Shown: piece after piece, positions 1-55,085 of the stretch
Layout: every line of letters starts with the position of its first letter
Position numbering within the stretch: position 1 is the stretch's first letter
Assembly (NCBI GenBank): GCA_017616855.1
Contig: JAFZXI010000033.1
Location: 1-55,085, forward strand
Direction: 5' to 3'
Origin: Clostridia bacterium
GTDB lineage: Bacteria > Bacillota > Clostridia > Oscillospirales > RGIG8002
Length of the DNA: 55,085 nt
The notes under the pieces: model-generated
The model's input: the letters and a program-made list of their open reading frames with translations, nothing else
Databases searched by the model: none
Told to the model about the DNA's origin: nothing
Position numbers and translations under genes: made by a program

Positions 1-44
1 GCGACGTGCTCGAGGCCTTCACGATCGAGGAATACAGGGAATGA
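1..44 (+). CDS. 3' end of an upstream CDS running off the window (partial)
   Basis: Frame 3 reads ...DVLEAFTIEEYRE followed by TGA at 42-44. Too short to identify. Confidence 0.2.
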   Translation, partial: DVLEAFTIEEYRE

Positions 45-78
45 TTCCCGTCACCATAAAATGAAAGGAAGAATCACT

Positions 79-2103
79 ATGAAAAAGCGTATCCTCTCCG
101 TTATCCTTGCGTTCGCGCTATTGCTCGGACTGCTTCCGCTGACGGCGATGACCGCCTCCGCGGCGAGCGAGCTCGATAACGCGCTGAACGTCTCAGGCGG
201 CAACCTGAAGTTCAACAGCACCGGCACCTATCCGTGGACCGCCGTAAACGACGGCACCCGCTATTACGCAACGAGCGGCAACGCCGGCGTCGCGAGCTCG
301 GAATCCGTAATGACTCTTTCCGTTTCTCCGACGAGCGCCACCGCGGTATCCTTCGAGTTCATGGCGTGGGGCGAGACCTACAAATCCGAGCCCTGCGACG
401 TATGCACCTTCTACATCGACAACGTGGCGCAGTTCAGCTACGGCGCTTACGACAACAACTGGGAAACGTATACCGCGCCGCTTTCCGCCGGCGCGCATAC
501 GCTCAAATGGGAGTATAAAAAGGACAGCTCCGCCGATCCGGTGCTCGACTTTTTCGCAGTAGATAACGTCAAGATCGGCATCGACCGCTACCCGCTCTAC
601 GCCAAGGGCACGCAGGTAACGACCGCCAACTGCCGCGACATTCTCGGCGACGGCAAGCTCTCGTTCGACCCCGCCACCTACACCCTCACCGTCGCGGGCA
701 CCGAATCCGGCCTGCAGGCGATCCTCATAAGCGAGCTCGACGGTCTGACCGTAAAAACGACTACCGACTCCACCTTCATGAACATGGGCACCGGCCCTGC
801 GGTATCGCTGAAGGGTAACACCACCTTCACGAGCGCGGGCGGCAGGCTCTCGCTTATGGCGATGAGCGGAAACGCGCTCAATTTTACCGGCAGCAATACC
901 ACCCTGTATTTTTACAGCGCCAAGTTCTACGCGCAGGGCACGACCGGCGGCTTCGTTTCCTCTGGTTCAGGCAACAAGCTCAACGTCAAGGCGTCGAGCG
1001 TCAGCGCCGTAGCCGAGAGCGGCAACGCAGCGGTAACGGGCTTCGGCGGCGGCATCAGCTATTCCGACTGCAGCCTTACCACCCCCGCCAACGCGCAGAT
1101 CTCCAACGGCCGGATCAACAGCGGCGGCTCCGCCGCGGGACAGGTCACCTTCTCCCTCAACAACGCAACGCTCTACGGCATCTGCACCACCGACTTCACC
1201 GGCAGCTACAGCGACAAATGGGTCAAGTTTGAAAGCACCTCGAGCAAAACGATCACCTCGCTCGGCTCCGCGCCCGAATCCTACGGCGTCGCCTACGCCT
1301 ACGGAACCATCTACGGCATCACCAACTCCGACGACGACGGAAACGGCGGCGGCATACTGTGGACGGCGCCCTTCAGCAATCCGAGCAGCTACACGACCGT
1401 CAAGCAGGTATACACCGGAGACGGCACCGTGCGTTCAATGACTTACGACTATACGAGAAAGCTGCTGTTCCTGATCATCAGCGTCAGCAATTCATCGACG
1501 CTTTATTCGCTCGATCCCTCCACCGCGGTATTGACCGAGATCGCCGCGCTGGGTCAGAACTTCTACGGTATCTGCGCCGACGAAAACGGCGCGCTTTACG
1601 CAATTAACAGCCTCGGCATGCTCTACTCTATTAACAGCAGGACCGCCGAATTGACCTTCGTCGCGTCCACGGGTTACGCCTGCAAGTACGTTCAGGACAT
1701 CGCATACGACTTCGATACCGGCGACATATACTGGGCGCGCGTATACTCGACGAACGACGGCGAGCACGGGCTCTGCCGCATAAACAAGGCTACCGGCGAA
1801 ACGTTCGTTCTGGATAAGATCGGCTCTGGCGGAGCCGAGATCGTCGGCATGTTCGCCGTTCCGACGAACGAGCCGGGCGGCGCACAGTTCACCAAGGGCG
1901 ATATGGACAACGACGGTCAGATAACCGTCGCGGACGCGCTCAGGGCGCTCCGCATCGCCGCCAAGCTCTCCAATCCGACCGAGGACGATATGGTCCGAGG
2001 CGACGTTGACTTCGACGGCGATATCACCGTCGCGGACGCGCTGAAGATACTCCGCGTCGCTGCGAGACTCGCTACGCCGGAATCGCTCCAACCGAACAGG
2101 TAA
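79..2103 (+). CDS. secreted dockerin-bearing protein (N-terminal jelly-roll-like module, propeller-like repeats, C-terminal type I dockerin)
   Basis: Signal peptide MKKRILSVILAFALLLGLLPLTAMTASA. Two dockerin Ca-loop/helix repeats: GDMDNDGQITVADALRALRIAAKL and GDVDFDGDITVADALKILRVAARL. Start set at ATG 79 because AAAGGAAG lies 7 nt upstream (ORF track starts at 61). Confidence 0.85.
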   Translation: MKKRILSVILAFALLLGLLPLTAMTASAASELDNALNVSGGNLKFNSTGTYPWTAVNDGTRYYATSGNAGVASSESVMTLSVSPTSATAVSFEFMAWGETYKSEPCDVCTFYIDNVAQFSYGAYDNNWETYTAPLSAGAHTLKWEYKKDSSADPVLDFFAVDNVKIGIDRYPLYAKGTQVTTANCRDILGDGKLSFDPATYTLTVAGTESGLQAILISELDGLTVKTTTDSTFMNMGTGPAVSLKGNTTFTSAGGRLSLMAMSGNALNFTGSNTTLYFYSAKFYAQGTTGGFVSSGSGNKLNVKASSVSAVAESGNAAVTGFGGGISYSDCSLTTPANAQISNGRINSGGSAAGQVTFSLNNATLYGICTTDFTGSYSDKWVKFESTSSKTITSLGSAPESYGVAYAYGTIYGITNSDDDGNGGGILWTAPFSNPSSYTTVKQVYTGDGTVRSMTYDYTRKLLFLIISVSNSSTLYSLDPSTAVLTEIAALGQNFYGICADENGALYAINSLGMLYSINSRTAELTFVASTGYACKYVQDIAYDFDTGDIYWARVYSTNDGEHGLCRINKATGETFVLDKIGSGGAEIVGMFAVPTNEPGGAQFTKGDMDNDGQITVADALRALRIAAKLSNPTEDDMVRGDVDFDGDITVADALKILRVAARLATPESLQPNR

Positions 2104-2113
2104 CGCGTTTTTT

Positions 2114-2156
2114 CCAAGGGCTTACTCCGCGCGGGTAAGCCCTTGGCGTGTTTATT
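2114..2156 (+). terminator. rho-independent terminator
   Basis: 12-bp stem ccaagggcttac / gtaagcccttgg (2114-2145) followed by cgtgTTTATT, 10 nt after the stop codon. Confidence 0.7.
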
Positions 2157-2221
2157 CAGTACCGAATACATAAAAATAACATAAGGAGGGAGGCGCCGCA
2201 GGCGCGGCGTTTCAACGAACT

Positions 2222-3712
2222 ATGAAAAGACTTTCAAAAAAGAAAATGATCATCTTCGCGATCGGGCAGCTCGGCTGGTCGATGCTCAGCGGAATCATCA
2301 ACACCTGGCTCGTCACCTTCTATCTGCCGGCGCAGGTCGATATCGACGGCGGCGCGACTCAGTATATCGTGCCCGGCCTCGTCATTTTCGGCTTCCTGAC
2401 CGTGCTCGGACTGATAACCGGTCTGAGCCGCATCTTCGACGCGATAACCGACCCGCTCATCGCTAACATGAGCGACCGCTTCAACAACAAATGGGGCAGA
2501 CGAAACCCCTTCATGCAGTGGGCCGCGATCCCGCTCTCGATAGTCACGGTGCTGCTCTTCTGCGCGCCCGTCGAGGCGATAAGCAGCACGAACATCATCT
2601 GGATTTCCATCTTCATCGTGCTTTTCTACACCTTCATGACGATGTACTGCACGCCCTATAACGCGCTGATTTCCGAATACGGCAAAACGCAGGACGACAG
2701 AATGTTCATCTCCACCGCGATTTCGCTGACCTTCTTCTTCGGCACGCTGCTGGCGTATACGCCCTTCGTCTTCTCGGGAATGCTGCGTCAGTTCGGCTAC
2801 GCCTGGAGCTACCGCATATGCTTCATAGTGCTCGCGGTCGTCGCCTGCGTATGCATGCTGCTGCCGACCTTCCTTATCCGCGAGAAGGAATACGTCGATA
2901 CCAAGCCCTCGAACGCCAACGTCTTCAAGTCGCTCGCCGCGACCTTCAAGAACCGCGAGTTCCGCGTTTTCGTCGGCTCCGATATCATGTACTGGATCGG
3001 TCTGACGCTCTTCCAGACGGGCCTCCCCTTCTTCGTCAAGGTCTCGATGGCGCTTGACGAAAGCTACACGATGATATTCATGGGCGCGATGACCGTGCTC
3101 TCCGCCTGCTTCTACCCCTTCGTCGCCGGAATGGTGCGTAAGTTCGGCAAGAAGAAGCTGACGATATGCGGCTTTATCGGGCTCGCGCTGGCGTACCTCA
3201 TCACCGCGATGATCCGCTTCGTGCCGCTGCCCGGAATCGTTTACGGCGCCGCGATATGCATTATCGCCGCGTTCCCGATGGCGCTGCTCGGCATAATCCC
3301 GCAGTCCATCGTCGCCGACGTCGCCGAAGCTGACGGCGTCGAAACGGGCGAAAACCGCGAGGGTATGTTCTTCGCGGCGCGCACCTTCGCCATGAAGTGG
3401 GGACAGTCCATCGCGATGCTCGTCTTCACCTCGCTCGCGATCATCGGCACGACCCAGAACGCCAACGCCAACGAGATCACCGCTTCTCCGAAGGGCCTGA
3501 CGATCGTCGCCTTCGCCGCCGTCGCCTTCTGCGTAATCGGCGCGGTCATACTCGGGCTCTATAACGAGAAAAAGATAATGAAGACCATCGACAAATCCGG
3601 CAGCACGCCCAACGAGCTGCCCGAAACGCACAAACACTTCGAGGTGCCGCTCGCTCCCAACGCGCCCGATATGCCCGGCAACTCCGAAGCGCCGGCCGAC
3701 GACGCGGAGTAA
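2222..3712 (+). CDS. GPH-family (MelB-like) glycoside-pentoside-hexuronide:cation symporter
   Basis: 496 aa, about 12 TM segments. N-terminus KKKMIIFAIGQLGWSMLSG and the overall pattern are typical of MFS/GPH sugar symporters. Lies upstream of an alpha-galactosidase-like gene. Confidence 0.8.
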   Translation: MKRLSKKKMIIFAIGQLGWSMLSGIINTWLVTFYLPAQVDIDGGATQYIVPGLVIFGFLTVLGLITGLSRIFDAITDPLIANMSDRFNNKWGRRNPFMQWAAIPLSIVTVLLFCAPVEAISSTNIIWISIFIVLFYTFMTMYCTPYNALISEYGKTQDDRMFISTAISLTFFFGTLLAYTPFVFSGMLRQFGYAWSYRICFIVLAVVACVCMLLPTFLIREKEYVDTKPSNANVFKSLAATFKNREFRVFVGSDIMYWIGLTLFQTGLPFFVKVSMALDESYTMIFMGAMTVLSACFYPFVAGMVRKFGKKKLTICGFIGLALAYLITAMIRFVPLPGIVYGAAICIIAAFPMALLGIIPQSIVADVAEADGVETGENREGMFFAARTFAMKWGQSIAMLVFTSLAIIGTTQNANANEITASPKGLTIVAFAAVAFCVIGAVILGLYNEKKIMKTIDKSGSTPNELPETHKHFEVPLAPNAPDMPGNSEAPADDAE

Positions 3713-3716
3713 CGCC

Positions 3717-5327
3717 ATGGAACGCGAGTTTACGCTCACATATTTTGCCGAAGGCGACCTCCGCGAGCTGCGCGAAGCGTCGAACGCCGACGTCGAGCTG
3801 CGTTTTTCCGACGACGGAAAGCGCCGTATTGTCACGCTCGCCGCGAAGCGCGAGCTCGAGCTCGTCGGATACCGCGAGGACTTCCCGCTTGACGCGGGCA
3901 AAGACGCGCTGTATTTCACCAACGGCTACCAATCCTGGACCGAGACCGCCGAGCGCCGCCTTAACGAAAAAGAGCGCGACGTCATGCGCCTCCCGAAAAG
4001 GATAATCCGTTCGTTTGCGCTCGACCGCTACGGCGACGCGCAGATTTACCGCTATTCACGCCGCAAGCTGCACGGCTACGACGCCTTCTACGCCAAGGGC
4101 GCGAACGGCGGCTGGGCGGTAAACCTCAACGCCGCGAACGCGTGGCTGATCTTCGAGATAGACCGCAAAAAAGGCGCCGTCACGCTGATTTCCGACGTCG
4201 AGGGCGCGAAGCTCGCCGAAGGCGCGGAGTTCACCCTCTGCGACTGCGCCTACGGCGCGGAATGGCGGGGCCTGCCCGAAACCTACTTCCCGAAGCGCGA
4301 TATCAAAAAGGTCTTCGGCTACACCTCGTGGTATAACTACTACCAGAACATCAGCGAGGATATAATCCTGCGCGATCTCGAGGGGCTGGACGAACGCTTC
4401 GACGTTTTCCAGATAGACGACGGCTACGCCGAACACGTCGGCGACTGGCTCGAAGTCGATAAGCAGAAGTTCCCCAACGGGCTTGAGCCGATCGCCGCGA
4501 AGATACGCGAGCGCGGTTTTACGCCGGGCATCTGGCTCGCGCCGCTCGTCGCGGAAGAAAAGAGCAAGCTTTTCGAGGAACACGCCGACTGGTTCAGAAG
4601 CGGCGATGACTGCGGTTTCGTCAAGTGCGGCTGCAACTGGTCCGGTTTCTACGCGCTCGACCTCGAGAACCCGGACGCGCTCGACTATATCCGCAAGTGC
4701 CTGAAGCATTACGCGGATATGGGCTTCGGCTTCTTCAAGCTCGACTTCCTCTACGCCGCGTCCCTGCCGCATTACGACGGGCTGACCCGCGCGCAGGCGG
4801 CGGAACGCGCTTACGCGTTCCTGCGCGATTGCCTCGGCGACAACGTCATTCTCGGCTGCGGCGCGACGCTTTTCAACGCCGCGGGCAAGTTCGACTACAT
4901 GCGCGTCGGACCGGACGTCTCGCTCGATTTCGACGACAAGTGGTTCATGCGGCACATGCACCGCGAGCGCGTTTCGACGAAGGTCACGCTGCAGAATACC
5001 GTCTACCGCTCCTTCACCGACGGGCGCCTGTTCGGCAACGACCCCGACGTTTTCCTGCTCCGCGACGGCAATATCAAGCTCTCCAAGGAGCAGCGCCGCG
5101 CGCTCGTCACGCTGAACGCGCTTTTCGGCAGCGTGCTGATGACCTCGGACAACCTCGCGGAATACGACGAAAATAAAAAAGCCCTGCTTTCGCAGGCGCT
5201 CGAACTCTTCCGCGAAGCGAAGGTTACCGGTTTCAGCCGCGGCGGGCGCATGATAAGCGTCGAATATGAACTCGGCGGCGAAAAGCGCACTATCCTCTAC
5301 TCTACCGAAAGGGGCATGCTTGTATGA
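3717..5327 (+). CDS. alpha-galactosidase-like glycoside hydrolase (clan GH-D, GH36-like)
   Basis: FQIDDGY and FFKLDFLY motifs characteristic of the GH27/GH36 TIM barrel. Starts 5 nt after the symporter stop. Confidence 0.6.
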   Translation: MEREFTLTYFAEGDLRELREASNADVELRFSDDGKRRIVTLAAKRELELVGYREDFPLDAGKDALYFTNGYQSWTETAERRLNEKERDVMRLPKRIIRSFALDRYGDAQIYRYSRRKLHGYDAFYAKGANGGWAVNLNAANAWLIFEIDRKKGAVTLISDVEGAKLAEGAEFTLCDCAYGAEWRGLPETYFPKRDIKKVFGYTSWYNYYQNISEDIILRDLEGLDERFDVFQIDDGYAEHVGDWLEVDKQKFPNGLEPIAAKIRERGFTPGIWLAPLVAEEKSKLFEEHADWFRSGDDCGFVKCGCNWSGFYALDLENPDALDYIRKCLKHYADMGFGFFKLDFLYAASLPHYDGLTRAQAAERAYAFLRDCLGDNVILGCGATLFNAAGKFDYMRVGPDVSLDFDDKWFMRHMHRERVSTKVTLQNTVYRSFTDGRLFGNDPDVFLLRDGNIKLSKEQRRALVTLNALFGSVLMTSDNLAEYDENKKALLSQALELFREAKVTGFSRGGRMISVEYELGGEKRTILYSTERGMLV

Positions 5328-6769
5328 CCGACAGAACGGGCGTCATTTTCGGCAACGAAATTGACAAAAAGACCGTCAAAAAGGCGGAGAAGAGCAAGCA
5401 GAAGTATATCAAAAAGTACGGCGACGACTCCGCCGCCGACTACAAGCTCGCGTTCGAGCCCATCGACGCGCTCGACTTCATCGGCGCGCAGAACATCGTC
5501 TTCGGCGACGGCGAAAGCGCCGCCTTCGGCGAAAAGCCGCTGATAGTCGGCAATATCCGCATGGGCTTCGGGCATTATCGCATTTCGATCGCGATGGCGT
5601 CATGCGCGAAGGCGCTCGGCTACACGCCCTACTGGCTCGACCTCGCCTCCTTCGACGCGACCGGCTCGAAGATGATCCGCGAGCAGAACGACCTCTATTC
5701 CCTCGCCTCGCGCATTTCGCAGAAGTCACGGCTTTTCAACAAGTTCATATGGGAGCCGCTGAACAGCGAGGGTTTCAAAAAGATAACCTACAACGCGAAG
5801 GATCAGAAGAACAGCGAACTGCTCGTTCCGATATTCAGGAATATCCCGAAGGATATTCCCTATATCGCGACGCACGTCTGGCCCGCGCAGGGCGCGATTC
5901 ACGCCGGCATGACGCACGTCGTCAACGCGATCCCGGATAACTGGCCGATGGGACTCCACCTTTCCGAAGGCGCGATCCATACGGTGCAGACCCCCTTCGC
6001 CTACCTCGGCTACAAGACGCTGGACGGATTTGCGAAAACGCCGCTGCGGGGCATTCCCGAAGCGCAGCTGAAGACGGTAGGCAGGTACGTCGACCACGAG
6101 CTCCTCGCCGGACTCGAAGCGGATAACGCAGCGCGCGCAGCGCGCTGCGAAGGCGGCAAGCCGCTGCGTATCCTGCTCACAGTCGGCGGAGCCGGAGCCG
6201 GCGGCGGTATGTTCGCGGCGATGATAAAGCACCTGCTGCCCTACGTCAGGGCAAAGAAGGCGGCGCTCTTCATCAACGCCGGCGACCACGCCGACGTCTG
6301 CGACTCCATCGCCAAGCAGGTCGGAATCGAAAACGACGCCCGCTTCCTTCGCAACGACTGGGCGGGACTGAAGGCGCTCGTTTCCGAACTGCGCGAAGGC
6401 GACGCGGAAGGCGTCACCTTCATCTGTGACGACGATATCTTCCGCGCGGTCTACGGCACGAATCTGCTGATGCCCGTCTGCGACCTGCTCATCACGAAGC
6501 CGAGCGAGCTCGCCTATTACCCGATCCCGAAGGTGTTTATGAAGCACATCGGCGGGCACGAGGTCTACGGCGCGATCAACGGCCGCGAATACGGCGACTC
6601 GGTCAACGAATATCCCGAAATCAAGGACCTCAACGCCGCGCTCGACAGACTGCTGACTGACCGCGAGTTGATACCGCATATTTGCCGCCGCATAAACGAG
6701 CTGAAGGCGCAGGGCGCTTACGACGGAGGATACGAGTGCGTCAAGCTCGCCGCACGCGAGTTTGACTAA
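5324..6769 (+). CDS. GT-B fold glycosyltransferase-like protein (MGDG-synthase/UgtP, GT28-like)
   Basis: ATGA overlap with the previous gene. GFGHYRISIAMASCAKALG, ILLTVGGAGAGGG and LLITKPSELAYYPIP align by eye to the UgtP motifs GNGH..., ILIMAGAHG and ITKPGGITLTEA. Confidence 0.5.
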   Translation: MTDRTGVIFGNEIDKKTVKKAEKSKQKYIKKYGDDSAADYKLAFEPIDALDFIGAQNIVFGDGESAAFGEKPLIVGNIRMGFGHYRISIAMASCAKALGYTPYWLDLASFDATGSKMIREQNDLYSLASRISQKSRLFNKFIWEPLNSEGFKKITYNAKDQKNSELLVPIFRNIPKDIPYIATHVWPAQGAIHAGMTHVVNAIPDNWPMGLHLSEGAIHTVQTPFAYLGYKTLDGFAKTPLRGIPEAQLKTVGRYVDHELLAGLEADNAARAARCEGGKPLRILLTVGGAGAGGGMFAAMIKHLLPYVRAKKAALFINAGDHADVCDSIAKQVGIENDARFLRNDWAGLKALVSELREGDAEGVTFICDDDIFRAVYGTNLLMPVCDLLITKPSELAYYPIPKVFMKHIGGHEVYGAINGREYGDSVNEYPEIKDLNAALDRLLTDRELIPHICRRINELKAQGAYDGGYECVKLAAREFD

Positions 6770-6882
6770 ATGAATACTGAAGATTTAAGATTTAATAATG
6801 AATAATTAACGTTCAAAGCCGCTTCCCGATTGGGAAGCGGCTTTGTTCATTCATTATTAAATATTCAGTTTTCAGTATTCAT
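6770..6882. mobile_element. 113-bp palindromic MITE-like element (two inverted AT-rich modules around a central hairpin), flanked by TAA on both sides
   Basis: Terminal inverted repeats ATGAATACTGAA / TTCAGTATTCAT. TAA at 6767-6769 and at 6883-6885. The same AT-rich module recurs at 32928 and 52379. Confidence 0.6.
6814..6845. terminator. bidirectional terminator-like hairpin between convergent genes
   Basis: 14-bp stem caaagccgcttccc / gggaagcggctttg with loop gatt. A/T-rich on both sides. Near-identical hairpin at 19314-19343. Confidence 0.6.
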
Positions 6883-7728
6883 TAAAAACCTTTCAAGGTT
6901 TTCTTTTCCCACGCGTATGCCCCACTCGGGCGGCTCGCCGCCCTCGTACTCAATCGAGTAATATCCGTCGTATCCGCTTTCGCGCAGGACGCGCAGGGAC
7001 TGCGCCGCTTTCGCCGCGCCGAAGCCGAGCACGCAGCCGCGGAGCTTGTTTCCTCCGCGCGTTGCGAACCACCCCTCGCCGGGGTCGGCTTCCGCGGCGG
7101 ACTTGAAGAGGAAGTCCTTGCAGTGCACGTGCCGCGCGTACGGCGCGAGGACGCGCACGCTTTCGACGGGGTCCGCGTCGACGCACATGAAGTTGCCTAT
7201 ATCGACGAGGGCGCCGAAGTTTGGGTGGTCTACCGCCTTTATCAGCTTTTCGACACGGCCGGCGTCCTGCGAGAAGAAGCCGTGGTTCTCCGTCAGCGTC
7301 TTTATCCCGACGCTCGCGGCGTATTCGGTCACGCGGCGGATACCCTCCGCCATATACGGAACCGCGGCGTCGTAAGTCTGCTCAAACGGCTCCGGAAGCG
7401 GACCGCGCGCGGCGTCGTGCCGCAGGAACTCGCAGCCGAGCGCGGCGGCGACGTCCGCCTGCCGCTTCGCGTTCTCAACCTCGCGGCGCATTTCCTCCGC
7501 GTCCGCGGTCGCGAAATGGCCGCCCGCGCAGAGATTGACCGGTTTCACTCCCGCTTCCGCGCAGCGCGCGCGTACGAGCGGCGCTTCCGCGACGGTCAAC
7601 CCGTCGCACTCCGCGAACTCTATCCCGTCAAAGCCCTTCTCCGCCGCCTTGTCGATAACGGCGAAAAGCCCTTCGAGCGTTCTTTCTCTCGTCCAGTAAA
7701 AGCCGTAGCTGCTGACGCAAAGTTTCAT
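6865..7728 (-). CDS. sugar phosphate isomerase/epimerase (xylose-isomerase-like TIM barrel)
   Basis: 287 aa. The FDGIEF...ENH...VHCKD pattern is typical of the AP-endonuclease-2/xylose isomerase-like family. The last 5 codons (MNTEN) and the stop lie inside the AT-rich repeat module. Confidence 0.75.
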   Translation of the reverse strand: MKLCVSSYGFYWTRERTLEGLFAVIDKAAEKGFDGIEFAECDGLTVAEAPLVRARCAEAGVKPVNLCAGGHFATADAEEMRREVENAKRQADVAAALGCEFLRHDAARGPLPEPFEQTYDAAVPYMAEGIRRVTEYAASVGIKTLTENHGFFSQDAGRVEKLIKAVDHPNFGALVDIGNFMCVDADPVESVRVLAPYARHVHCKDFLFKSAAEADPGEGWFATRGGNKLRGCVLGFGAAKAAQSLRVLRESGYDGYYSIEYEGGEPPEWGIRVGKENLERFLMNTEN

Positions 7729-7743
7729 GCGCTCACCCCGTAT

Positions 7744-8940
7744 TTAACTGAAGCGGAAGAACAGAATGTTATCCGGCTTGTAGAGATTGAAATACTCCGA
7801 CTGAACGTCGACGTCGTCGCCGATGCGGCTGTCGATAAAGGCGTAGCAGAAGCCGTCGTAGCCGTCCGGCACTATAACTTCGACGTCGATGGTGCCCATA
7901 TACGCTTCGCTCTCGGCGATATCGGTAACGTTGTAGATATAAATGCTCTTTTTGACGCCGTTTATCTCGACCTGCGTCTCATACCAGTAGCGGTCCTCGT
8001 CGAGCGCGGCGTAATCGTAGCCGTCGTAAGTCGTGATATCGTAATAATCCTCGAACTCGTAGAATATCCCCGGGACGACGCCGGACGGGAAGGACATCGT
8101 GAACTTCGCCTTTCGCGAGGTATAGCCGGTCAGGTCGACGCCGAGATCCTGCAGGAACGCGAGCGCTTCGTCGGAGATCGCGCCCTTCACGTAGGAGTCC
8201 ACGCAGAGCGTGCCGACGGCGGCGGCGCTGTCGTCGTTGCGTTCGCCCGTAACGTAGGTGCGCTCAATGCCCGGCTGCAGCAGATGCGGCGTTATGCCGA
8301 GCTCCTCGAAATCGGGCACGGGCTCGGGTTCGGGCTCCGGCTCCGAAGAGGAGGGTTCGGGTTCGGACGACGACGGTTCGGGTTCATCTGAGGAGCGCGG
8401 CGTTTCGCCGTTGCCGCGCGTGAAGCTGACCGTCGGGAAGTTTCTGTCGTCTTCGTAGAAGAGCATATTGTCGCCGGAGATTTTGTATGTGTAGGAATAC
8501 GATGAACTGCCGAGGGTTATCGTAATTATCCCGTCGTTGGTCCTGTAGGTTATGTTTGCGCCGTTGAGAGTGCCGGTCCCGTCGCCGTTAAGCACCATAA
8601 CGTCGTCCGTGTTGCTTATCCAGGTGCCCGGGAGCTTATCGCCTCCGAGAACGCCGGTGAGGAAAAGGATGCCGACCGCGATGCCCGCGGCAACGACGAG
8701 CGCGATGACCGCCCAGAGCCACTTTTTGCCCGACTTTTTCGCGGGCGCGGGAGCGGGCGGATAGTATCCCTGCGGCTGCTGATAGTATTGCTGTTGGGGT
8801 TGGTACTGCGGCGCGGGCTGCTGAACGGGCTGCGGCTCCGGCTGCGGAGCCGCGGTAACGGGCAGCTGCGTTCCGCAGTTTGTGCAGAACGCCGTGCCGT
8901 CCGGCAGCTGCGTTCCGCAGTTAACACAAAACTTCGCCAT
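7744..8940 (-). CDS. zinc-ribbon membrane-anchored protein of unknown function
   Basis: N-terminal CVNCGTQLPDGTAFCTNCGTQL double CxxC, P/Q-rich linker, one TM segment (WLWAVIALVVAAGIAVGILFL), then an extracellular domain with an SSEPEP repeat. Confidence 0.7.
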   Translation of the reverse strand: MAKFCVNCGTQLPDGTAFCTNCGTQLPVTAAPQPEPQPVQQPAPQYQPQQQYYQQPQGYYPPAPAPAKKSGKKWLWAVIALVVAAGIAVGILFLTGVLGGDKLPGTWISNTDDVMVLNGDGTGTLNGANITYRTNDGIITITLGSSSYSYTYKISGDNMLFYEDDRNFPTVSFTRGNGETPRSSDEPEPSSSEPEPSSSEPEPEPEPVPDFEELGITPHLLQPGIERTYVTGERNDDSAAAVGTLCVDSYVKGAISDEALAFLQDLGVDLTGYTSRKAKFTMSFPSGVVPGIFYEFEDYYDITTYDGYDYAALDEDRYWYETQVEINGVKKSIYIYNVTDIAESEAYMGTIDVEVIVPDGYDGFCYAFIDSRIGDDVDVQSEYFNLYKPDNILFFRFS

Positions 8941-8967
8941 TATCGTAACCTCCGTTTTCCCTTACGT

Positions 8968-10005
8968 TTATTCCTTATACGCGCCGTCCTCGAAGGCGGC
9001 GATGGTGAATATCTTAGTCGTGTATTCCTCCGGCGAGGCCTCGTGCAGCGTGATGAGGCGGCAGCCGCGTATCATATCGTCGCCGTAGGAGGCGAATGAC
9101 GCGCCGGGGCATTGGATTATATCTATGCCGCCGGTTTTGCCGATGAAGGCGTTGGCGTGGTCGTGCCCGACAGCGACGCCGATTACGCCGCCGAGCGAAG
9201 CGAGGACTTCCGTCTCGCCGCTGTTCACGGTCGGCGGACACGGGAACTCGCCGAGGTAGCCCTCGGCTTTGTCGTTCAGGCGCAGGGCGTAGTTTTTGCC
9301 GCCGTACGCCTTCGTGCCGTCGGTGCCGGCGGGAAGCGTGCTTTCGACCAGCAGGTCAAAGCCCTCGGGCGGGATTATATGCTGAAACACCATAGACGGT
9401 ATGACGCCGTCCGCGTTATACTCAGCGGCGGTCTTCTTCATCCACTCGAGCTGGTCCTCGTGGACGTGGTCGTATCCGCCGTAGACGGAGTCGTAGTTTC
9501 CGGAATCGATCATCCAGAGGATGAAAGCGGTGCGGCTGCCGTCGGACGACTTGACTTCTATCGTGCAGTTGCCGACGCCGGCGATATCCGGCGCGGCGTC
9601 GACTGTGCGGCAGTCGCCGATGCTCTCGTAAACCTCGGTCATGACCTCTTTTGTCATGCCGTATTCGTCGTCGTGGTTGCCGTAGACGTAGGCGTAAGGC
9701 ACTCCGCGCTCGACGAGCGGAGCGAGCAGCGCTTCCGCCCCCCTGCGGAACTTAGACTTCCCGCCCTCGATGACGTTGTCGCCGAGAAGCACGACGAGGT
9801 CGGGCTCGTTCAGGTCGAGCATGGCGGTTATGAAATCCATCATGCGCCCGTCCGGCTTTTCGCCGTCCTGGCAGTCGGCGAGGACGAGTATTTTGAACTC
9901 ACCGTTTGAGTTGAACTTCAAGTCGGGTCTCTCTCCTTTCGCGCAGCCGGAGAAAACGGCGAGCGCAATTATCAGCGAAAGCAGCAGCGCGAGCGTGCGT
10001 CTCAT
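8968..10005 (-). CDS. metallophosphoesterase lipoprotein (calcineurin-like)
   Basis: Lipobox AVFSGC. Motifs LLGDNV, GNHDDEYG and GHDHAN. Confidence 0.8.
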   Translation of the reverse strand: MRRTLALLLSLIIALAVFSGCAKGERPDLKFNSNGEFKILVLADCQDGEKPDGRMMDFITAMLDLNEPDLVVLLGDNVIEGGKSKFRRGAEALLAPLVERGVPYAYVYGNHDDEYGMTKEVMTEVYESIGDCRTVDAAPDIAGVGNCTIEVKSSDGSRTAFILWMIDSGNYDSVYGGYDHVHEDQLEWMKKTAAEYNADGVIPSMVFQHIIPPEGFDLLVESTLPAGTDGTKAYGGKNYALRLNDKAEGYLGEFPCPPTVNSGETEVLASLGGVIGVAVGHDHANAFIGKTGGIDIIQCPGASFASYGDDMIRGCRLITLHEASPEEYTTKIFTIAAFEDGAYKE

Positions 10006-12746
10006 ACGGCTTCCTCATTCCTGCGCTTTTTGCGGCGCGCGATGACGATATCCGCGGCGAGATACGCCGCGAACACGCCCGCGGCGGCGGCGGAAACCTT
10101 CAGACCGGTGAAGAAACCGGGGCTGACGTATTTGAACTCTACGGTGTGCTCGCCTTCGCCGACGAGCACCGCCATGAAGCTGATATTCACGCGCTCGATT
10201 TCGGTTTCGACGCCGTCGACGTAGGCGGTCCAGCCCGCGTCGTACGGGATCGAATAGAAGACGTAGTTTTCACGCTCCATATCGATGACCGAGGTGAAGG
10301 AGTTTTTGCCGAACTCCCAGCTCTTCGACGCGGTCTTCGCGCGGTTCGCAACGTTCTGCTCCATGGATATTTCGGTATATGACAGCGTATAGAACGGCGC
10401 GACGTTCATGTAATCGGAGAAGTAATCGAGGCGGTCGTCGTCTATCACCATCGCGGCGAGCAGGATATTCGCCTTCGAGGTATCGGTGAGCGAATCGTAG
10501 TCCGCGCGCGGTATCGCGTTTTCATAGCAGAAGCCCATCGGCAGGAACATCGTGTTTTCCCAGATATCGAAGGTGCCTATCTCGCCGACGTAGGTCAGCC
10601 AGGCGCGGTCCTCGAAGAGCGAGCGCTGCTTATCGTCGTCCAGCACGTAGCGGACGGACAGCAGCGAGCGCAGCGCCCCGTATTCTATCGGGACGGCGGT
10701 CGCGACGTCGCGCTTTATTCCCAGCGAGGTATAGAACTCGATGGTCGAGGTCGGGACTACGCTGTGGAAGCTCGAAAGTCCCGGCGTGTGCATGAATATC
10801 GACAGATTGCGGACGCCGTCGTAGTTCTCGAGGCGGCTGTTTTCCATGCCTTCGAGCTGAATATTGACGTCTGCGTTGAGGTAGTTTTTATTGTAAAAGT
10901 CGGGCGAGAACGCCTTGGAATAGCCCATCTGCTCGTAGAAGGTCCAGGCGAGGAACGCGAAGAGGCAGGTCAGCGCGAGCACGGCGATGCCGTATCGCTT
11001 TTTTGACGACCATTTGATGATGAACTCCTGGCGTTTGCCCGTCTTCTTGCGGCGGCGCTTTTTCGCGGGGGCCGGCTCCCCTGTGCAAGGGGAGCTGTCG
11101 AGGGCGGCGCAGCCGTCCGAGACTGAGGGGTTGTCCTCGTCGGGCGTTTCGGCAGCGTCAAATTCGGGCATCGGCTCTTCGGAATCCGACAACCCCTCCG
11201 TCGGCTCCGCCGACACCTCCCCTTGCACAGGGGAGGCCTCCTCACGGTTGCTTTCTTCCGCTTCCTCCGTCTTCTTCGGCTCGGGCAGCTCAAACGCGGC
11301 GGCGGTGCCGTCGGGAGCGTCTTCCTCCTCGCAGTCGCGCAGGTACATCGGGCGCATGATGCGCGTCAGCAGTATCACGACCGCGACGCAGAGCGCGAAG
11401 AAGAATACGTAAAGCCAGAAGCGGTCGGGGTATTGCTCAAGCCCTTTGAAGACGTCGCCGGCGTCCTCGATCTTCGAGAAGTTCGACGGGTTTATCAGCA
11501 CCCAGACGACGCCGGAAAGCCCGACCGGAAGCGCTATCGCGGCTCCGGCTATTATAGTGCCCTTGATGCCCGCCTTCCAGTTGGTGTCGCGGCGGTCGAG
11601 CGCGATAGCCGTCGCCATCGCCATGAAGAGTATCGCCATGTACCACCAACGCGTATAGTAATTCGACTTGAAAAGCAGGAACACCGAGTTGAACAGCGGC
11701 ACGAACGAGCATACGCAGCAGAGCACGAGCAGCATCGAGAGCCAGTCGCGCTTATGCTGCTTTTTCGTGCGCAGGTACGCCCACACGCCCGTTATAGAGA
11801 ACAGCGGCAGCCATGCGGACGTAGAAGTCCAGTTCGGGATCCAGGAATCGCTTCCGCGGTGGAAGAAGTTGAGGTCGCCGGGTATCTCCGCGGGGAAGAT
11901 CATGCCGCGCGCGAGCTCGAAATACCGCTTCGTCGCGGAGAAGAACCACATATAGTAGTTATTGTTATACGCCTCGTTCGCGCGCGGGAAATCCGAGAGC
12001 GCGACGAGCGTCGGATACAGAATGAAGGTCGCCATCAGCAGACCGAGCACCGCTTCGACCGCCGCGCGGCAGAGGTTTTTGAACGAGAACTTCAGGTCCT
12101 TCGATATCAGCCGCAGGATATAGTAGATGATTGTGAACACCGCGACGCCGGGCAGGAAGAAGTAGCTGTAAAGCGTGCTCCAGAAGACCATAAACCCGAG
12201 CCAGCCGCGTTTTCCCTTCTCTATGCAGGCGTCGAACGCGAGGATCAGGAACGGGAAAAACGCCACTACGTCGTGGAAATGGTTGAAAACGAGGTTGAAC
12301 ATCTGGAAACCGGAGAAAGCGTAGAGTATGCCTCCGGTCATCGCGAAGTATTTGTTGCTGACGCGTTTCTTTATCAGCAGGTACGCGCCCATCGCCGCGA
12401 GCGCTATCTTCAGGCAGTAAAGCGGTCCTATCAGATAGGTCGTCCAGTTCGACGGGAAAAGCAGAGTTATCAGGAAAAACGGACTTCCGAGCAGATAGAA
12501 GGAATAGGAACCGATGGTGTTGACACCCATATCGGTGCTCCAGTTCCAGAAAAACTCGCCGTTATGTATCGCGCGGTTGATCTCGCGGTAAAACGGTATC
12601 TGCTGAAGCTGGAAATCTCCGAAAAACAGCTGATAGCCGCCCGTCATTATCATTACAGGCAAAAACACCGACAGCGCCACTCCCGCGGCAAGCAGGAAGA
12701 CGGTCAGCGCGTCATGTTTTGAAAAGAACGACTTTTTCAGCAGCAT
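10002..12746 (-). CDS. YfhO-family polytopic membrane protein (putative glycosyltransferase) with an inserted low-complexity loop
   Basis: 914 aa, many N-terminal TM segments. FGDFQLQQIPFYREI is a YfhO-like N-terminal motif. Large C-terminal extracytoplasmic domain. 4-nt overlap with the downstream gene. Confidence 0.7.
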   Translation of the reverse strand: MLLKKSFFSKHDALTVFLLAAGVALSVFLPVMIMTGGYQLFFGDFQLQQIPFYREINRAIHNGEFFWNWSTDMGVNTIGSYSFYLLGSPFFLITLLFPSNWTTYLIGPLYCLKIALAAMGAYLLIKKRVSNKYFAMTGGILYAFSGFQMFNLVFNHFHDVVAFFPFLILAFDACIEKGKRGWLGFMVFWSTLYSYFFLPGVAVFTIIYYILRLISKDLKFSFKNLCRAAVEAVLGLLMATFILYPTLVALSDFPRANEAYNNNYYMWFFSATKRYFELARGMIFPAEIPGDLNFFHRGSDSWIPNWTSTSAWLPLFSITGVWAYLRTKKQHKRDWLSMLLVLCCVCSFVPLFNSVFLLFKSNYYTRWWYMAILFMAMATAIALDRRDTNWKAGIKGTIIAGAAIALPVGLSGVVWVLINPSNFSKIEDAGDVFKGLEQYPDRFWLYVFFFALCVAVVILLTRIMRPMYLRDCEEEDAPDGTAAAFELPEPKKTEEAEESNREEASPVQGEVSAEPTEGLSDSEEPMPEFDAAETPDEDNPSVSDGCAALDSSPCTGEPAPAKKRRRKKTGKRQEFIIKWSSKKRYGIAVLALTCLFAFLAWTFYEQMGYSKAFSPDFYNKNYLNADVNIQLEGMENSRLENYDGVRNLSIFMHTPGLSSFHSVVPTSTIEFYTSLGIKRDVATAVPIEYGALRSLLSVRYVLDDDKQRSLFEDRAWLTYVGEIGTFDIWENTMFLPMGFCYENAIPRADYDSLTDTSKANILLAAMVIDDDRLDYFSDYMNVAPFYTLSYTEISMEQNVANRAKTASKSWEFGKNSFTSVIDMERENYVFYSIPYDAGWTAYVDGVETEIERVNISFMAVLVGEGEHTVEFKYVSPGFFTGLKVSAAAAGVFAAYLAADIVIARRKKRRNEEAV
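11074..11238. repeat. 165-bp inverted-repeat element lying in-frame inside yfhO
   Basis: Left arm ggctcccctgtgcaaggggag...gaggggttgtc (11074-11135). Right arm gacaacccctcc...ctccccttgcacaggggaggcc (11188-11238). The arms are reverse complements. A third single unit lies at 33010-33058. Confidence 0.75.
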
Positions 12747-12761
12747 AGTGCCTCCGATTAC

Positions 12762-12937
12762 GCGCGCTTCGCGCGCATGATTTGCATGCTGCGCATGCGT
12801 TCGGGAATAAATCGCCTCCGGCGATTTGAATGAAAATGTCGCACAAAGCGCGACAAATCATGATTGCGAAGCAATCAAATCATGGCGAAGCCAAATCATG
12901 CCGCTGAAAGCGGCAAATCACGCACGGCATCGCCGTG
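12762..12937. repeat. hairpin/linker array 1 (variable GC hairpins + CAAATCATG-type linkers)
   Basis: gcgcgc-ttc-gcgcgc CATGATTTG; catgc-tgc-gcatg; centre aaatcgcc-tccg-gcgattt + GAATGAAAATG; gtcgc..gcgac AAATCATG; attgc-gaa-gcaat CAAATCATG; ggc-gaa-gcc AAATCATG; ccgc-tgaaa-gcgg CAAATCACG; cacggc-atc-gccgtg. Confidence 0.85.
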
Positions 12938-13705
12938 CTATTCTTCTATTCCGAAAAATCTCAGCGCGTTATTGAAGGTTATCTCCGCGAGCTCTTCGAC
13001 GGAAACGCCCTTGACCTCCGCCATCTTTTCGGCGACGAAGCGGACGTATTTCGGCTCGTTGCGCTCGCCGCGGTGCGGCTCCGGCGCCATATACGGACCG
13101 TCGGTCTCTATCATCAGCCGCTCGAGCGGCACGGCGGCGCACGCCTCGCGGACGCGTGGGGCGTTCTTGAAGGTCAGCACGCCGGTGAAGGAAACGTGGA
13201 AACCCATATTCACGTACTCGCGCGCGGTCTCGGCGCTGCCGCCGAAGCAGTGCACCACGCCGCGCTTTACGCCGCTCGCCTTTACGAGCTCGAGCGTTTC
13301 CGCGCAGGCGTCGCGCGAGTGGATTATCACGGGCAGGTCCGCTTCCCTGACCAGCTCGAGCTGGCGCGCGAAGGCGCGGCGCTGCGTTTCGCGGTCCGGC
13401 TCGTCATAGTGGTAATCGAGCCCGATCTCGCCTATCGCGACCGTCTTCGGCTTCGCCGCGAGACGAAGCAGCTCGGCGCAGTCCTCCTCGGAAAAACCGA
13501 CGACCTCCGACGGATGCACGCCTACGGCGGCGTAGACGAAGGGGTACTTCTCGCTCAGCTCGACCGCCGCCCTCGACTCCTCCATGCTCGCGGATGGGTT
13601 GAGGATAAGCTCCACGCCCTCGGCGGCGAGTCCGCGCAGGAGCTCGTCGCGGTCCGGGTCGTAGCGCGGATCGTCCATATGTACGTGGGTGTCAAATAAC
13701 CTCAT
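12938..13705 (-). CDS. tatD: TatD-family metal-dependent hydrolase/DNase
   Basis: MRLFDTHVHMDD..., internal IGEIGLDYHY, HSRDA and ETDGPYM motifs of the TatD family. Confidence 0.85.
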   Translation of the reverse strand: MRLFDTHVHMDDPRYDPDRDELLRGLAAEGVELILNPSASMEESRAAVELSEKYPFVYAAVGVHPSEVVGFSEEDCAELLRLAAKPKTVAIGEIGLDYHYDEPDRETQRRAFARQLELVREADLPVIIHSRDACAETLELVKASGVKRGVVHCFGGSAETAREYVNMGFHVSFTGVLTFKNAPRVREACAAVPLERLMIETDGPYMAPEPHRGERNEPKYVRFVAEKMAEVKGVSVEELAEITFNNALRFFGIEE

Positions 13706-13709
13706 GGCG

Positions 13710-15281
13710 TTACTCTTTATCGGCGAAAATCTCCGCGAGCAGTTTCTCCTCGTCTATGCGGGCGAAGAGTATGCCGCAGTCCTCGAGCTCGGTGCCGGTC
13801 TGGAGCTGGCCGAAGCTCTCGAGGCGGTTCCAGTCCGCCTTGCAGTCGAATATCGACAGTATCTTTTCCGACGTCGCGGGCATGAACGGAGCGAGCAGCA
13901 CCGCGGCGTGACGTATCGTTTCGAGCAGGTTGTAGATGACGACGCCGAGGCGTTCGCGGCCTTCGTCGGTCTTGGCGAGCACCCAGGGGGCGGTCTCGTC
14001 GATGTACTTGTTCGCCCTGCCGAGCAGTTCGAAGACGGCGTCGACGGCGTCGGCGACGCGCAGCTCGTCCATCTTCTCGCAGACGGTGTGCGCGGTGTTG
14101 CGGCAGGCGGCGATCAGCTCGTCGTCCACCGGCTCGCCCGCGAGGATCGGGGTGGGCGTTTCGCCGCCGAAATACTTTTTCGTCATCGCGACGGTGCGGC
14201 TGACGAGGTTGCCGAGGTTGTTCGCCAGCTCGGTATTGTATTTGCGTATGACCGCTTCGTAGGTTATCGTGCCGTCGGCGTTGTAGGGCATCTCGCTGAG
14301 CAGGTAGAGGCGGACGCCGTCGACGGTGAAGTATTTGCAGAGCTCGTCGGCGTAGATGGTGTTGCCCTTCGACTTGCTCATCTTGTCGGTGCCGTTGAGC
14401 AGCCACGGATGACCGAAGACCTGCTTCGGAAGCGGCTCGCCGAGCGCCATCAGAATGATGGGCCAGTAAATGGTATGGAAGCGCAGGATATCCTTGCCGA
14501 TAACGTGGATATCCGCGGGCCAGTATTTCTTATACTTCTCGCCCTGCTTATCCTTGTCGACGTCGTAGCCGAGGGCGGTGATGTAGTTCGAGAGCGCGTC
14601 GATCCAGACGTAGACGACGTGGCCGGGGTCAAACTCGACCGGTACGCCCCAGGAGAAGGACGTGCGCGAAACGCAGAGGTCGTTCAGTCCGGGCAGCAGG
14701 AAGTTGTTGACCATCTCCTTGCGGCGGCTTTCCGGCATGATGAACTCCGGGTGCTCCTCGATGTGCTTTATGAGGCGGTCGGCGTATTTGCTCATACGGA
14801 AGAAGTACGCTTCCTCCTTCGCCTCGACGACGGCGCCGCCGCAGTCGGGGCATTTGCCGTCGACGAGCTGGCTGTCGGTATAGTAGGTCTCGCAGGCGAC
14901 GCAGTATTTGCCGGAGTATTCGCCCTTGTAGATGTCGCCCTGCTTATAGAGCTTGGTGAATATCTCGGAGACTACGCGCTCGTGGTCGGGATCGGTGGTG
15001 CGGATGAACTTATCGTAGCTCGTGTTCATCAGGTCCCACGTCTCGCGGACCTCGCCGGCGACGCGGTCGACGTATTCCTTCGGCGCGATGCCGGCGGCTT
15101 CGGCGGCTTCCTGGATCTTGACGCCGTGCTCGTCGGTGCCGGTAAGGAAAAAGACGTCCTTGCCGCGCAGGCGGTTATAACGCGCGATTGCGTCGGTGAA
15201 CACCGCTTCGTAGGTGTTGCCGATATGCGGCTTGCGCGAGGTGTAAGCTATTGCCGTGGTGATGTAAAACTTTTCGTTCAT
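13710..15281 (-). CDS. metG: methionine--tRNA ligase
   Basis: HIGN (PHIGNTYEAV) and KMSKSKGN class-I signatures, plus a CxxC...CPDC knuckle. Start placed at MNEKFYIT (AGAGG 10 nt upstream). The ATG at 15290 is an alternative. Confidence 0.9.
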   Translation of the reverse strand: MNEKFYITTAIAYTSRKPHIGNTYEAVFTDAIARYNRLRGKDVFFLTGTDEHGVKIQEAAEAAGIAPKEYVDRVAGEVRETWDLMNTSYDKFIRTTDPDHERVVSEIFTKLYKQGDIYKGEYSGKYCVACETYYTDSQLVDGKCPDCGGAVVEAKEEAYFFRMSKYADRLIKHIEEHPEFIMPESRRKEMVNNFLLPGLNDLCVSRTSFSWGVPVEFDPGHVVYVWIDALSNYITALGYDVDKDKQGEKYKKYWPADIHVIGKDILRFHTIYWPIILMALGEPLPKQVFGHPWLLNGTDKMSKSKGNTIYADELCKYFTVDGVRLYLLSEMPYNADGTITYEAVIRKYNTELANNLGNLVSRTVAMTKKYFGGETPTPILAGEPVDDELIAACRNTAHTVCEKMDELRVADAVDAVFELLGRANKYIDETAPWVLAKTDEGRERLGVVIYNLLETIRHAAVLLAPFMPATSEKILSIFDCKADWNRLESFGQLQTGTELEDCGILFARIDEEKLLAEIFADKE

Positions 15282-15306
15282 ATTATTCATACCTCTTTCG
15301 GTAATT

Positions 15307-16176
15307 TTATTCAACTGTGTATTCAATGTTCTCTTCTTCGGCGGATCCGCCGCCGGTCATGATCTCGTCGGCGTAGGTCGCGTAGCACATCGACGCGAAC
15401 GGCGCGACTATTATCGTTCCCGCTCCGTAGCAGAGCAGATACGACAGCAGCACGAACGGAAGCAGCGAAAGCTGAAAGACAAGCAGCCCTCCTGACTGCC
15501 CGCGCATTCGCTCCTTGCTTTCGCGCGTCGCGGCGACGGCGGAGATGTCGCCCTCCGCGTAAATATACGGCGCGAGGAACAGGCGGTTCGTCACGAAGAT
15601 GAACAGCACCGCGCAGGCGATCGCCGTTACGACGCCGAAGCTCATCAGCATACCGGCGAGGCCTTCTTTGCCCTGCCCGTAGATGAGCGATCCGCCCACC
15701 GCCATGCCGAGGGGAGCGGCGAAAATCAGCGCGCCCCATTTGAGATAATGCAGGCCGGTGTAAACGTATATCCAGAGCGAGCGGCCTATCGCCTTGAAAG
15801 AGCCGTATTCGTTCAACGCGTAGCCGATTTGCTTCGGGTTTCCCTTGACGACGGCGACGTGCCACTTCAGCGTTCCGAAGCGGAGCGGAGCCGCGATGAT
15901 AAAGCTTACCAGCAGACCGCCGGCGAACACCGCGAGCATCTTGACCACCGCGAAGCGGTCGGCGAGAAGCTCTTTGAAATAGGCGTCTATCGCCTCCGTC
16001 GAGATGAGCTGCGAAGCGGTTATAAGCTTTATGCCCAGGGCGTTATAGACCGCGGTCTGCAGGTAACTTACCGCGAAGGTGATGACCTCCGCGAGCAGCG
16101 CGAGCAGCATGGCGGGCAGAAAACGCCCCATCAGGCGCATTATTGCTTTTCTTCTAACGAGGGATCTGTTTACCAT
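15307..16176 (-). CDS. multi-pass membrane protein (DUF975-like)
   Basis: Start trimmed to MVNRSLVRRKAIMRL (AAAGGAAAA SD about 8 nt upstream). 5-6 TM segments. The family assignment is tentative. Confidence 0.6.
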   Translation of the reverse strand: MVNRSLVRRKAIMRLMGRFLPAMLLALLAEVITFAVSYLQTAVYNALGIKLITASQLISTEAIDAYFKELLADRFAVVKMLAVFAGGLLVSFIIAAPLRFGTLKWHVAVVKGNPKQIGYALNEYGSFKAIGRSLWIYVYTGLHYLKWGALIFAAPLGMAVGGSLIYGQGKEGLAGMLMSFGVVTAIACAVLFIFVTNRLFLAPYIYAEGDISAVAATRESKERMRGQSGGLLVFQLSLLPFVLLSYLLCYGAGTIIVAPFASMCYATYADEIMTGGGSAEEENIEYTVE

Positions 16177-16243
16177 CGATGTTTTCCTTTTTACCGTGTC
16201 TTTTCCGCAGCGCGGGTACAATGAGGCATAATATACAGTATAT

Positions 16244-16272
16244 ATTGTATCACATACGGATAGAATTAGCAA
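16244..16272 (-). promoter_or_regulatory. sigma-A type promoter for the DUF975-metG-tatD(-yfhO...) transcription unit
   Basis: Minus strand reads TTGCTA - 17 nt - TACAAT with an extended TG (tgaTACAAT). About 60 nt upstream of the start codon. Confidence 0.6.
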
Positions 16273-16302
16273 GAAAAAGTTGCGCCGCCCTTTTCGCACG
16301 AT

Positions 16303-16334
16303 AAAAAACACATCCCCTCGTAAAAGGGGATGTG
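16303..16334 (-). terminator. rho-independent terminator of the 911-aa gene
   Basis: 10-bp stem cacatcccct / aggggatgtg with a 6-nt loop, followed on the minus strand by TTTTTTAT. Confidence 0.8.
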
Positions 16335-16418
16335 ATACAAGTCATTTACGCGAGCTCCTGCCGCGCCATTACGGGAAGCAGTGATACGCCAAGCGACGCC
16401 TGCCGTCCGCTGACGGTG

Positions 16419-16463
16419 TGGGATCCTTCTGCTCGCGGGCTGCGCCCGCTCCGCTCAGGATGA
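16419..16463. repeat. GGGATCCTTC-[hairpin]-CGCTCAGGATGA element, copy A (3' UTR)
   Basis: gtgggatccttctgctcgcgggctgcgcccgctccgctcaggatga. Homologous to copies at 19107 and 40607. Confidence 0.7.
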
Positions 16464-16472
16464 CGGCGTCTC

Positions 16473-19208
16473 TTAAAGCGACTCCGTCAGTTTCGCGGCG
16501 ACGCGCAGTATGGCGAGCGCGTCCGCTACCGTTATGCTTCCGTCGCCGTCGGTGTCGCCGAGGCGCAGGTCGCGCCCGGTCGGCTCAACGAGCCGCGCCG
16601 CTATGCGCAGCGCAGCAAGCGCGTCCGCGACGGTTATCTCGCCGTCGCCGTCAAGGTCGCCGCACATTTCGTTGCCGGCAATCGTGAACTCCACGATCTC
16701 GACCTTGCCGTAAATGCGGACGATCAGCTGATATTCGCCCGGCGCGGTGAGTTTTGTCCCCGACTCCGCCGGAGCGTAGTTCATCTCCGCGAACTCGCAC
16801 TGCCCCCAAGCGGGCGTAACCCCCTCCGTCTGCGAATAGACGCCGCCGTCCTCGACACCGGAAATCACCGGCGCGGGAACGGGCTGCGTATTCGAACTGC
16901 CGCCTACGAGGGCGACCTTCGCCAGAAAGTCATCGTGTCGCAGGACGCGGCCGATATACGCCTCGTCCAGCTTCGCGGAGCGGAGCGCGGCGTCGACCTC
17001 GTCGGCGTAGTCGCCGCAAACGGGCGCGGCGTCGTTCATCGAGTTGCGCATCTGCATCAGTTTCAGCCAACCCGCCTCCTCATAGAGCACCTTTGCGGCT
17101 TTGTAGCTGAACGCGGCGTTTACCGCGGCGAACGCGGAAGCGGCTTCTTCCGCGGTAAGCGCGGTCTTATACACGCCGGCGTTGAATATCATTCCCGCGA
17201 AGCCGTCCGAGCCGTTCGACTGCTTCGCGCCGAGAACGAAGGGCGCGGTGGTCGTATACGACGGCGCGCCGGCGGACGCCTCCGCCGCCTTTTCGCCGTT
17301 CACCAGGAGCGCCGCCTTGCCGGAACCGAGCGTCAGCACGGCGTGATACAGCGCGCCGGACGCCGCCTTCGTCCCGCTTTTCAGCGTGACGAGCCCGGAT
17401 TTCGTATATACCTCGGCGCAGATGAAGCCGTTGCCGTCAATGAATATCGCGTAGCCCTTGCTCTGCTTCTCGCAACTGAGTATGTACTGTGCCGCTTCCT
17501 CGGAACCGGCTGCGCCGGCGCCCGCGAGGAAAAGCGCCTCCGCGGTGAACGCCTGCGCCGTCATCGAATAGACCGACGCGGGCGCGGAAACAACAACGCG
17601 TCCGCCGTCCGCGCAGTCGAACGCGCTCTTGCCGCAGAACTCCATCGACACGCTTCCGCCCGAAGCGGAGACGGCGGCGTTCAGCGCGGTCGCGTTGCGC
17701 GCGTCACCGGTAATGAAGTCGACGTTCAGCAGATTTCCGCCCGGCGCCGCGGCGTAGTCCGAACCCGGCGCGACGGTGTTGTAAACGAGCGGCACAGACT
17801 TCTTGCCGTAGCTGTCGACGGCGGTTATCGTTATCTCGTATTCGGTATCGCTCATCAAATAGGTCGGTATCTTTTTCGTATACTCCTTCGGGAAGTCGGC
17901 GACGCGGTCGTAAAGGTAGAAATCGGAATACGCCTTCGCCGAAGTGAGCATGCCCGACGGGATCCCGCGCACCGTGAACTCATAGTGCTGCACCATCTCG
18001 TCGTCCTGCGCGGCGGTGAAGGTCACGGCGAGCGCGGACGCCTCCTGCTTCACGGAAACCGCGGCGTCCGCCGGGAACGCCGGCGCTTCGTTCGTCAGCG
18101 CGACGCAGTCGGGGTCGTAACGGCGCAGGTGCGTTTTGTTTTCAAGGTCGGGCGCATCGATGTAGAGGTAATCCTTTATCATTTTGCCGCTGTTGAAATC
18201 GATGCGCGTCAGCCGCAGGTTGCCGTTGGCGTCCGCCTGCACGAGCATACCGTCGGAGGTCGAGTAGGATTCCGCGACCTTCAGCCCGTCCATATCGAGA
18301 TAGCCGCCTTCTATGCACATAAACGCGACGTTGCCGGGGTTGACGACCGTGAAATCCTTCTGGTATACCGTCGTATTCGTGAAGTTCGGGGTGTGGTAGT
18401 GTCCGGTGAAGGCGACGACCTCGGGGTAATCGGCGAGCACGTCGGAAACGTTATAACACGCATACCGGTAATCCGAGCACCAGGTGGTGTTCGCGATCTG
18501 CGGATGCATATAGACGAAGATATGGCGTCCGGGCGCGTCCGCGCGGGCTTCCGCGAGGGCGGAGCGCAGCCAGTCGAGGTTCTCCTGCGTGAACTCCGCG
18601 CCGCGCGAGGTGTAATAATCCATCATGGCGACGCCGATAAAATGATAGCCGTTTATCACCGCGTGGCGATTGCCCTGAAGCGGCTGCGCGGACGGCAGAT
18701 CGTTCTCAGTGTAGCAGGCGAGGTCGCCGAAAAAAGCGGACATCCATTCGGGGTGGTCGCTGATCGCGTCGTGGTTCCCGGAAACAAAGAATACCGGCGT
18801 ATCGGGGATATCTTCGTTATTCACCTTTATGAATTCGGCGGTCGTCGGCGCGTTGTATTCGAGCTCGCAGATGTCGCCCGCTATCGTAAGCGCGTCGAGC
18901 GTGCCGCCGGCGAACTTCTTGAGCCCCGTCAGCGCCTGACGGTAAAGCCGGGTTGCGGAGCTGTTATCCTCGGGCGTGATGTGGATATCCGCTATCGCGC
19001 CGAAGGTGAAGGCGATATTCGATGCGTCGAACGCGGGCGCGACGTCATTCCGAGAGAGAGTATAGAACGAGGAATCCCCCTCCCCCTGCAGCACTTCGGA
19101 AGCGGCGGGGGATCCTTCGACTCCGCGGCTTTGAGCCGCTTCGCTCAGGATGATGGGCGATGAAGCCGCGAGCGCGGCGGTAAGCATAATGGCAAGCAAT
19201 TTCTTCAT
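16473..19208 (-). CDS. secreted metallophosphoesterase - LamG/ConA-like - dockerin protein
   Basis: Signal peptide MKKLLAIMLTAALAAS. Motifs GDICE, SGNHD and FTGHYH. LamG-like region (LLVNGEKAAE). C-terminal GDLDGDGEITVADALAALRIAARL and GDTDGDGSITVADALAILRVAAKL. Paralog of 45690-48467. Confidence 0.85.
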   Translation of the reverse strand: MKKLLAIMLTAALAASSPIILSEAAQSRGVEGSPAASEVLQGEGDSSFYTLSRNDVAPAFDASNIAFTFGAIADIHITPEDNSSATRLYRQALTGLKKFAGGTLDALTIAGDICELEYNAPTTAEFIKVNNEDIPDTPVFFVSGNHDAISDHPEWMSAFFGDLACYTENDLPSAQPLQGNRHAVINGYHFIGVAMMDYYTSRGAEFTQENLDWLRSALAEARADAPGRHIFVYMHPQIANTTWCSDYRYACYNVSDVLADYPEVVAFTGHYHTPNFTNTTVYQKDFTVVNPGNVAFMCIEGGYLDMDGLKVAESYSTSDGMLVQADANGNLRLTRIDFNSGKMIKDYLYIDAPDLENKTHLRRYDPDCVALTNEAPAFPADAAVSVKQEASALAVTFTAAQDDEMVQHYEFTVRGIPSGMLTSAKAYSDFYLYDRVADFPKEYTKKIPTYLMSDTEYEITITAVDSYGKKSVPLVYNTVAPGSDYAAAPGGNLLNVDFITGDARNATALNAAVSASGGSVSMEFCGKSAFDCADGGRVVVSAPASVYSMTAQAFTAEALFLAGAGAAGSEEAAQYILSCEKQSKGYAIFIDGNGFICAEVYTKSGLVTLKSGTKAASGALYHAVLTLGSGKAALLVNGEKAAEASAGAPSYTTTAPFVLGAKQSNGSDGFAGMIFNAGVYKTALTAEEAASAFAAVNAAFSYKAAKVLYEEAGWLKLMQMRNSMNDAAPVCGDYADEVDAALRSAKLDEAYIGRVLRHDDFLAKVALVGGSSNTQPVPAPVISGVEDGGVYSQTEGVTPAWGQCEFAEMNYAPAESGTKLTAPGEYQLIVRIYGKVEIVEFTIAGNEMCGDLDGDGEITVADALAALRIAARLVEPTGRDLRLGDTDGDGSITVADALAILRVAAKLTESL
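19107..19154. repeat. GGGGATCCTTCG-[hairpin]-CGCTCAGGATGA element, copy B (inside CDS, just after the signal peptide)
   Basis: gggggatccttcgactccgcggctttgagccgcttcgctcaggatgat. Translated as IILSEAAQSRGVEGSP. Confidence 0.7.
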
Positions 19209-19247
19209 ACGTCCTCCTTTACGGAAAATGGCGGAACTTATGGCTAT

Positions 19248-19276
19248 ATTATAGCGCGGGAAAGCTCATTTCGCAA
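19248..19276 (-). promoter_or_regulatory. sigma-A type promoter of the 911-aa dockerin gene
   Basis: Minus strand reads TTGCGA - 17 nt - TATAAT, about 40 nt upstream of the start codon at 19208. Confidence 0.6.
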
Positions 19277-19313
19277 GCAAAAGTTGCGGTGCTCGAGATT
19301 TTGCGCATAATTC

Positions 19314-19343
19314 AAAACGGCTTCCCGATTGGGAAGCCGTTTT
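19314..19343 (-). terminator. terminator of the nucleoside ABC operon (bidirectional hairpin)
   Basis: 13-bp stem aaaacggcttccc / gggaagccgtttt with loop gatt. On the minus strand it is followed by TTTTGAATTAT. Confidence 0.75.
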
Positions 19344-19353
19344 GTTCCTTCAC

Positions 19354-19462
19354 GTCGCCAAAGGCGACAATTCATGCGCCGGAAGGCGCAAATCATGACG
19401 GCAAAGCCGTCAATTCATGCAAGCGAAGCTTGCAAATCATGCAAATCGGCTCCGCCGATTTG
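19354..19462. repeat. hairpin/linker array 2
   Basis: GTTCCTTCACG lead, then gtcgcc-aaa-ggcgac AATTCATG; cgcc-ggaa-ggcg CAAATCATG; acggc-aaa-gccgt CAATTCATG; caagc-gaa-gcttg CAAATCATG; caaatcggc-tcc-gccgatttg. Ends 2 nt from the permease stop codon. Confidence 0.85.
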
Positions 19463-19463
19463 C

Positions 19464-20450
19464 CTAGCGTTCTTCGCGGAAGTAGGTTACGCCCAGCGAA
19501 GCGGGACCGAGATTCTCCTTCTTCTTGCGGAAGCTGACGATTATCAGAACGACAATCGTTATGATATACGGCAGCATCTGCGTCAGGTCGGTCGAAAGCT
19601 CGACGCCGAGCAACTCGGGGATATAGAGATAGCCCCAATAGAAGATACCGAATATCAGCGAGCCCCAGAGGAGGTTCAGCGGCTTCCAGAACGAGAATAT
19701 GACGAGCGCGACCGCGAGCCAGCCGAACGCCTGGATCGTGATGAGGTCCGCCGTCGCCCAGGCGCCGCTCTTGAACTCCATGACGCAGTAGACTCCGGCG
19801 AGACCGGTGATGCCGCTGCCGACGCACGCCGCGACGTATTTATAGCGCGTTACGTTGATGCCCGCGGCGTCCGCGGTCGAGGGCGATTCGCCGACGGCGC
19901 GGAGGTTGAGTCCGACTCTCGACTTGTTGAATACGATTGTCAGTATTATCGCGAGCGCTATCGTGAAATAGAGCATGAAGCCGTAGCCGAAAAGCAGATC
20001 CGAAACGACTCCGAGCTTCTCCGAAAGGAACGGTATGCGCGCGGTAAACACGGTGTTCGCGGAATCGCAGCGGACGTTGCCCGATTCCGACTTGATGAAG
20101 AATATCGACAGGAACTCCGCGAGTCCGCATCCGAGGATAGTCAGCACGAGGCCGACGACGTTCTGGTTTATCCTCATCGTGACGGTGAAGAAGCTGTAAA
20201 TCAGTCCCATCAGCGCCGACGCGGCGAAAGCGGTCAGGAGCGTCAGCAAAAGAATCATTATAAAGCTCGGATTTTCAACCGCGCTGCAGTAGCGGAAGGC
20301 GGCGATGAATCCCGCCGCGGCTCCGACGCACATCGTGCCGGGAGTTCCGAGGTTGAGACCGCCCGATTTCTCGGTCAGCAGCTCGCCCATCGCGGCGAGG
20401 GCGATGAAAGCGGCGAACGCGATCGCCTTCTGAATCCAGTAAAGAATCAT
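19464..20450 (-). CDS. ABC transporter permease (BMP/nucleoside type, NupQ-like)
   Basis: 328 aa polytopic membrane protein. 4-nt overlap with the upstream permease gene. Confidence 0.8.
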   Translation of the reverse strand: MILYWIQKAIAFAAFIALAAMGELLTEKSGGLNLGTPGTMCVGAAAGFIAAFRYCSAVENPSFIMILLLTLLTAFAASALMGLIYSFFTVTMRINQNVVGLVLTILGCGLAEFLSIFFIKSESGNVRCDSANTVFTARIPFLSEKLGVVSDLLFGYGFMLYFTIALAIILTIVFNKSRVGLNLRAVGESPSTADAAGINVTRYKYVAACVGSGITGLAGVYCVMEFKSGAWATADLITIQAFGWLAVALVIFSFWKPLNLLWGSLIFGIFYWGYLYIPELLGVELSTDLTQMLPYIITIVVLIIVSFRKKKENLGPASLGVTYFREER

Positions 20451-21640
20451 GCTTCGACCGCCTCCTTCTGCGCCTTACGCGAACGGAAGACGACTTTGTA
20501 ATTGATAAAGAACTCGCACCCGATAACGAACAGCAGCATCACGCCGACGATTATCTTGCCGAAAGCGATCGAATAGCCGAGGTCGTTATAGGTGTTCGAC
20601 ATCAGCGCCGAGCCGTTTTCGAGCGCGACTATCAGCATTGAGACGCCTATCATCGTGAACGTGTTGAACTTCGACAGCCAGGCGACTATTATCGCGGTAA
20701 AACCGTAGCCGCTCGCGAGGTTCGAGTTCACGGTGTGACTCTGCGAGGTGACGCAGAGGAAACCGCACAGTCCGCAAAGCGCGCCCGAGAGCGCCATCGA
20801 GCGTATGATTACCTTTTTAACGCTGATGCCGGCGTATTTGGCGGTGTTCTGTGAGTCTCCGACGACGGCTATCTCGTAGCCGTGCTTGGTGAGGCGCAGA
20901 TAATAATACATCAGCACCGCGATTATTATTACGGTGATTATGAAGATCAGGTCCTCGTTCTTGTACCAGGCAGCTTCGCCGCCTTTCCATATCGATCTGA
21001 TCCAGCCGGCTTCGGAATCGCCGTTGATGATGCCGAGCGCGGATTTCGGACCTCTCCATTTATTGAAGAAGAAGTCGACCACCTTCATAACGATATAGTT
21101 CATCATCAGCGTGAACAGGGTCTCGTTCGTACCCCATTTCGCCTTGAACAGCGCGGGGATTATGCCCCAGATCGCTCCGCTTATCAGACTGACGCCGAGC
21201 ATCAGCGGAAGCAGGATATACGGCTGCAGATTCGGATAGTTGAACATTATATACGCCGCGGAGATGGCGCCCGCGAGGAACTGTCCCTCCGCGCCGATGT
21301 TCCAGAACTTCATCTTGAAAGCCGGAGCGAGAGCGACCGCGAGAAGCAGCAGCTTGCAGCCGGTCTTGACGGTCGTCCAGAAATAACTCGAAGTGAAAAT
21401 GCGCCAGAACGAATTGAAGTCGGACGCGTTACCGAGTCTTTGTATGCCGAGCGAGCCCGTGAACATCGTCTTCAAAAACGTGAGCGGGTCGACTCCGATC
21501 ATTATCCAGACGATGATCGCGCAGAACAATACCGCGACCACGAACGCGCCCGCTCTTATAAGAAGCCCCGCAAGGGTGGATATGGGAGCGCGTTTCGTCA
21601 GATGTATGAACGGCTCGCGGTCACTTTTCCTGACTGTCAT
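20447..21640 (-). CDS. ABC transporter permease (BMP/nucleoside type, NupP-like)
   Basis: 397 aa polytopic membrane protein. Overlaps the ATPase gene by 20 nt. Confidence 0.8.
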   Translation of the reverse strand: MTVRKSDREPFIHLTKRAPISTLAGLLIRAGAFVVAVLFCAIIVWIMIGVDPLTFLKTMFTGSLGIQRLGNASDFNSFWRIFTSSYFWTTVKTGCKLLLLAVALAPAFKMKFWNIGAEGQFLAGAISAAYIMFNYPNLQPYILLPLMLGVSLISGAIWGIIPALFKAKWGTNETLFTLMMNYIVMKVVDFFFNKWRGPKSALGIINGDSEAGWIRSIWKGGEAAWYKNEDLIFIITVIIIAVLMYYYLRLTKHGYEIAVVGDSQNTAKYAGISVKKVIIRSMALSGALCGLCGFLCVTSQSHTVNSNLASGYGFTAIIVAWLSKFNTFTMIGVSMLIVALENGSALMSNTYNDLGYSIAFGKIIVGVMLLFVIGCEFFINYKVVFRSRKAQKEAVEA

Positions 21641-23192
21641 CTGCGTCCCCTCCTTCCTTTGCGTCGGGCAGATTTGTCATAAGGTAACCGACCTGCTCTT
21701 TTGTGGCGGTTCGCGCGTCGAGCACGCCGCTGATATGTCCTCCGCACAGGACGAGTATCCTGTCCGAAAGCGCGAGAAGCACGTCGAGCTCTTCGCCGAC
21801 GAATATAACGGCGACGCCCTTCTGCTTTTGCTCGTTGAGCAGATCGTAAATTACGTAAGAGGTGTTTATATCAAGACCTCTGACCGCGTATGCGGTCATG
21901 AGGACCGTCGGCGCCGAAGCGAGTTCCCTGCCGACGAGCACCTTCTGGACGTTGCCGCCGGAAAGCGTTCGCACGGGGGTGGAAATCGACGGAGTCACGA
22001 CTCCGAGCTCGTCGCGGATACGCTCCGCGAGCTCCTTCGACGGTTTCTTGTCGGTCAGCGGCGACGAGCCGCGGTTATAATCCTTGAGCAGCATGTTATC
22101 GACCATGCCCATTCCGCCGACGAGTCCCATGCCGAGACGGTCTTCGGGAACGAAGGAGAGCGATACGCCCATTTTGCGTATCTGTTTGGGGGATTTGCCG
22201 ATAAGCGTTTCCGTCTCCCCCGAAGGATGGGTATACGTTATTTCGGCTCCCGGCTCGACGTGCTGGAGTCCCGCTATCGCTTCGAGAAGCTCCTTCTGTC
22301 CGCAGCCGGAGATGCCGGCTATGCCGAGTATCTCGCCCGAATACGCCTCGAAGGAAACGTTTTTCAGCACTTCGATATTGTCGGCGTTTTTGCAGGAAAG
22401 CCCTGAAACTTTAAGACGGAGGGAGCGGTCCTTGACTTCGGGACGGTCGATATTGAGCTCGACCTTCTTGCCGACCATCATTTCGGTAAGCGAAGCGACG
22501 GTCGCTTCCGACGTTTTGACCGTGGCGATATATTCGCCCTTGCGCAGAATGGCGACTCTGTCGGAGATCGCGAGGACCTCCTGCAGCTTATGCGTGATTA
22601 TGATTATCGTCTTCCCCGCCGCCTGCATGTTGCGTATGACCGAAAACAGCTTTTCGGTCTCCTGCGGAGTAAGAACGGCGGTCGGCTCGTCGAGAATCAG
22701 TATCTCGGCGCCTCTGTAAAGCGCCTTGACTATCTCGAGCGTCTGCTTTTGCGAGACGGTCATATCGTAGACCTTCTGATCGGGATCGACGTCAAAACCG
22801 TATTCCTCGCAGATATCGCGGATACGCTTCGCGGCGGCCTTGAGATCGAAGCCGCCTTTTTCTTTCAGTCCGAGCACGACGTTCTCCGTCGCCGTGAAAA
22901 CGTCGACGAGTTTGAAGTGCTGGTGTATCATGCAGATACCCAGCGCGTAAGCGTCGTGAGGGCTCTTTATCGAAACGTGCCTGCCTCTGACGTAGATCTC
23001 TCCGGAATCGGGATAGTAGATGCCCGAAAGCATGTTCAGCAGCGTGGTCTTTCCGCTTCCGTTCTCTCCGAGGAGCGCAAGGACTTCACCGTCGAGAACG
23101 TCCATCGAGATATTGTCGTTTGCGAGCACTTTGTTTCCGAAGCGCTTTGTTATCCCTTTTAACCGTATGACCGGCGTGCGCTGTTCGTTCAT
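21621..23192 (-). CDS. ABC transporter ATP-binding protein with duplicated ATPase domains
   Basis: Walker A GENGSGKTT and signature LSGGNVQK. Second domain has GISGCGQKE. Its 523 aa are typical of the CUT2/nucleoside class. Confidence 0.9.
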   Translation of the reverse strand: MNEQRTPVIRLKGITKRFGNKVLANDNISMDVLDGEVLALLGENGSGKTTLLNMLSGIYYPDSGEIYVRGRHVSIKSPHDAYALGICMIHQHFKLVDVFTATENVVLGLKEKGGFDLKAAAKRIRDICEEYGFDVDPDQKVYDMTVSQKQTLEIVKALYRGAEILILDEPTAVLTPQETEKLFSVIRNMQAAGKTIIIITHKLQEVLAISDRVAILRKGEYIATVKTSEATVASLTEMMVGKKVELNIDRPEVKDRSLRLKVSGLSCKNADNIEVLKNVSFEAYSGEILGIAGISGCGQKELLEAIAGLQHVEPGAEITYTHPSGETETLIGKSPKQIRKMGVSLSFVPEDRLGMGLVGGMGMVDNMLLKDYNRGSSPLTDKKPSKELAERIRDELGVVTPSISTPVRTLSGGNVQKVLVGRELASAPTVLMTAYAVRGLDINTSYVIYDLLNEQKQKGVAVIFVGEELDVLLALSDRILVLCGGHISGVLDARTATKEQVGYLMTNLPDAKEGGDADDSQEK

Positions 23193-23225
23193 TTCTTCCT
23201 CCGAGGTGTGTGGGTCCGTAAATGA

Positions 23226-23252
23226 GGGAAGCCGCCGGTCCGGCGGCTTCCC
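23226..23252 (-). promoter_or_regulatory. intercistronic stem-loop after the binding-protein gene
   Basis: 12-bp stem gggaagccgccg / cggcggcttccc with a 3-nt loop. Only a weak U tail on the minus strand. Confidence 0.5.
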
Positions 23253-23268
23253 TCGATCGACAGTAAGA

Positions 23269-24513
23269 TTAGTTGAGTTCGGTGATGCCGTCTATGCGCA
23301 GGTTGAACGCGGGCGCGCTGCGGACGTCGGACTCGTGATAGTAGCCGTCGTAAACAACGTTGTCCTTGTCGTTGACCCAGTCGCCGTCGGTATCGGTAGC
23401 GAACGCTTCGGTGACTTCGGCGCCGCCGACCGTGAAGGTGGAGGTGTCGAATACCTTGAGCTCGCCGGACTTAATCTTCGCGATGGTCTCGTCGACCTTC
23501 TCCTGGGTGCCTTCGGCAACGGAGGTGCCGAGCTCGGTGATGGCGACGGCATCCTGGTTGTAACCCTCGGCCCAGTTGGTCGGGATGTTCTCGCCCTTGA
23601 GCGCCTTCTCAAAAGCGAACTTGTAGTAAACCTTCCAGTTGTTTGAAGCGGAGGTGAGCGCCGCATCCGGAGCAGCGTCGAGCATGGAGACGTTGTAGCC
23701 GACGGAGTAGACGACTTCGCCCTTCTTGAAAGCTTCCTGGACAGCGGTGGGTGCGCCGGCGGAGTCGGCGTGCTGACCGATGATGATGCAGCCCCTGTTC
23801 ATGAGCAGCTCAGCGGCGGCCTTCTCTTTGTCGAAATCGAACCAGCTGGAGGTGTACTGAACGTCCATGACAATGTTCGGAACGATGGACTTGATGCCGA
23901 GATAGAAAGCGGTGTAACCGGAAACGACTTCGGCGTAAGGATAAGCGCCGACGTAGCCGATGCGGATGTTGTCGCCGTCCTTGTTCTTATCGGCGACCTT
24001 GCCGGCGTCGATGAGCTCCTGGAGCTTCAGACCGGCAACTACGCCGGAGACGTAGCGGGATTCATAAACGCGGGTGAAGGCGTTGCTGAAGTTGTCGAGG
24101 CCGTTCTTGTCGGCGGTGTCGCCGGTCATGGAGACGAAGTGAATGTCGGGATTCTCCTTCGCAAGACCGAGCATATAGTCCTGATGACCGTAAGAATTGG
24201 AGAAGATGTAAGTGCATCCGTCGTTAATGAGCTGCTTGCCGGCTTCGGTAACGGCGTCGGTCTCTTCAATCTTGTACTTCCAGATAAGCTGGTCGTCCGC
24301 GATGCCGAGTTCCTTAGCGGCGTCCTTAATGCCGTCCATATGGGCCTTGGTGTAGCCCTCGGTGTCGTCACCGACAAGGATGAGACCGATCTTCAGATCG
24401 GACGTTACTTCGGTGCCGCTGCCTTCTTCGGTGCTCTTGCCGCAGGCCGCGAGCGCGAAGCAGCAGGACAGAGCGAAGACGAAGACAAGAATGATGCTGA
24501 GAATTCTTTTCAT
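23269..24513 (-). CDS. BMP-family (PnrA/Med-like) nucleoside-binding lipoprotein
   Basis: Lipobox FALAACG. KIGLILVGDDTEGYTKAH and the overall BMP-family pattern. Confidence 0.8.
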   Translation of the reverse strand: MKRILSIILVFVFALSCCFALAACGKSTEEGSGTEVTSDLKIGLILVGDDTEGYTKAHMDGIKDAAKELGIADDQLIWKYKIEETDAVTEAGKQLINDGCTYIFSNSYGHQDYMLGLAKENPDIHFVSMTGDTADKNGLDNFSNAFTRVYESRYVSGVVAGLKLQELIDAGKVADKNKDGDNIRIGYVGAYPYAEVVSGYTAFYLGIKSIVPNIVMDVQYTSSWFDFDKEKAAAELLMNRGCIIIGQHADSAGAPTAVQEAFKKGEVVYSVGYNVSMLDAAPDAALTSASNNWKVYYKFAFEKALKGENIPTNWAEGYNQDAVAITELGTSVAEGTQEKVDETIAKIKSGELKVFDTSTFTVGGAEVTEAFATDTDGDWVNDKDNVVYDGYYHESDVRSAPAFNLRIDGITELN

Positions 24514-24610
24514 GGTTGTTTTCTCCTCTTTCAGAATTTTTGTTTATTTTATCCCGTCGGACCGCACAATCCGAATACGCGGTCCCCGGATTAAAACCTC
24601 AACGCGGGCG

Positions 24611-25183
24611 TCAGCAGAACTCGACGCCGTTTTCTTCGCTCATCGCGCTTATCCGCGCGAGAGACTCGATACGCAGCCCTTCTTTGCGAAGTTCGTCGCC
24701 GCCGGGCTGGAACGCCTTTTCGATGACGATTCCGGCGCCGACCGGGATTCCTCCCGCCTGCAGGACGATGTCGCGCAGGGCGCGCAGGGCGCAGCCGTTA
24801 GCGAGGAAATCGTCGATAAGGAGGACGCGCTCGCCTTTGCCGAGATACTGCTTTGACACCATGACCGTGTTCTCGACGTTGTGGGTGAAGGAAAACGCTT
24901 TCGCCGTCCAGACTTCATTCGACAGATTCGAGGTGCGCGACTTTTTCGCGAACACGAGCGGCTTGCCGAAATACTTTGCGGTCAGTATCGCGACTGCGAT
25001 GCCGGACGCCTCTATCGTGAGTATCTTATCGACGTTTTCGTCTTTGAAAAGACGGAAGAACTCTTTTCCCATCTCGTCGGCGAGAAACGGATCTATCTGA
25101 TGATTGAGGAAGCTGTCTACTTTGAGTATGTCGTTCCCCTTTATGACGCCGTCTTTCTTTATGCGTTCCTCGAGCAGACGCAT
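24611..25183 (-). CDS. xpt: xanthine phosphoribosyltransferase
   Basis: MRLLEERIKKDGVIKGNDILKVDSFLNHQIDP... and the PRPP-binding loop VLLIDDFLANG. Confidence 0.9.
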   Translation of the reverse strand: MRLLEERIKKDGVIKGNDILKVDSFLNHQIDPFLADEMGKEFFRLFKDENVDKILTIEASGIAVAILTAKYFGKPLVFAKKSRTSNLSNEVWTAKAFSFTHNVENTVMVSKQYLGKGERVLLIDDFLANGCALRALRDIVLQAGGIPVGAGIVIEKAFQPGGDELRKEGLRIESLARISAMSEENGVEFC

Positions 25184-25217
25184 TTGTGTTCCTCCCGCTT
25201 TCGCGCAAATGCTTTAC

Positions 25218-25253
25218 ACAAACAAAAACGCACCCATATTGATATACGGGTGC
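25218..25253 (-). terminator. leader terminator upstream of xpt
   Basis: Minus strand reads GCACCC-gtatatcaatat-GGGTGC followed by GTTTTTGTTTGT. Lies 35-70 nt upstream of the xpt start. Confidence 0.65.
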
Positions 25254-25263
25254 AGTTAGGCAG

Positions 25264-25326
25264 TTATTGTGTGCAGACGGGCGCAATGACTCGGTAAAAA
25301 GCGGCTGCGCAGTTGAAAATGGTCAT
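25264..25326 (-). CDS. candidate 20-aa leader peptide (MTIFNCAAAFYRVIAPVCTQ)
   Basis: ATG preceded by AAGGAG with a 9-nt spacer. The stop lies 10 nt before the leader terminator stem. There is no other support. Confidence 0.25.
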   Translation of the reverse strand: MTIFNCAAAFYRVIAPVCTQ

Positions 25327-25387
25327 TCGCCCTCACTCCTTTTTCGATTCCGGAAACGGCGAATGCGCGCTCTTGAAAAGCGCTTTA

Positions 25388-25451
25388 CCAATAGTCGCAA
25401 CTGTGGCGTGCGGTAGAAACATTCGAGCCGTTACTTTCGAACCTATATTGG
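25388..25451 (-). promoter_or_regulatory. purine (guanine-type) riboswitch aptamer
   Basis: Minus strand: P1 CCAATA...TATTGG; P2 GTTCGA..TCGAAT with GG in the loop; conserved J2/3 TGTTTCTAC; P3 CGCA..TGCG with CC in the loop; J3/1 AC (C at the specificity position) immediately before P1. Upstream of xpt. Confidence 0.7.
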
Positions 25452-25479
25452 TCGGTCGGTATTGATTTTCTATGTTTAT

Positions 25480-25508
25480 ATTATAGCGCAAGCCGCGACG
25501 GATTGCAA
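25480..25508 (-). promoter_or_regulatory. consensus sigma-A promoter driving the riboswitch-xpt leader
   Basis: Minus strand reads TTGCAA - 17 nt - TATAAT, about 30 nt upstream of the aptamer P1. Confidence 0.7.
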
Positions 25509-25623
25509 GATATTTTTGCTATTTTCGGCACATTTCGGCAAAACTGTGAATATGCCCGATTTTGTGCCGCGGCGGGCGCGTTTTATCGGCATAATGACAA
25601 GGGCGAACGCGCGTTTTCGCGCG

Positions 25624-25965
25624 TTATTCCGCGAGCGCCTCAAGCGCGGCCCTCTGCTTCAGCGCCTCGGCGATCAGCGCGGAATAATCCGTCTGCGTGC
25701 GGGCGCGGAGCAGCTCCGTCATCTCGTTCACCGGCGCGTAAACAGGCGTAAGCGAAAGGTTGCCGTAAACGCCCTTGAGCGCGTGCGCGATACCGAAGGC
25801 GCAGTCGAGGTCGTTAGCGGAGAGCGCTTCGGCGAGACTGCCGAGCTGCTTATCCTCCAGGACCATGCCGACGAGCTTGAGATAAAAGTCCTCGCTGCCC
25901 ATGCAGCGTCCGAGACCTTCGTCGACGTCGGCTCCCCATTCTCTGAGTTTTTCTACCGTCAGCAT
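25624..25965 (-). CDS. HPt-domain phosphotransfer protein
   Basis: 113 aa. Conserved AHALKG histidine motif. Confidence 0.75.
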   Translation of the reverse strand: MLTVEKLREWGADVDEGLGRCMGSEDFYLKLVGMVLEDKQLGSLAEALSANDLDCAFGIAHALKGVYGNLSLTPVYAPVNEMTELLRARTQTDYSALIAEALKQRAALEALAE

Positions 25966-25977
25966 AACGTTCTCTCC

Positions 25978-27678
25978 TTACTCTTTCTCTCTTGTTATAA
26001 ACTTCTCGAAATCGTCCGCGGGCACCGGCTTGGAGAAGTAATACCCCTGCACGACGTCGCAGCCGCACTCGCGGAGCAGCTGAACCTGCTCCTCCGTTTC
26101 AACGCCTTCGGCGATGACGGGCACGGAGAGGAAGCCGGCGATATCCACCATAAGCTGGACCATGCGGATATCCTTCGAGTCGGCGGTCAGGTGGCGCACG
26201 AAGCGCATATCGAGCTTGAGCGCGTCGATGGGCATCGCGGTCAGCATATTCAGCGAGGAATAGCCGCTGCCGAAGTCGTCCATCTCTATCTTGAAGCCGG
26301 TCTCGCGCAGCTGCGCGACGGTTTTGACGATGCTTTCTTCGTTTTCGGTATACGCCGATTCCGTTATCTCAAGCAGCAGGTCGGAGAAGGAAATGCCGTT
26401 CTCCTTGACTATGTTCACGAGCTCGCTCTCAAAATTGACGGTCTGCAGGTCGACGCGGGACACGTTGACCGAAACCGGCACCGTCATTCCGAACTTGTCG
26501 CGCCAGCGGCGTATCTGCGCCGCCGCTTCGCGCCATACGTAGAGGTCGAGCTTGTTGATGAGTCCGTGCTCCTCGAAGGCGGGAATGAAGTCGCCCGGGC
26601 TGATAAAGCCGAGCTCGGGGTGTATCCAGCGGACGAGCGCCTCCGCGCTGCAAAGCACGGGCTTATCGCCCGTGATGTCGTATTTCGGCTGATAGAAGAC
26701 CTTGAACTGATTCGTCGCGAGCGCTTCGTCCATCTCTTCAAGCAGGCGCTCGTTATAAAGCTCGCGCTCGTGGGTCTTTTCGTCGTATATGGCGACGCGG
26801 GATTCGTAGCTGCTGCGCAGCGGCGCGGACGCGAGGTTCGCGCGGTCGAAGCGCTGGTCTATCGGGACGGACTTGTCAACGTTGCTGTAAACGCCGACGC
26901 GGACGCTGATATGCGCGCCGTGGATGAGCGTTTCGAGCGCCGCGGTAACGCCTCCGACAAGGTCTTCATAGCTTTCGCGGTGCGGCAGGTAGAGATAGAA
27001 GGCGTCCGCCTCTCCCCTGCACGCGTATCCGGCGGCTTCGACAGCGGCGCCGCGCAGGTAGTCCGCGACGGTGCGGAGCACCTCGTTGCCGCCGGCTCTG
27101 CCGCGCAGCTCGTTGACGAGGTGGAAGCGGTTGATATTCACGACCGCGGCGTCCATGGGCTTGTCCGGAGCGTAGCGGTCGGCACGGTTGCTGTATTCGT
27201 AGAAGTATTCCTTGATATAAAGTCCGGTGAGTGCGTCGGTCTCGGTCGCGTTTATGATGCTCGCGTCCTCGGCGAGCTCGATGGAGCGCCTGACGCGCGC
27301 CATTATGACCTCGGGCGCGTCGAAGGGCTTGTGGATAAAGTCCACAGCGCCCATCTGCAAGCTCTTGACCTCCTCCTTCTTTTCGGAGGTGGAGACGATG
27401 ACGGGAATGCGGCGCAGTTCATCGTCCGCTTTCAGCAGTTCGAGCACCTGAAAACCGTCCATTTCCGGCATCAGCAGGTCGAGCAGGATAAGCGAAAGTT
27501 CCGTCCTGCGTTCGCAGACGGTATCCCATGCTTCTTTTCCGTTTTCGGCAAAGACGATATCGTAATCATTGCCGAGCATATAGCCGAGCAGATTGCGGTT
27601 TATCGGTTCGTCGTCAACGACGAGCACGGTGCGGCGCACGCCGTTCAGGCGGGCGTTTTCTCTTTCGGCAAGACTCAT
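25978..27678 (-). CDS. response regulator with REC - degenerate GGDEF - EAL domains (c-di-GMP phosphodiesterase type)
   Basis: REC: VLVVDDEPINR...DLLMPEMDG. The GGDEF site is degenerate (RGEADAF). EAL: SAEALVRW. Start trimmed to MSLAERE (GGAGTGAG SD). Confidence 0.85.
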   Translation of the reverse strand: MSLAERENARLNGVRRTVLVVDDEPINRNLLGYMLGNDYDIVFAENGKEAWDTVCERRTELSLILLDLLMPEMDGFQVLELLKADDELRRIPVIVSTSEKKEEVKSLQMGAVDFIHKPFDAPEVIMARVRRSIELAEDASIINATETDALTGLYIKEYFYEYSNRADRYAPDKPMDAAVVNINRFHLVNELRGRAGGNEVLRTVADYLRGAAVEAAGYACRGEADAFYLYLPHRESYEDLVGGVTAALETLIHGAHISVRVGVYSNVDKSVPIDQRFDRANLASAPLRSSYESRVAIYDEKTHERELYNERLLEEMDEALATNQFKVFYQPKYDITGDKPVLCSAEALVRWIHPELGFISPGDFIPAFEEHGLINKLDLYVWREAAAQIRRWRDKFGMTVPVSVNVSRVDLQTVNFESELVNIVKENGISFSDLLLEITESAYTENEESIVKTVAQLRETGFKIEMDDFGSGYSSLNMLTAMPIDALKLDMRFVRHLTADSKDIRMVQLMVDIAGFLSVPVIAEGVETEEQVQLLRECGCDVVQGYYFSKPVPADDFEKFITREKE

Positions 27679-27824
27679 TATCTCACTCCCCGTATTGCAG
27701 CAAGTATTTACAAATAATATGATAACATATACGCCCGCCGATTGCAACCTTTAATTTGTTGCGGCGAAAGCTTAAAAAAGAGTTATAATAATCAAACCGC
27801 TATATGTGGAGGAGGAAACATATC

Positions 27825-28664
27825 ATGAAAAAACTAAATATCACCGAAGATCTTCTCAACAAATTCGCCTCGGAACTTGAAAACCAGGAAAAGAGCGCCG
27901 CGACGCGCACGAAATACATGCGTGACGCGCGGCGCTTCGCGGAGTGGACCGGCGAAAGCGGCGTCGATAAGGCGCTGATGCTGGAGTATAAAGCGGAGCT
28001 CGGCTGCGAATACTCGCCGAGAAGCGCGAACTCCATGCTCGCTTCCCTCAACTCGCTGTTCCGCTTCGCCGGACGGGACGACCTTCGCGTCAAGCAGTTC
28101 CGCCTGCAGCGCGAGGCGTACTGCTCGGAAAACTCCGAGCTGACGCGCGAGGAATACGCGCGCCTCGTCGCCGTCGCCGAGCGGCGCGACGAGCGCTGCG
28201 CGCTGATGCTCCAGACGATATGCTGCACGGGGATACGCATAAGCGAGCTGCGCTACATCACCGTCGAAGCCGCGAGGCGCGGCGAGACGACCGTTTCCTG
28301 CAAGGGCAAGACGCGCAAGATCTTCATCGTTTCCGCGCTGCGGGACAAGCTGCTGCGCTTCGCGGCAAAGCAGGGAACGAAATACGGTCCCGTCTTCATA
28401 ACCCAGAACGGTCTGCCCATCGACCGCAGTAACGTCTGGCGAAGAATGAAACGGTTATGCAAAGAAGCGTGCGTTCCGCCGCAGAAGGTCTTTCCGCACA
28501 ATCTGCGGCACCTTTTCGCCCGCGTCTTTTACGAAAACGAGCGCGACATCGCCGCCCTCGCCGACATACTCGGACACTCGAGCGTCAATACGACGCGCAT
28601 CTACATAATCACGACCGGCATCGAACACAAACGCAAAATGGAGAACATGAACCTGATTACCTGA
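27825..28664 (+). CDS. tyrosine recombinase / phage-integrase family (XerD-like, 279 aa)
   Basis: HNLRHLFAR and GHSSVNTTRIY catalytic motifs. Start at ATG 27825, 9 nt after GGAGGAGG. Confidence 0.85.
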   Translation: MKKLNITEDLLNKFASELENQEKSAATRTKYMRDARRFAEWTGESGVDKALMLEYKAELGCEYSPRSANSMLASLNSLFRFAGRDDLRVKQFRLQREAYCSENSELTREEYARLVAVAERRDERCALMLQTICCTGIRISELRYITVEAARRGETTVSCKGKTRKIFIVSALRDKLLRFAAKQGTKYGPVFITQNGLPIDRSNVWRRMKRLCKEACVPPQKVFPHNLRHLFARVFYENERDIAALADILGHSSVNTTRIYIITTGIEHKRKMENMNLIT

Positions 28665-28681
28665 CGCGCCGCAATAATAAT

Positions 28682-28707
28682 GAAAGCCCTGCTCGCGCAG
28701 GGCTTTC
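28682..28707. terminator. bidirectional terminator hairpin between convergent genes
   Basis: 10-bp stem gaaagccctg / cagggctttc with a 6-nt loop. A/T-rich flanks. Confidence 0.6.
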
Positions 28708-28713
28708 AACTTA

Positions 28714-29184
28714 TTAAAGCATATCCCGCCGTTCCCGCGTCAGAACGAAACGCGGGCCTTCCTCTCCGACGGCGCCGCTCGCAACGAAGCCGCACTTTTC
28801 GAGCACCTTCCGGGAAACGGCGTTGTCCGGCTCGGTCTCGGCCTCCACCGCCGCCACCTCCGGGTGCGTGAAAGCCCACTCAGACGCCGCTTTCACCGCC
28901 TCGGTCGCGTAACCGCGGCGGCGATGCTCTTCCAGAATGCCGTAGCCGAGCTCGGCGGAGCCGTCTTCGCCGAGCCCCTTGAAGCAGAGGTCGCCGACGC
29001 GCGTTCCGTCCTTCAGCTCGATGAGCCACATCGCGTACCACTCGTACCGCTCCGGCTTTTCAAGGCAGCCGGCGAGCATTTCCGAATACGCTTTTTTCAG
29101 CTCCGCGTCGGTTTCGGCGCAGACGAACGCCTCCATCTGTTCGACGGAGGCGGGGTATATTCTCAAACGGTTTGTTTCTATCAT
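28714..29184 (-). CDS. GNAT-family N-acetyltransferase (RimJ/RimL-like)
   Basis: 156 aa. The RRRGYATEAVKA acetyl-CoA-binding motif region. Confidence 0.8.
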   Translation of the reverse strand: MIETNRLRIYPASVEQMEAFVCAETDAELKKAYSEMLAGCLEKPERYEWYAMWLIELKDGTRVGDLCFKGLGEDGSAELGYGILEEHRRRGYATEAVKAASEWAFTHPEVAAVEAETEPDNAVSRKVLEKCGFVASGAVGEEGPRFVLTRERRDML

Positions 29185-29187
29185 CTC

Positions 29188-30285
29188 TCACATTACGCCG
29201 CGGTCGACGCCGTTGTCGTCGTAATACTTGCGCTTGCTCAGATACATTCTGTGGTCGGCTTCGACGACGATGCGCTCGATGTCGTCCGATTCCTTCGCGG
29301 TGCATATGCCGCTGGAAATCGAGAACCCGTTTATATACTTCCCTTTCCAGCCGGAAGCGAGCGCCGACAGACGATCGAGAGAGCGCTCCGCTCCGCTCGC
29401 GGGGCCGTTGACGACGACGCAGAACTCGTCGCCGCCGATGCGGTAAACGTCGCCGACGTGCTCGAAGGCGGAGGCGAGACACTCGGACGCGGCGACGATA
29501 AGTTCGTCGCCCGCTTCGTGACCGTAGGTGTCGTTCGTCGCTTTCAGTCCGTTTATATCGACCATGACGACGCAGAGATCTTCCGGCACTCCTTCATAAA
29601 GGCCGTCGATGACTTCGGCGTAAGCGCGGCGGTTTTTCAACCCCGTCATCTGATCGTAGTAGGCGTATTTTCTCTGCAGGTCGGCGAGCTCTTTCGCGGA
29701 ATCGGCGAAAAGGTAACGCTCGAAACGCGCCTTGTTGATGATATGTCCGACGAGTATGCCCGCTATCGAGAAGATAATCAGGTTCTGCAATCCGTTCTCA
29801 AACGGGTCGGCGGCGACGCGGTTATATGCCAGCAGCGCGTAGGAGCCGACAGTCAGCATCTGAACGATCACCGTCGATATCGTGCGGTCGATGAAGCCGG
29901 ACGGAATGATTATCGCCGCGGCTATCATCGTCACGGTGCGCGCGTCCGGCTGGCAGAGCGCGATGCCTATGCCCGTGCCGAGGAAGGACGCCTCGAAAAG
30001 ATACATGGCGGGCAGACCCAGCCACTTCACGTTCTTGACGACGAGCAGCGCCAGCAGGAACGTGACGACCTCGACGCAGAACGCGACTATGTATACGTTG
30101 CGGCAGAGCGCGAACGACGCGGTCCTGAACGACAGCAGGATAGATATCAACCAGAATAATCCCGCAGTCACCGACCAGGCGACGACAGCTTTTCTGTTCG
30201 CTTCCGAGACCTGCCCGCGAATATGCTCATACTGCTCTTTGGTCAAACCGCCGTATAACAGTTCGTTTTTTATTTTTTCTTTCAT
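29188..30285 (-). CDS. membrane-anchored diguanylate cyclase (GGDEF)
   Basis: About 6 N-terminal TM segments. Intact RIGGDEF active site. Confidence 0.85.
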   Translation of the reverse strand: MKEKIKNELLYGGLTKEQYEHIRGQVSEANRKAVVAWSVTAGLFWLISILLSFRTASFALCRNVYIVAFCVEVVTFLLALLVVKNVKWLGLPAMYLFEASFLGTGIGIALCQPDARTVTMIAAAIIIPSGFIDRTISTVIVQMLTVGSYALLAYNRVAADPFENGLQNLIIFSIAGILVGHIINKARFERYLFADSAKELADLQRKYAYYDQMTGLKNRRAYAEVIDGLYEGVPEDLCVVMVDINGLKATNDTYGHEAGDELIVAASECLASAFEHVGDVYRIGGDEFCVVVNGPASGAERSLDRLSALASGWKGKYINGFSISSGICTAKESDDIERIVVEADHRMYLSKRKYYDDNGVDRGVM

Positions 30286-30371
30286 TAATTAGCTTCCTCT
30301 CACCCGTTTGACGCGTAACGACAGAGATGTGAATAAACGGTTTTTTATTTTTTATTTCGGCCTTCGCCTCG

Positions 30372-31901
30372 TCAGGCGTGCATTCTGTATTCTTTATCCT
30401 CGTCGATCATCTTCAGCATTATATCGGCGAAGACGGGGTCGAACTGCGCGCCCTTGCCCTTTTCGATCTCGCCGCGGACAACGTCCTGCGGGAGCGCGGT
30501 GCGGTAGCTTCTCTCGCTCGTCATCGCGTCGTAGGCGTCGGCGACGGCGATTATCCTCGCCTCCTCGTAGATGTTCTCGCCGACGAGGCCGTCCGGATAA
30601 CCCCTGCCGTCATAGCGCTCGTGATGCCAGCGCACGCCGTCGGACAGCTTGCGCATTTCCGAAGACCTGGAAAGCATCTGCGCGCCTATCTCCGAATGGG
30701 TTTTGATTATGTCGTATTCCTCCGGCGTAAGCTTGCCGGGCTTGTTGATGACGGAGTCGGGAATGCCTATCTTGCCGACGTCGTGGAGCAGCCCTATCAT
30801 GTGGAGTTCGTTCTGCTTCTTCTTGGAGTAGCCGTAGCGCCTGCTTATTTCCACGGCGTAGTCGGCGACGCGGCCGGAATGACCGTTGGTGTAGGCGTCC
30901 TTGGCGTCTATCGCGGCGGCTAGCGCCTCGACGACCTGGCGCATATGCGTGAACTCCTCCTGCTTCCTGTTCGAGCGGAAGAGTATCAGCAGCAGTATCA
31001 GAACGACGGAAAGCGATATGGCTATCGTGAATATGACCGTCTGGCGAAGCTGACTGAAAACGGAGGTCGCGTTGTATATCGAAATACATGTCCAGTCGTT
31101 CGATACGGAAACGGCGTAGACGACGTAGTCCTTGCCGTCGTATTCGAATGAAAAGTAATTATCGCCCTCCGAGGCGCGCAGCTTGTTGACGAGCGCGCTG
31201 CCGAAGGTGTCGTTTTCCGTGAAATAATTCTTTCCGACCTCGGACTTATCCGAATGCGCGATGACCTGATACTTCTGGTCGAGCACGATCTCGGTCTCAA
31301 GCTCACCTTCCTCGGCGATCTGCTCGGTTATTGTCTGCATGCTGTCCATCGAGAAGTCCATCGCGGCGACGCTCTTTCCGTCGCAGAGGGTCTTGGAGAA
31401 GGTAATCAGCACGGTGTTCGTCTGCGCGTCGACGTACGGGTCGACGACGGCGACGCGGCCTACGCTCGCTCTCGCGCCGGTATACCACGGGCGCTCGGTC
31501 GGGACGTAGTCGTCGTCCGGCACCCACTCGGTGCCGTCAAGATACTCGCCGCGTATGTAACCGTAGATGCCGGTGGAGTTCTCCGAAGTCGTGTTCACGA
31601 GGGCGGAGGACTGGTTGATGAGGAAGTCCTTTATCTCCTCCTGCGATTTTCCGGAACGTATCATACTGTCGAGCGTGTAGCAGACGAGTTTGATTGTGTC
31701 TATACCCTTGGAAAGATATTTGTTTATCTGTTCGGCGGAGGTGACGGAACTCAGCTCGCCGTTTTTGATTATCTTCTGCTTCGTTTCCGAATAAAGCATG
31801 GAGTAATACGTTATCAACACGCCCACGAAAAACACGACGACAAGGGCGGAGATAAGTATATTACGCCACGCGTTTTTGTTTTTTTGCTTCTTTTCCGTCA
31901 T
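30372..31901 (-). CDS. Cache-sensor HD-GYP phosphohydrolase
   Basis: N-terminal TM, periplasmic Cache-like domain, second TM. HDVGK and HHERYDGRGYPDG motifs. Confidence 0.85.
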   Translation of the reverse strand: MTEKKQKNKNAWRNILISALVVVFFVGVLITYYSMLYSETKQKIIKNGELSSVTSAEQINKYLSKGIDTIKLVCYTLDSMIRSGKSQEEIKDFLINQSSALVNTTSENSTGIYGYIRGEYLDGTEWVPDDDYVPTERPWYTGARASVGRVAVVDPYVDAQTNTVLITFSKTLCDGKSVAAMDFSMDSMQTITEQIAEEGELETEIVLDQKYQVIAHSDKSEVGKNYFTENDTFGSALVNKLRASEGDNYFSFEYDGKDYVVYAVSVSNDWTCISIYNATSVFSQLRQTVIFTIAISLSVVLILLLILFRSNRKQEEFTHMRQVVEALAAAIDAKDAYTNGHSGRVADYAVEISRRYGYSKKKQNELHMIGLLHDVGKIGIPDSVINKPGKLTPEEYDIIKTHSEIGAQMLSRSSEMRKLSDGVRWHHERYDGRGYPDGLVGENIYEEARIIAVADAYDAMTSERSYRTALPQDVVRGEIEKGKGAQFDPVFADIMLKMIDEDKEYRMHA

Positions 31902-31948
31902 TTAACGTTCTCCTTGTAATACTTTCGCGTTATAACGGGGTCCGACGT

Positions 31949-32764
31949 TTATTTCACCGTCGTTATATCGCTGCCGAACCATTTTTTCGATATCGTGCCG
32001 AGCGTTCCGTCGGCTTTCATTTCCGTCATTATCTCCTGCACTCTGTCGCGGAGTTTGATATCGCCCTTACGGAAGCCGACGGCGTATTCCTCCTCGTCCA
32101 AACTGTCGGGGAGAATGAAATACTGAACGTCTTTCGAGAGTATGTAATAATACGCGGCGACCGAGTCGACGAAGGCAACGTCGACCTCGCCCAGATCCAA
32201 CTTCTCGAAAAGGTCCAGGACGGTGTCGTAACTGACGGGCGTTGTTTCGGAATAGTATTCGGATTCCTTAAACACGTCCTCGGCGGTCGAGCCGGACTGG
32301 AAGCCGATTCTCATTCCCTTGAGGTTGCCGACGCTCATGATTTCGCTGTCGCCCGGAACGAGGAAAATCAGCTCGTTCTTCATATACGGCTCCGAAAGCG
32401 TCATCGCTTCCGCGCGGGCGGGAGTTACGGAGAAGCCGTTCCAGATGCAGTCGATCCTGCCTTCGTTGAGGTCGTCCTCTTTTTCGTCCCAGTCAATAGT
32501 CTGAGTAACGAGCTCCACGCCGAGACGGGCGCAGACCTCGCGCGCGACGTCGATATCGAAGCCGACGATCCCGCCGTTTTCATCCCTGAAGCCCATCGGC
32601 GGGAAGCTGTCGTCGAGTCCGAGGACGAGCTTGCCGGCGTCGAGCACTTTCTGCAGGGACTCGTCCGAACCGCTGCCGCTTTCGCCTCCGCAGCCCGCGA
32701 GCGCAAAAACGAACAAAGCCGCGAGCAGTCCCGCAAGCAGTTTTTTTAACGTTGTCTTTTTCAT
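31949..32764 (-). CDS. amino-acid ABC transporter substrate-binding lipoprotein (family 3)
   Basis: Start trimmed to MKKTTLKKLLAGLLAALFVFALAGCG (GGAAGGAGA SD). GFDIDVAREV motif. The ORF-track N-terminal extension runs through the tRNA gene. Confidence 0.85.
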   Translation of the reverse strand: MKKTTLKKLLAGLLAALFVFALAGCGGESGSGSDESLQKVLDAGKLVLGLDDSFPPMGFRDENGGIVGFDIDVAREVCARLGVELVTQTIDWDEKEDDLNEGRIDCIWNGFSVTPARAEAMTLSEPYMKNELIFLVPGDSEIMSVGNLKGMRIGFQSGSTAEDVFKESEYYSETTPVSYDTVLDLFEKLDLGEVDVAFVDSVAAYYYILSKDVQYFILPDSLDEEEYAVGFRKGDIKLRDRVQEIMTEMKADGTLGTISKKWFGSDITTVK

Positions 32765-32823
32765 GGCTGTCTCCTTCCGGCGCAAAGCGGCGTCGCGAAC
32801 CGTAACGGTCGCCTTAATTTCCA

Positions 32824-32899
32824 TGGTCGGAGTGGGGAGACTCGAACTCCCGGCATCCAGCTCCCAAAGCTGGCGCGCTACCAACTGCGCTACACCCCG
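32824..32899 (-). tRNA. tRNA-Pro (anticodon TGG), CCA encoded
   Basis: Minus strand CGGGGTGTAGCGCAGTTGGTAGCGCGCCAGCTTTGGGAGCTGGATGCCGGGAGTTCGAGTCTCCCCACTCCGACCA. 7-bp acceptor stem, anticodon loop TTTGGGA, T-arm GGGAGTTCGAGTCTCCC. Confidence 0.95.
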
Positions 32900-32927
32900 A
32901 TACGTGCCCGCACTTATGTGCGGGCGC

Positions 32928-33058
32928 AAAATGAATATTGAAGACTTAATATTTAATAATGAATAACCGTGCGCAAATCGCGAGCGATTTGAATGTATTG
33001 CCGCGGACGGCACAACCCCTCCGGCGCTTCGCGCCGCCTCCCCTTGCACAGGGGCGGC
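32928..33058. repeat. mosaic repeat junction: AT-rich module + centre hairpin + one CCCCT-hairpin unit
   Basis: aaaatgaatattgaagacttaatatttaataatgaataa (32928-32966); caaatcg-cgag-cgatttg (32974-32991) + GAATGTATTG; acaacccctcc-ggcgc-ttc-gcgcc-gcctccccttgcacagggg (33010-33058). Confidence 0.75.
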
Positions 33059-33073
33059 TTCCCTCATGAGTGC

Positions 33074-36000
33074 TTACTGAAGACTCGTTTTGTCCGCCAG
33101 CTTCGCGGCGACGCGGAGTATCTTCAGCGCGTCCGCGACGGTGATTTCGCCGTCACCGTCGACGTCGCCGACGGCGACCGCTTCGGGCGTTTCCTCGGCG
33201 AGCTTCGCCGCGATGCGGAGGGCGCGGAGCGCGTCCGCGACGGTGATCTCGCCGTCGCCGTCCATATCGCCCTTCTTGACGGGCGGGGCGGACTGCTCGA
33301 TCGTGAACGCCACGACGGTCTCCTTGTCGCCGTTGACGACGCGGAGCGTATAATCGCCGGGCTCGGAAACGAACGCGCCGCTGCCGATTTCTTCGCCGTT
33401 CAGCGTCGCTTCGCCGACGTCCCAGGTCAGCGTGACGCCTTCGTTATAGACGCCGCCGTTCTCGACGCCGGAAACGACCGGCGTATCGTACTCTTCCTTT
33501 ATCGTGAAGCTTATCTCGACGTCCGTTCTGCCGTCGCTGAAGAAGAAGAAATGTTCGCCCGGCGCGGTTATCGGAGTCCACTCCTCATAGGGTTCGCCGT
33601 CGAGCGTTGCTGACACGACGATCGTCGAATCCCAGTTTATCGCGCAGCCGTCCGGATGCTCGGTGAGGACTACCACTTCGCCGTCCTCCACGCCGTAGAC
33701 AGCGGGCTCTTCATACGGATCGAGGTCGCGGAAGGTGATGTTGTTCGCGACCGCGTAATCGTAAGCGGCGGACGGCCAGACACCCCAGATCTCCAAATCC
33801 TCGGGAGCGTTATAGAAAATATAATCGCCGAAGTTTTCGGTCGGGCCGCTTATGGTCACCCTCCGGAGCGACGTGCACTCGGAGAAGGCGCCGTAGCCGA
33901 TCGTTTCGAGCGGCCACGGGAGGTATGCGTCGGTCAGAGAGCCGCACTGATAGAAGGCGTAATCGCCGATTTCATGCTCCTGGCCGCCGAACTCGACTTC
34001 TTTGAGCGACGCGCAGCCGCGGAAGGCGCCGTAGCCGACCGTTTCGAGCGTTCTCGGCAGGATGACCTTGCCTATCTGCATGTAGTTTTCGGGGTCCTCG
34101 CCGACCGAGCGGTCGCGGAAGGCGTATTTGCCTATCGAGAGGACTTCCACGCCGTATATCTGCTCGGGGACCTCGACGAGGTAGGTATCTTCGTCATATT
34201 TCTCGAAAAGCGGCTCATCGTTTTCGTTTTTGAAGTTGTAGCCGGTGATCTCGATGCCGCCTTCGGGCAGGTAGGAATACTTGAAGCGTCCGTCTTCGGA
34301 TTCGTACTCCTCGTTGACGTCGATATCGAAGAAGAACAGCAGCGCCGTCAGCTCGGCGTCGTTGCCGAGGGGCGAGCCGCAGTAACCGAGGAACTCGTCC
34401 TCGATATCCACGCGGTAGATGCTGCTTCTGTCCATGCCGCACTGCGCCCAGTAGAGCGTGTTGTTACTGAGGTCGAACGCCATCGACTGCAGGTAGTACG
34501 CTTCGCCGCCGATGTCGAAAAGTTTGGTGACGTAGGCGCCGTTTTCGTCCGCGCCGGTGAGCATCCAGAGCGCGGCGTTATCGCCGCCGCTGATCGCGTA
34601 GTAGAGTCCGTCGGCGTTGCACGCGATCGTCATCAGGAGCGGCGAAACTTCGGTGTTTTCGGCGTCAAAGATCGGAATGACCTGACCCACCGTGCCGTCT
34701 TTGTTAACGACGGCAACGTAGCGCGCGTTAGCGTCGTCGGCGACCAGGACAACCATATCGCGTCCCCAATAGCTGTAAGTCATATCGAGCACGCAGTAAT
34801 CCGCGATGACGGGCTCGGCGCTCCAGACCATGTTGGAGTAGCGGAGCGCGCCCTCGGGGAGCTCCTCGTCCATATCAACGGTGAAGAAGTATCCGTCCTC
34901 GGAGTAGCCGTAGACCGTGCCGGCGAGGTAGACCGCCGCGGCGACGGGCTTTTCGGGCACGAAGTAACGCTTGGGCTCCGCGTAACCGTTGTTGTCGAAG
35001 CCGACCCAGCCGGTCTCGCCCGCGGCGTTATCGGAAAGGAACGCATCCACCCAGAAGGCCTCGTGAGAGGGCTGCCATACGCGGAAGCTGACGGTTACGA
35101 CGCTGAATCCGTCGGTGACGGTCAGAACGTAATCGCCGGGCTCGGTTATCTTCGAGCCCTCCTCGTAGGGCTCGCCGTTCAGCGTCGCGGTCGCGGAGTC
35201 TCCGCTCCATACCGCGCTGACGCCCTCGGGGTAATCGTCGAGGGAGTATTCGGCGCCGTCCTCGACGCCGACGATCTCGGGCGCAGCCGGCGGTTCGCCG
35301 TAGCATATATCGTCAAAGCCCTTTCCAGCGGTGTTGCCGGTAATCATTTCTTCGCTGAGTTCGTGTTCAACGCCGGTGGCGATGTAGGCGCCGCCGCCGT
35401 AGATGCCGGCGGTGTTGCCGCTGACGGAGCCGCCGAGAAGCGTGACTTCGCCTTCCTCGGCGTAGATGCCGCCGCCGAAACGCGAGGTGGCGTTCGACGC
35501 GATCGTGCCGCCGCTCATGACGAAGGCGCCCTTCTTCACGTAGACGCCGGCGCCGGAAACGGTACTGCTGTTTCCGGTTATGCTCGCTTTATCGAGGTAG
35601 CACGTTCCGCCGTCAACGAGCACGGCGGGCGCGGCGGCGGAGGAATTGCCCACGGTCAGCAAAGTTCCGGACGCGGCGGTATCGCCGAGGCGGAGGATTC
35701 CGCCGCCGGAAACGCGAATGAGTACGCCTTTGTAACCGGAAGCGCGGGTGATTTCGGCTCCTTCGCCGAGCGCAACGATGTTGACTTCTTTATCGAAAAC
35801 GCGCAGTTCCTCGGACGCTGCCGCCTTGCCGCTTACGTAAAGCTTGACGGTGCCGCCGGGGGGCACGTTCTTGTATATGAGCTGATACGCCGCTTTCAGC
35901 GTGCGGAGCGCCGCGGAAGCGGTGTTGCCTTTGTTCGTGTCTTTGCCGGTGGCGGCGTTGACGTAGTATTCTATGTCGGCGGCGAAGGGGGTAACCGTCA

Positions 36001-37141
36001 GCGCGCAGACGGAGGTGAAGCCGCCTTCTTCCGTCGTCACGGTGATGTTCGCGGTGCCGGCGGAAATGCCGGTGACGGTCCCGTCCTCGGAAACGACGGC
36101 GACGGTCTCGTTATCGCTTTCCCAGCTGACCGCCTTGTTGGTGGCGTTGGTCGGTCTCGCGGCGACCGCGAGCTTCAGCGACTTGCCGGTCGCGATGGTC
36201 GTGTTTTTCACTATCATGACGCCGGTCATCGCAACGTATCCGCCTACGGCAACGCCGGAAAGGAAGCCGCGGTCGGAACCGAAATTATTGAGGGTGTCCT
36301 TGCGGTAGACCCAGCGGAAGACGTATTCGCCGTCCTCCTGCGCGGTATAGAACCCGGCGGTACCGGGATCGACTTCGCCGCTGATGGACGCGTATTCCTC
36401 GCCGTTGACCTCAAAGACGAGGAAGTCGTGGTCCTTCTCGCTGCTGACGCCCCAGTTGAAGCGGAGCGTTTCGCCCGCGGCGAGCGCTTTGCGGAGGGTT
36501 ATCGCGGATTCGGAAGCGCTCTTGCCCGCGTTGCCGCTCACGGCGGCGCCGCTGCCGTTATTCGTCCACGGCTCGGCGGCGTCGTTTTCAAAGTTCAGTC
36601 CCGCGGCTTCGGCGTCGAGGAGCGAATCAAGGTTGTTCGCGTCCGGCGAAACGGACACGACGTGCACTTCGTCGAGGTATCCCTTGTCGTCATAAACGCC
36701 GTACGCCTCGTCCTTGACGTAGGTCCAGGCGAGCGTGTGCTCGCCCGCGGGCACGGCAAACGTGCGGGTTTCGGGCCCGAAGGAACCGCTGATACGCGCG
36801 ATCTCTTCGCCGTCTATGCTGAAAGCGAGATAGTCCCACTTCTGCTGGCAGGACGCCCTCCAGGTGAAGCAGATGCCTTCGCCCTCGGCAAAGGTCAGCG
36901 TCGTGCTGACGGTCGAAGACGACGAATCGACGCCCGCATTTCCGGAAGACGCGCCGTATTTTCCGATGGAAATCGAGTCATATGCCCACGGATGCTCCGC
37001 GTCGTTTTCAAAGACGATCGTGCCGCCGGTCACGTTGATATAGCGGTCGATGGCGTCGTCTGCGGACGCAATAAGCCCGACTCCCGCAAACAGGGACAGG
37101 CACATCGCGAAAGCAAGGACTACAGAAATCAGCTTCTTCAT
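33074..37141 (-). CDS. giant secreted multidomain dockerin protein (2x jelly-roll-like, Big_2-like, beta-helix repeats, propeller-like, BspA-type LRR, dockerin)
   Basis: Signal peptide MKKLISVVLAFAMCLSLFAGVGLIASA. Ig-like segment KAVSWESDNETVAVVSEDGTVTGISAGTANITV. GGGIYAEEGEVTLLGGSVSGNTAGIYGGGAYI beta-helix repeats. LRR segments GYGAFRGCASLKEV and GYGAFSECTSLRRV. C-terminal GDMDGDGEITVADALRALRIAAKL and GDVDGDGEITVADALKILRVAAKL. Confidence 0.85.
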   Translation of the reverse strand: MKKLISVVLAFAMCLSLFAGVGLIASADDAIDRYINVTGGTIVFENDAEHPWAYDSISIGKYGASSGNAGVDSSSSTVSTTLTFAEGEGICFTWRASCQQKWDYLAFSIDGEEIARISGSFGPETRTFAVPAGEHTLAWTYVKDEAYGVYDDKGYLDEVHVVSVSPDANNLDSLLDAEAAGLNFENDAAEPWTNNGSGAAVSGNAGKSASESAITLRKALAAGETLRFNWGVSSEKDHDFLVFEVNGEEYASISGEVDPGTAGFYTAQEDGEYVFRWVYRKDTLNNFGSDRGFLSGVAVGGYVAMTGVMIVKNTTIATGKSLKLAVAARPTNATNKAVSWESDNETVAVVSEDGTVTGISAGTANITVTTEEGGFTSVCALTVTPFAADIEYYVNAATGKDTNKGNTASAALRTLKAAYQLIYKNVPPGGTVKLYVSGKAAASEELRVFDKEVNIVALGEGAEITRASGYKGVLIRVSGGGILRLGDTAASGTLLTVGNSSAAAPAVLVDGGTCYLDKASITGNSSTVSGAGVYVKKGAFVMSGGTIASNATSRFGGGIYAEEGEVTLLGGSVSGNTAGIYGGGAYIATGVEHELSEEMITGNTAGKGFDDICYGEPPAAPEIVGVEDGAEYSLDDYPEGVSAVWSGDSATATLNGEPYEEGSKITEPGDYVLTVTDGFSVVTVSFRVWQPSHEAFWVDAFLSDNAAGETGWVGFDNNGYAEPKRYFVPEKPVAAAVYLAGTVYGYSEDGYFFTVDMDEELPEGALRYSNMVWSAEPVIADYCVLDMTYSYWGRDMVVLVADDANARYVAVVNKDGTVGQVIPIFDAENTEVSPLLMTIACNADGLYYAISGGDNAALWMLTGADENGAYVTKLFDIGGEAYYLQSMAFDLSNNTLYWAQCGMDRSSIYRVDIEDEFLGYCGSPLGNDAELTALLFFFDIDVNEEYESEDGRFKYSYLPEGGIEITGYNFKNENDEPLFEKYDEDTYLVEVPEQIYGVEVLSIGKYAFRDRSVGEDPENYMQIGKVILPRTLETVGYGAFRGCASLKEVEFGGQEHEIGDYAFYQCGSLTDAYLPWPLETIGYGAFSECTSLRRVTISGPTENFGDYIFYNAPEDLEIWGVWPSAAYDYAVANNITFRDLDPYEEPAVYGVEDGEVVVLTEHPDGCAINWDSTIVVSATLDGEPYEEWTPITAPGEHFFFFSDGRTDVEISFTIKEEYDTPVVSGVENGGVYNEGVTLTWDVGEATLNGEEIGSGAFVSEPGDYTLRVVNGDKETVVAFTIEQSAPPVKKGDMDGDGEITVADALRALRIAAKLAEETPEAVAVGDVDGDGEITVADALKILRVAAKLADKTSLQ

Positions 37142-37156
37142 TTTCGTTTCCTCCTT

Positions 37157-38473
37157 TTATTCGGCGTTTTCGCCGGAAGCGGCGTCCGCAACGAGCCGGT
37201 CAAGCTCGTCGCGCGGGCCGTATATTATCCTGCCGTTGATAAGCGCTTTATCAAGGGCGGTCAGTTCTTTTTTCACGTCCTCCGCGGTAAGCTCAAAATG
37301 CCTCGCGGAGTCCGAATACGCTTGTATTATCGGCTCGACGGCCGGGGGCTCGTCGATGGCGCCCTGCATCATCTTGACGCCGGCGGTGAAGGCGGCTAAA
37401 AGCCCGTTGAGGTCCGCGTCCGCCGCGGTATCGAAGGGATACGTGTTTATCGCGGTTACTCCGTCGGCTTCCAGCTTGCTGATGAGCATAACCGGACAGA
37501 CGACGTCCGCGCTTATGTCGAAGGCGTTGAAGGTTATGCCTGCGCGGGCGTCCTGCGCTCCGCAGCAGTACACGGCGTCGATCGCCACGTAGAGTTTCAC
37601 GCCCGCGGACTGCGCGGCGGCGTGAAGCGCCGCGACGTTTTGTCTTACCGCGCCGGCGCGGGGCAGCTCGGCGGCTTCTTCGTCCGGGAACACGACGTCG
37701 CCGTAGTCCCCGTCGTACTCCGTCGGGAAGCGGATATTATCGAACAGCACGCCCTTGACGCCGCCTTCGGCGAGTTCAGCGATTATTTCCGCCGCGTAGT
37801 CGACCGCGTCGGAATTGAAGGGGCTGCGCCAGGAATGTCCGTTTTTATCCTGCCAGATGACGTTGGTCTTTTCCGCGCGGGTAACGGTCCTCTCGTTGCC
37901 GTCCTCGTCCGTTTCGGTCTCGGTCACCTCGCGGGATTCGACGGCGCAGTGTTTCAGATCCGTCGCGGCGAGGTCGTCGACGTAGAGCGATACGCGCGCA
38001 ATCACGCCTATGCCGGCGTTCGCGAACTTCACGAGGATGCGGTCGAGATCCGGCGCGTTTTCCGGGACGGCGCCCAGCTTACGCGCGGTCTGTATGCCGG
38101 TGTTATAGGCGAAAACGCCGCTTTCCGGCTTAAGATCGAGGACCGCTTCGGTTATGCCCTTGCGCTTGAGCACCGAAATCAGCTCGTCGACGGCGTAGGA
38201 GTCGGTGAAGTCTCCGCCGCACCAGAACGCCTGCGTCAGCTCGGAGTTGATCTCGTCGCGGCGTGTGGTTATCGGCGGTATGCCTTCGCTGGCGAGCTCG
38301 CCGGTGCGCTCCTTCGTCTTGACGGCGACGGAGAAGATAAGGTGCGTTAGCAGCATGCCGACGAAAAGCCAAAGCGCAGTCCAGCCCGCGATGCGCAGTC
38401 CGCGCTTCACGCGGCGGGTGTCCCTGACCTTTTTCGATCCGCCTTTGTAGTTGTAGGTGTTACGGTATGCCAT
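37157..38473 (-). CDS. membrane-anchored putative glycoside hydrolase-like protein (DUF4015-like)
   Basis: Start trimmed to MAYRNTYNYKGG (AAGGGAG SD). One TM segment. The TIM-barrel-like region (VLDLKPESG...VLFDNIRFP) resembles DUF4015 proteins from memory. Confidence 0.55.
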   Translation of the reverse strand: MAYRNTYNYKGGSKKVRDTRRVKRGLRIAGWTALWLFVGMLLTHLIFSVAVKTKERTGELASEGIPPITTRRDEINSELTQAFWCGGDFTDSYAVDELISVLKRKGITEAVLDLKPESGVFAYNTGIQTARKLGAVPENAPDLDRILVKFANAGIGVIARVSLYVDDLAATDLKHCAVESREVTETETDEDGNERTVTRAEKTNVIWQDKNGHSWRSPFNSDAVDYAAEIIAELAEGGVKGVLFDNIRFPTEYDGDYGDVVFPDEEAAELPRAGAVRQNVAALHAAAQSAGVKLYVAIDAVYCCGAQDARAGITFNAFDISADVVCPVMLISKLEADGVTAINTYPFDTAADADLNGLLAAFTAGVKMMQGAIDEPPAVEPIIQAYSDSARHFELTAEDVKKELTALDKALINGRIIYGPRDELDRLVADAASGENAE

Positions 38474-38486
38474 ATTGCTCCCTTGG

Positions 38487-38769
38487 GCTCGGCTTGCGCC
38501 GAGCATGATTTGAGATCCCGGCTCGGCTTGCGCCGAGCATGATTTGCAAGCGCGGGGCGCTTGCATGATTTGAACGCTCCGCGTTCATGATTTGGCTTCG
38601 CCGTGATTTGTCGCGCAATGCGCGACATGATCGTTCAAATCGCCGCAGGCAATTTGTTCCTTCATGCACCGAAGGTGCAAATCATGCGCCGCAGGCGCAA
38701 ATCATGGCGGCGCAGCCGTCAATTCATGCGGCGAAGCCGCAATTCACGCAAACGCGCAACGCGCGTTTG
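38487..38769. repeat. hairpin/linker array 3 (largest; strand flip at 38636-38656)
   Basis: About 16 hairpins. The left arm uses (C)ATGATTTG linkers and the right arm uses CAAATCATG/CAATTCATG linkers. Fills the whole rnfB-to-next-gene spacer. Confidence 0.9.
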
Positions 38770-38770
38770 C

Positions 38771-39550
38771 TTACGCTCTCATAAGTACCTTTTTCGGGCA
38801 CTTTTCGACGCACTTGCCGCAGCCGGTGCACTTGGACCGGTCTATAACCGCGAGGTTGTCGATAACGTGTATCGCGTCGTGCTCGCAGGCCTTTTCGCAG
38901 ATGCGGCAGCCGATGCAGCCGCGGTCGCAGAGCTCGCGGACGCGCTTGCCGGCATCGTGCGAGGAGCAGCCGACGAAGACGCTGTCCTTCGGCTGTATCT
39001 TTATCAGGCGCTTGGGGCACGCTCTGGCGCAGGCGCCGCAGGCGGTGCACTTTTCGTCGTTGACGACGGCGACGCCGTTTACGACCTCTATCGCGTCGAA
39101 CTTGCAGGACTGCACGCAGGTGCCCAGGCCGATGCAGGCGTAGGGGCAGAGCTTATCGCCGCCGAGCTTCGCGACGGAGAGGCAGTCGAGCGCGCCCTTG
39201 AACTCCTGGCGCTGCTTCGCGGAGGTGCCGTGGCAGGCGACGCAGGAGGCGTGCGGCTTGTATTCGCCGCCGCTGACGCCCATTATTTCGTGGATCTTAT
39301 CGTGCGCTTCCTCGTTGCAGACCTTGCAGCCGTCGCAGGAAGCGTCGCCTTTGACTACCGCTTCCGCGAAGGCGCCGCAGCCGGAGAAACCGCAGCCGCC
39401 GCAGTTCGCGCCGGGCAGGTGCCCGAGAATGCGGTCGATGCGCTCGTCCTTCTGGACCTTCCAAAACTTCGCGGCGATGCCGAGCATCAGCCCGAAAAAC
39501 GCGCCTATCGCGCCGACGACGGCGAAAGGAATAAGCAAACTCTTTATCAT
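38771..39550 (-). CDS. rnfB: Rnf complex subunit B (ferredoxin-like, polyferredoxin)
   Basis: N-terminal TM segment, CGGCGFSGC cluster motif, several CxxCxxCxxxCP motifs. Confidence 0.9.
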   Translation of the reverse strand: MIKSLLIPFAVVGAIGAFFGLMLGIAAKFWKVQKDERIDRILGHLPGANCGGCGFSGCGAFAEAVVKGDASCDGCKVCNEEAHDKIHEIMGVSGGEYKPHASCVACHGTSAKQRQEFKGALDCLSVAKLGGDKLCPYACIGLGTCVQSCKFDAIEVVNGVAVVNDEKCTACGACARACPKRLIKIQPKDSVFVGCSSHDAGKRVRELCDRGCIGCRICEKACEHDAIHVIDNLAVIDRSKCTGCGKCVEKCPKKVLMRA

Positions 39551-39563
39551 TTCTTATCCCTCC

Positions 39564-40142
39564 TTACAGCGAAAGCCCGCTGAAGCCCATGAAGGCGAGC
39601 GAGACCAGCGCCGCCGCGATAAGCGTAGACGGCAGGCCCTTGAACGCCTTGGGCACGTTGCTCATCTCGATACGCTCGCGTATCGTCGAGAAGATGACGA
39701 GCACGAGCATGAAGCCGAGCGCCACCGAGAAGCCGAAAACGACGCTCTCGATGAAGTTATACTCTCTCTGCACGGCGAGCAGGGCTGAGCCGAGCACCGC
39801 GCAGTTCGTCGTTATCAGCGGCAGGTAGATGCCGAGCGCTTCGTAAAGCGCCGGAATGAACTTCGCGAGCGCGAGCTCGACGAGCTGCACCATCGCCGCG
39901 ATGACGAGAATGAAGGCGATTGTTTTCAGATACTCCAGGTTCAGCGGCTTGAGCAGGTAGGTGTTGACCGCGTAGGTCACCGCCGAAGACATCGTTATCG
40001 TGAAGATGACCGCGCAGCCCATACCGAAGGCGGTCTTCGTGTTCTTGGAAACGCCGAGGAACGGGCACATGCCCATGAAGCGCACCAGAACGTAGTTTTC
40101 TATAAGTACGGCGCCGAGAATGATGGGAATAAGTTTAGTCAT
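39564..40142 (-). CDS. rnfA: Rnf complex subunit A
   Basis: Start trimmed to MTKLIPIILGAVLIENYVL. Conserved FMGMCPFLGVS. 8-nt overlap with the rnfE stop. Confidence 0.9.
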   Translation of the reverse strand: MTKLIPIILGAVLIENYVLVRFMGMCPFLGVSKNTKTAFGMGCAVIFTITMSSAVTYAVNTYLLKPLNLEYLKTIAFILVIAAMVQLVELALAKFIPALYEALGIYLPLITTNCAVLGSALLAVQREYNFIESVVFGFSVALGFMLVLVIFSTIRERIEMSNVPKAFKGLPSTLIAAALVSLAFMGFSGLSL

Positions 40143-41511
40143 TTTCGCCCGCCTCCTTTTCAGCGTCACGACGTTTGTCGATATCGACTATCGCCTCCGA
40201 CATGAAGGACGGGGGCTCTATCGGTTCCTCTTCCGTTTGCGGCGCGTCCTCCGCCTGCGGCTCGGACTTGCGCCTGCGCGAGAAGAAGGACTTGCGCTCC
40301 TTCTTTCCGCGGGCGGCTTCCTTCTCCTCGAGGTAGGCGCGTCTGCGCGCGGCTCTTTCCTCGGCGGAGGGCTCTTCGGCGGCGAAGGCGCCGGTCACGT
40401 CTTCGGCTGCGGGAGCTTCCTCAACGGCGGAGAAAACGAGCTGTTCGGCGGCGAGTTTTTCCGGCGCGGCTTCGGGAGCTGGTTTGGGTGCAGGTTCGGG
40501 CGCGGACTCGGGTTCGTCATTCCGAGGAGGCAACGCCGACGGGGAATCCCCCGCCTCTTCCGCCGCTTCCGCCGTTTCCGGCTCTTCCGCCGCTTCCGCG
40601 GCGGGGAGGGGATCCTTCGGCTCGGCGGCTTTCGCCGTCTCGCTCAGGATAACGGGTTCGGGCGCGGGCGCTTCGACCGCAGGAACTTTTTCCTCGACCG
40701 GCGCTTCGGGCGCGGGGGCCTCCGGCTCCGCGGCGGGAGTCAGCTCCTTCGCCGTTTCGGCCTGCAGGATCGATTCCTCTATAGTCGGCTTGAGGGGCGA
40801 AGGTTCGGGCTTCGGCTCCTCTTTCTTTTCTTCTTTCTTTTCCGCTTTCTTCGCGGGTTTCTCCTCAGCGGGAGCGCCCTCGCCGTCGCTGCCGGCGGCA
40901 AGACGCAGCGCGCGCTCTTTGCGGCGGTTGGCTACCCAGGCGCAGAACGCCATGACGAAGCCGAGCACCAGCAGACCGCCGGGCGCGAGGGTGAATATCA
41001 TTATCGGCGGGATCGTCTTGAAGTCATAACCGAGCAGGGCGCCCGTTCCGAGCACCTCGCGGATCGCCGAAACGATACATATCGCGACCGTGAAGCCGAT
41101 GCCGCTCGCTATGCCGTCGACCACCGACGGGAGCGGCTTGTTGCGGCTCGCGAACGCTTCCGCTCTCGCGAGGATTATGCAGTTGACGACTATCAGCGGG
41201 ATATACACGCCCAAGCTTTCGGAAAGCGAGGGCAGGTACGCCTTCATCACCATTTCGACCATGGTGACGAAGCCAGCGATTATTACTATGAACGAAGCTA
41301 TCCTTATGCGCTTGTCGATGACCTTGCGCAGCAGGGAGATGAAAAGGTTCGAGAATATCAGCACCACCGTGACCGCGACGCCCATTCCCAGACCGTTCAT
41401 CAAACGGGTGGAAACCGCGAGCGTCGGGCACATGCCGAGCACCTGCACGAGCACGGGGTTCTGCGTTATGATGCCGTCCTTAAGGATCTTGCCGTAGCTG
41501 TTTTTCTTCAT
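40135..41511 (-). CDS. rnfE: Rnf complex subunit E with a ~260-aa low-complexity C-terminal extension
   Basis: Residues 1-195 form a typical RnfE core (QNPVLVQVLGMCPTLAVS). Residues ~197-458 are a P/A/E/K-rich tail in a continuous ORF ending in overlap with the rnfA start. Confidence 0.85.
   Translation of the reverse strand: MKKNSYGKILKDGIITQNPVLVQVLGMCPTLAVSTRLMNGLGMGVAVTVVLIFSNLFISLLRKVIDKRIRIASFIVIIAGFVTMVEMVMKAYLPSLSESLGVYIPLIVVNCIILARAEAFASRNKPLPSVVDGIASGIGFTVAICIVSAIREVLGTGALLGYDFKTIPPIMIFTLAPGGLLVLGFVMAFCAWVANRRKERALRLAAGSDGEGAPAEEKPAKKAEKKEEKKEEPKPEPSPLKPTIEESILQAETAKELTPAAEPEAPAPEAPVEEKVPAVEAPAPEPVILSETAKAAEPKDPLPAAEAAEEPETAEAAEEAGDSPSALPPRNDEPESAPEPAPKPAPEAAPEKLAAEQLVFSAVEEAPAAEDVTGAFAAEEPSAEERAARRRAYLEEKEAARGKKERKSFFSRRRKSEPQAEDAPQTEEEPIEPPSFMSEAIVDIDKRRDAEKEAGEND
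40607..40652. repeat. GGGGATCCTTCG-[hairpin]-CGCTCAGGATAA element, copy C (inside the rnfE tail)
   Basis: gaggggatccttcggctcggcggctttcgccgtctcgctcaggataa. Translated as VILSETAKAAEPKDP. Confidence 0.7.
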
Positions 41512-41523
41512 ACCGCTCCCCCC

Positions 41524-42225
41524 TTATTCACCAGTAAACAGCTCGGACAGCAGGGCGTACGCCTTGTTGACCGCGCTGACCGCCGCCTTGGAGGAGATGC
41601 TTGCTCCGCTTATGGCGACGATTTCGTTTTTGGAAGCCGACGCGTTCTTGACGAACTTGAAGGGGCCCGTCTTGCCGGTGAACTGATCGAAGAAGCCCTC
41701 GCCGGTGATACGGGTGCCGACGCCGCTCGTTTCGGACATCGAGATGACGCCCATGCCGTTGACTTCGCCGAGCGTGTTGAAGCAGACGAGCATCTTTATC
41801 TCGCCGCCGTAGCCGTTTTCGGAAACCGTCACGGCGTAACCGAGCGCGGCGCCGTGCTCGGAGTCGCCGGAAACGAGATGCGTATCGGGCGCGTCGACGA
41901 GCTCGCCGCCGGAATCTTCGGCGGAGGCGTCGCCTTCGCCGCCTTCTTCGGTGCCGTCCGTTTCGGTGCCGTCCGCCTCGGGCGCTTCCGCGGCGGCGGG
42001 CTTGTATGCGATGAAGTATTCGGTGCCGTCTTCGAGCGCGGCTTTTTCAAAGACCGCGTCGTAATCGTAGAACTGGCGTATCGTCTCCAGCTCCGCTTCG
42101 CCCTCGAGCTGAGCGATGCGGTCCTTCGTCAGCGCGTTGACGCCGCCGAGCATAAGCGAGACGACTGCCGCGATGATGAAGAGCGAGAGGCAGAGACGGA
42201 GGATGTCGCTTTTCAGTATCTTCAC
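41524..42225 (-). CDS. rnfG: Rnf complex subunit G (FMN-binding)
   Basis: Start set at the GTG overlapping the rnfD stop (GTGA). TM anchor, then the SGASISSKA flavinylation-type motif. Confidence 0.8.
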   Translation of the reverse strand: MKILKSDILRLCLSLFIIAAVVSLMLGGVNALTKDRIAQLEGEAELETIRQFYDYDAVFEKAALEDGTEYFIAYKPAAAEAPEADGTETDGTEEGGEGDASAEDSGGELVDAPDTHLVSGDSEHGAALGYAVTVSENGYGGEIKMLVCFNTLGEVNGMGVISMSETSGVGTRITGEGFFDQFTGKTGPFKFVKNASASKNEIVAISGASISSKAAVSAVNKAYALLSELFTGE

Positions 42226-43268
42226 TGCGCCTTCGCCCCCTTTCGGACGAACTTCGCCCTGATTTTCGCCCATCTGTCGCGAAGGACTACCGGCGCGGTG
42301 GCGCGGTCGATGAGCCAGGTGAAGCAGTTCATGACGAGTATCGCGAAGCAGACCGCTTCCGGACCGCTCCCCTTATACCGCATGAACATCGTCAGCACGC
42401 CGCACCCGACGCCGAAGATTATCTTTCCGACCGGGTGGACGGGCGACGAGGAATAGTCGGTCGCCATGTATATCGCGCCGAGGAGCACGCCGCCGGACAT
42501 TATTTCGGTCAGCAGGTACTCGCCCGTCGCCATGTAGCTTACTCTGGGGAATATCAGCGCGATCAGCGCGACGGTGCCTATGTACGCCGCCGGGATATGC
42601 CAGGTTATGACGCGCGTTACGAGCAGGAGCAGGCCGCCGGCGATAAGTATGACCGCCGCGGTCTCGCCGATGCTGCCTCCGCGCTCGCCGATGAAGAGCT
42701 GGAGCAGGTCCTCCGCCGGCTGCTCGCCCGCCTTGAGCGAAGCGAGCGGAGTCGCGGAACTGATAAGATCGGGCATCGACTTAAAGAGCGGGAGCTGCGT
42801 ATGCACCGCCGGCCAGGTCGAGAAGGACGCCGGCCAGGAAAGCATCATGAACGCTCTCGCCGCAAGGGCGGGATTCATGAAGTTTCTGCCGATGCCGCCG
42901 AAGACCTGCTTGACGGCGACTATCGCGAAGACTCCGCCGACCACCGGCATCCATACCGGCAGCGACGGCGGCAGCGTGCACGCGAGGAGCACGCCCGTCA
43001 CGACGGCGGAAAGGTCGCCTATCGTGCACTTTTTCATCGTCAGCCGCTCGTAAAGCCACTCGCTGATGACGCAGGTGAGCACGCTTATCGCCGTCAGCAC
43101 GACGACGCGCGCTCCGTAATAGTAGGTCGAAAGCGCGATGACGCAGAGCAGCGGGAGCAGGACGCAGCCCATGGTGCGCGCGGTGTTCTCGTGCTCGCGG
43201 ATATGCGGCGGAAGGGTAACGGTCAGGAGCTTTTCCGGCATCGTGACCTTGTTTTCATCGTTGATCAT
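42222..43268 (-). CDS. rnfD: Rnf complex subunit D
   Basis: Start trimmed to MINDENKVTMPEKLLTV (ATGA overlap with the rnfC stop). Polytopic, NqrB/RnfD-like. Confidence 0.9.
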   Translation of the reverse strand: MINDENKVTMPEKLLTVTLPPHIREHENTARTMGCVLLPLLCVIALSTYYYGARVVVLTAISVLTCVISEWLYERLTMKKCTIGDLSAVVTGVLLACTLPPSLPVWMPVVGGVFAIVAVKQVFGGIGRNFMNPALAARAFMMLSWPASFSTWPAVHTQLPLFKSMPDLISSATPLASLKAGEQPAEDLLQLFIGERGGSIGETAAVILIAGGLLLLVTRVITWHIPAAYIGTVALIALIFPRVSYMATGEYLLTEIMSGGVLLGAIYMATDYSSSPVHPVGKIIFGVGCGVLTMFMRYKGSGPEAVCFAILVMNCFTWLIDRATAPVVLRDRWAKIRAKFVRKGAKAQ

Positions 43269-44644
43269 TTCGCCTCCGCCTCCTTTTCCTTCGCTTTCGC
43301 GGCTTTTTCTTTCGCTTCCGCTTCGGCGATGGCGACCCTCGCCTTGCCTGCGCGGATACGCGCGATAAGCGGCACCCTGCCCGTGCAGACGTAGGCGCAG
43401 CAGCCGCATTCTATGCAGTCTTTGACGTGGTAGCGCGTGAGCGCGGCGGTGTTGTTCACTTCGCCGTAGGCGGCGAAGAGGAAGGGACTTAGTCCCATCG
43501 GGCAGACGCCGACGCATTTCCCGCAGCGGATGCAGGCGCCGTCGTATTCGCCCTTGACTTCCTCCGCGGTGAAGGTGATGAGACCGGTGGTCGTCTTGGT
43601 GACCGGCGTTTCGAGCGTGCTGAGCGCCGCGCCCGTCATCGGGCCGCCGCTTATGACCTTGGCGGGATCCTCGCAGAAGCCGCCGCAGGCGGCGGCGAGC
43701 ACCGCGAAGGGCGTTCCGACGCGCGCCTCGAAGTTCTCCGGCGACTTTATGCAGCTGCCGGCGACCGTCACGGTCGTCGTGACGAGAGGCATGTTGTGGC
43801 GGCAGGCGTTATAGACCGCGGCGCAGGAGGAGACGTTGAATATAGCGGCTCCGACGTCGGCGGGGAGCTTGCCGCTCGGCACCTTCGCGTTCATAATCGC
43901 TTTTATAAGCTGTTTTTCGCCGCCCTGCGGGTACTTGACCGGCAGCTGAACGACGGTGACCTTCGCGCCGAGCGAAGCGACGGCCGCTTCGATGCATTTT
44001 ATCGCGGCGGGCTTGTTCTTTTCGATAGCGATGACGGTCACGCGCGCGTTCACCGCGCGGGAAAGCAGGACGACGCCGCGCACGACGTCCTCCGAATGCT
44101 CGACCATCACGCGGTCGTCGCAGGAAAGATACGGCTCGCATTCCGCGCCGTTGGCGATGCAGAACTCGATCGTCTTGCCGCGGCAGGAGGAAATCTTCAC
44201 CGCCGTCGGGAAGCCGGCGCCGCCCATGCCGACGATGCCTGCGTTGCGCACCGCTTCGGTAATCTCGTCCGGCGTCATCGCGTCGACGTCGCGTCCTTCG
44301 CGGTCGATCGAGGGATCGAGCTCGTCGCGTCCGTCGTTGGCGATGACTGCGCACTTGCAGAAGCCGCCGGACTGGTGCGGGATCATCTCGAAGCCCGTGA
44401 CCGTGCCGGACACGGGGGAATGTATCCTCGCGCCGAGCTTGCCCTCCGGCACTTCTCCGATGAGCTGGCCGAGCTTGACGTAATCCCCGACGTTGACGAC
44501 GGGAACGCAGGGCGCGCCGATGTGCTGACTTAACGGCACCTTCAGCGTGTCGCCCGGAGCGAGCGGCACGATGGCGCGCTCGTTCTGCGGCCGCTTGTTA
44601 TAGGGCGGATGCACGCCGCCCCGGAATCTGCTTAACTTGAGCAA
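43265..44644 (-). CDS. rnfC: Rnf complex subunit C
   Basis: TTG start 6 nt after AAGAGGTGA. GMGGAGFPT nucleotide-binding motif. CIRCGKCVGVCP and CIECGCCAYVC iron-sulfur motifs. Confidence 0.9.
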   Translation of the reverse strand: MLKLSRFRGGVHPPYNKRPQNERAIVPLAPGDTLKVPLSQHIGAPCVPVVNVGDYVKLGQLIGEVPEGKLGARIHSPVSGTVTGFEMIPHQSGGFCKCAVIANDGRDELDPSIDREGRDVDAMTPDEITEAVRNAGIVGMGGAGFPTAVKISSCRGKTIEFCIANGAECEPYLSCDDRVMVEHSEDVVRGVVLLSRAVNARVTVIAIEKNKPAAIKCIEAAVASLGAKVTVVQLPVKYPQGGEKQLIKAIMNAKVPSGKLPADVGAAIFNVSSCAAVYNACRHNMPLVTTTVTVAGSCIKSPENFEARVGTPFAVLAAACGGFCEDPAKVISGGPMTGAALSTLETPVTKTTTGLITFTAEEVKGEYDGACIRCGKCVGVCPMGLSPFLFAAYGEVNNTAALTRYHVKDCIECGCCAYVCTGRVPLIARIRAGKARVAIAEAEAKEKAAKAKEKEAEAK

Positions 44645-44687
44645 GATCTATCACCTCTTGTTAATGTTGAGGAAAATCCACTGTAAT

Positions 44688-45323
44688 TTACGCCTTAAGC
44701 GCCTCGACCGCGCCGGCGCGGTCTTCCGCTTTGAAGAAGGCAGTGCCCGCGACGAGCATATCGCAGCCGGCGTCGCGGAACTCGACGGCGTTCTTCACCG
44801 TCGCGCCGCCGTCGGCTTCGATTATAATATCTCTATCGCCGATGAGCGCCTTCGCTTCGGCAATCTTCTTTATGCATTCGGGGATCGCGCCCTGGCCTCC
44901 GAAACCGGGCTCGACCGTCATTATCAATATTAAATCCATATCGTCCAGATACGGCTCAAGCACGCTGACCGGCGTCTTCGGCTTGACGGAAACGCCCGCC
45001 TTCACGCCCGCGGCGCGTATGTAGCGCAGGTCGGCGGCCAGGTCCTCCGTCGCCTCGAAATGAACGGTGATAATGTCGCTGCCGGCGGCTATGAAATCGT
45101 CGAGGTAGCGGCAGGGTTTCTCGATCATAAGGTGCGTATCGAAGCAGAGACCGCTCGACTTCCTTATCGACTTTATCAGGACCTGCCCGAAGGTGATGTT
45201 CGGCACGAACGCGCCGTCCATCACGTCGAGATGGACCGCGTCGAGACCGAGCGCGCGGATATTTTCCAACTCCTCGCCCAGGCGGGCGAAATCCGCGGAA
45301 ATCAGCGACGGTGCGACTCTCAT
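44688..45323 (-). CDS. rpe: ribulose-phosphate 3-epimerase
   Basis: Start trimmed to MRVAPSLISADFARLGEELE (AAAGGAG SD). HLDVMDGAFVPN motif. Only 43 nt upstream of rnfC. Confidence 0.9.
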   Translation of the reverse strand: MRVAPSLISADFARLGEELENIRALGLDAVHLDVMDGAFVPNITFGQVLIKSIRKSSGLCFDTHLMIEKPCRYLDDFIAAGSDIITVHFEATEDLAADLRYIRAAGVKAGVSVKPKTPVSVLEPYLDDMDLILIMTVEPGFGGQGAIPECIKKIAEAKALIGDRDIIIEADGGATVKNAVEFRDAGCDMLVAGTAFFKAEDRAGAVEALKA

Positions 45324-45531
45324 TTGCGGCGCTCCTTTCGGTTTTCGCGTTCGCGGCGCGCGCGGGCGGCGGCCGAGGCAGTCACCGGCGCGGACGCGGG
45401 CGCGTAATCTGTTATCGGGCGGGAGCTTTCGGCTCCGCCTTTGATATATGGGGAGAGGGCGAGGCGCATGCCGCGCCCTTTCCGCGATGGGTCCGGACGC
45501 AAATCGCACTTCCCCTAATGATACATAGTAT

Positions 45532-45560
45532 ATTATAACAGATGGGAATAAAAATATCAA
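45532..45560 (-). promoter_or_regulatory. consensus sigma-A promoter of the rpe-rnf unit
   Basis: Minus strand reads TTGATA - 17 nt - TATAAT. Implies a ~200-nt GC-rich leader before rpe. Confidence 0.65.
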
Positions 45561-45610
45561 GAGGTTATTGCGCGCGCGGGCGCGTGTTTTTACTTATCAA
45601 TATATTACAG

Positions 45611-45639
45611 TTGACACTCTATACCTCAAGTGTTATACT
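45611..45639 (+). promoter_or_regulatory. consensus sigma-A promoter of the 925-aa dockerin gene (and probably tldD-pmbA-lipoprotein-pflX)
   Basis: TTGACA - 17 nt - TATACT, about 50 nt upstream of ATG 45690. Confidence 0.65.
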
Positions 45640-45689
45640 GTATTATGTAAAAATATCTCACCCTGCGGGTGACGGAAAGGACGTTTTAT

Positions 45690-48467
45690 ATGAAAAGACT
45701 CATCTGCGCAATTCTTTCACTTTGCATAATAGCCGCGGCGGTTCCCGCCTTCTTCGCCGGCGCGAAGAACATCGACCCCGGCACCGACGTCTCGGAGCAG
45801 CCGCTGTTCCGTATCGGCATAATGAGCGACCACCAGATGAACAACACGACCGGCGAAAACGCCGAGGCGCTCATCGCCGCGCTCAACGACTTCCACAACC
45901 GCGGAGTCGACGCCATCATCGAGGCGGGCGACATCGCCGACAGCAACCCGGAAACGATTTATACTTTCTATAAGCAGAAGTACAGCGAGATCATCGGCGA
46001 CGACGTCCCGCTGATAAGCGTCCCCGGCAACCACGACGTCTGGAGCGACAACTCGCTTGATATCTACCGCAGCTTCTTCGGCGAGACGAACAAGCACGTC
46101 GTCGTCGGCGGCTACCACTTCGTCGTGATTTCCGCCAACGGCAATCTCGGCACCGCCACCAACGGCAACTACGGCGTCGCCGAAAAGAACTTCGCGCGCA
46201 CCGAGCTCGCGGCCGCCGCCGCGGACACCCCCGCGGGACAGCCGATATTCGTCATCACCCACCAGCACATTTCCAACACCGTCTACGGAAGCGGCCCGAA
46301 CGCCAACTGGGCGAACGACTTCCTCTGGGGCATCATAGACAACTATCCCAACGCCGTCCACTTCTCCGGACACTCCCACTTCGTGCTTGAGGACGAGCGC
46401 TCGATATGGCAGGGCGATTTCACCGCGATCGGCACCAGCTCGATGGCGTATACCGAGCTTGAGTACGGCAAAGCCAACGGCTCCGTGCCTCCGGAGGCCT
46501 CCCTCGCGAAGCAGTATCTCTATCTGACGATCTATTCCGACCGCATCGAGATCGAGCGCATCAAGGCCGCGACGGGCAAAAAGATAAAGGATAACTGGGT
46601 GCTCGACCTGCCGCTTCAGAAATCCACCTTCAAATACACCGACGCGCGCGCGAACGACCGCATCGCCCCCTGGTTCGAGGAAGGCGCTTCCGCCGAAGCG
46701 GAAATGATAGGCAACGACATCCGCGTAACCTTCGACGCCGCGAAGCATAACGACTTCGTCCACTCCTACGGGCTGAAGCTCTATAAGAACGGCTCCTCCT
46801 CGCCCATCAAAGACATTCTGCTCTTCTCCGACTTTTACAAGGGTCTGGAGAATATGGCGAAAACCGTAAGCTGGAACTTCGACGGCGTCGCGGAGGAATA
46901 CGCTCTATACCGCCTCGAAATAACGCCTATCGAGTCATTCGGCAAGAAAGGAACTCCGCTCGTCTACGAATTCGCGAGCGTCAAGGCGCTGAGCGTCCAG
47001 CCGATGACGCGCGGCAAGCTCTACACCGTCGACTTCGCGACGGGAGAAGCGCGCAACGCCGTCAGCAACCTCGAAGTCAAACGCACCGGCGGCAGCGTCG
47101 AAAAGATCGGCGGCAAGTACGCCTACGTCCCCTCCGACGGCTCCCGTCTGACCGTGACGATGACCAACTCCTACTACACGCTTACGCTGAAGAAGCTGAC
47201 GCTTGAAGCGGCGTTCGTCACCAACGGCTTCGGCGCCGATCAGATCATCGCGTCCTGCTACTCCAACGGCGGCGTCAAGCTCTGGATAGACGCCGAAGGC
47301 AAGCTCCGCGCGACCGCGGTCAATTCGAGTAAGGCAGACGTCGAGGCCGTCAGCGAAGGCGCCGTTCCGCGCGGCGAGGTCTGCACCGCCGCCGTCACCT
47401 ACGACAACAGCGCGCTGAAGCTCTGGCTCAACGGCGAGCAGGTCGGTTCCGCCGCGATGTCCAACAAGATAAGCTACAACACCTCCGCCAAATACGGCAT
47501 CGGCTCCGCCGCGAACGGCGACAGCCCGCTCAACGGCGCGGTCTTTACGGCAAGCTTGCACTCCTCCGTGTTCACCGCGGACGAAATCAAAGCGATGCAC
47601 GACGCCCTCGCCAACGGCGATGACGTCAAGGTGATGCTGCCCGTCCTCGAGCAGCTCCGCCGCTCCGAGCTCCTCGCCGCGGCAAATCCGGGCAACGCCG
47701 TCATACTCAAGATACTCGATTACTATAACACCGAACTGAACGCGCTCGTCGATTCCGCCTACGTCACGCCCGAAATCATCTCCAAGGCGATCGCCTACCG
47801 CGACCTCGACGCCGACGTAACGAACACGAACGCCTCCAACCTCCCCTCCTACACGCAGCCGGCGATAGGCGGCGTTGCCCACGGCGACAGATACGACGTA
47901 TCCGCCGGCGAAGCACCCGCCCCGACCTTCACGAACGCCGAAACCGTCCTGCTCGACGGCGAGCCCTATACCGAGGGCTCCCCGATAGGCGAAGGCAAAC
48001 ACACCCTGCTCGCGTATAACGGCTGGCGCATGGACGGCGTGCAGTTCGAGGTCTACGACAGCACCTACTTCGCGCCGGTCGTCTACGGCGTCGAGGACGG
48101 AAAGACCTACGACGTTACGAAAGAGGAGGCCCCCGCGATAACCTGGGAGCCCGCCGAACTGACGGCGCAACTCGATAATCAGCCCTACGCCGCCGGAACG
48201 CCGGTGACCGCGGACGGCTGGCACGTATTCATGCTCTCCGACGGCAAGACCACGCTGGTCTACGCCTTCAAGATCGAGCACTCCGTCAAGGGCGACCTCG
48301 ACGGCGACGGTGAAGTCACCGTTTCCGACGCGCTCCGCGCTCTGCGCATGGCGGCGCAGCTTATCGACTCCGACGAAGCCGCCGACGTTGACGGCGACGG
48401 CGAGGTTACCGTCGCGGACGCGCTGGCTATGCTGAGAGTCGCCGTCGGACTGGTCGAAACGCTGTAA
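45690..48467 (+). CDS. secreted metallophosphoesterase - LamG-like - dockerin protein (paralog of 16473-19208)
   Basis: Start at MKRLICAILSLCIIAAAVPAFFAGA (GAAAGGA SD). Motifs GDIAD, PGNHDVW and FSGHSHF. LWLNGEQVGS LamG-like region. C-terminal GDLDGDGEVTVSDALRALRMAAQL and DVDGDGEVTVADALAMLRVAVGL. Confidence 0.85.
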   Translation: MKRLICAILSLCIIAAAVPAFFAGAKNIDPGTDVSEQPLFRIGIMSDHQMNNTTGENAEALIAALNDFHNRGVDAIIEAGDIADSNPETIYTFYKQKYSEIIGDDVPLISVPGNHDVWSDNSLDIYRSFFGETNKHVVVGGYHFVVISANGNLGTATNGNYGVAEKNFARTELAAAAADTPAGQPIFVITHQHISNTVYGSGPNANWANDFLWGIIDNYPNAVHFSGHSHFVLEDERSIWQGDFTAIGTSSMAYTELEYGKANGSVPPEASLAKQYLYLTIYSDRIEIERIKAATGKKIKDNWVLDLPLQKSTFKYTDARANDRIAPWFEEGASAEAEMIGNDIRVTFDAAKHNDFVHSYGLKLYKNGSSSPIKDILLFSDFYKGLENMAKTVSWNFDGVAEEYALYRLEITPIESFGKKGTPLVYEFASVKALSVQPMTRGKLYTVDFATGEARNAVSNLEVKRTGGSVEKIGGKYAYVPSDGSRLTVTMTNSYYTLTLKKLTLEAAFVTNGFGADQIIASCYSNGGVKLWIDAEGKLRATAVNSSKADVEAVSEGAVPRGEVCTAAVTYDNSALKLWLNGEQVGSAAMSNKISYNTSAKYGIGSAANGDSPLNGAVFTASLHSSVFTADEIKAMHDALANGDDVKVMLPVLEQLRRSELLAAANPGNAVILKILDYYNTELNALVDSAYVTPEIISKAIAYRDLDADVTNTNASNLPSYTQPAIGGVAHGDRYDVSAGEAPAPTFTNAETVLLDGEPYTEGSPIGEGKHTLLAYNGWRMDGVQFEVYDSTYFAPVVYGVEDGKTYDVTKEEAPAITWEPAELTAQLDNQPYAAGTPVTADGWHVFMLSDGKTTLVYAFKIEHSVKGDLDGDGEVTVSDALRALRMAAQLIDSDEAADVDGDGEVTVADALAMLRVAVGLVETL

Positions 48468-48479
48468 GAAAATGAATTG

Positions 48480-48684
48480 CTCGCCTTACGGCTCGCATGA
48501 TTTGGCTTCGCCGTGATTTGATTGCTTCGCAATCATAATTTGCCGCCGCAGGCGGCATTAAGGAACAAATTGCCGCAGGCAATTTGAACAATTATGTCGC
48601 GCGGGGCGCGACAAATCATGCGCCGCAGGCGCAAATCATGACGTCAAAGACGTCAAATCATGCAAGCGCGGCTTGCAAATCATC
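48480..48684. repeat. hairpin/linker array 4 (centre hairpin 48566-48586)
   Basis: Left arm with CATGATTTG/GTGATTTG/CATAATTTG linkers. Centre caaattgcc-gca-ggcaatttg + AACAATTATG. Right arm tcgcgc-ggg-gcgcga, cgcc-gca-ggcg, acgtc-aaa-gacgt, caagc-gcg-gcttg, each followed by CAAATCAT(G/C). Confidence 0.9.
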
Positions 48685-48726
48685 GGCATACATCCTCACT
48701 CTGCAACGAAAGGAAAACACAACCTT

Positions 48727-50112
48727 ATGCTCAACGACATCATAACCCCGTTCCGCGCCGGTTTCGCTTCCGACGCGCACACCGAGCTGCGCCTGCACCG
48801 CAACACGAGGCGCGGAGTCGCACTGCTTTCCGGCAGCCTCGTAAGCAACGAGCGCACCGAACATTCCGGCGTTTCCGCCCGCGTCTACCGCGGCGGCGTA
48901 TACGGTCTCGCCGCAGACAGCGGCGCCGATCCCGAAAGCATCACCGCCGTCCTCAAAGCCGCGGATGAAAACGCGCGCTTCATGAACTCCCGCGCCGGAC
49001 GCGGCAAGCCCGCGCTCCCCGCGCTTGAAGGCGGCAGCATCGACTCCGCGAAGCCCTACGACGACGTCCCGCAGAGCGTGATGATTGAGTTCGCCAAGCA
49101 GCTCGACGACTATATCGTCAAGAACTGCCCGAAGCTGACCAGCCGCTACGTTACGGTCCGCTGCGACTCGATGGAGAAGCTGCTTCGCGTCGATAACGGC
49201 TTCGACAGCCACTCGCTGATGCCGCGCTCCTTCATCTACCTCGACTTCTCCGCCGAGACCGATGCCGGCGTCACCGTCGAGCTATACGACGTGACCGGCG
49301 GTTACGGCGGCTTCGCCGACAACTTCACCGATCCGGCGCTGCTCTACCCCTTCGTCGACCGGCTCTACAAGCGCATAATGGAGAAGCGCGAGGGCGTCTA
49401 CGCCGACGCCGGAGAGCGCACCTGCATACTCGGCGCCGAGGTCGCGGGCATCCTTGCCCACGAAGCGGTCGGACACACGACCGAAGCCGACCTCGTGCTC
49501 GGCGGCTCCGTCGCCGGCCCGAACCTGCACAAGCGCGTCGCTTCCGACAAGATAACCCTCGTCGACTACGCGCACACGACCCCGCAGGGTGTTGCTCCGC
49601 TGCCGATCTACGTCGACGACGAAGGCACCCCCGCCTCCGACGAGCTTATCATCGACAAGGGCATCCTCGTCGGCTACATGAACAGCCGCGAGACCGCGCA
49701 GCACTTCGGCATGACGCCGCACGGCAACGCGCGCGCCTACTCCTTCATGGACGAGCCGCTGATTCGCATGCGCAACACCGCGATCCTGCCCGGCACGGAC
49801 AAGCTCGAGGATATGATTGCCTCCGTCGACGACGGCTACTACTTCATGACGACGAACAACGGCCAGGCGGATACGACCGGCGAATTCATGTTCGGCATCC
49901 CCTTCGGCTACGAAATCAAAAACGGCAAGCTCGGGCGCGCGATACTCGATACTACGATCACCGGCGTCGCCTTCGAGATGCTGAAGACCGCGGATATGGT
50001 CTCCGACCGTATGGACTGGACCTGCTCCGGTATGTGCGGCAAAAAGCAGCCGATGCCGGTCGGAATGGGCGGCCCGGATATCCGCTGCCGCATAATGGTT
50101 GGAGGTAGATAA
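48727..50112 (+). CDS. tldD: TldD-family metalloprotease
   Basis: Start trimmed to MLNDIITPF (AAAGGAAAA SD). HEAVGHTTEAD zinc motif. Confidence 0.85.
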   Translation: MLNDIITPFRAGFASDAHTELRLHRNTRRGVALLSGSLVSNERTEHSGVSARVYRGGVYGLAADSGADPESITAVLKAADENARFMNSRAGRGKPALPALEGGSIDSAKPYDDVPQSVMIEFAKQLDDYIVKNCPKLTSRYVTVRCDSMEKLLRVDNGFDSHSLMPRSFIYLDFSAETDAGVTVELYDVTGGYGGFADNFTDPALLYPFVDRLYKRIMEKREGVYADAGERTCILGAEVAGILAHEAVGHTTEADLVLGGSVAGPNLHKRVASDKITLVDYAHTTPQGVAPLPIYVDDEGTPASDELIIDKGILVGYMNSRETAQHFGMTPHGNARAYSFMDEPLIRMRNTAILPGTDKLEDMIASVDDGYYFMTTNNGQADTTGEFMFGIPFGYEIKNGKLGRAILDTTITGVAFEMLKTADMVSDRMDWTCSGMCGKKQPMPVGMGGPDIRCRIMVGGR

Positions 50113-50113
50113 A

Positions 50114-51418
50114 ATGAATAAAGACAAACTGAACAACGCTGCCGAATACGCGCTTCAGGCGCTGAAAAACGCCGGCGCGGAAAAAGCGAAGGCCACCGTC
50201 TTCGGCGGCAGCACCACTGAATTCAATATTGACGGCGGCGAGTTCTCGCTGATGCGCACAATCTTCAACGAGGGTCTCGGCGTCGACGTCATAACCGGCG
50301 GACGCAAGGGGGCCGCCTCCACGAACGCGATCGACCGCGAAAGCATCGACGGCGTAGTCGCCGACGCGATGACCGCTGCCGAAAGCGGCGAGCCCGATCC
50401 CGCATGGGACATCGCCCCTTATGCTGAGCCGCGCGACTTCCCCGGCGGCGTGCTCGAGTTCGACAAGGACGCGCTTTTCGACGCCGTCCGCAAGCTTAAG
50501 GACGACATCGCGAAGGGCTGGCCGAACATCCTCATCGAACAGCTCATCGCCTCCTACCACCGCGATTACAGCGTGAAAATGAACTCCAACGGCGTCTGCT
50601 ACACCGGCGAATCCGGCCGCTACGAGGTCGGGCTGATGTTCTCCGCTCACGAGGGAGATAAGGCGTCCTCCTTCTTCGGCAGCGGCGTCCGCTTCACCGA
50701 TCCGACGCAGCCGCTTATCGACATGGGCTCGATACGTGCCGACCTCGACGCCGTCGCTAAGCAGGTCGACCCGCGCACCTTCGAGGGCAAGTTCGACGGC
50801 ACGCTCGTGCTGACGCCCGCGATGTTCGGTGAGTTTATCTACCTCGCGATGGGCAACTTCACCTCCGACGGCGTGATAATCGAGGGCACCTCGCCCTGGA
50901 AGGACAAGCTCGGCAAGCAGGTAGCGGACCCGCGGCTGAACGTCCGCGTCGCTCCGCTCGATCCCGCGATCGTCTGCGCCGAACGCGTCACCGGCGACCT
51001 TTTCGTCAGCGAGGACTACGACTTCATCAAGGACGGCGTACTGCAATGCTTCCCGCTCTCGCTCTACGCCTCCAACAAGACCGGCTTTGACCGCGCGAAA
51101 AACTCCTCCGGCGCGCTGATCGTCCCCGCGGGCGACCGGTCGCTCGACGAAATCATCGCCGGTATCGACAAGGGACTGCTGCTCGGACGCTTCTCCGGCG
51201 GACAGCCCGGAACGAACGGAGACTTCTCCGGCGTCGCCAAAAACAGCTTCCTTATCGAAAACGGCAAGGTCACCGACGCCGTCAGCGAGATAATGATAAA
51301 CGGCAACCTCGCCGACGTCCTGATGAACCTGCGCGGCATTTCCCGCGAACGCGTCGCCGACGGCGGCACCGTGCTGCCCTACGCCGCGTTTGACGGAGTA
51401 ACCGTGACGGGAAAATAA
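50114..51418 (+). CDS. pmbA: PmbA/TldE-family protein (TldD partner)
   Basis: Start at MNKDKLNNAAEYAL, 8 nt after GGAGG. Homologous fold to TldD but without the HExxxH motif. Confidence 0.8.
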   Translation: MNKDKLNNAAEYALQALKNAGAEKAKATVFGGSTTEFNIDGGEFSLMRTIFNEGLGVDVITGGRKGAASTNAIDRESIDGVVADAMTAAESGEPDPAWDIAPYAEPRDFPGGVLEFDKDALFDAVRKLKDDIAKGWPNILIEQLIASYHRDYSVKMNSNGVCYTGESGRYEVGLMFSAHEGDKASSFFGSGVRFTDPTQPLIDMGSIRADLDAVAKQVDPRTFEGKFDGTLVLTPAMFGEFIYLAMGNFTSDGVIIEGTSPWKDKLGKQVADPRLNVRVAPLDPAIVCAERVTGDLFVSEDYDFIKDGVLQCFPLSLYASNKTGFDRAKNSSGALIVPAGDRSLDEIIAGIDKGLLLGRFSGGQPGTNGDFSGVAKNSFLIENGKVTDAVSEIMINGNLADVLMNLRGISRERVADGGTVLPYAAFDGVTVTGK

Positions 51419-51420
51419 CG

Positions 51421-51666
51421 GCGCGCCGCAGGCGCGCATGATTTGCTCGCCCGACGGCTCGCGTGATTTGGCTTCGCCATGATTTGCGCCTGCGGCGCAT
51501 GATTTGCACCTTCGGTGCATTATTGAGCAAATTGCCGCAGGCAATTTGAACGATCATGTCGCGCGAGGCGCGACAAATCATGATTGCGGAGCAATCAAAT
51601 CATGAACGCGAAGCGTTCAAATCATGCAAACGGCAGACCGTTTGCAAATCATGCACGCGAAGCGTG
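51421..51666. repeat. hairpin/linker array 5 (centre hairpin 51528-51548)
   Basis: Five hairpins with (C)ATGATTTG/GTGATTTG linkers. Centre caaattgcc-gca-ggcaatttg + AACGATCATG. Then five hairpins (tcgcgc-gag-gcgcga, attgc-gga-gcaat, aacgc-gaa-gcgtt, caaacgg-caga-ccgtttg, cacgc-gaa-gcgtg) joined by CAAATCATG linkers. Confidence 0.9.
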
Positions 51667-51682
51667 CTAAAGGAGACGACCC

Positions 51683-52381
51683 ATGAAAAACCGCAAACTT
51701 ATCTTCGCCGTTATCGCGCTGCTGCTCGCCGCGGCGCTGCTGCTCGGCGCCTCCGCCTGCGACCGCATCGTCGGGCCGCGCGGAAACAATAACGCCAACG
51801 CCAACAAAAACAACGGCTCCGAAAGCACCGATGACCCGCGCTACGTCAAGCAGGCGGGCCAGGGAATGAGCGAATATGACATCTATAACCGTTTCGAAAC
51901 CTACTGCACTCCCATGTGCTTCGCCATCGAGTATTACGGCGGCAAGGGGCTCGACTACGTCGCCGGGCAGGAGATCGAGCTCGACGGACACACCTGGGCG
52001 CCGAGCGCGCTCGCGATGTTCGACACGCTCGAAAGCATCGAAAGCTACGTCGATATGTTCTTCACCGGCGGCTTCCTGAAGGATCTGCGCACGACAGCGG
52101 GCATGGAGGGCGACGAATACGCTCCCCGCTACCGCGACGTCGACGGCAAGCTCTACGTCCGCACCGACGAGCCGAACGAATCGCTGATGTTCAGCATCAA
52201 CCTCGACACCTTCACAATCGTCTCCAACACCGAGGAGGAGATAAAGTTCACCGTCGACGCGACGCTTAACGGCGGCCTTTACGAGCTGCGTATCATCATG
52301 TCCCCCGTCGGCGAAAGCGGCTGGAAGATAAGCTACTGGTATCCGGAACCGAAGGATTCGAGCTCGGAAAGCTCGAATTAA
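51683..52381 (+). CDS. lipoprotein of unknown function
   Basis: Lipobox LLLGASAC, AAGGAG SD. No recognisable domain. Confidence 0.75.
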   Translation: MKNRKLIFAVIALLLAAALLLGASACDRIVGPRGNNNANANKNNGSESTDDPRYVKQAGQGMSEYDIYNRFETYCTPMCFAIEYYGGKGLDYVAGQEIELDGHTWAPSALAMFDTLESIESYVDMFFTGGFLKDLRTTAGMEGDEYAPRYRDVDGKLYVRTDEPNESLMFSINLDTFTIVSNTEEEIKFTVDATLNGGLYELRIIMSPVGESGWKISYWYPEPKDSSSESSN

Positions 52382-52543
52382 TGAATACTGAAGACTGAAG
52401 ATTTAATAATGAATAATTGCGGTTCAAATCGGCTTCGCCGATTTGTTCCTTCATGCAGTGCAGCTGCAAATCATGCGCCGCAGGGCGCAATTCATGACGG
52501 CGCAAGCCGTCAAATCACGCCGCGCAAGGCGCGGCAAATCATG
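52379..52543. repeat. AT-rich module + hairpin/linker array 6
   Basis: taatgaatactgaagactgaagatttaataatgaataat (overlaps the stop codon). Centre caaatcggc-ttcg-ccgatttg (52425-52445) + GTTCCTTCATG. Then four hairpins with CAAATCATG/CAATTCATG/CAAATCACG linkers. Confidence 0.9.
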
Positions 52544-52562
52544 CGAACGAAAGTGAGCTAAT

Positions 52563-53432
52563 ATGTCCTGCACTCTCTGTCCGCGCAAATGCGGCGTTGA
52601 CCGTGACGCCCGCCGCGGCGTATGCGGCGAAGGCGCCGCGATGCGCGTCGCCAAGATAATGCTCCACCGCTGGGAGGAACCCTGCATTTGCGGCGAAGGC
52701 GGCGCGGGCGCGATTTTCTTCAGCGGCTGCTCCCTGCGCTGCGTCTACTGCCAGAACGCCGCCGTTTCACGCGGCGAGGTCGGCGAGGAATACTCCCCCG
52801 CCGCGCTCGCGGAAGCGATGCTCGGTCTGCAGGCGCAGGGCGCCGACTGCGTCGACCTCGTGACGCCGACGCATTTCGCCGACGGCGTTATCGAAGCGGT
52901 AAACCTCGCAAATCAAAACGGGCTGCGCCGCCCCGTCGTCTGGAACACCTCCGGTTACGAAACCGTCGACGCGGTCGACCGCCTCGGCGGCGTCGCCGAT
53001 ATTTACCTGACCGATTTCAAATACGCCTCGCCGGATCTCGCGGCGCGGTATTCCGCCGCGCCCGACTACCCTTCGGTCGCGCTCGCCGCTCTGAAGGCGA
53101 TGGTCGCGCAGACGGGGGCGCCGCGTTACGAGAACGGACTGCTGAGGCGCGGAGTCATTCTCCGCCACCTCGTCCTCCCCGGCGCGTGGCGCGACAGCGT
53201 CGAAGTCCTGCGGCTCGCCGCGGACGCTGTCGGCGCGGAAAACGTCGTGCTCTCGCTTATGGCGCAGTACACGCCTGACTTCCTGCGCGAGCCGGAAAAG
53301 TATCCCGAGCTGTGCCGGCGGATAACCACCTACGAATATAATAAGGCGGCGGAGGAAGCCGAAAAACTCGGCTTCAGCGGCTATTTTCAGGAACGCGAAG
53401 CCGCCTCCTCCGATTACACGCCGATATTCTGA
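52563..53432 (+). CDS. radical SAM protein, PflX-like (pyruvate formate-lyase activase homolog, COG1313 type)
   Basis: N-terminal CTLCPRKCGVDR cysteine motif and CSLRCVYCQN radical-SAM CxxxCxxC motif. Confidence 0.8.
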   Translation: MSCTLCPRKCGVDRDARRGVCGEGAAMRVAKIMLHRWEEPCICGEGGAGAIFFSGCSLRCVYCQNAAVSRGEVGEEYSPAALAEAMLGLQAQGADCVDLVTPTHFADGVIEAVNLANQNGLRRPVVWNTSGYETVDAVDRLGGVADIYLTDFKYASPDLAARYSAAPDYPSVALAALKAMVAQTGAPRYENGLLRRGVILRHLVLPGAWRDSVEVLRLAADAVGAENVVLSLMAQYTPDFLREPEKYPELCRRITTYEYNKAAEEAEKLGFSGYFQEREAASSDYTPIF

Positions 53433-53466
53433 AAACCTCGCCTCCCTCTGAGGAGGGAGCCAAGAC

Positions 53467-53488
53467 CGCGCCCTGCACGGCGCGTTTT
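53467..53488 (+). terminator. rho-independent terminator
   Basis: Stem cgcgcc / ggcgcg with loop ctgcac, followed by TTTTCC. Preceded by a second hairpin ctccctc-tgag-gagggag (53442-53459). Confidence 0.6.
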
Positions 53489-53510
53489 CCTCACGAAAGG
53501 AGCGTTACCT

Positions 53511-55073
53511 ATGAAAAAACTCATTTCCCTGCTGCTCGCGTGCGCGCTCGCGTTCGCGTGCCTGACCGCGCTCGGCGGCTGCGGCAAAGAAATCGACAGC
53601 AAGCGCGCGTTCATCGACAGCGAATCCTACTACGCCGCGCTCGCGGACAATCTCGCCGCGCCTGTCGCGGATATCGACTCCGAAGCGATTGCCGACGCGC
53701 AGGCGGCGGGCGGATACACCGGCAAGGTCAACTTCTCGGCAGAGGGCTTCGAGGCGCTGCAGAGCATTTTCGCGCAGTTCTATCCAGAAGGCGCGCCCGC
53801 GCTGACCGACCTCGCCTTTGTCCTCGACTTCGCCACCGACGGACTCGCCTCCGGCGGCAGTCTCGACGTGACGATGCTCGGCGAAACGCTGCGCATGATA
53901 TTCTCCTCCGACGGCGACGGCGCGACCGCGCTTCGCCTGCCCGACCTGCTCTCCCGCGCGCTGCTTATCGACGACGAGATGATGAGCGCGTTCTCGTCCT
54001 CGTTCGTTTCGCAGCATGAGCTGCCCGATGCGGACGCCGGTGAAGGCGAAAGCGAAGACGCCGAGGAAGCCGCGGGAAGCTCCTTCCTGCCCGCCGACGA
54101 CGGCGCCGGATACTTCGACGAATCCCTGATCGAAAACTCCGTCGCGCTGCGACTCGTTGCGGAATACTCCGACCGCTTCTTTGAGAATCTGCCCGAGGAA
54201 TGCTACTCCTCCGGCAAGGAATACTTCACCACCGCCGACGGCGAAGAAGAGCTCGACTGCGTCTGCCTCTCCGCCGACGGCAAGGCGCTGCTCGGCGCGC
54301 TCGTGAAAACGCTGCGCGAGTTAGCGCAGGACGACGGGCTCTCCGAGCTCTTCGGCGACGAGGCCGCGCAGGTGCGCGATGAGCTCGTAAAGGCAGCCGA
54401 CACGCTCGAAAAAGACGAAACCGCGCTCGTTCAGGCGGCGAAATCCGCGCTTTCCTGGACGCGCTTCATGAAGAATGAAAAGATCATAGGCGATAAGATC
54501 TACGCCGCGCTGCCCGAAGCCGAATACACCGTCACCGCGGGCATCGACGAGGGCGACGGCGAGGATTACGCTTTCCTGACCGTCGTAGACGAAAAGGGCG
54601 GCTTTACCCTCTTTTCCGCCGAGAGCCGCATCAGCGGCAAAAAGGGCGAGCTCGATATTGCTTTTGACGTCGACGGCACGACCTACTCCTTCAGCATCAG
54701 CGGCAAAACGAAGGACCGCGACGGCGTGAAGACCACCGAGGCGAATATCAAGATCGGCTACGGCGAATTCTCCTTCAACGTTTTCAAGATAGAAACGGCC
54801 GTCCGCGCGTTTGACGAAAACCGCATCGACTTCGACTTCGAGATAAGCTCCGACATCATATCGATGTTTATGAAAGGCAGCGCGCTGAAACTGAAGCTTT
54901 CCGTCGACGCGGAGCGCGTGGAAAGCATACTCATCGATACCATAGACGTTTCCGACGCCTACACCGCCGAGGAGATTGAGAGCGGCGCATACGTCGACGA
55001 GCTGAAGTCCAATATGCGGCAGAAGCTGCCGCATATTTACGCGATGATGTTCCCCGATGAAGAAGCGCAGTAA
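53511..55073 (+). CDS. lipoprotein of unknown function (520 aa, acidic)
   Basis: Lipobox LTALGGCG, AAAGGAG SD. No recognisable domain. Confidence 0.75.
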   Translation: MKKLISLLLACALAFACLTALGGCGKEIDSKRAFIDSESYYAALADNLAAPVADIDSEAIADAQAAGGYTGKVNFSAEGFEALQSIFAQFYPEGAPALTDLAFVLDFATDGLASGGSLDVTMLGETLRMIFSSDGDGATALRLPDLLSRALLIDDEMMSAFSSSFVSQHELPDADAGEGESEDAEEAAGSSFLPADDGAGYFDESLIENSVALRLVAEYSDRFFENLPEECYSSGKEYFTTADGEEELDCVCLSADGKALLGALVKTLRELAQDDGLSELFGDEAAQVRDELVKAADTLEKDETALVQAAKSALSWTRFMKNEKIIGDKIYAALPEAEYTVTAGIDEGDGEDYAFLTVVDEKGGFTLFSAESRISGKKGELDIAFDVDGTTYSFSISGKTKDRDGVKTTEANIKIGYGEFSFNVFKIETAVRAFDENRIDFDFEISSDIISMFMKGSALKLKLSVDAERVESILIDTIDVSDAYTAEEIESGAYVDELKSNMRQKLPHIYAMMFPDEEAQ

Positions 55074-55085
55074 GCGGCGGCAGGA

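Follow-up and report, generated by a model that had tools for sequence, protein, structure and literature searches.

Relation to described families

The Gut-1 motif (RF01706) is classed as a covariation-supported RNA, with its function uncharacterised (Rfam; Weinberg 2010). The DGR protein Avd forms a positively charged pentameric barrel that binds RNA and resembles the 'S23 ribosomal proteins' (bioRxiv 10.1101/2023.10.23.563531), and the PF05635 family is similar to Avd (PMC10053308). The window, which is the whole 55,085-nt stretch analysed here, contains six intergenic arrays (A1-A6) whose nearest known family is Gut-1; the best score, 28 bits, falls short of the threshold (50 bits), and this match is confined to the A4 right arm (48608-48685, minus strand). 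Gut-1 matches above the threshold were found in the related loci L004 (62.6 bits) and L040 (50.2 bits), contiguous with CAAATCATG arms, and a second arm, outside the model, is visible in the sequences on either side of the Gut-1 seed alignment. The two motifs are related: Gut-1 is a single arm of such an element, and its linker is the variant GUGAAAU where the window has AAATCAT. The initial annotation had not noticed this relation.

Architecture of the six arrays

The six arrays hold 51 short hairpins and, according to ORF calls and Pfam, each takes up the spacer that separates two genes running in the same direction. All lie at or close to the positions first reported; A2 starts at a terminator-like anchor at 19313 and not at 19354, and the left part of A6 proved to be hairpin-free. 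They had been read as simple series, a description that misses their architecture: each copy has either a single oriented arm or two such arms that meet head to head, with a palindromic anchor at the junction, and arm length is fixed, with five 7-nt linkers (core AWWTCAY, here AAATCAT) alternating with four or five short hairpins. Full arms in the window have five linkers each when the degenerate inner linker is included, the A3 left arm being listed with six. Runs of strict linkers have a modal length of four (99 of 194 runs) and almost never exceed five, and linker-to-linker spacing is 14 to 27 bp.

The exact linker CAAATCATG (AAATCATG) occurs 26 times in the window against 0.89 expected, a count that none of 100 shuffles equalled, and every copy except one at 32336 is inside the six arrays. 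With up to two mismatches 38 linkers were found, in agreement with the hand count of about 38, and about 10 degenerate inner linkers adjoin the central palindromes. The density of the 7-nt core is 26.9 per kb within the arrays and 0.58 per kb outside. The statement that every linker carries CATG was too strong, since seven have CACG/CGTG instead, other variants read CATAATTTG or CAAATCATC, and the G is missing from terminal linkers.

The six arrays form one homologous family, as proposed, with a conserved unit order and two recurring arm subtypes; the recurring hairpin orders are real, some of them being read on the opposite strand in left arms. Alpha arms show the inner linker TTCCTTCATG followed by cacc-gaa-ggtg, cgcc-gca-ggcg, acggc-aaa-gccgt and caagc-gaa-gcttg, and beta arms show the inner linker AACGATCATG followed by tcgcgc-nnn-gcgcga, attgc-gaa-gcaat and further units.

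Table 1. Parts of the six arrays in the window and the genes bordering each spacer.
Array	Part	Positions	Strand	Description
A1	Spacer			TatD / YfhO
A1	Short left arm	12762..12808	-	Hairpins gcgcgc-ttc-gcgcgc, catgc-tgc-gcatg; 1 strict linker CATGATTTG and degenerate inner linker
A1	Anchor	12809..12827	.	Palindrome aaatcgcc-tcc-ggcgattt
A1	Right arm, beta	12828..12937	+	5 hairpins; 5 linkers (gaatgaaaatg, CAAATCATG x3, CAAATCACG); ends 1 nt from TatD stop codon
A2	Spacer			Permease / dockerin protein; no left arm
A2	Anchor	19313..19344	.	Perfect 14-bp palindrome between A and T runs; resembles bidirectional intrinsic terminator
A2	Right arm, alpha	19345..19463	+	Inner linker ttccttcacg, 4 linkers, 4 hairpins
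A2	Terminal palindrome (part of right arm)	19441-19463		caaatcggc-tcc-gccgatttg
A3	Spacer			Fer4 protein / DUF4015
A3	Left arm, beta	38487..38635	-	6 linkers
A3	Anchor	38636..38656	.	caaatcgcc-gca-ggcaatttg
A3	Right arm, alpha	38657..38770	+	5 linkers, 5 hairpins; last element caaacgcgc-aac-gcgcgtttg
A4	Spacer			Dockerin protein / TldD
A4	Left arm, alpha	48471..48565	-	Linkers aatgaattg, CATGATTTG, cGTGATTTG, CATAATTTG, cattaaggaa
A4	Anchor	48566..48586	.	caaattgcc-gca-ggcaatttg
A4	Right arm	48587..48684	+	Beta start, then alpha units; last element CAAATCATC
A5	Spacer			PmbA / 232-aa ORF
A5	Left arm, alpha	51421..51527	-	5 linkers, 5 hairpins; begins 2 nt past PmbA stop codon
A5	Anchor	51528..51548	.	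caaattgcc-gca-ggcaatttg
A5	Right arm, beta	51549..51666	+	5 linkers, 5 hairpins; ends 4 nt upstream of Shine-Dalgarno AGGAG of next gene
A6	Spacer			232-aa ORF / 289-aa ORF
A6	Left arm, hairpin-free	52382..52424	-	Five tandem heptamers tgaatac tgaagac tgaagat ttaataa tgaataa
A6	Anchor	52425..52445	.	caaatcggc-ttc-gccgatttg
A6	Right arm, alpha	52446..52543	+	ttccttcatg and 4 linkers, 4 hairpins

Hairpin pairing and strand asymmetry

Among the 51 hairpins, 42 are distinct units and 45 have perfect stems. Symmetric stem positions are Watson-Crick paired in 278 of 286 cases (97.2%), against 30.8% in shuffled sequences (maximum 39.5%), and A5 shows a folding z-score of -7.6 as DNA and -6.4 as RNA. 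All hairpin strings quoted in the initial annotation were found, including the compensatory pairs acgGc/gCcgt versus acgTc/gAcgt and caagc versus caagcgc, and differences between copies are indeed mainly loop changes or stem changes that preserve pairs. A test within the window in unit register gave 96.3% pairing, compared with 62.4% for shuffled sequences, and 37 cells with double changes where shuffling gave 12.5; none of 1000 shuffles reached this number. Furthermore, 12 full copies of a related element from one other genome show changes on both sides in 15 of 45 pairs, matched by none of 500 shuffles, with 0-4 pairs in slid controls. The covariation had been taken as the signature of selection on secondary structure; taken alone, it falls short of proving that a host function is under selection, because templated correction within quasi-palindromes, or a selfish element of which only foldable copies survive, would give the same pattern.

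On the AAATCAT strand the loops are GCA (19), GAA (15) and GTA (10), with 0, 1 and 0 of their respective complements, the loop-closing pair is C-G in 130 cases and G-C in 21, and G.T is present 18 times and A.C 7 times. This asymmetry is strand-specific, therefore a single-stranded form is involved, which agrees with the RNA or single-stranded DNA structure proposed earlier. Stem sequence is free, while the pairing and the C-GNA-G loop on the AAATCAT strand are conserved; C-GNA-G triloops are the classic extra-stable DNA mini-hairpins.

These features bear on a reading of the arrays as double-stranded DNA binding sites, in which a 7-9-bp motif repeated four to five times per inverted arm would form an iteron-like platform, as in parC/ParR centromeres or multi-site transposon ends. 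Inverted arms in which a short conserved motif stands four to five times in direct repeat fit such a platform, as does the conservation of the motif over orders of Clostridia while the intervening sequence changes. However, motif spacing varies from 14 to 27 bp and there is therefore no helical phasing, the stem pairing, compensatory changes, GNA loops and G.T bias would be unexplained, and six such sites would lie within 55 kb, so that we consider this reading very improbable.

Distribution and turnover in relatives

The arrays belong to an abundant family of intergenic repeats dispersed in Clostridia of the gut and rumen, and the same architecture was found in about 35 such genomes. Clostridia MAGs account for 84 of the 111 loci in a genome-collection scan (about 35 species), frequencies that are conditional because the loci were chosen by the CAAATCATG pattern. 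The linker is identical across the Clostridia loci, with hairpins AT-rich or GC-rich following the host, and it is kept across families and orders although the stems turn over completely. One genome contains twelve copies of about 190 nt at unrelated sites, with sharp ends and in both orientations, and no target duplication was found at these twelve copies.

At the same sites, whole arrays and blocks of units are gained, lost or replaced among the near relatives of the window organism. A5 is present in L153 (95% identity) with an orthologous left arm, while units 2-4 of the right arm are deleted exactly at linkers; the whole array is missing from two 91%-identity relatives (L148 and L154), and the site is occupied by arrays of other linker families (AATACCACT) in 80-87% relatives and by ATTTCAC arms in a 79% relative. 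The A4 left arm has an orthologous arm in L148, in which units 2-4 of the right arm are missing. The A6 right arm is missing at the orthologous site in L148, L150 and L151, the left heptamer run is also found in L148, and the anchor is retained at its site in four relatives; anchors are kept throughout the compared sites.

Unit-exact indels at linkers, together with clear tandem duplications such as the recent one of ctcggc-ttgc-gccgag plus CATGATTTG in the A3 left arm and the fivefold repetition of a 2-unit block in L048, could be expected if the arrays were a neutral by-product. In that case a short unit would multiply by slippage and tandem duplication, only templated repair within quasi-palindromes would keep the hairpins perfect, and there would be neither reader nor function. 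Against this stand the arm length fixed at five, the linker constancy just described, the strongly strand-biased loops, the dispersed sharp-ended copies and a specific gene family physically linked across phyla, which make it the least probable of the readings considered.

A cis-acting RNA selected by the host would be co-transcribed with the operon as stable hairpin blocks that protect or partition mRNA (as barriers to 3'-exonucleases, or through processing at the AU-rich linkers), or would act as a small free RNA resembling Gut-1, or as a protein sponge, that presents AAAUCAU sites. The co-directional genes around all six arrays, the four arrays that end within 5-10 nt of the next Shine-Dalgarno, the position of A2, with a stop codon on one side and a terminator-like hairpin on the other, the resemblance of the unit read in the CAUGAUUUG direction to a weak terminator, and the classification of Gut-1 all point this way. 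So does the purL-gpmI array, which persists in six species with compensatory changes and hints at a host-level role. However, orientation relative to flanking tandem genes is random (6 against 7) and is opposite between species at that same orthologous site, one arm of two is always in the 'wrong' sense in the transcript despite the strand-specific loop and G.T asymmetry, the same spacer is empty or carries unrelated repeat families in 79-91% relatives, some copies sit between divergent genes, and sharp-ended copies occur at unrelated loci. We regard a cis-acting RNA as unlikely on balance.

A linked PF05635 gene

Related loci carry an Avd-like gene for a four-helix bundle (PF05635) with the arms on its flanks; this linkage is reported here for the first time and was missed by the initial annotation. 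The gene is directly between or beside arms in 8 of the 84 Clostridia loci and encodes a protein of 110-120 aa. This protein belongs to PF05635/TIGR02436, the family of 23S-rRNA intervening-sequence proteins, to which Avd is homologous; the closest solved structure is 2RLD (5 chains, E = 1e-24). The relative orientation of arms and gene is constant in three loci, and the same arms are also found gene-less, 8-13 bp apart. In at least five different gene contexts the same 117-aa protein recurs without a change, and the two-armed array upstream of it is also identical over about 215 nt. In four other phyla (Cyanobacteriota, Bacteroidota, Spirochaetota and Chloroflexota) and in Monoglobus, homologous PF05635 genes on plasmids have inverted 7-nt repeat runs on their flanks, with p <= 0.026 in 9 of the 10 loci sampled. 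Gene-less arrays are much commoner than gene-carrying ones, and tblastn found no PF05635 gene in the window.

PF05635 is the sole recurrent non-housekeeping neighbour of the arrays in about 650 ORFs of the 84 loci, and no recurring Y1-transposase gene was found among them. This bears on the proposal that a transposase which acts on single-stranded DNA and recognises hairpins (RAYT or IS200/IS605-type), its gene lying elsewhere in the genome, uses the arrays as REP/BIME-like substrates, with the linker as guide and cleavage sequence. The extra-stable triloops, strand-specific structure, lack of target duplication and high intergenic copy number in clusters mixing both orientations agree with it, and lineage-specific linker families would be expected from co-evolution with a trans-acting enzyme. 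However, units within an arm are direct repeats and not alternating, arm length is fixed at five linkers, and REPs conserve the hairpin sequence, whereas the arrays conserve linker, pairing and loop. The GTAG/CGTC tag (PMC3733652) is also absent from the arrays. A transposase of this kind, which the initial annotation had suggested, thus finds no support in gene linkage or hairpin conservation, and we consider it quite unlikely.

Proposed reading and comparison with known systems

With confidence a little above even, we favour the reading that the arrays belong to a selfish, IVS-like family of repeats, of which they are non-coding copies, and that this family acts in the form of single-stranded nucleic acid by a putative mechanism. 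The element would work through a single strand, either RNA read through from operon genes or transient single-stranded DNA, in which folded hairpins may set out the linkers, as single-stranded sites in a regular series, for a trans-acting factor to read. The linked pentameric protein would be the obvious candidate reader, with five subunits for five linkers per arm; this match may be coincidence or mere common descent of the arms. Sequence-specific reading of linkers by the PF05635 protein is doubtful, because 70%-identical cyanobacterial proteins lie between wholly different heptamers, and the gene could instead be carried along as a passenger, with a preference for the middle of palindromic arrays. 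New copies would enter by an insertion route leaving no target duplication; no mobility enzyme is linked to the arrays among the ORFs of the examined loci and, to our knowledge, the four-helix bundle is not a known recombinase. Arms would lengthen or shorten by whole units through recombination between direct-repeat linkers, and copies between cistrons would probably be tolerated as compact self-folding blocks ending before the next ribosome-binding site. The window copies, which lack the gene, compare to the gene-carrying cassettes as a MITE does to its parent element.

Organization of the six arrays

The hairpin strings quoted in the initial annotation were all read at the six loci (hairpin-and-linker arrays A1-A6). 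The window contains 26 copies of the motif AAATCATG where 0.89 are expected, a count that no shuffle equals, and all copies except one lie inside the six arrays; with up to two mismatches allowed, the window holds 38 linkers. Segmentation of the arrays gave 51 hairpin units. Of these 51 hairpins 42 are distinct, as are 300 of 505 across loci; the conserved part is the linker. In symmetric register, 278 of the 286 stem positions of the 51 units are Watson-Crick pairs, against 31% in shuffles, and 45 stems are perfect. Folding of A5 in relation to its shuffles gave z = -7.6 as DNA and z = -6.4 as RNA. All six arrays fill spacers between co-directional genes and together occupy 1,374 bp, about 2.5% of the 55-kb window.

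The oriented unit is CAAATCATG followed by a hairpin; because the stem is extended by the G and the following C, the true single-stranded linker is AAATCAT. The units do not form a simple series: those in one orientation make up a right arm and inverted units a left arm, and the two arms are joined, via a degenerate inner linker, at a palindromic anchor (CAAATYGSC-nnn-GSCRATTTG). The inner linker is TTCCTTCATG in the alpha subtype of arm and AACGATCATG in the beta subtype, and unit order is conserved in each; the hairpin types that had been described as recurring in the same order are thus these two subtypes. A full arm of the window has five linkers, the inner one included. Among related loci, strict-linker runs have a mode of four (99 of 194 runs) and longer runs are almost absent, so that the arm is a module of fixed length and not a freely expanding repeat. 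Corrections to the initial annotation are minor. Some linkers lack the CATG that it had placed in every one; its loci hold, except that A2 begins at a terminator-like palindrome and not at 19354; and A6 is a hairpin array apart from its left part, which consists of five heptamers with no hairpins.

The Rfam search of the whole window at gathering thresholds found only one tRNA and one purine riboswitch, and matched no array. As the identity of these loci, promoters are rejected and arrays of terminators disfavored on anatomy and on the scans; only the A2 anchor is a good fit to an intrinsic terminator, defined as a GC-rich hairpin with a U tract directly after it, the other units fitting weakly and in the CAUGAUUUG direction only. 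A promoter-like sequence is located between the A2 anchor and the start of the gene encoding a dockerin protein, so that A2 belongs to the 3' untranslated region of the permease gene upstream of it. This dockerin protein is one of two paralogues of about 920 residues with metallophosphoesterase, LamG and dockerin domains, each bordering an array, and the synteny dockerin protein-TldD-PmbA is kept in two relatives of the window (loci L148 and L151). The purine riboswitch aptamer scored 37.7 bits (Rfam threshold 37) and lies upstream of two minus-strand ORFs.

Positions of the features discussed (array loci follow the initial annotation, with the start of A2 corrected)
Sequence	Position	Strand	Feature
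Window	12762-12937		Array A1
Window	19313-19462		Array A2
Window	38487-38769		Array A3
Window	48480-48684		Array A4
Window	51421-51666		Array A5
Window	52379-52543		Array A6
Window	19313-19344		Anchor of A2, terminator-like palindrome
Window	19276-19248	-	Promoter-like TTGCGA-17-TATAAT
Window	16473-19208	-	Dockerin paralogue bordering A2
Window	45669-48467	+	Dockerin paralogue bordering A4
Window	25372-25470	-	Purine riboswitch aptamer
Window	24611-25183	-	ORF downstream of the riboswitch
Window	23269-24513	-	ORF downstream of the riboswitch
Window	48608-48685	-	Gut-1 match on the right arm of A4
L037	597-947		Array of 9-mers
L037	1429-1743		Array of 9-mers
L148	5306-5466		Second repeat family
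L154	2798-2952		Second repeat family
L112	2408-2628		Second repeat family
L151	Several		Second repeat family
L151	2143-2613		Family with other linkers
L150	4517-4710		Family with other linkers
L129	Upstream flank		Family with other linkers
L132	Upstream flank		Family with other linkers
RGIG4012, alignment A1	Columns 27-37 with 112-122		Candidate long-range helix

Pairing, covariation and strand bias

Across the 84 Clostridia loci and the window, 72% of the 300 distinct inter-linker segments pair by at least 3 bp from both ends, in comparison with 5% of shuffled ones. Folding is strand-specific. On the AAATCAT strand the triloops are GCA (19), GAA (15), AAA (15) and GTA (10), whose complements number 0, 1, 2 and 0, respectively. 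The loop-closing pair is C-G in 130 cases vs. G-C in 21, and G.T (18) is more frequent than A.C (7; p = 0.04).

Compensatory change was found in two data sets. In the window alone, aligned in unit register, 96.3% was paired vs. 62.4%, and 37 cells showed a double change vs. 12.5 (0 of 1000 shuffles match). The alignment of twelve full copies of a related element from genome RGIG4012 (alignment A1, not to be confused with array A1) was 96.7% paired; both sides had changed in 15 of 45 pairs, with all eight helices represented, and 0 of 500 shuffles match this, while slid controls gave 0-4 double-change pairs. The initial annotation had named a lack of compensatory excess, or a random unit order, as evidence against its reading; with the excess present in both tests and the order conserved, neither was obtained. 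Covariation by itself does not demonstrate selection for a host function: the same pattern would come from templated correction inside quasi-palindromes, or from the survival of foldable selfish copies only. The RGIG4012 element also has a candidate long-range helix of 11 bp (AATTGCGATCC / GGATYGCAATT) which would enclose the whole left arm; one of its positions covaries between G-C and A-T, and in one copy it beats the competing local hairpin.

Relation to the Gut-1 motif

At relaxed Rfam thresholds one match was obtained, to Gut-1 (RF01706), on the right arm of A4; it scored 28.0 bits, where the gathering score is 50 (E = 0.0011 for a search of 281 nt), and its alignment spans all 77 model positions. 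No other arm in 48400-52600 matched Gut-1 at E <= 5, and at the gathering threshold Gut-1 was found nowhere in the window, so that the arrays are not formal members of the family. The Gut-1 type of architecture, with at least three tandem short hairpins and a conserved single-stranded linker of about 7 nt, is present in the window. The published description of Gut-1 is of a candidate small RNA with three hairpins, from human gut metagenomes only (Weinberg et al. 2010, PMC2864571), and has no inverted arms, anchor, dispersal or linked gene (PMC2864571). Both share tandem short hairpins, a conserved AU-rich linker of about 7 nt, DNA of the gut Clostridia type and covariation support; the linker is GUGAAAU in Gut-1 vs. 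CAUGAUUUG in the window. Bona fide Gut-1 matches (62.6 and 50.2 bits) were found in the related loci L004 and L040, directly beside CAAATCATG arms in composite arrays. Furthermore, sequences of the original Gut-1 seed alignment (e.g., BAAZ01000095) are flanked, outside the model, by an inverted second arm of AUAUCAC units. Gut-1 is thus a single arm of an array of this type, and the window arrays and Gut-1 are one superfamily with the linker core AWWTCAY (AAATCAT, AATTCAT, ATATCAC, ATTTCAC). Such arrays should be masked as repeats and not be called small RNAs.

Distribution and turnover

When one genome per species was scanned for three consecutive linkers, at least 111 loci matched; among the loci listed, 84 are from about 35 gut or rumen Clostridia MAGs, whose carriers include Acutalibacteraceae, Christensenellaceae, Oscillospiraceae, Faecousia and others. 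The linker is identical across the 84 loci and the hairpins follow the base composition of the host. With dozens of uncultured gut and rumen Clostridia carrying them, the arrays make up a major part of these genomes that is unannotated. In RGIG4012, copies about 190 nt long occupy unrelated sites in both orientations and have sharp ends; at the ends of the twelve full copies there was no target-site duplication, direct repeat or common target. A phage origin is considered unlikely; the viral collection gave only 9 matches to the linker pattern.

Syntenic loci in relatives of the window were recovered via PmbA homologues. A relative of 95% identity has A5 but lacks three units of its right arm, with the breaks exactly at linkers. 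At the same site, two relatives of 91% have no array and carry an unrelated inverted-repeat element, and relatives of 87 and 80% have a two-armed array with linker AATACCACT/AATATCACC. In the 79% relative (L151), ATTTCAC linkers come after the alpha anchor of the window. Relatives conserve anchors and left arms at the A4 and A6 sites, with right arms truncated or absent. Since anchors are kept at orthologous sites where arms vary, the anchors are old. Arms come and go or are exchanged for others, and the linkers of one arm change together. The arrays also mark sites where structure turns over rapidly between closely related strains.

Orientation is not fixed either. Six Acutalibacteraceae-like species retain the same element in the purL-gpmI spacer, but in opposite orientations. 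This tail-to-tail element is oriented one way in L001, L081, L095 and L088 and the other way in L110 and L061, a whole-element inversion in two of the six species; its middle segment (gacagtggca...ctttac...) varies and is duplicated in part. With respect to flanking tandem genes, orientations were split 6 against 7, counted in low-GC loci only, since strand calls by longest ORF are unreliable in GC-rich DNA and mis-called three of the six window arrays. On the basis of dispersal, turnover at orthologous sites and orientation flips, we describe the arrays as a dispersed, dynamic, largely selfish repeat family and not as a fixed regulatory site.

Other repeats were observed in these genomes. A second, unrelated family in the same spacers is a long inverted repeat with the look of a MITE (gtcattccgagcg...(gg)gatccttc...cgctcaggatgac). 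Further hairpin-and-linker families have the linkers TCATAAC/GTTATGA or ATATCGA and the same GAA/GCA hairpin loops. In the Faecalibacterium MAG locus L037, the 9-mer CAAATCATG and variants of it (among them CAAAACATG and CAAGTCATG) are repeated in direct tandem to form two-armed arrays, and hairpins between the repeats are nearly absent; here the same linker has a hairpin-less form within Clostridia.

Linkage to PF05635 genes in Clostridia

One ORF inside the related locus L027 encodes a PF05635/TIGR02436 protein ("23S rRNA intervening-sequence protein", "four helix bundle protein"). By tblastn this gene is present in 8 of the 84 Clostridia loci, always directly beside arms, and it is the only recurrent non-housekeeping neighbor among about 650 ORFs. 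Loci L012, L067 and L097 show the order anchor-right arm-gene-left arm-anchor in one fixed orientation, and the same genomes hold the same two arms only 8-13 bp apart, gene-less; from this, gene-less and gene-carrying arms are non-coding derivative and parent. Inverted flanks enclose the PF05635 ORF in the eight related loci and in loci L128-L137; the window copies are without ORF and no PF05635 gene was found in the 55-kb window by tblastn.

An identical PF05635 protein of 117 residues was found in at least five gene contexts, among them sites behind purH, tuf and a permease; its gene is preceded by about 215 nt of two-armed array, likewise identical. In L128-L137 the left boundary of the mobile unit shows a promoter-like TTGACA-17 nt-CTCAAT about 215 nt upstream of the PF05635 start, and the right arm stops 18 nt short of the start codon, beside the ribosome-binding site. 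The subfamily is very abundant (at least 7,927 matches at E <= 1e-10 among 8,000 candidates scored). PADLOC and PHROGs annotated nothing in the linked protein with respect to defence or phage. No report linking PF05635 to such repeats was found in a limited literature collection, which is no proof of novelty. The closest solved structure, 2RLD, has five chains, and Avd, a homologue, forms a basic barrel of five subunits that binds RNA (bioRxiv 10.1101/2023.10.23.563531; PMC10053308). This new gene linkage makes the function of the arrays testable.

PF05635 genes and heptamers in other phyla

A tblastn search against plasmids found PF05635 in Nostoc, Planktothrix, Euhalothece, Gloeocapsa, Bernardetia, Chondrinema, Treponema, Chlorohelix and Monoglobus, usually inside one operon (hsdS-hsdR, drmD-pglX, helicase-methylase or RND adaptor-permease). 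Four of the loci (L138, L144, L145 and L147, in Monoglobus, Planktothrix, Chlorohelix and Gloeocapsa) have the gene inserted in restriction-modification, DISARM/BREX-like or HEPN defence operons. In nine of ten loci examined, more inverted 7-mers than expected by chance are shared between the 120 nt on one side of the gene and the 120 nt on the other (p <= 0.026). Several flanks are plain tandem heptamers, e.g., (AATTCGT)x4-gene-(ACGAATT)x4. Hairpin-less heptamer arms are also found in Clostridia, in A6 (its left arm) and in L148 (one run), and their presence on the same anchors as hairpin-bearing arms indicates that the two forms are interchangeable. A specificity code between protein and repeat was not supported, as proteins 70% identical lie between unrelated heptamers.

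Possible mechanism

Arms may act as single strands in which five linkers, set between hairpins, would be exposed in a row. This row could be read by a trans-acting factor, for which the pentameric protein is the leading candidate, and spread would proceed without target duplication. The C-GNA-G loops and the two-arm symmetry favor a logic at the DNA level or on both strands; in favor of RNA are the position of the arrays in transcribed spacers and the homologue that binds RNA. The minimum-energy folds of A4 and A5 contain a four-way-junction ladder, in which left-arm linkers pair with right-arm linkers, and such a model fits the complementary PF05635 flanks of other phyla; as a general structure it is rejected, because A2 is single-armed and arrays of the L004 and L040 type mix linker families between arms.

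To our knowledge, Avd is the only characterized relative of the PF05635 proteins, "intervening-sequence / four-helix-bundle" proteins of which there are thousands in gut metagenomes. We put forward, tentatively, a cross-phylum class of selfish IVS-like cassettes, in which an Avd-like pentameric PF05635 gene between inverted arrays of 7-nt repeats would colonize transcribed spacers (rRNA helices and operon gaps) and its protein would read 7-mers shown on a single strand; the gut-Clostridia arrays, the Gut-1 "small RNA" and perhaps the heptamer repeats of cyanobacteria and Bacteroidota would be non-coding offshoots or landing sites. Three unexplained items, the Gut-1 motif known since 2010, the PF05635 proteins and the tandem heptamer repeats of several phyla, would then possibly be connected and, if the link is true, all testable by one binding experiment.

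Comparison with known systems

The finding is real and not ordinary, and the arrays belong with uncharacterized structured repeats of the Gut-1 or REP-like kind. They are not a CRISPR array: the repeat has 7-9 nt and not 23-50, both orientations occur within one array, and in place of unique non-palindromic spacers there are palindromes of 5-21 nt, found repeatedly in different arrays. With REP, BIME and REPIN elements they share high-copy intergenic hairpin repeats, often within operons, clusters in both orientations, lineage-specific variants, stems kept by compensatory changes and a lack of target duplication. However, in REP the palindrome itself is conserved, whereas here stems are free and the linker is conserved, with direct units within an arm and a fixed number per arm. 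One end of the REP palindrome carries a GTAG/CGTC tag (PMC3733652); no such tag is found at the unit ends of the six window arrays, which are bounded by ...ATG and CAA... In addition, REP goes with RAYT, while the gene linked to the arrays encodes a four-helix bundle, and no RAYT (Y1 transposase) gene recurs near arrays in the 84 loci.

The intervening sequences (IVS) of 23S rRNA with a PF05635 ORF (S23p family) have the same protein family, with the gene between inverted repeats, sit in a transcribed region without destroying it and, like the arrays, exist in ORF-less versions. They differ in lying in rRNA helices, whereas the arrays are between protein-coding cistrons and the window has no rRNA, and in having a simple stem as flank in place of 7-nt repeats with interspersed hairpins. 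The STRR or TAACTGA heptamer repeats of cyanobacteria, Beggiatoaceae and Bacteroidetes (PMC4679880) are likewise intergenic 7-nt runs, which often stop at a start codon and have a patchy distribution across phyla; hairpin-less runs of this kind make up the PF05635 flanks of other phyla and the left part of A6. Clostridia arms differ in having a hairpin between successive heptamers and in forming inverted pairs about an anchor. The TAACTGA-repeat paper reports no PF05635 link (PMC4679880).

As in MITEs, the short non-coding copies share their ends with a rarer gene-carrying form and are present or absent between close relatives; terminal inverted repeats are present, the arms being inverted copies of one oriented module. 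Unlike MITEs, they show no target-site duplication in the twelve full RGIG4012 copies, and the gene-carrying form encodes only the PF05635 four-helix-bundle protein and no recognizable transposase. Finally, no reverse transcriptase, template repeat or variable repeat of a diversity-generating retroelement was found near the arrays, and the linked protein is a homologue of Avd, which in those retroelements binds structured RNA; by analogy, the Avd-RNA complex is a model for how the linked protein might read an arm.

Follow-up and report, generated by a model that had tools for sequence, protein, structure and literature searches.

We lean, with moderate confidence, towards reading the spacer between rnfB and the DUF4015 gene as a two-armed repeat element, one of many dispersed copies and itself without a gene. 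The window (the whole stretch of DNA that was analysed, 55,085 nucleotides) comes from contig JAFZXI010000033.1 of a Clostridia bacterium. The repeat is MITE/REPIN-like, is linked to genes for a four-helix-bundle protein (PF05635/TIGR02436) and would form a row of hairpins when single-stranded. Where the sequence-only reading had seen an isolated peculiarity of this spacer, the array proved to be one copy of a dispersed element associated with a protein family.

Table 1. Coordinates of the array, its parts, its flanking genes and the other copies in the window.
Feature	Position	Strand	Description
Full two-armed copy	12760-12937		spacer between two - strand genes
Half copy	19323-19462	+	'>' arm only, four linkers; between convergent genes; centre-type hairpin at end
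DUF4015 gene	37157-38473	-	438 aa, PF13200; downstream flank; start ATG at 38473
Left arm	38487-38625	-	six palindromes; CATGATTTG or CGTGATTTG comes after five of these
Left-arm palindromes	H1 38487-38504; H2 38521-38538; 38547-38563; 38573-38585; 38595-38601; 38611-38625
Left-arm linkers	38504, 38538, 38564, 38586; 38602		CATGATTTG at the first four; CGTGATTTG at 38602
Centre	38626-38666		junction CATGATCGTT, hairpin CAAATCGCC-GCA-GGCAATTTG (38636-38656), junction TTCCTTCATG
Right arm	38667-38769	+	'>' sense on + strand, five palindromes
Right-arm palindromes	38667-38677; 38687-38697; 38707-38719; 38729-38739; 38749-38769
Right-arm linkers	38678, 38698; 38720; 38740		CAAATCATG at the first two; CAATTCATG at 38720; CAATTCACG at 38740
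rnfB	38771-39550	-	PF04060 FeS and 4Fe-4S domains; upstream flank; last gene of rnfCDGEAB cluster
Full copy	48476-48684		between two + strand genes
Full copy	51419-51672		between two + strand genes
Half copy	52424-52550	+	centre hairpin and '>' arm; directly 5' of gene starting at 52563

Anatomy of the array in the rnfB-DUF4015 spacer

The array takes up the whole spacer (38474-38770). Its right arm stops 1 nt short of the rnfB stop codon (38771-38773); the arm on the left of the + strand is the '>' arm in the sense of the mRNA (- strand) and runs into the SD of the DUF4015 gene, GGGAG, which lies just past the last hairpin and 6 nt upstream of the start. The earlier description of an array filling the spacer from the rnfB stop to the next SD, with a conserved linker and a flip of strand at a central hairpin, reads as it was given, although 12 short palindromes were counted where about 16 hairpins had been claimed. 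The palindromes are joined by CATGATTTG to the left of the central hairpin and by CAAATCATG to its right, and the two arms are inverted about it (Table 1). Eight of the nine pairs of the central hairpin are formed. In the left arm, H2 is a tandem duplicate of H1 (38487-38512 and 38521-38546), and the palindrome at 38595-38601 reads GCGAAGC on the - strand. Each stem is lengthened by TG...CA drawn from the neighbouring linkers (last G, first C), which leaves only AATCA unpaired. The CAAATCATG linker consists of a TG...CA stem closure and an AATCA joint.

A coding-sequence reading of the array was rejected. A CRISPR reading was rejected as well: the repeats are 9 nt, the intervening 'spacers' are palindromes of 7-18 nt, and no cas-like neighbour recurs. 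Both outcomes agree with what had been proposed. Neither a sigma-70 promoter nor an intrinsic terminator (a GC hairpin with a U tract after it on the transcribed strand) was found within 38474-38770, again as expected. The array is therefore probably transcribed as the rnfB-to-DUF4015 spacer, most likely together with the rnf operon. The 'rpe-rnf transcript' named earlier is a misnomer, since the neighbour encodes a DUF4015 protein and not Rpe.

With up to one mismatch allowed, 39 linkers were counted in the window; shuffled sequence gave 6.4 +/- 2.4 (maximum 12), and the enrichment is 6-fold. Perfect palindromes closing to a loop of 3-4 nt make up 23 of the 26 inter-linker segments in the window, and 104 stem pairs were observed in such segments where 12 were expected. 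The comparison with dinucleotide shuffles, proposed with the first description, gave folding z-scores of -5.96 (RNA) and -6.49 (DNA). The minimum free energy fold of the array RNA contains some long-range pairs, and the centroid contains local hairpins only. When left- and right-arm linkers of the window copies were inspected for mirror-image compensatory variants indicative of pairing between the arms, no consistent pattern was seen. On the linker strand, loops of the type G..A outnumber T..C loops by 98 to 3, and G.T mismatches outnumber A.C mismatches by 18 to 8. This bias in loops and mismatches is the signature of a single strand and is counted for the preferred explanation.

Further copies in the window

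Further copies had been predicted, and with the rnfB-DUF4015 array the window holds six in all that are homologous and alignable, every one intergenic, at about one copy per 9 kb. In the copy at 51419-51672, positions 51475-51663 belong to a megablast alignment of ~190 bp between the two copies, with 85% identity. Elements measure 120-300 bp and have arms inverted about a centre and a small non-coding body. The central hairpin (AAATYGSC...GSCRATTT) is also present in the other five copies, in which the stem types recur position by position and the loops are the variable part.

Relation to the Gut-1 RNA motif

The proposed search of Rfam gave a divided answer. At gathering thresholds no match was obtained on any window array, but the covariance model of a described family, Gut-1 (RF01706; gathering score 50), scored 23.5 bits at 38654-38729 (-) and 28.0 bits at 48608-48685 (-), and these sub-threshold alignments match the window arrays unit by unit. 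By the criterion for refutation given with the first description, this is a partial hit. The claim that no named family can accommodate the array is not supported: it is a sub-threshold relative of Gut-1, with shared grammar and centre hairpin. Like Gut-1, the window array has at least three tandem variable hairpins with a conserved short linker. Read in one and the same direction, the linkers differ: GUGAAAU (GUGAUAU in seed members) in Gut-1 and CAUGAUUUG in the window. The flanks of the Gut-1 seed alignment contain a left arm, a centre hairpin (TTGCCTGCGGCA...TTTGA) and an inverted right arm, as in the window. One comparison locus, L123, carries a bona fide Gut-1 (63.8 bits), a four-helix-bundle gene and the exact centre hairpins of the window; AAATTGCCGCAGGCAATTT and AAATCGGCTCCGCCGATTT are identical between the two.

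Judged by these sequence comparisons, the window element is a member of the same superfamily as Gut-1, and Gut-1 is one arm in another linker dialect. The two have grammar and centre hairpin in common; they differ in the linker (GTGAAAT/GTGATAT there, CATGATTTG/CAAATCATG here) and in the window copy having no adjoining four-helix-bundle gene. In 2010 Gut-1 was described as a candidate sRNA of three hairpins that is 'found only in human gut', has no function and is not cis-regulatory; two arms, dispersal and a protein neighbour are not mentioned in that description (PMC2864571). In the searchable literature, Gut-1 was mentioned in the discovery paper only. Two arms, presence/absence variation, linker dialects and adjacency to four-helix-bundle genes are new for arrays of the Gut-1 type.

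Genes for a four-helix-bundle protein next to arrays

In 8-kb slices around 112 loci, PF05635/TIGR02436 was the only gene family that recurred beside arrays in different genomic contexts; the remaining recurrent neighbour clusters were an ABC-transporter-like paralogue family or syntenic orthologues. All seven four-helix-bundle genes met beside arrays were embedded in them. When loci were picked by protein homology alone and an array was called from a linker-like 7-mer repeated at least five times, arrays were present in 47 of 63 gene flanks versus 4 of 143 control windows. The commonest layout at these loci was '<<< >>>> gene', with the array directly upstream. Among 52 protein clusters, ~33 have the array directly 5' of the gene, and the SD follows the last linker by 2-15 nt. 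A promoter would not fit between linker and SD, and the '>' arm is therefore within the 5' UTR. Gut-1 matches above gathering lie 150-230 nt upstream of a four-helix-bundle gene. The orientation of neighbours upstream of these genes (10 on the same strand, 3 opposite, 15 unclear) is a crude and weak test. On one contig, L026, gene-bearing and gene-less copies with 94-98% identical arms coexist. No four-helix-bundle gene was found within the 55-kb window.

The encoded protein is ~120 aa long and resembles those of 23S rRNA intervening sequences (IVSs) and Avd; its closest solved relative is PDB 2RLD, with five chains. In diversity-generating retroelements (DGRs), Avd is a basic bundle of five subunits to which the DGR RNA and the reverse transcriptase bind. 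Alayyoubi et al. reportedly found in 2013 that it forms a pentamer and binds nucleic acid. PF05635 proteins are homologous to Avd (PMC10053308). The family is large and is described as functionally uncharacterised. No reverse transcriptase and no TR/VR repeats were present near arrays in any comparison locus, in contrast to DGRs. A literature search for PF05635 together with repeats or hairpins returned nothing relevant.

The same protein family occurs in 23S rRNA IVSs (Leptospira, Coxiella and rRNA insertions of CPR bacteria). There too the ORF is associated with inverted repeats on its flanks, and versions with and without the ORF occur side by side (in CPR; in L026 here). Unlike an IVS, the window element lies in an mRNA spacer, flanked by rnfB and the DUF4015 gene, and no rRNA is encoded within the window. 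IVSs are excised by RNase III, which for the arrays would be conjecture only.

Spread, dialects and variation between genomes

The array grammar with palindromic units was found in ~37 Clostridia MAGs from gut or rumen; outside Clostridia, pattern matches were plain tandem repeats without palindromes (for example L053). The window organism has a G+C content of ~60% and encodes a dockerin-bearing surface protein; no relative of it is among the comparison loci. The linker had been said to be conserved while the hairpins vary, and the first half of this claim stood: the linker is the most conserved part, constant across genomes of 36% to 63% G+C while stems change. The second half did not, as stems are position-specific and conserved within a lineage, with palindromes kept by compensatory changes, and it is the loops that vary. 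An arm has four linkers in 121 of 256 cases; half elements, convergent-arm versions and a 10-unit expansion (L044) also occur.

Filled and empty versions of orthologous spacers were found in at least eight pairs of related MAGs, and between related species the inverted orientation and a different linker dialect at the same site were seen as well. Three filled/empty pairs were clean, and only one of them showed a target-site duplication; pairs other than these three could not be aligned. An 11-bp direct repeat flanks L001 1364-1921 and is single copy in L072, and in the comparison of L006 with L052 no target-site duplication was seen. At the rnfB locus, no presence/absence polymorphism was found among strain-level contigs. 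Five of these (identical RnfB) span the whole rnfB-DUF4015 spacer and have an identical array; three truncated contigs agree over the part that they cover, and one more truncated contig, L207, has two substitutions. Arrays were found at contig ends of MAGs, and Logan contigs break inside the rnfB-DUF4015 array, which is the usual behaviour of repeats in assemblies. A scan of viral contigs gave only six pattern matches, in giant-virus bins, with no sign of a phage vector. A literature search on the linker strings returned incidental primers only.

Like MITEs, these elements are small and non-coding, have inverted arms, vary in presence among relatives and exist in gene-bearing and gene-less versions with nearly identical arms. 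Unlike MITEs, they have no transposase, the gene-bearing relatives encoding PF05635 and no known transposase; the gene is usually beside the arms and not between them, and target-site duplication was seen once only.

Proposed origin and alternative explanations

In the explanation we prefer, four or five short palindromes form an arm, and the arms are inverted about the conserved central hairpin. Complete members of the superfamily carry the PF05635/TIGR02436 gene or lie just ahead of it. The window copy would be a non-autonomous derivative that arrived in the spacer by copying of the whole unit of ~200-300 bp. Co-transcribed with the rnf operon, the single-stranded array (most likely RNA) would fold into a row of hairpins with exposed linkers, putative binding sites for an oligomer of the four-helix-bundle protein supplied by master copies elsewhere in the genome. 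To the host operon the array would be a tolerated spacer that may at most modulate mRNA processing or stability. PF05635 proteins have no known catalytic activity, which leaves the copying route without explanation and counts against this reading. The lack of a four-helix-bundle gene in the window, the single target-site duplication among three clean pairs and the lack of polymorphism among strain-level contigs at the rnfB locus count against it too.

A broader proposal is put forward tentatively, as a possibility we consider worth stating though doubtful. The hairpin-linker arrays and PF05635 proteins may constitute an unrecognised partnership of the REP-RAYT kind, in which an Avd-like, nucleic-acid-binding oligomer would stand in place of a transposase fold and each of its subunits would read one 7-9-nt linker of its cognate dialect on a single-stranded four-hairpin array. 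Driven by this complex, hundreds of orphan arrays in genomes of gut Clostridia would be copied, processed or maintained.

Canonically, both arms precede the gene and do not flank it, which counts against the preferred explanation, since this arrangement suits a regulatory leader as well as transposon ends. As a cis-regulatory RNA, the array would be an autoregulatory leader of the four-helix-bundle genes, and orphan copies would put host genes, DUF4015 among them, under the same RNA-binding regulator. This agrees with the placement of arrays directly before those genes and their SD, with the '>' arm adjoining the SD of the downstream gene in five of the six window copies, and with the grading of Gut-1 as certainly RNA by Weinberg et al. 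(PMC2864571). A symmetric element in a co-directional spacer, however, trivially has one arm facing a start codon. The copies also stand at their high density next to unrelated genes, one of them (19323-19462) between convergent genes; presence, orientation and dialect change at one spacer among close species, and L026 has near-identical copies in tandem spacers. Density, site variation and tandem near-identical copies resemble selfish spread and not a conserved regulon, and a leader function is unlikely.

The two-fold symmetry and the C-GNA-G triloops (including GCGAAGC) also weigh against the preferred explanation, as hairpins of DNA would show them no less readily than RNA. The element could then be a DNA-level structure, with single-stranded hairpins or cruciforms on both strands serving replication, recombination or the nucleoid, or as substrate of a hairpin-specific DNA enzyme. 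From the centre outwards, the strand with G..A loops reads 5' to 3', and does so on each strand; exact GCGAAGC units occur, and the z-score of DNA folding (-6.5) is consistent with such a structure. Hirao et al. reportedly found d(GCGAAGC) to be a DNA mini-hairpin of exceptional stability. Against this reading, half elements and versions with convergent arms exist, the unit spacing ranges from 14 to 27 bp with no helical phasing, no nuclease or recombinase gene recurs beside arrays, and the '>' arm is necessarily within the mRNAs of four-helix-bundle genes. We regard this explanation as improbable.

Mobilisation as a REP/BIME-type element by a RAYT (Y1 HUH transposase) or an IS200/IS605 relative is very improbable. 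The likeness to REP/BIME/REPIN elements with RAYTs (Enterobacteria, Pseudomonas) lies in short intergenic palindromes in high copy number, modular mosaics, inverted doublets at times as in REPINs, presence varying by species, co-transcription with operons, and a link to one protein gene itself flanked by repeats. In REPs, though, a palindrome sequence and a 5' GTAG are the conserved part, with a Y1 HUH transposase as partner, whereas the window-type arrays have a conserved linker, lineage-specific stems, free loops and a four-helix-bundle partner. No GTAG palindrome is common to all copies, stems differing by position and lineage, and no Y1 transposase was among the recurrent neighbours (112 loci, 8-kb slices only), where PF05635 recurs instead. 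A bidirectional transcription insulator, in which '<'-sense units (GC hairpin and UGAUUUG) would be weak intrinsic terminators blocking transcription from either side, deserves equally little credence. A terminator scan does flag units antisense to '>' arms (13 versus 5.4 expected, 48300-52700), but it finds none in the rnfB-DUF4015 array, the GTGAAAT and GTGATAT dialects have no U-rich tail, and copies sit within apparent operons, where termination would be harmful. Neutral slippage producing a local tandem repeat without family or function, as the H1/H2 duplicate and the L044 expansion might suggest, can be dismissed in view of arms fixed at four linkers, position-specific stems with compensatory changes, and a linker conserved over ~37 assemblies.

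Significance

Rfam has listed Gut-1 since 2010, an orphan 'gut-only sRNA' without function, and PF05635 has so far come from odd contexts only, rRNA intervening sequences and the Avd of DGRs. The present analysis joins them as one testable system, in which each orphan gains a candidate partner. The RNA motif becomes one arm of a repeat that is symmetric and dispersed, has dialects and fills the operon spacers of many uncultured gut Clostridia. The practical consequence is that arrays break metagenome assemblies and yield spurious ORFs. If the partnership is true, it would account for PF05635 being present both in rRNA intervening sequences and 3' of tRNA genes.

Anatomy of the array between rnfB and the DUF4015 gene

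The spacer between rnfB and the next gene is filled by short palindromes joined by a conserved linker, with a change of strand at a central hairpin. The sequence-only reading had described this layout correctly, but its count of about 16 hairpins is reduced to 12, and the downstream neighbour, which it took for rpe, encodes a PF13200 DUF4015 protein. Each stem is lengthened by TG...CA, formed by the final G of one linker and the initial C of the next, and AATCA is the sole unpaired stretch between hairpins. This copy is the longest in the window because its outermost unit is tandemly duplicated. As that reading had also held, the array is non-coding (unit lengths are not multiples of three and overlapping ORFs are junk), and the promoter and terminator scan found neither a sigma-70-like promoter nor an intrinsic terminator inside it. 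The neighbouring genes include one for a 1355-aa surface protein, whose dockerin-like repeats hint at a cellulosome-type Clostridia host.

Features of the array, its neighbourhood and related loci. Positions without a handle are those of the window; L-handles denote loci fetched from other MAGs and metagenomes. Linkers of the '>' arm read CAAATCATG 5' to 3'; those of the '<' arm are in the reverse-complement sense.
Feature	Position (strand)	Description
Array-filled spacer	38474-38770	297 bases between rnfB stop codon and start of next gene
rnfB stop codon	38771-38773 (-)	
Next gene, start ATG	38473 (-)	PF13200 DUF4015 protein
Left arm, + strand reading		six short GC-rich palindromes; five then carry CATGATTTG or CGTGATTTG
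Duplicated outermost unit	38487-38512; 38521-38546	
Central hairpin	38636-38656	CAAATCGCC-GCA-GGCAATTTG; flanks CATGATCGTT and TTCCTTCATG
Right arm, + strand reading		five palindromes joined by reverse-complement linker CAAATCATG, variants CAATTCATG and CAATTCACG
Linker clusters	12760-12937; 19323-19462; 38474-38770; 48476-48684; 51419-51672; 52424-52550	
Gut-1 matches	38654-38729; 48608-48685	23.5 bits; 28.0 bits
Surface protein	33074-37141 (-)	beside DUF4015 gene; Big_2, LRR_5 and dockerin-like repeats
RnfE-like ORF	40135-41511 (-)	P/E/A/K-rich low-complexity tail, about 230 aa; two genes (371 and 87 aa) in strain-level contig L200
Purine riboswitch aptamer match	25372-25470 (-)	37.7 bits, barely at gathering score 37
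Four-helix-bundle gene	L011, L060, L086	'>>>> SD-gene <<<<'; stop codon within CATGATTTG linker
Four-helix-bundle gene	L026, L080	in centre, between diverging arms; in L080 flanked by two centre-hairpin copies, the adjoining gene-less copy having a single hairpin
tRNA-adjacent units	L147 2244-2734; L178 31-382; L125; L160; L158; L126; L186; L171	
Central insert	L026 5340-5520	about 170 nt in place of four-helix-bundle gene; GTCATTCTGAGTGAAACGAAGAATC and two copies of ACGCTCGCAATGACG
Module of about 80 nt	L001 about 1490-1570; L002; L010; L038; L049	two in tandem in L049
Elements replaced in L097 and L079	L049 1737-2083; 3233-3543	CAAATCATG linker
Direct repeat	L070 2250-3100	on both sides of four-helix-bundle gene
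c-di-GMP-I riboswitch aptamers	L123 1109-1300	two in tandem, just downstream of Gut-1/four-helix-bundle element

Dispersed copies in the window

Allowing one mismatch at most, the linker count of the window is 39; dinucleotide shuffles give 6.4 +/- 2.4 (maximum 12). Two same-strand linkers enclose each of 26 segments in the window, of which 23 are fully palindromic apart from a loop of 3-4 nt, and together they hold 104 stem pairs where shuffled segments give 12. The array also folds far better than its dinucleotide shuffles (z = -5.96 as RNA, z = -6.49 as DNA), in support of the hairpins drawn in the sequence-only reading. The copies elsewhere in the genome which that reading called for are present: linker matches gather at six places within the 55-kb window, the rnfB-DUF4015 array included, all of them intergenic. 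Four copies are two-armed and two consist of the centre and the '>' arm only. In their alignment the centre hairpin and the four '>'-arm linkers are invariant. The palindromes between linkers belong to position-specific types (tcgcgc-NNN-gcgcga beside the centre, then attgc-GAA-gcaat or cgcc-GCA-ggcg, then aacgc/acggc/acgtc) that differ by paired changes preserving the palindrome, and the hairpins are therefore not arbitrary. The proposed conservation of the linker stands, and the proposed variation of the hairpins holds only in part. The six copies share descent from one unit of about 200-300 bp.

At the rnfB locus, the spacer does not vary among the five strain-level contigs that cover all of it, and three truncated Logan contigs agree with the array as far as they extend. 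The sole exception, truncated Logan contig L207, has two substitutions in the array, one of which (C to T on the mRNA strand) changes a G.T pair to A.T and makes the palindrome perfect. Three independent Logan contigs of this locus stop at one identical base inside the array, and MAG contig ends often fall at arrays among the matches listed; this is the usual assembly behaviour of repeats.

Distribution across genomes

A scan for three linkers with spacings of 7-18 nt, each species represented by a single genome, gave at least 112 stretches. Among the matches listed, inter-linker segments are palindromic in about 37 assemblies, all Clostridia gut or rumen MAGs (labelled Acutalibacteraceae, Christensenellaceae, Oscillospiraceae, Faecousia, Ruminococcus, Lachnospiraceae, Scatosoma or 'Clostridia bacterium'). 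Matches listed from other phyla have non-palindromic segments and were rejected as plain tandem repeats. The stems track genome composition, being AT-rich at 36% G+C and GC-rich at 63%, and the linker is CAAATCATG at every G+C in this range. Within a lineage stems are conserved and loops are free, as for TTGC-loop-GCAA with 13 different loops. Unit length varies from 14 to 27 nt. Exactly four linkers, the preferred arm size, are seen in 121 of 256 arms. As no stem comes after the 3'-most linker, its final base is T, C or A in place of G.

Relation to Gut-1

No window array matched Rfam at gathering thresholds. With E-value reporting, Gut-1 (RF01706; gathering score 50) is the only meaningful match on the arrays, over the full model length, so the array, which the sequence-only reading could place in no named family, does have a named relative below threshold. 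The model aligns unit by unit, the GUGAAAU linker of Gut-1 lining up with CAUGAUUUG in the window array. Gut-1 was described from human-gut metagenomes as a three-hairpin candidate sRNA, classed as not cis-regulatory and with no function given (Weinberg et al. 2010, PMC2864571). The flanks included in its seed alignment run from GUGAUAU-linked hairpins through hairpin UUGCCUGCGGCA and UUUGA to hairpins linked by AUAUCAC, the reverse complement of GUGAUAU. Gut-1 thus corresponds to one arm, the left, of this two-armed architecture, written in a different dialect (with a variant linker). The metagenome locus L123 has a bona fide Gut-1 match (63.8 bits), and its centre hairpins (AAATTGCCGCAGGCAATTT then GTTCCTT, and AAATCGGCTCCGCCGATTT) share their exact sequence with those of the window, so the two families are homologous rather than merely analogous. 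Other dialects are ATATCGC/GCGATAT, ATATCGA, ATTTCAT, ACTTCAC and ACATCAT, and two occur within one MAG (L009).

Association with four-helix-bundle genes

When all ORFs of 112 array-selected loci were clustered, one small ORF family recurred across differing genomic settings (at 7 loci, covering no fewer than 5 independent contexts). It is the TIGR02436 'four helix bundle protein' / PF05635 '23S rRNA-intervening sequence protein' (E about 1e-30), with PDB 2RLD, of five chains, as the closest solved structure. All of these genes are embedded in arrays. As a control for bias, loci were fetched by protein homology alone (80 loci, which form 59 clusters at 90% identity). In 47 of 63 cases the 350 nt on each side of the gene contain some 7-mer five or more times, against 4 of 143 control windows from the same loci, and the 7-mers concerned are dialects of the linker. 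In the dominant layout, three or four '<' linkers are followed by three or four '>' linkers and then by the gene; at 14 of 20 loci scanned, a bona fide Gut-1 match of 50-89 bits is present on the gene's strand, 150-230 nt before its start. Only 2-15 nt, with no space for a promoter, separate the last linker from the SD, and the '>' arm therefore lies within the 5' UTR; L126, with a plausible promoter after the last linker, is the one exception. No four-helix-bundle gene was found in the 55-kb window, and its six arrays are orphans.

Four-helix-bundle/Gut-1 units very often come immediately after tRNA genes or tRNA clusters, sharing their strand, and the PF05635 family is known from rRNA intervening sequences as well. 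Its proteins resemble Avd, the DGR accessory protein (PMC10053308). A CPR study found 23S_rRNA_IVP ORFs to be functionally uncharacterised and scattered among rRNA insertions, ORF-bearing and ORF-less insertions occurring side by side, as gene-bearing and gene-less arrays do at locus L026.

Turnover and copying

Between related MAGs with flanking proteins 85-99% identical, corresponding spacers are occupied in one genome and empty in the other (534-547 bp against 52, 504 against 30, 161 against 43, 290 against 194). The gene-bearing element of L086 occupies a different neighbouring spacer from that of L011 and L060. A clean insertion of about 196 bp (L006 against L052) has no target duplication; another (L001 against L072) lies between direct repeats of 11 bp, and the empty site has one copy of this sequence. 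Different species carry the element in opposite orientations in the spacer that follows a large conserved gene (about 1250 aa), and two spacers with a CAAATCATG element in L049 carry GCGATAT/ATATCGC- and ATATCGA-dialect elements in L097 and L079.

L026 has three copies within 4 kb with arms 94-98% identical, and their centres hold a four-helix-bundle gene, an unrelated insert or about 40 nt. Copies with and without the gene are thereby shown directly to be one element. The insert suggests a cargo slot at the element centre. A second repeated module (ttaatacctcaataaaRtcgatRcac...caccgaggaaag), without a match in Rfam, lies between convergent arms in Acutalibacteraceae MAGs and may be a separate small RNA or further cargo. 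In L070 the gene lies between two almost identical 110-nt copies of '<<<< centre' in direct orientation, an arrangement resembling a Campbell-type product of recombination between arrays, and homologous recombination between arrays is a possible copy route. We know of no catalytic fold in the PF05635 protein.

Strand of the active form

On the strand reading CAAATCATG, 98 of 222 unique perfect units have G..A loops (GCA, GAA, GTA, GTAA, GCAA, GACA and others) and only 3 have T..C loops; single mismatches in otherwise perfect stems are G.T in 18 cases and A.C in 8. This bias shows the functional form to be single-stranded and strand-specific. In a two-armed copy this strand runs 5' to 3' away from the centre on both sides. 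A hairpin or cruciform acting as DNA would fit the two-fold symmetry and the GNA triloops, and since the minimal unit GCGAAGC recurs among array units and, as the DNA mini-hairpin d(GCGAAGC), has exceptional stability, this explanation stays alive; it comes without an enzyme candidate.

Discussion

The array is very probably an orphan member of a dispersed repeat that belongs to the Gut-1 superfamily and is linked to PF05635 genes. For its working we lean slightly towards a composite mechanism acting through RNA. The window copy would be a non-autonomous derivative of master copies that encode the four-helix-bundle protein. It would be transcribed with the rnf operon in the order rnfB stop, '<' arm, centre, '>' arm, SD, DUF4015, which matches the order upstream of four-helix-bundle genes. 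Its RNA would form rows of hairpins, and the exposed linkers would be read by a four-helix-bundle oligomer; Alayyoubi and colleagues are said to have described Avd in 2013 as a basic pentamer binding RNA and reverse transcriptase. The hairpins would set successive linkers at constant spacing irrespective of stem length, in keeping with the variable unit length, and the two-fold symmetry would let the element work in either insertion orientation. The effect on the host operon is probably small.

A regulatory leader or regulon, in which the array controls downstream genes, fits the position of arrays upstream of genes but not their density, their turnover or the copy between convergent genes. 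A terminator or insulator is suggested by the UGAUUUG tails, which do not extend to other dialects. A REP/RAYT-type element fails on the defining features tested, and neutral slippage is excluded because arm size is fixed and the arrays are conserved across species.

In the searchable literature we did not find two arms, dispersal, dialects or a tie to PF05635 genes reported for Gut-1-type motifs. The array is a so far undescribed linker variant of a known but uncharacterised kind, and compared with the 2010 description, Gut-1 becomes two-armed, dispersed, dialect-bearing and tied to PF05635 genes.
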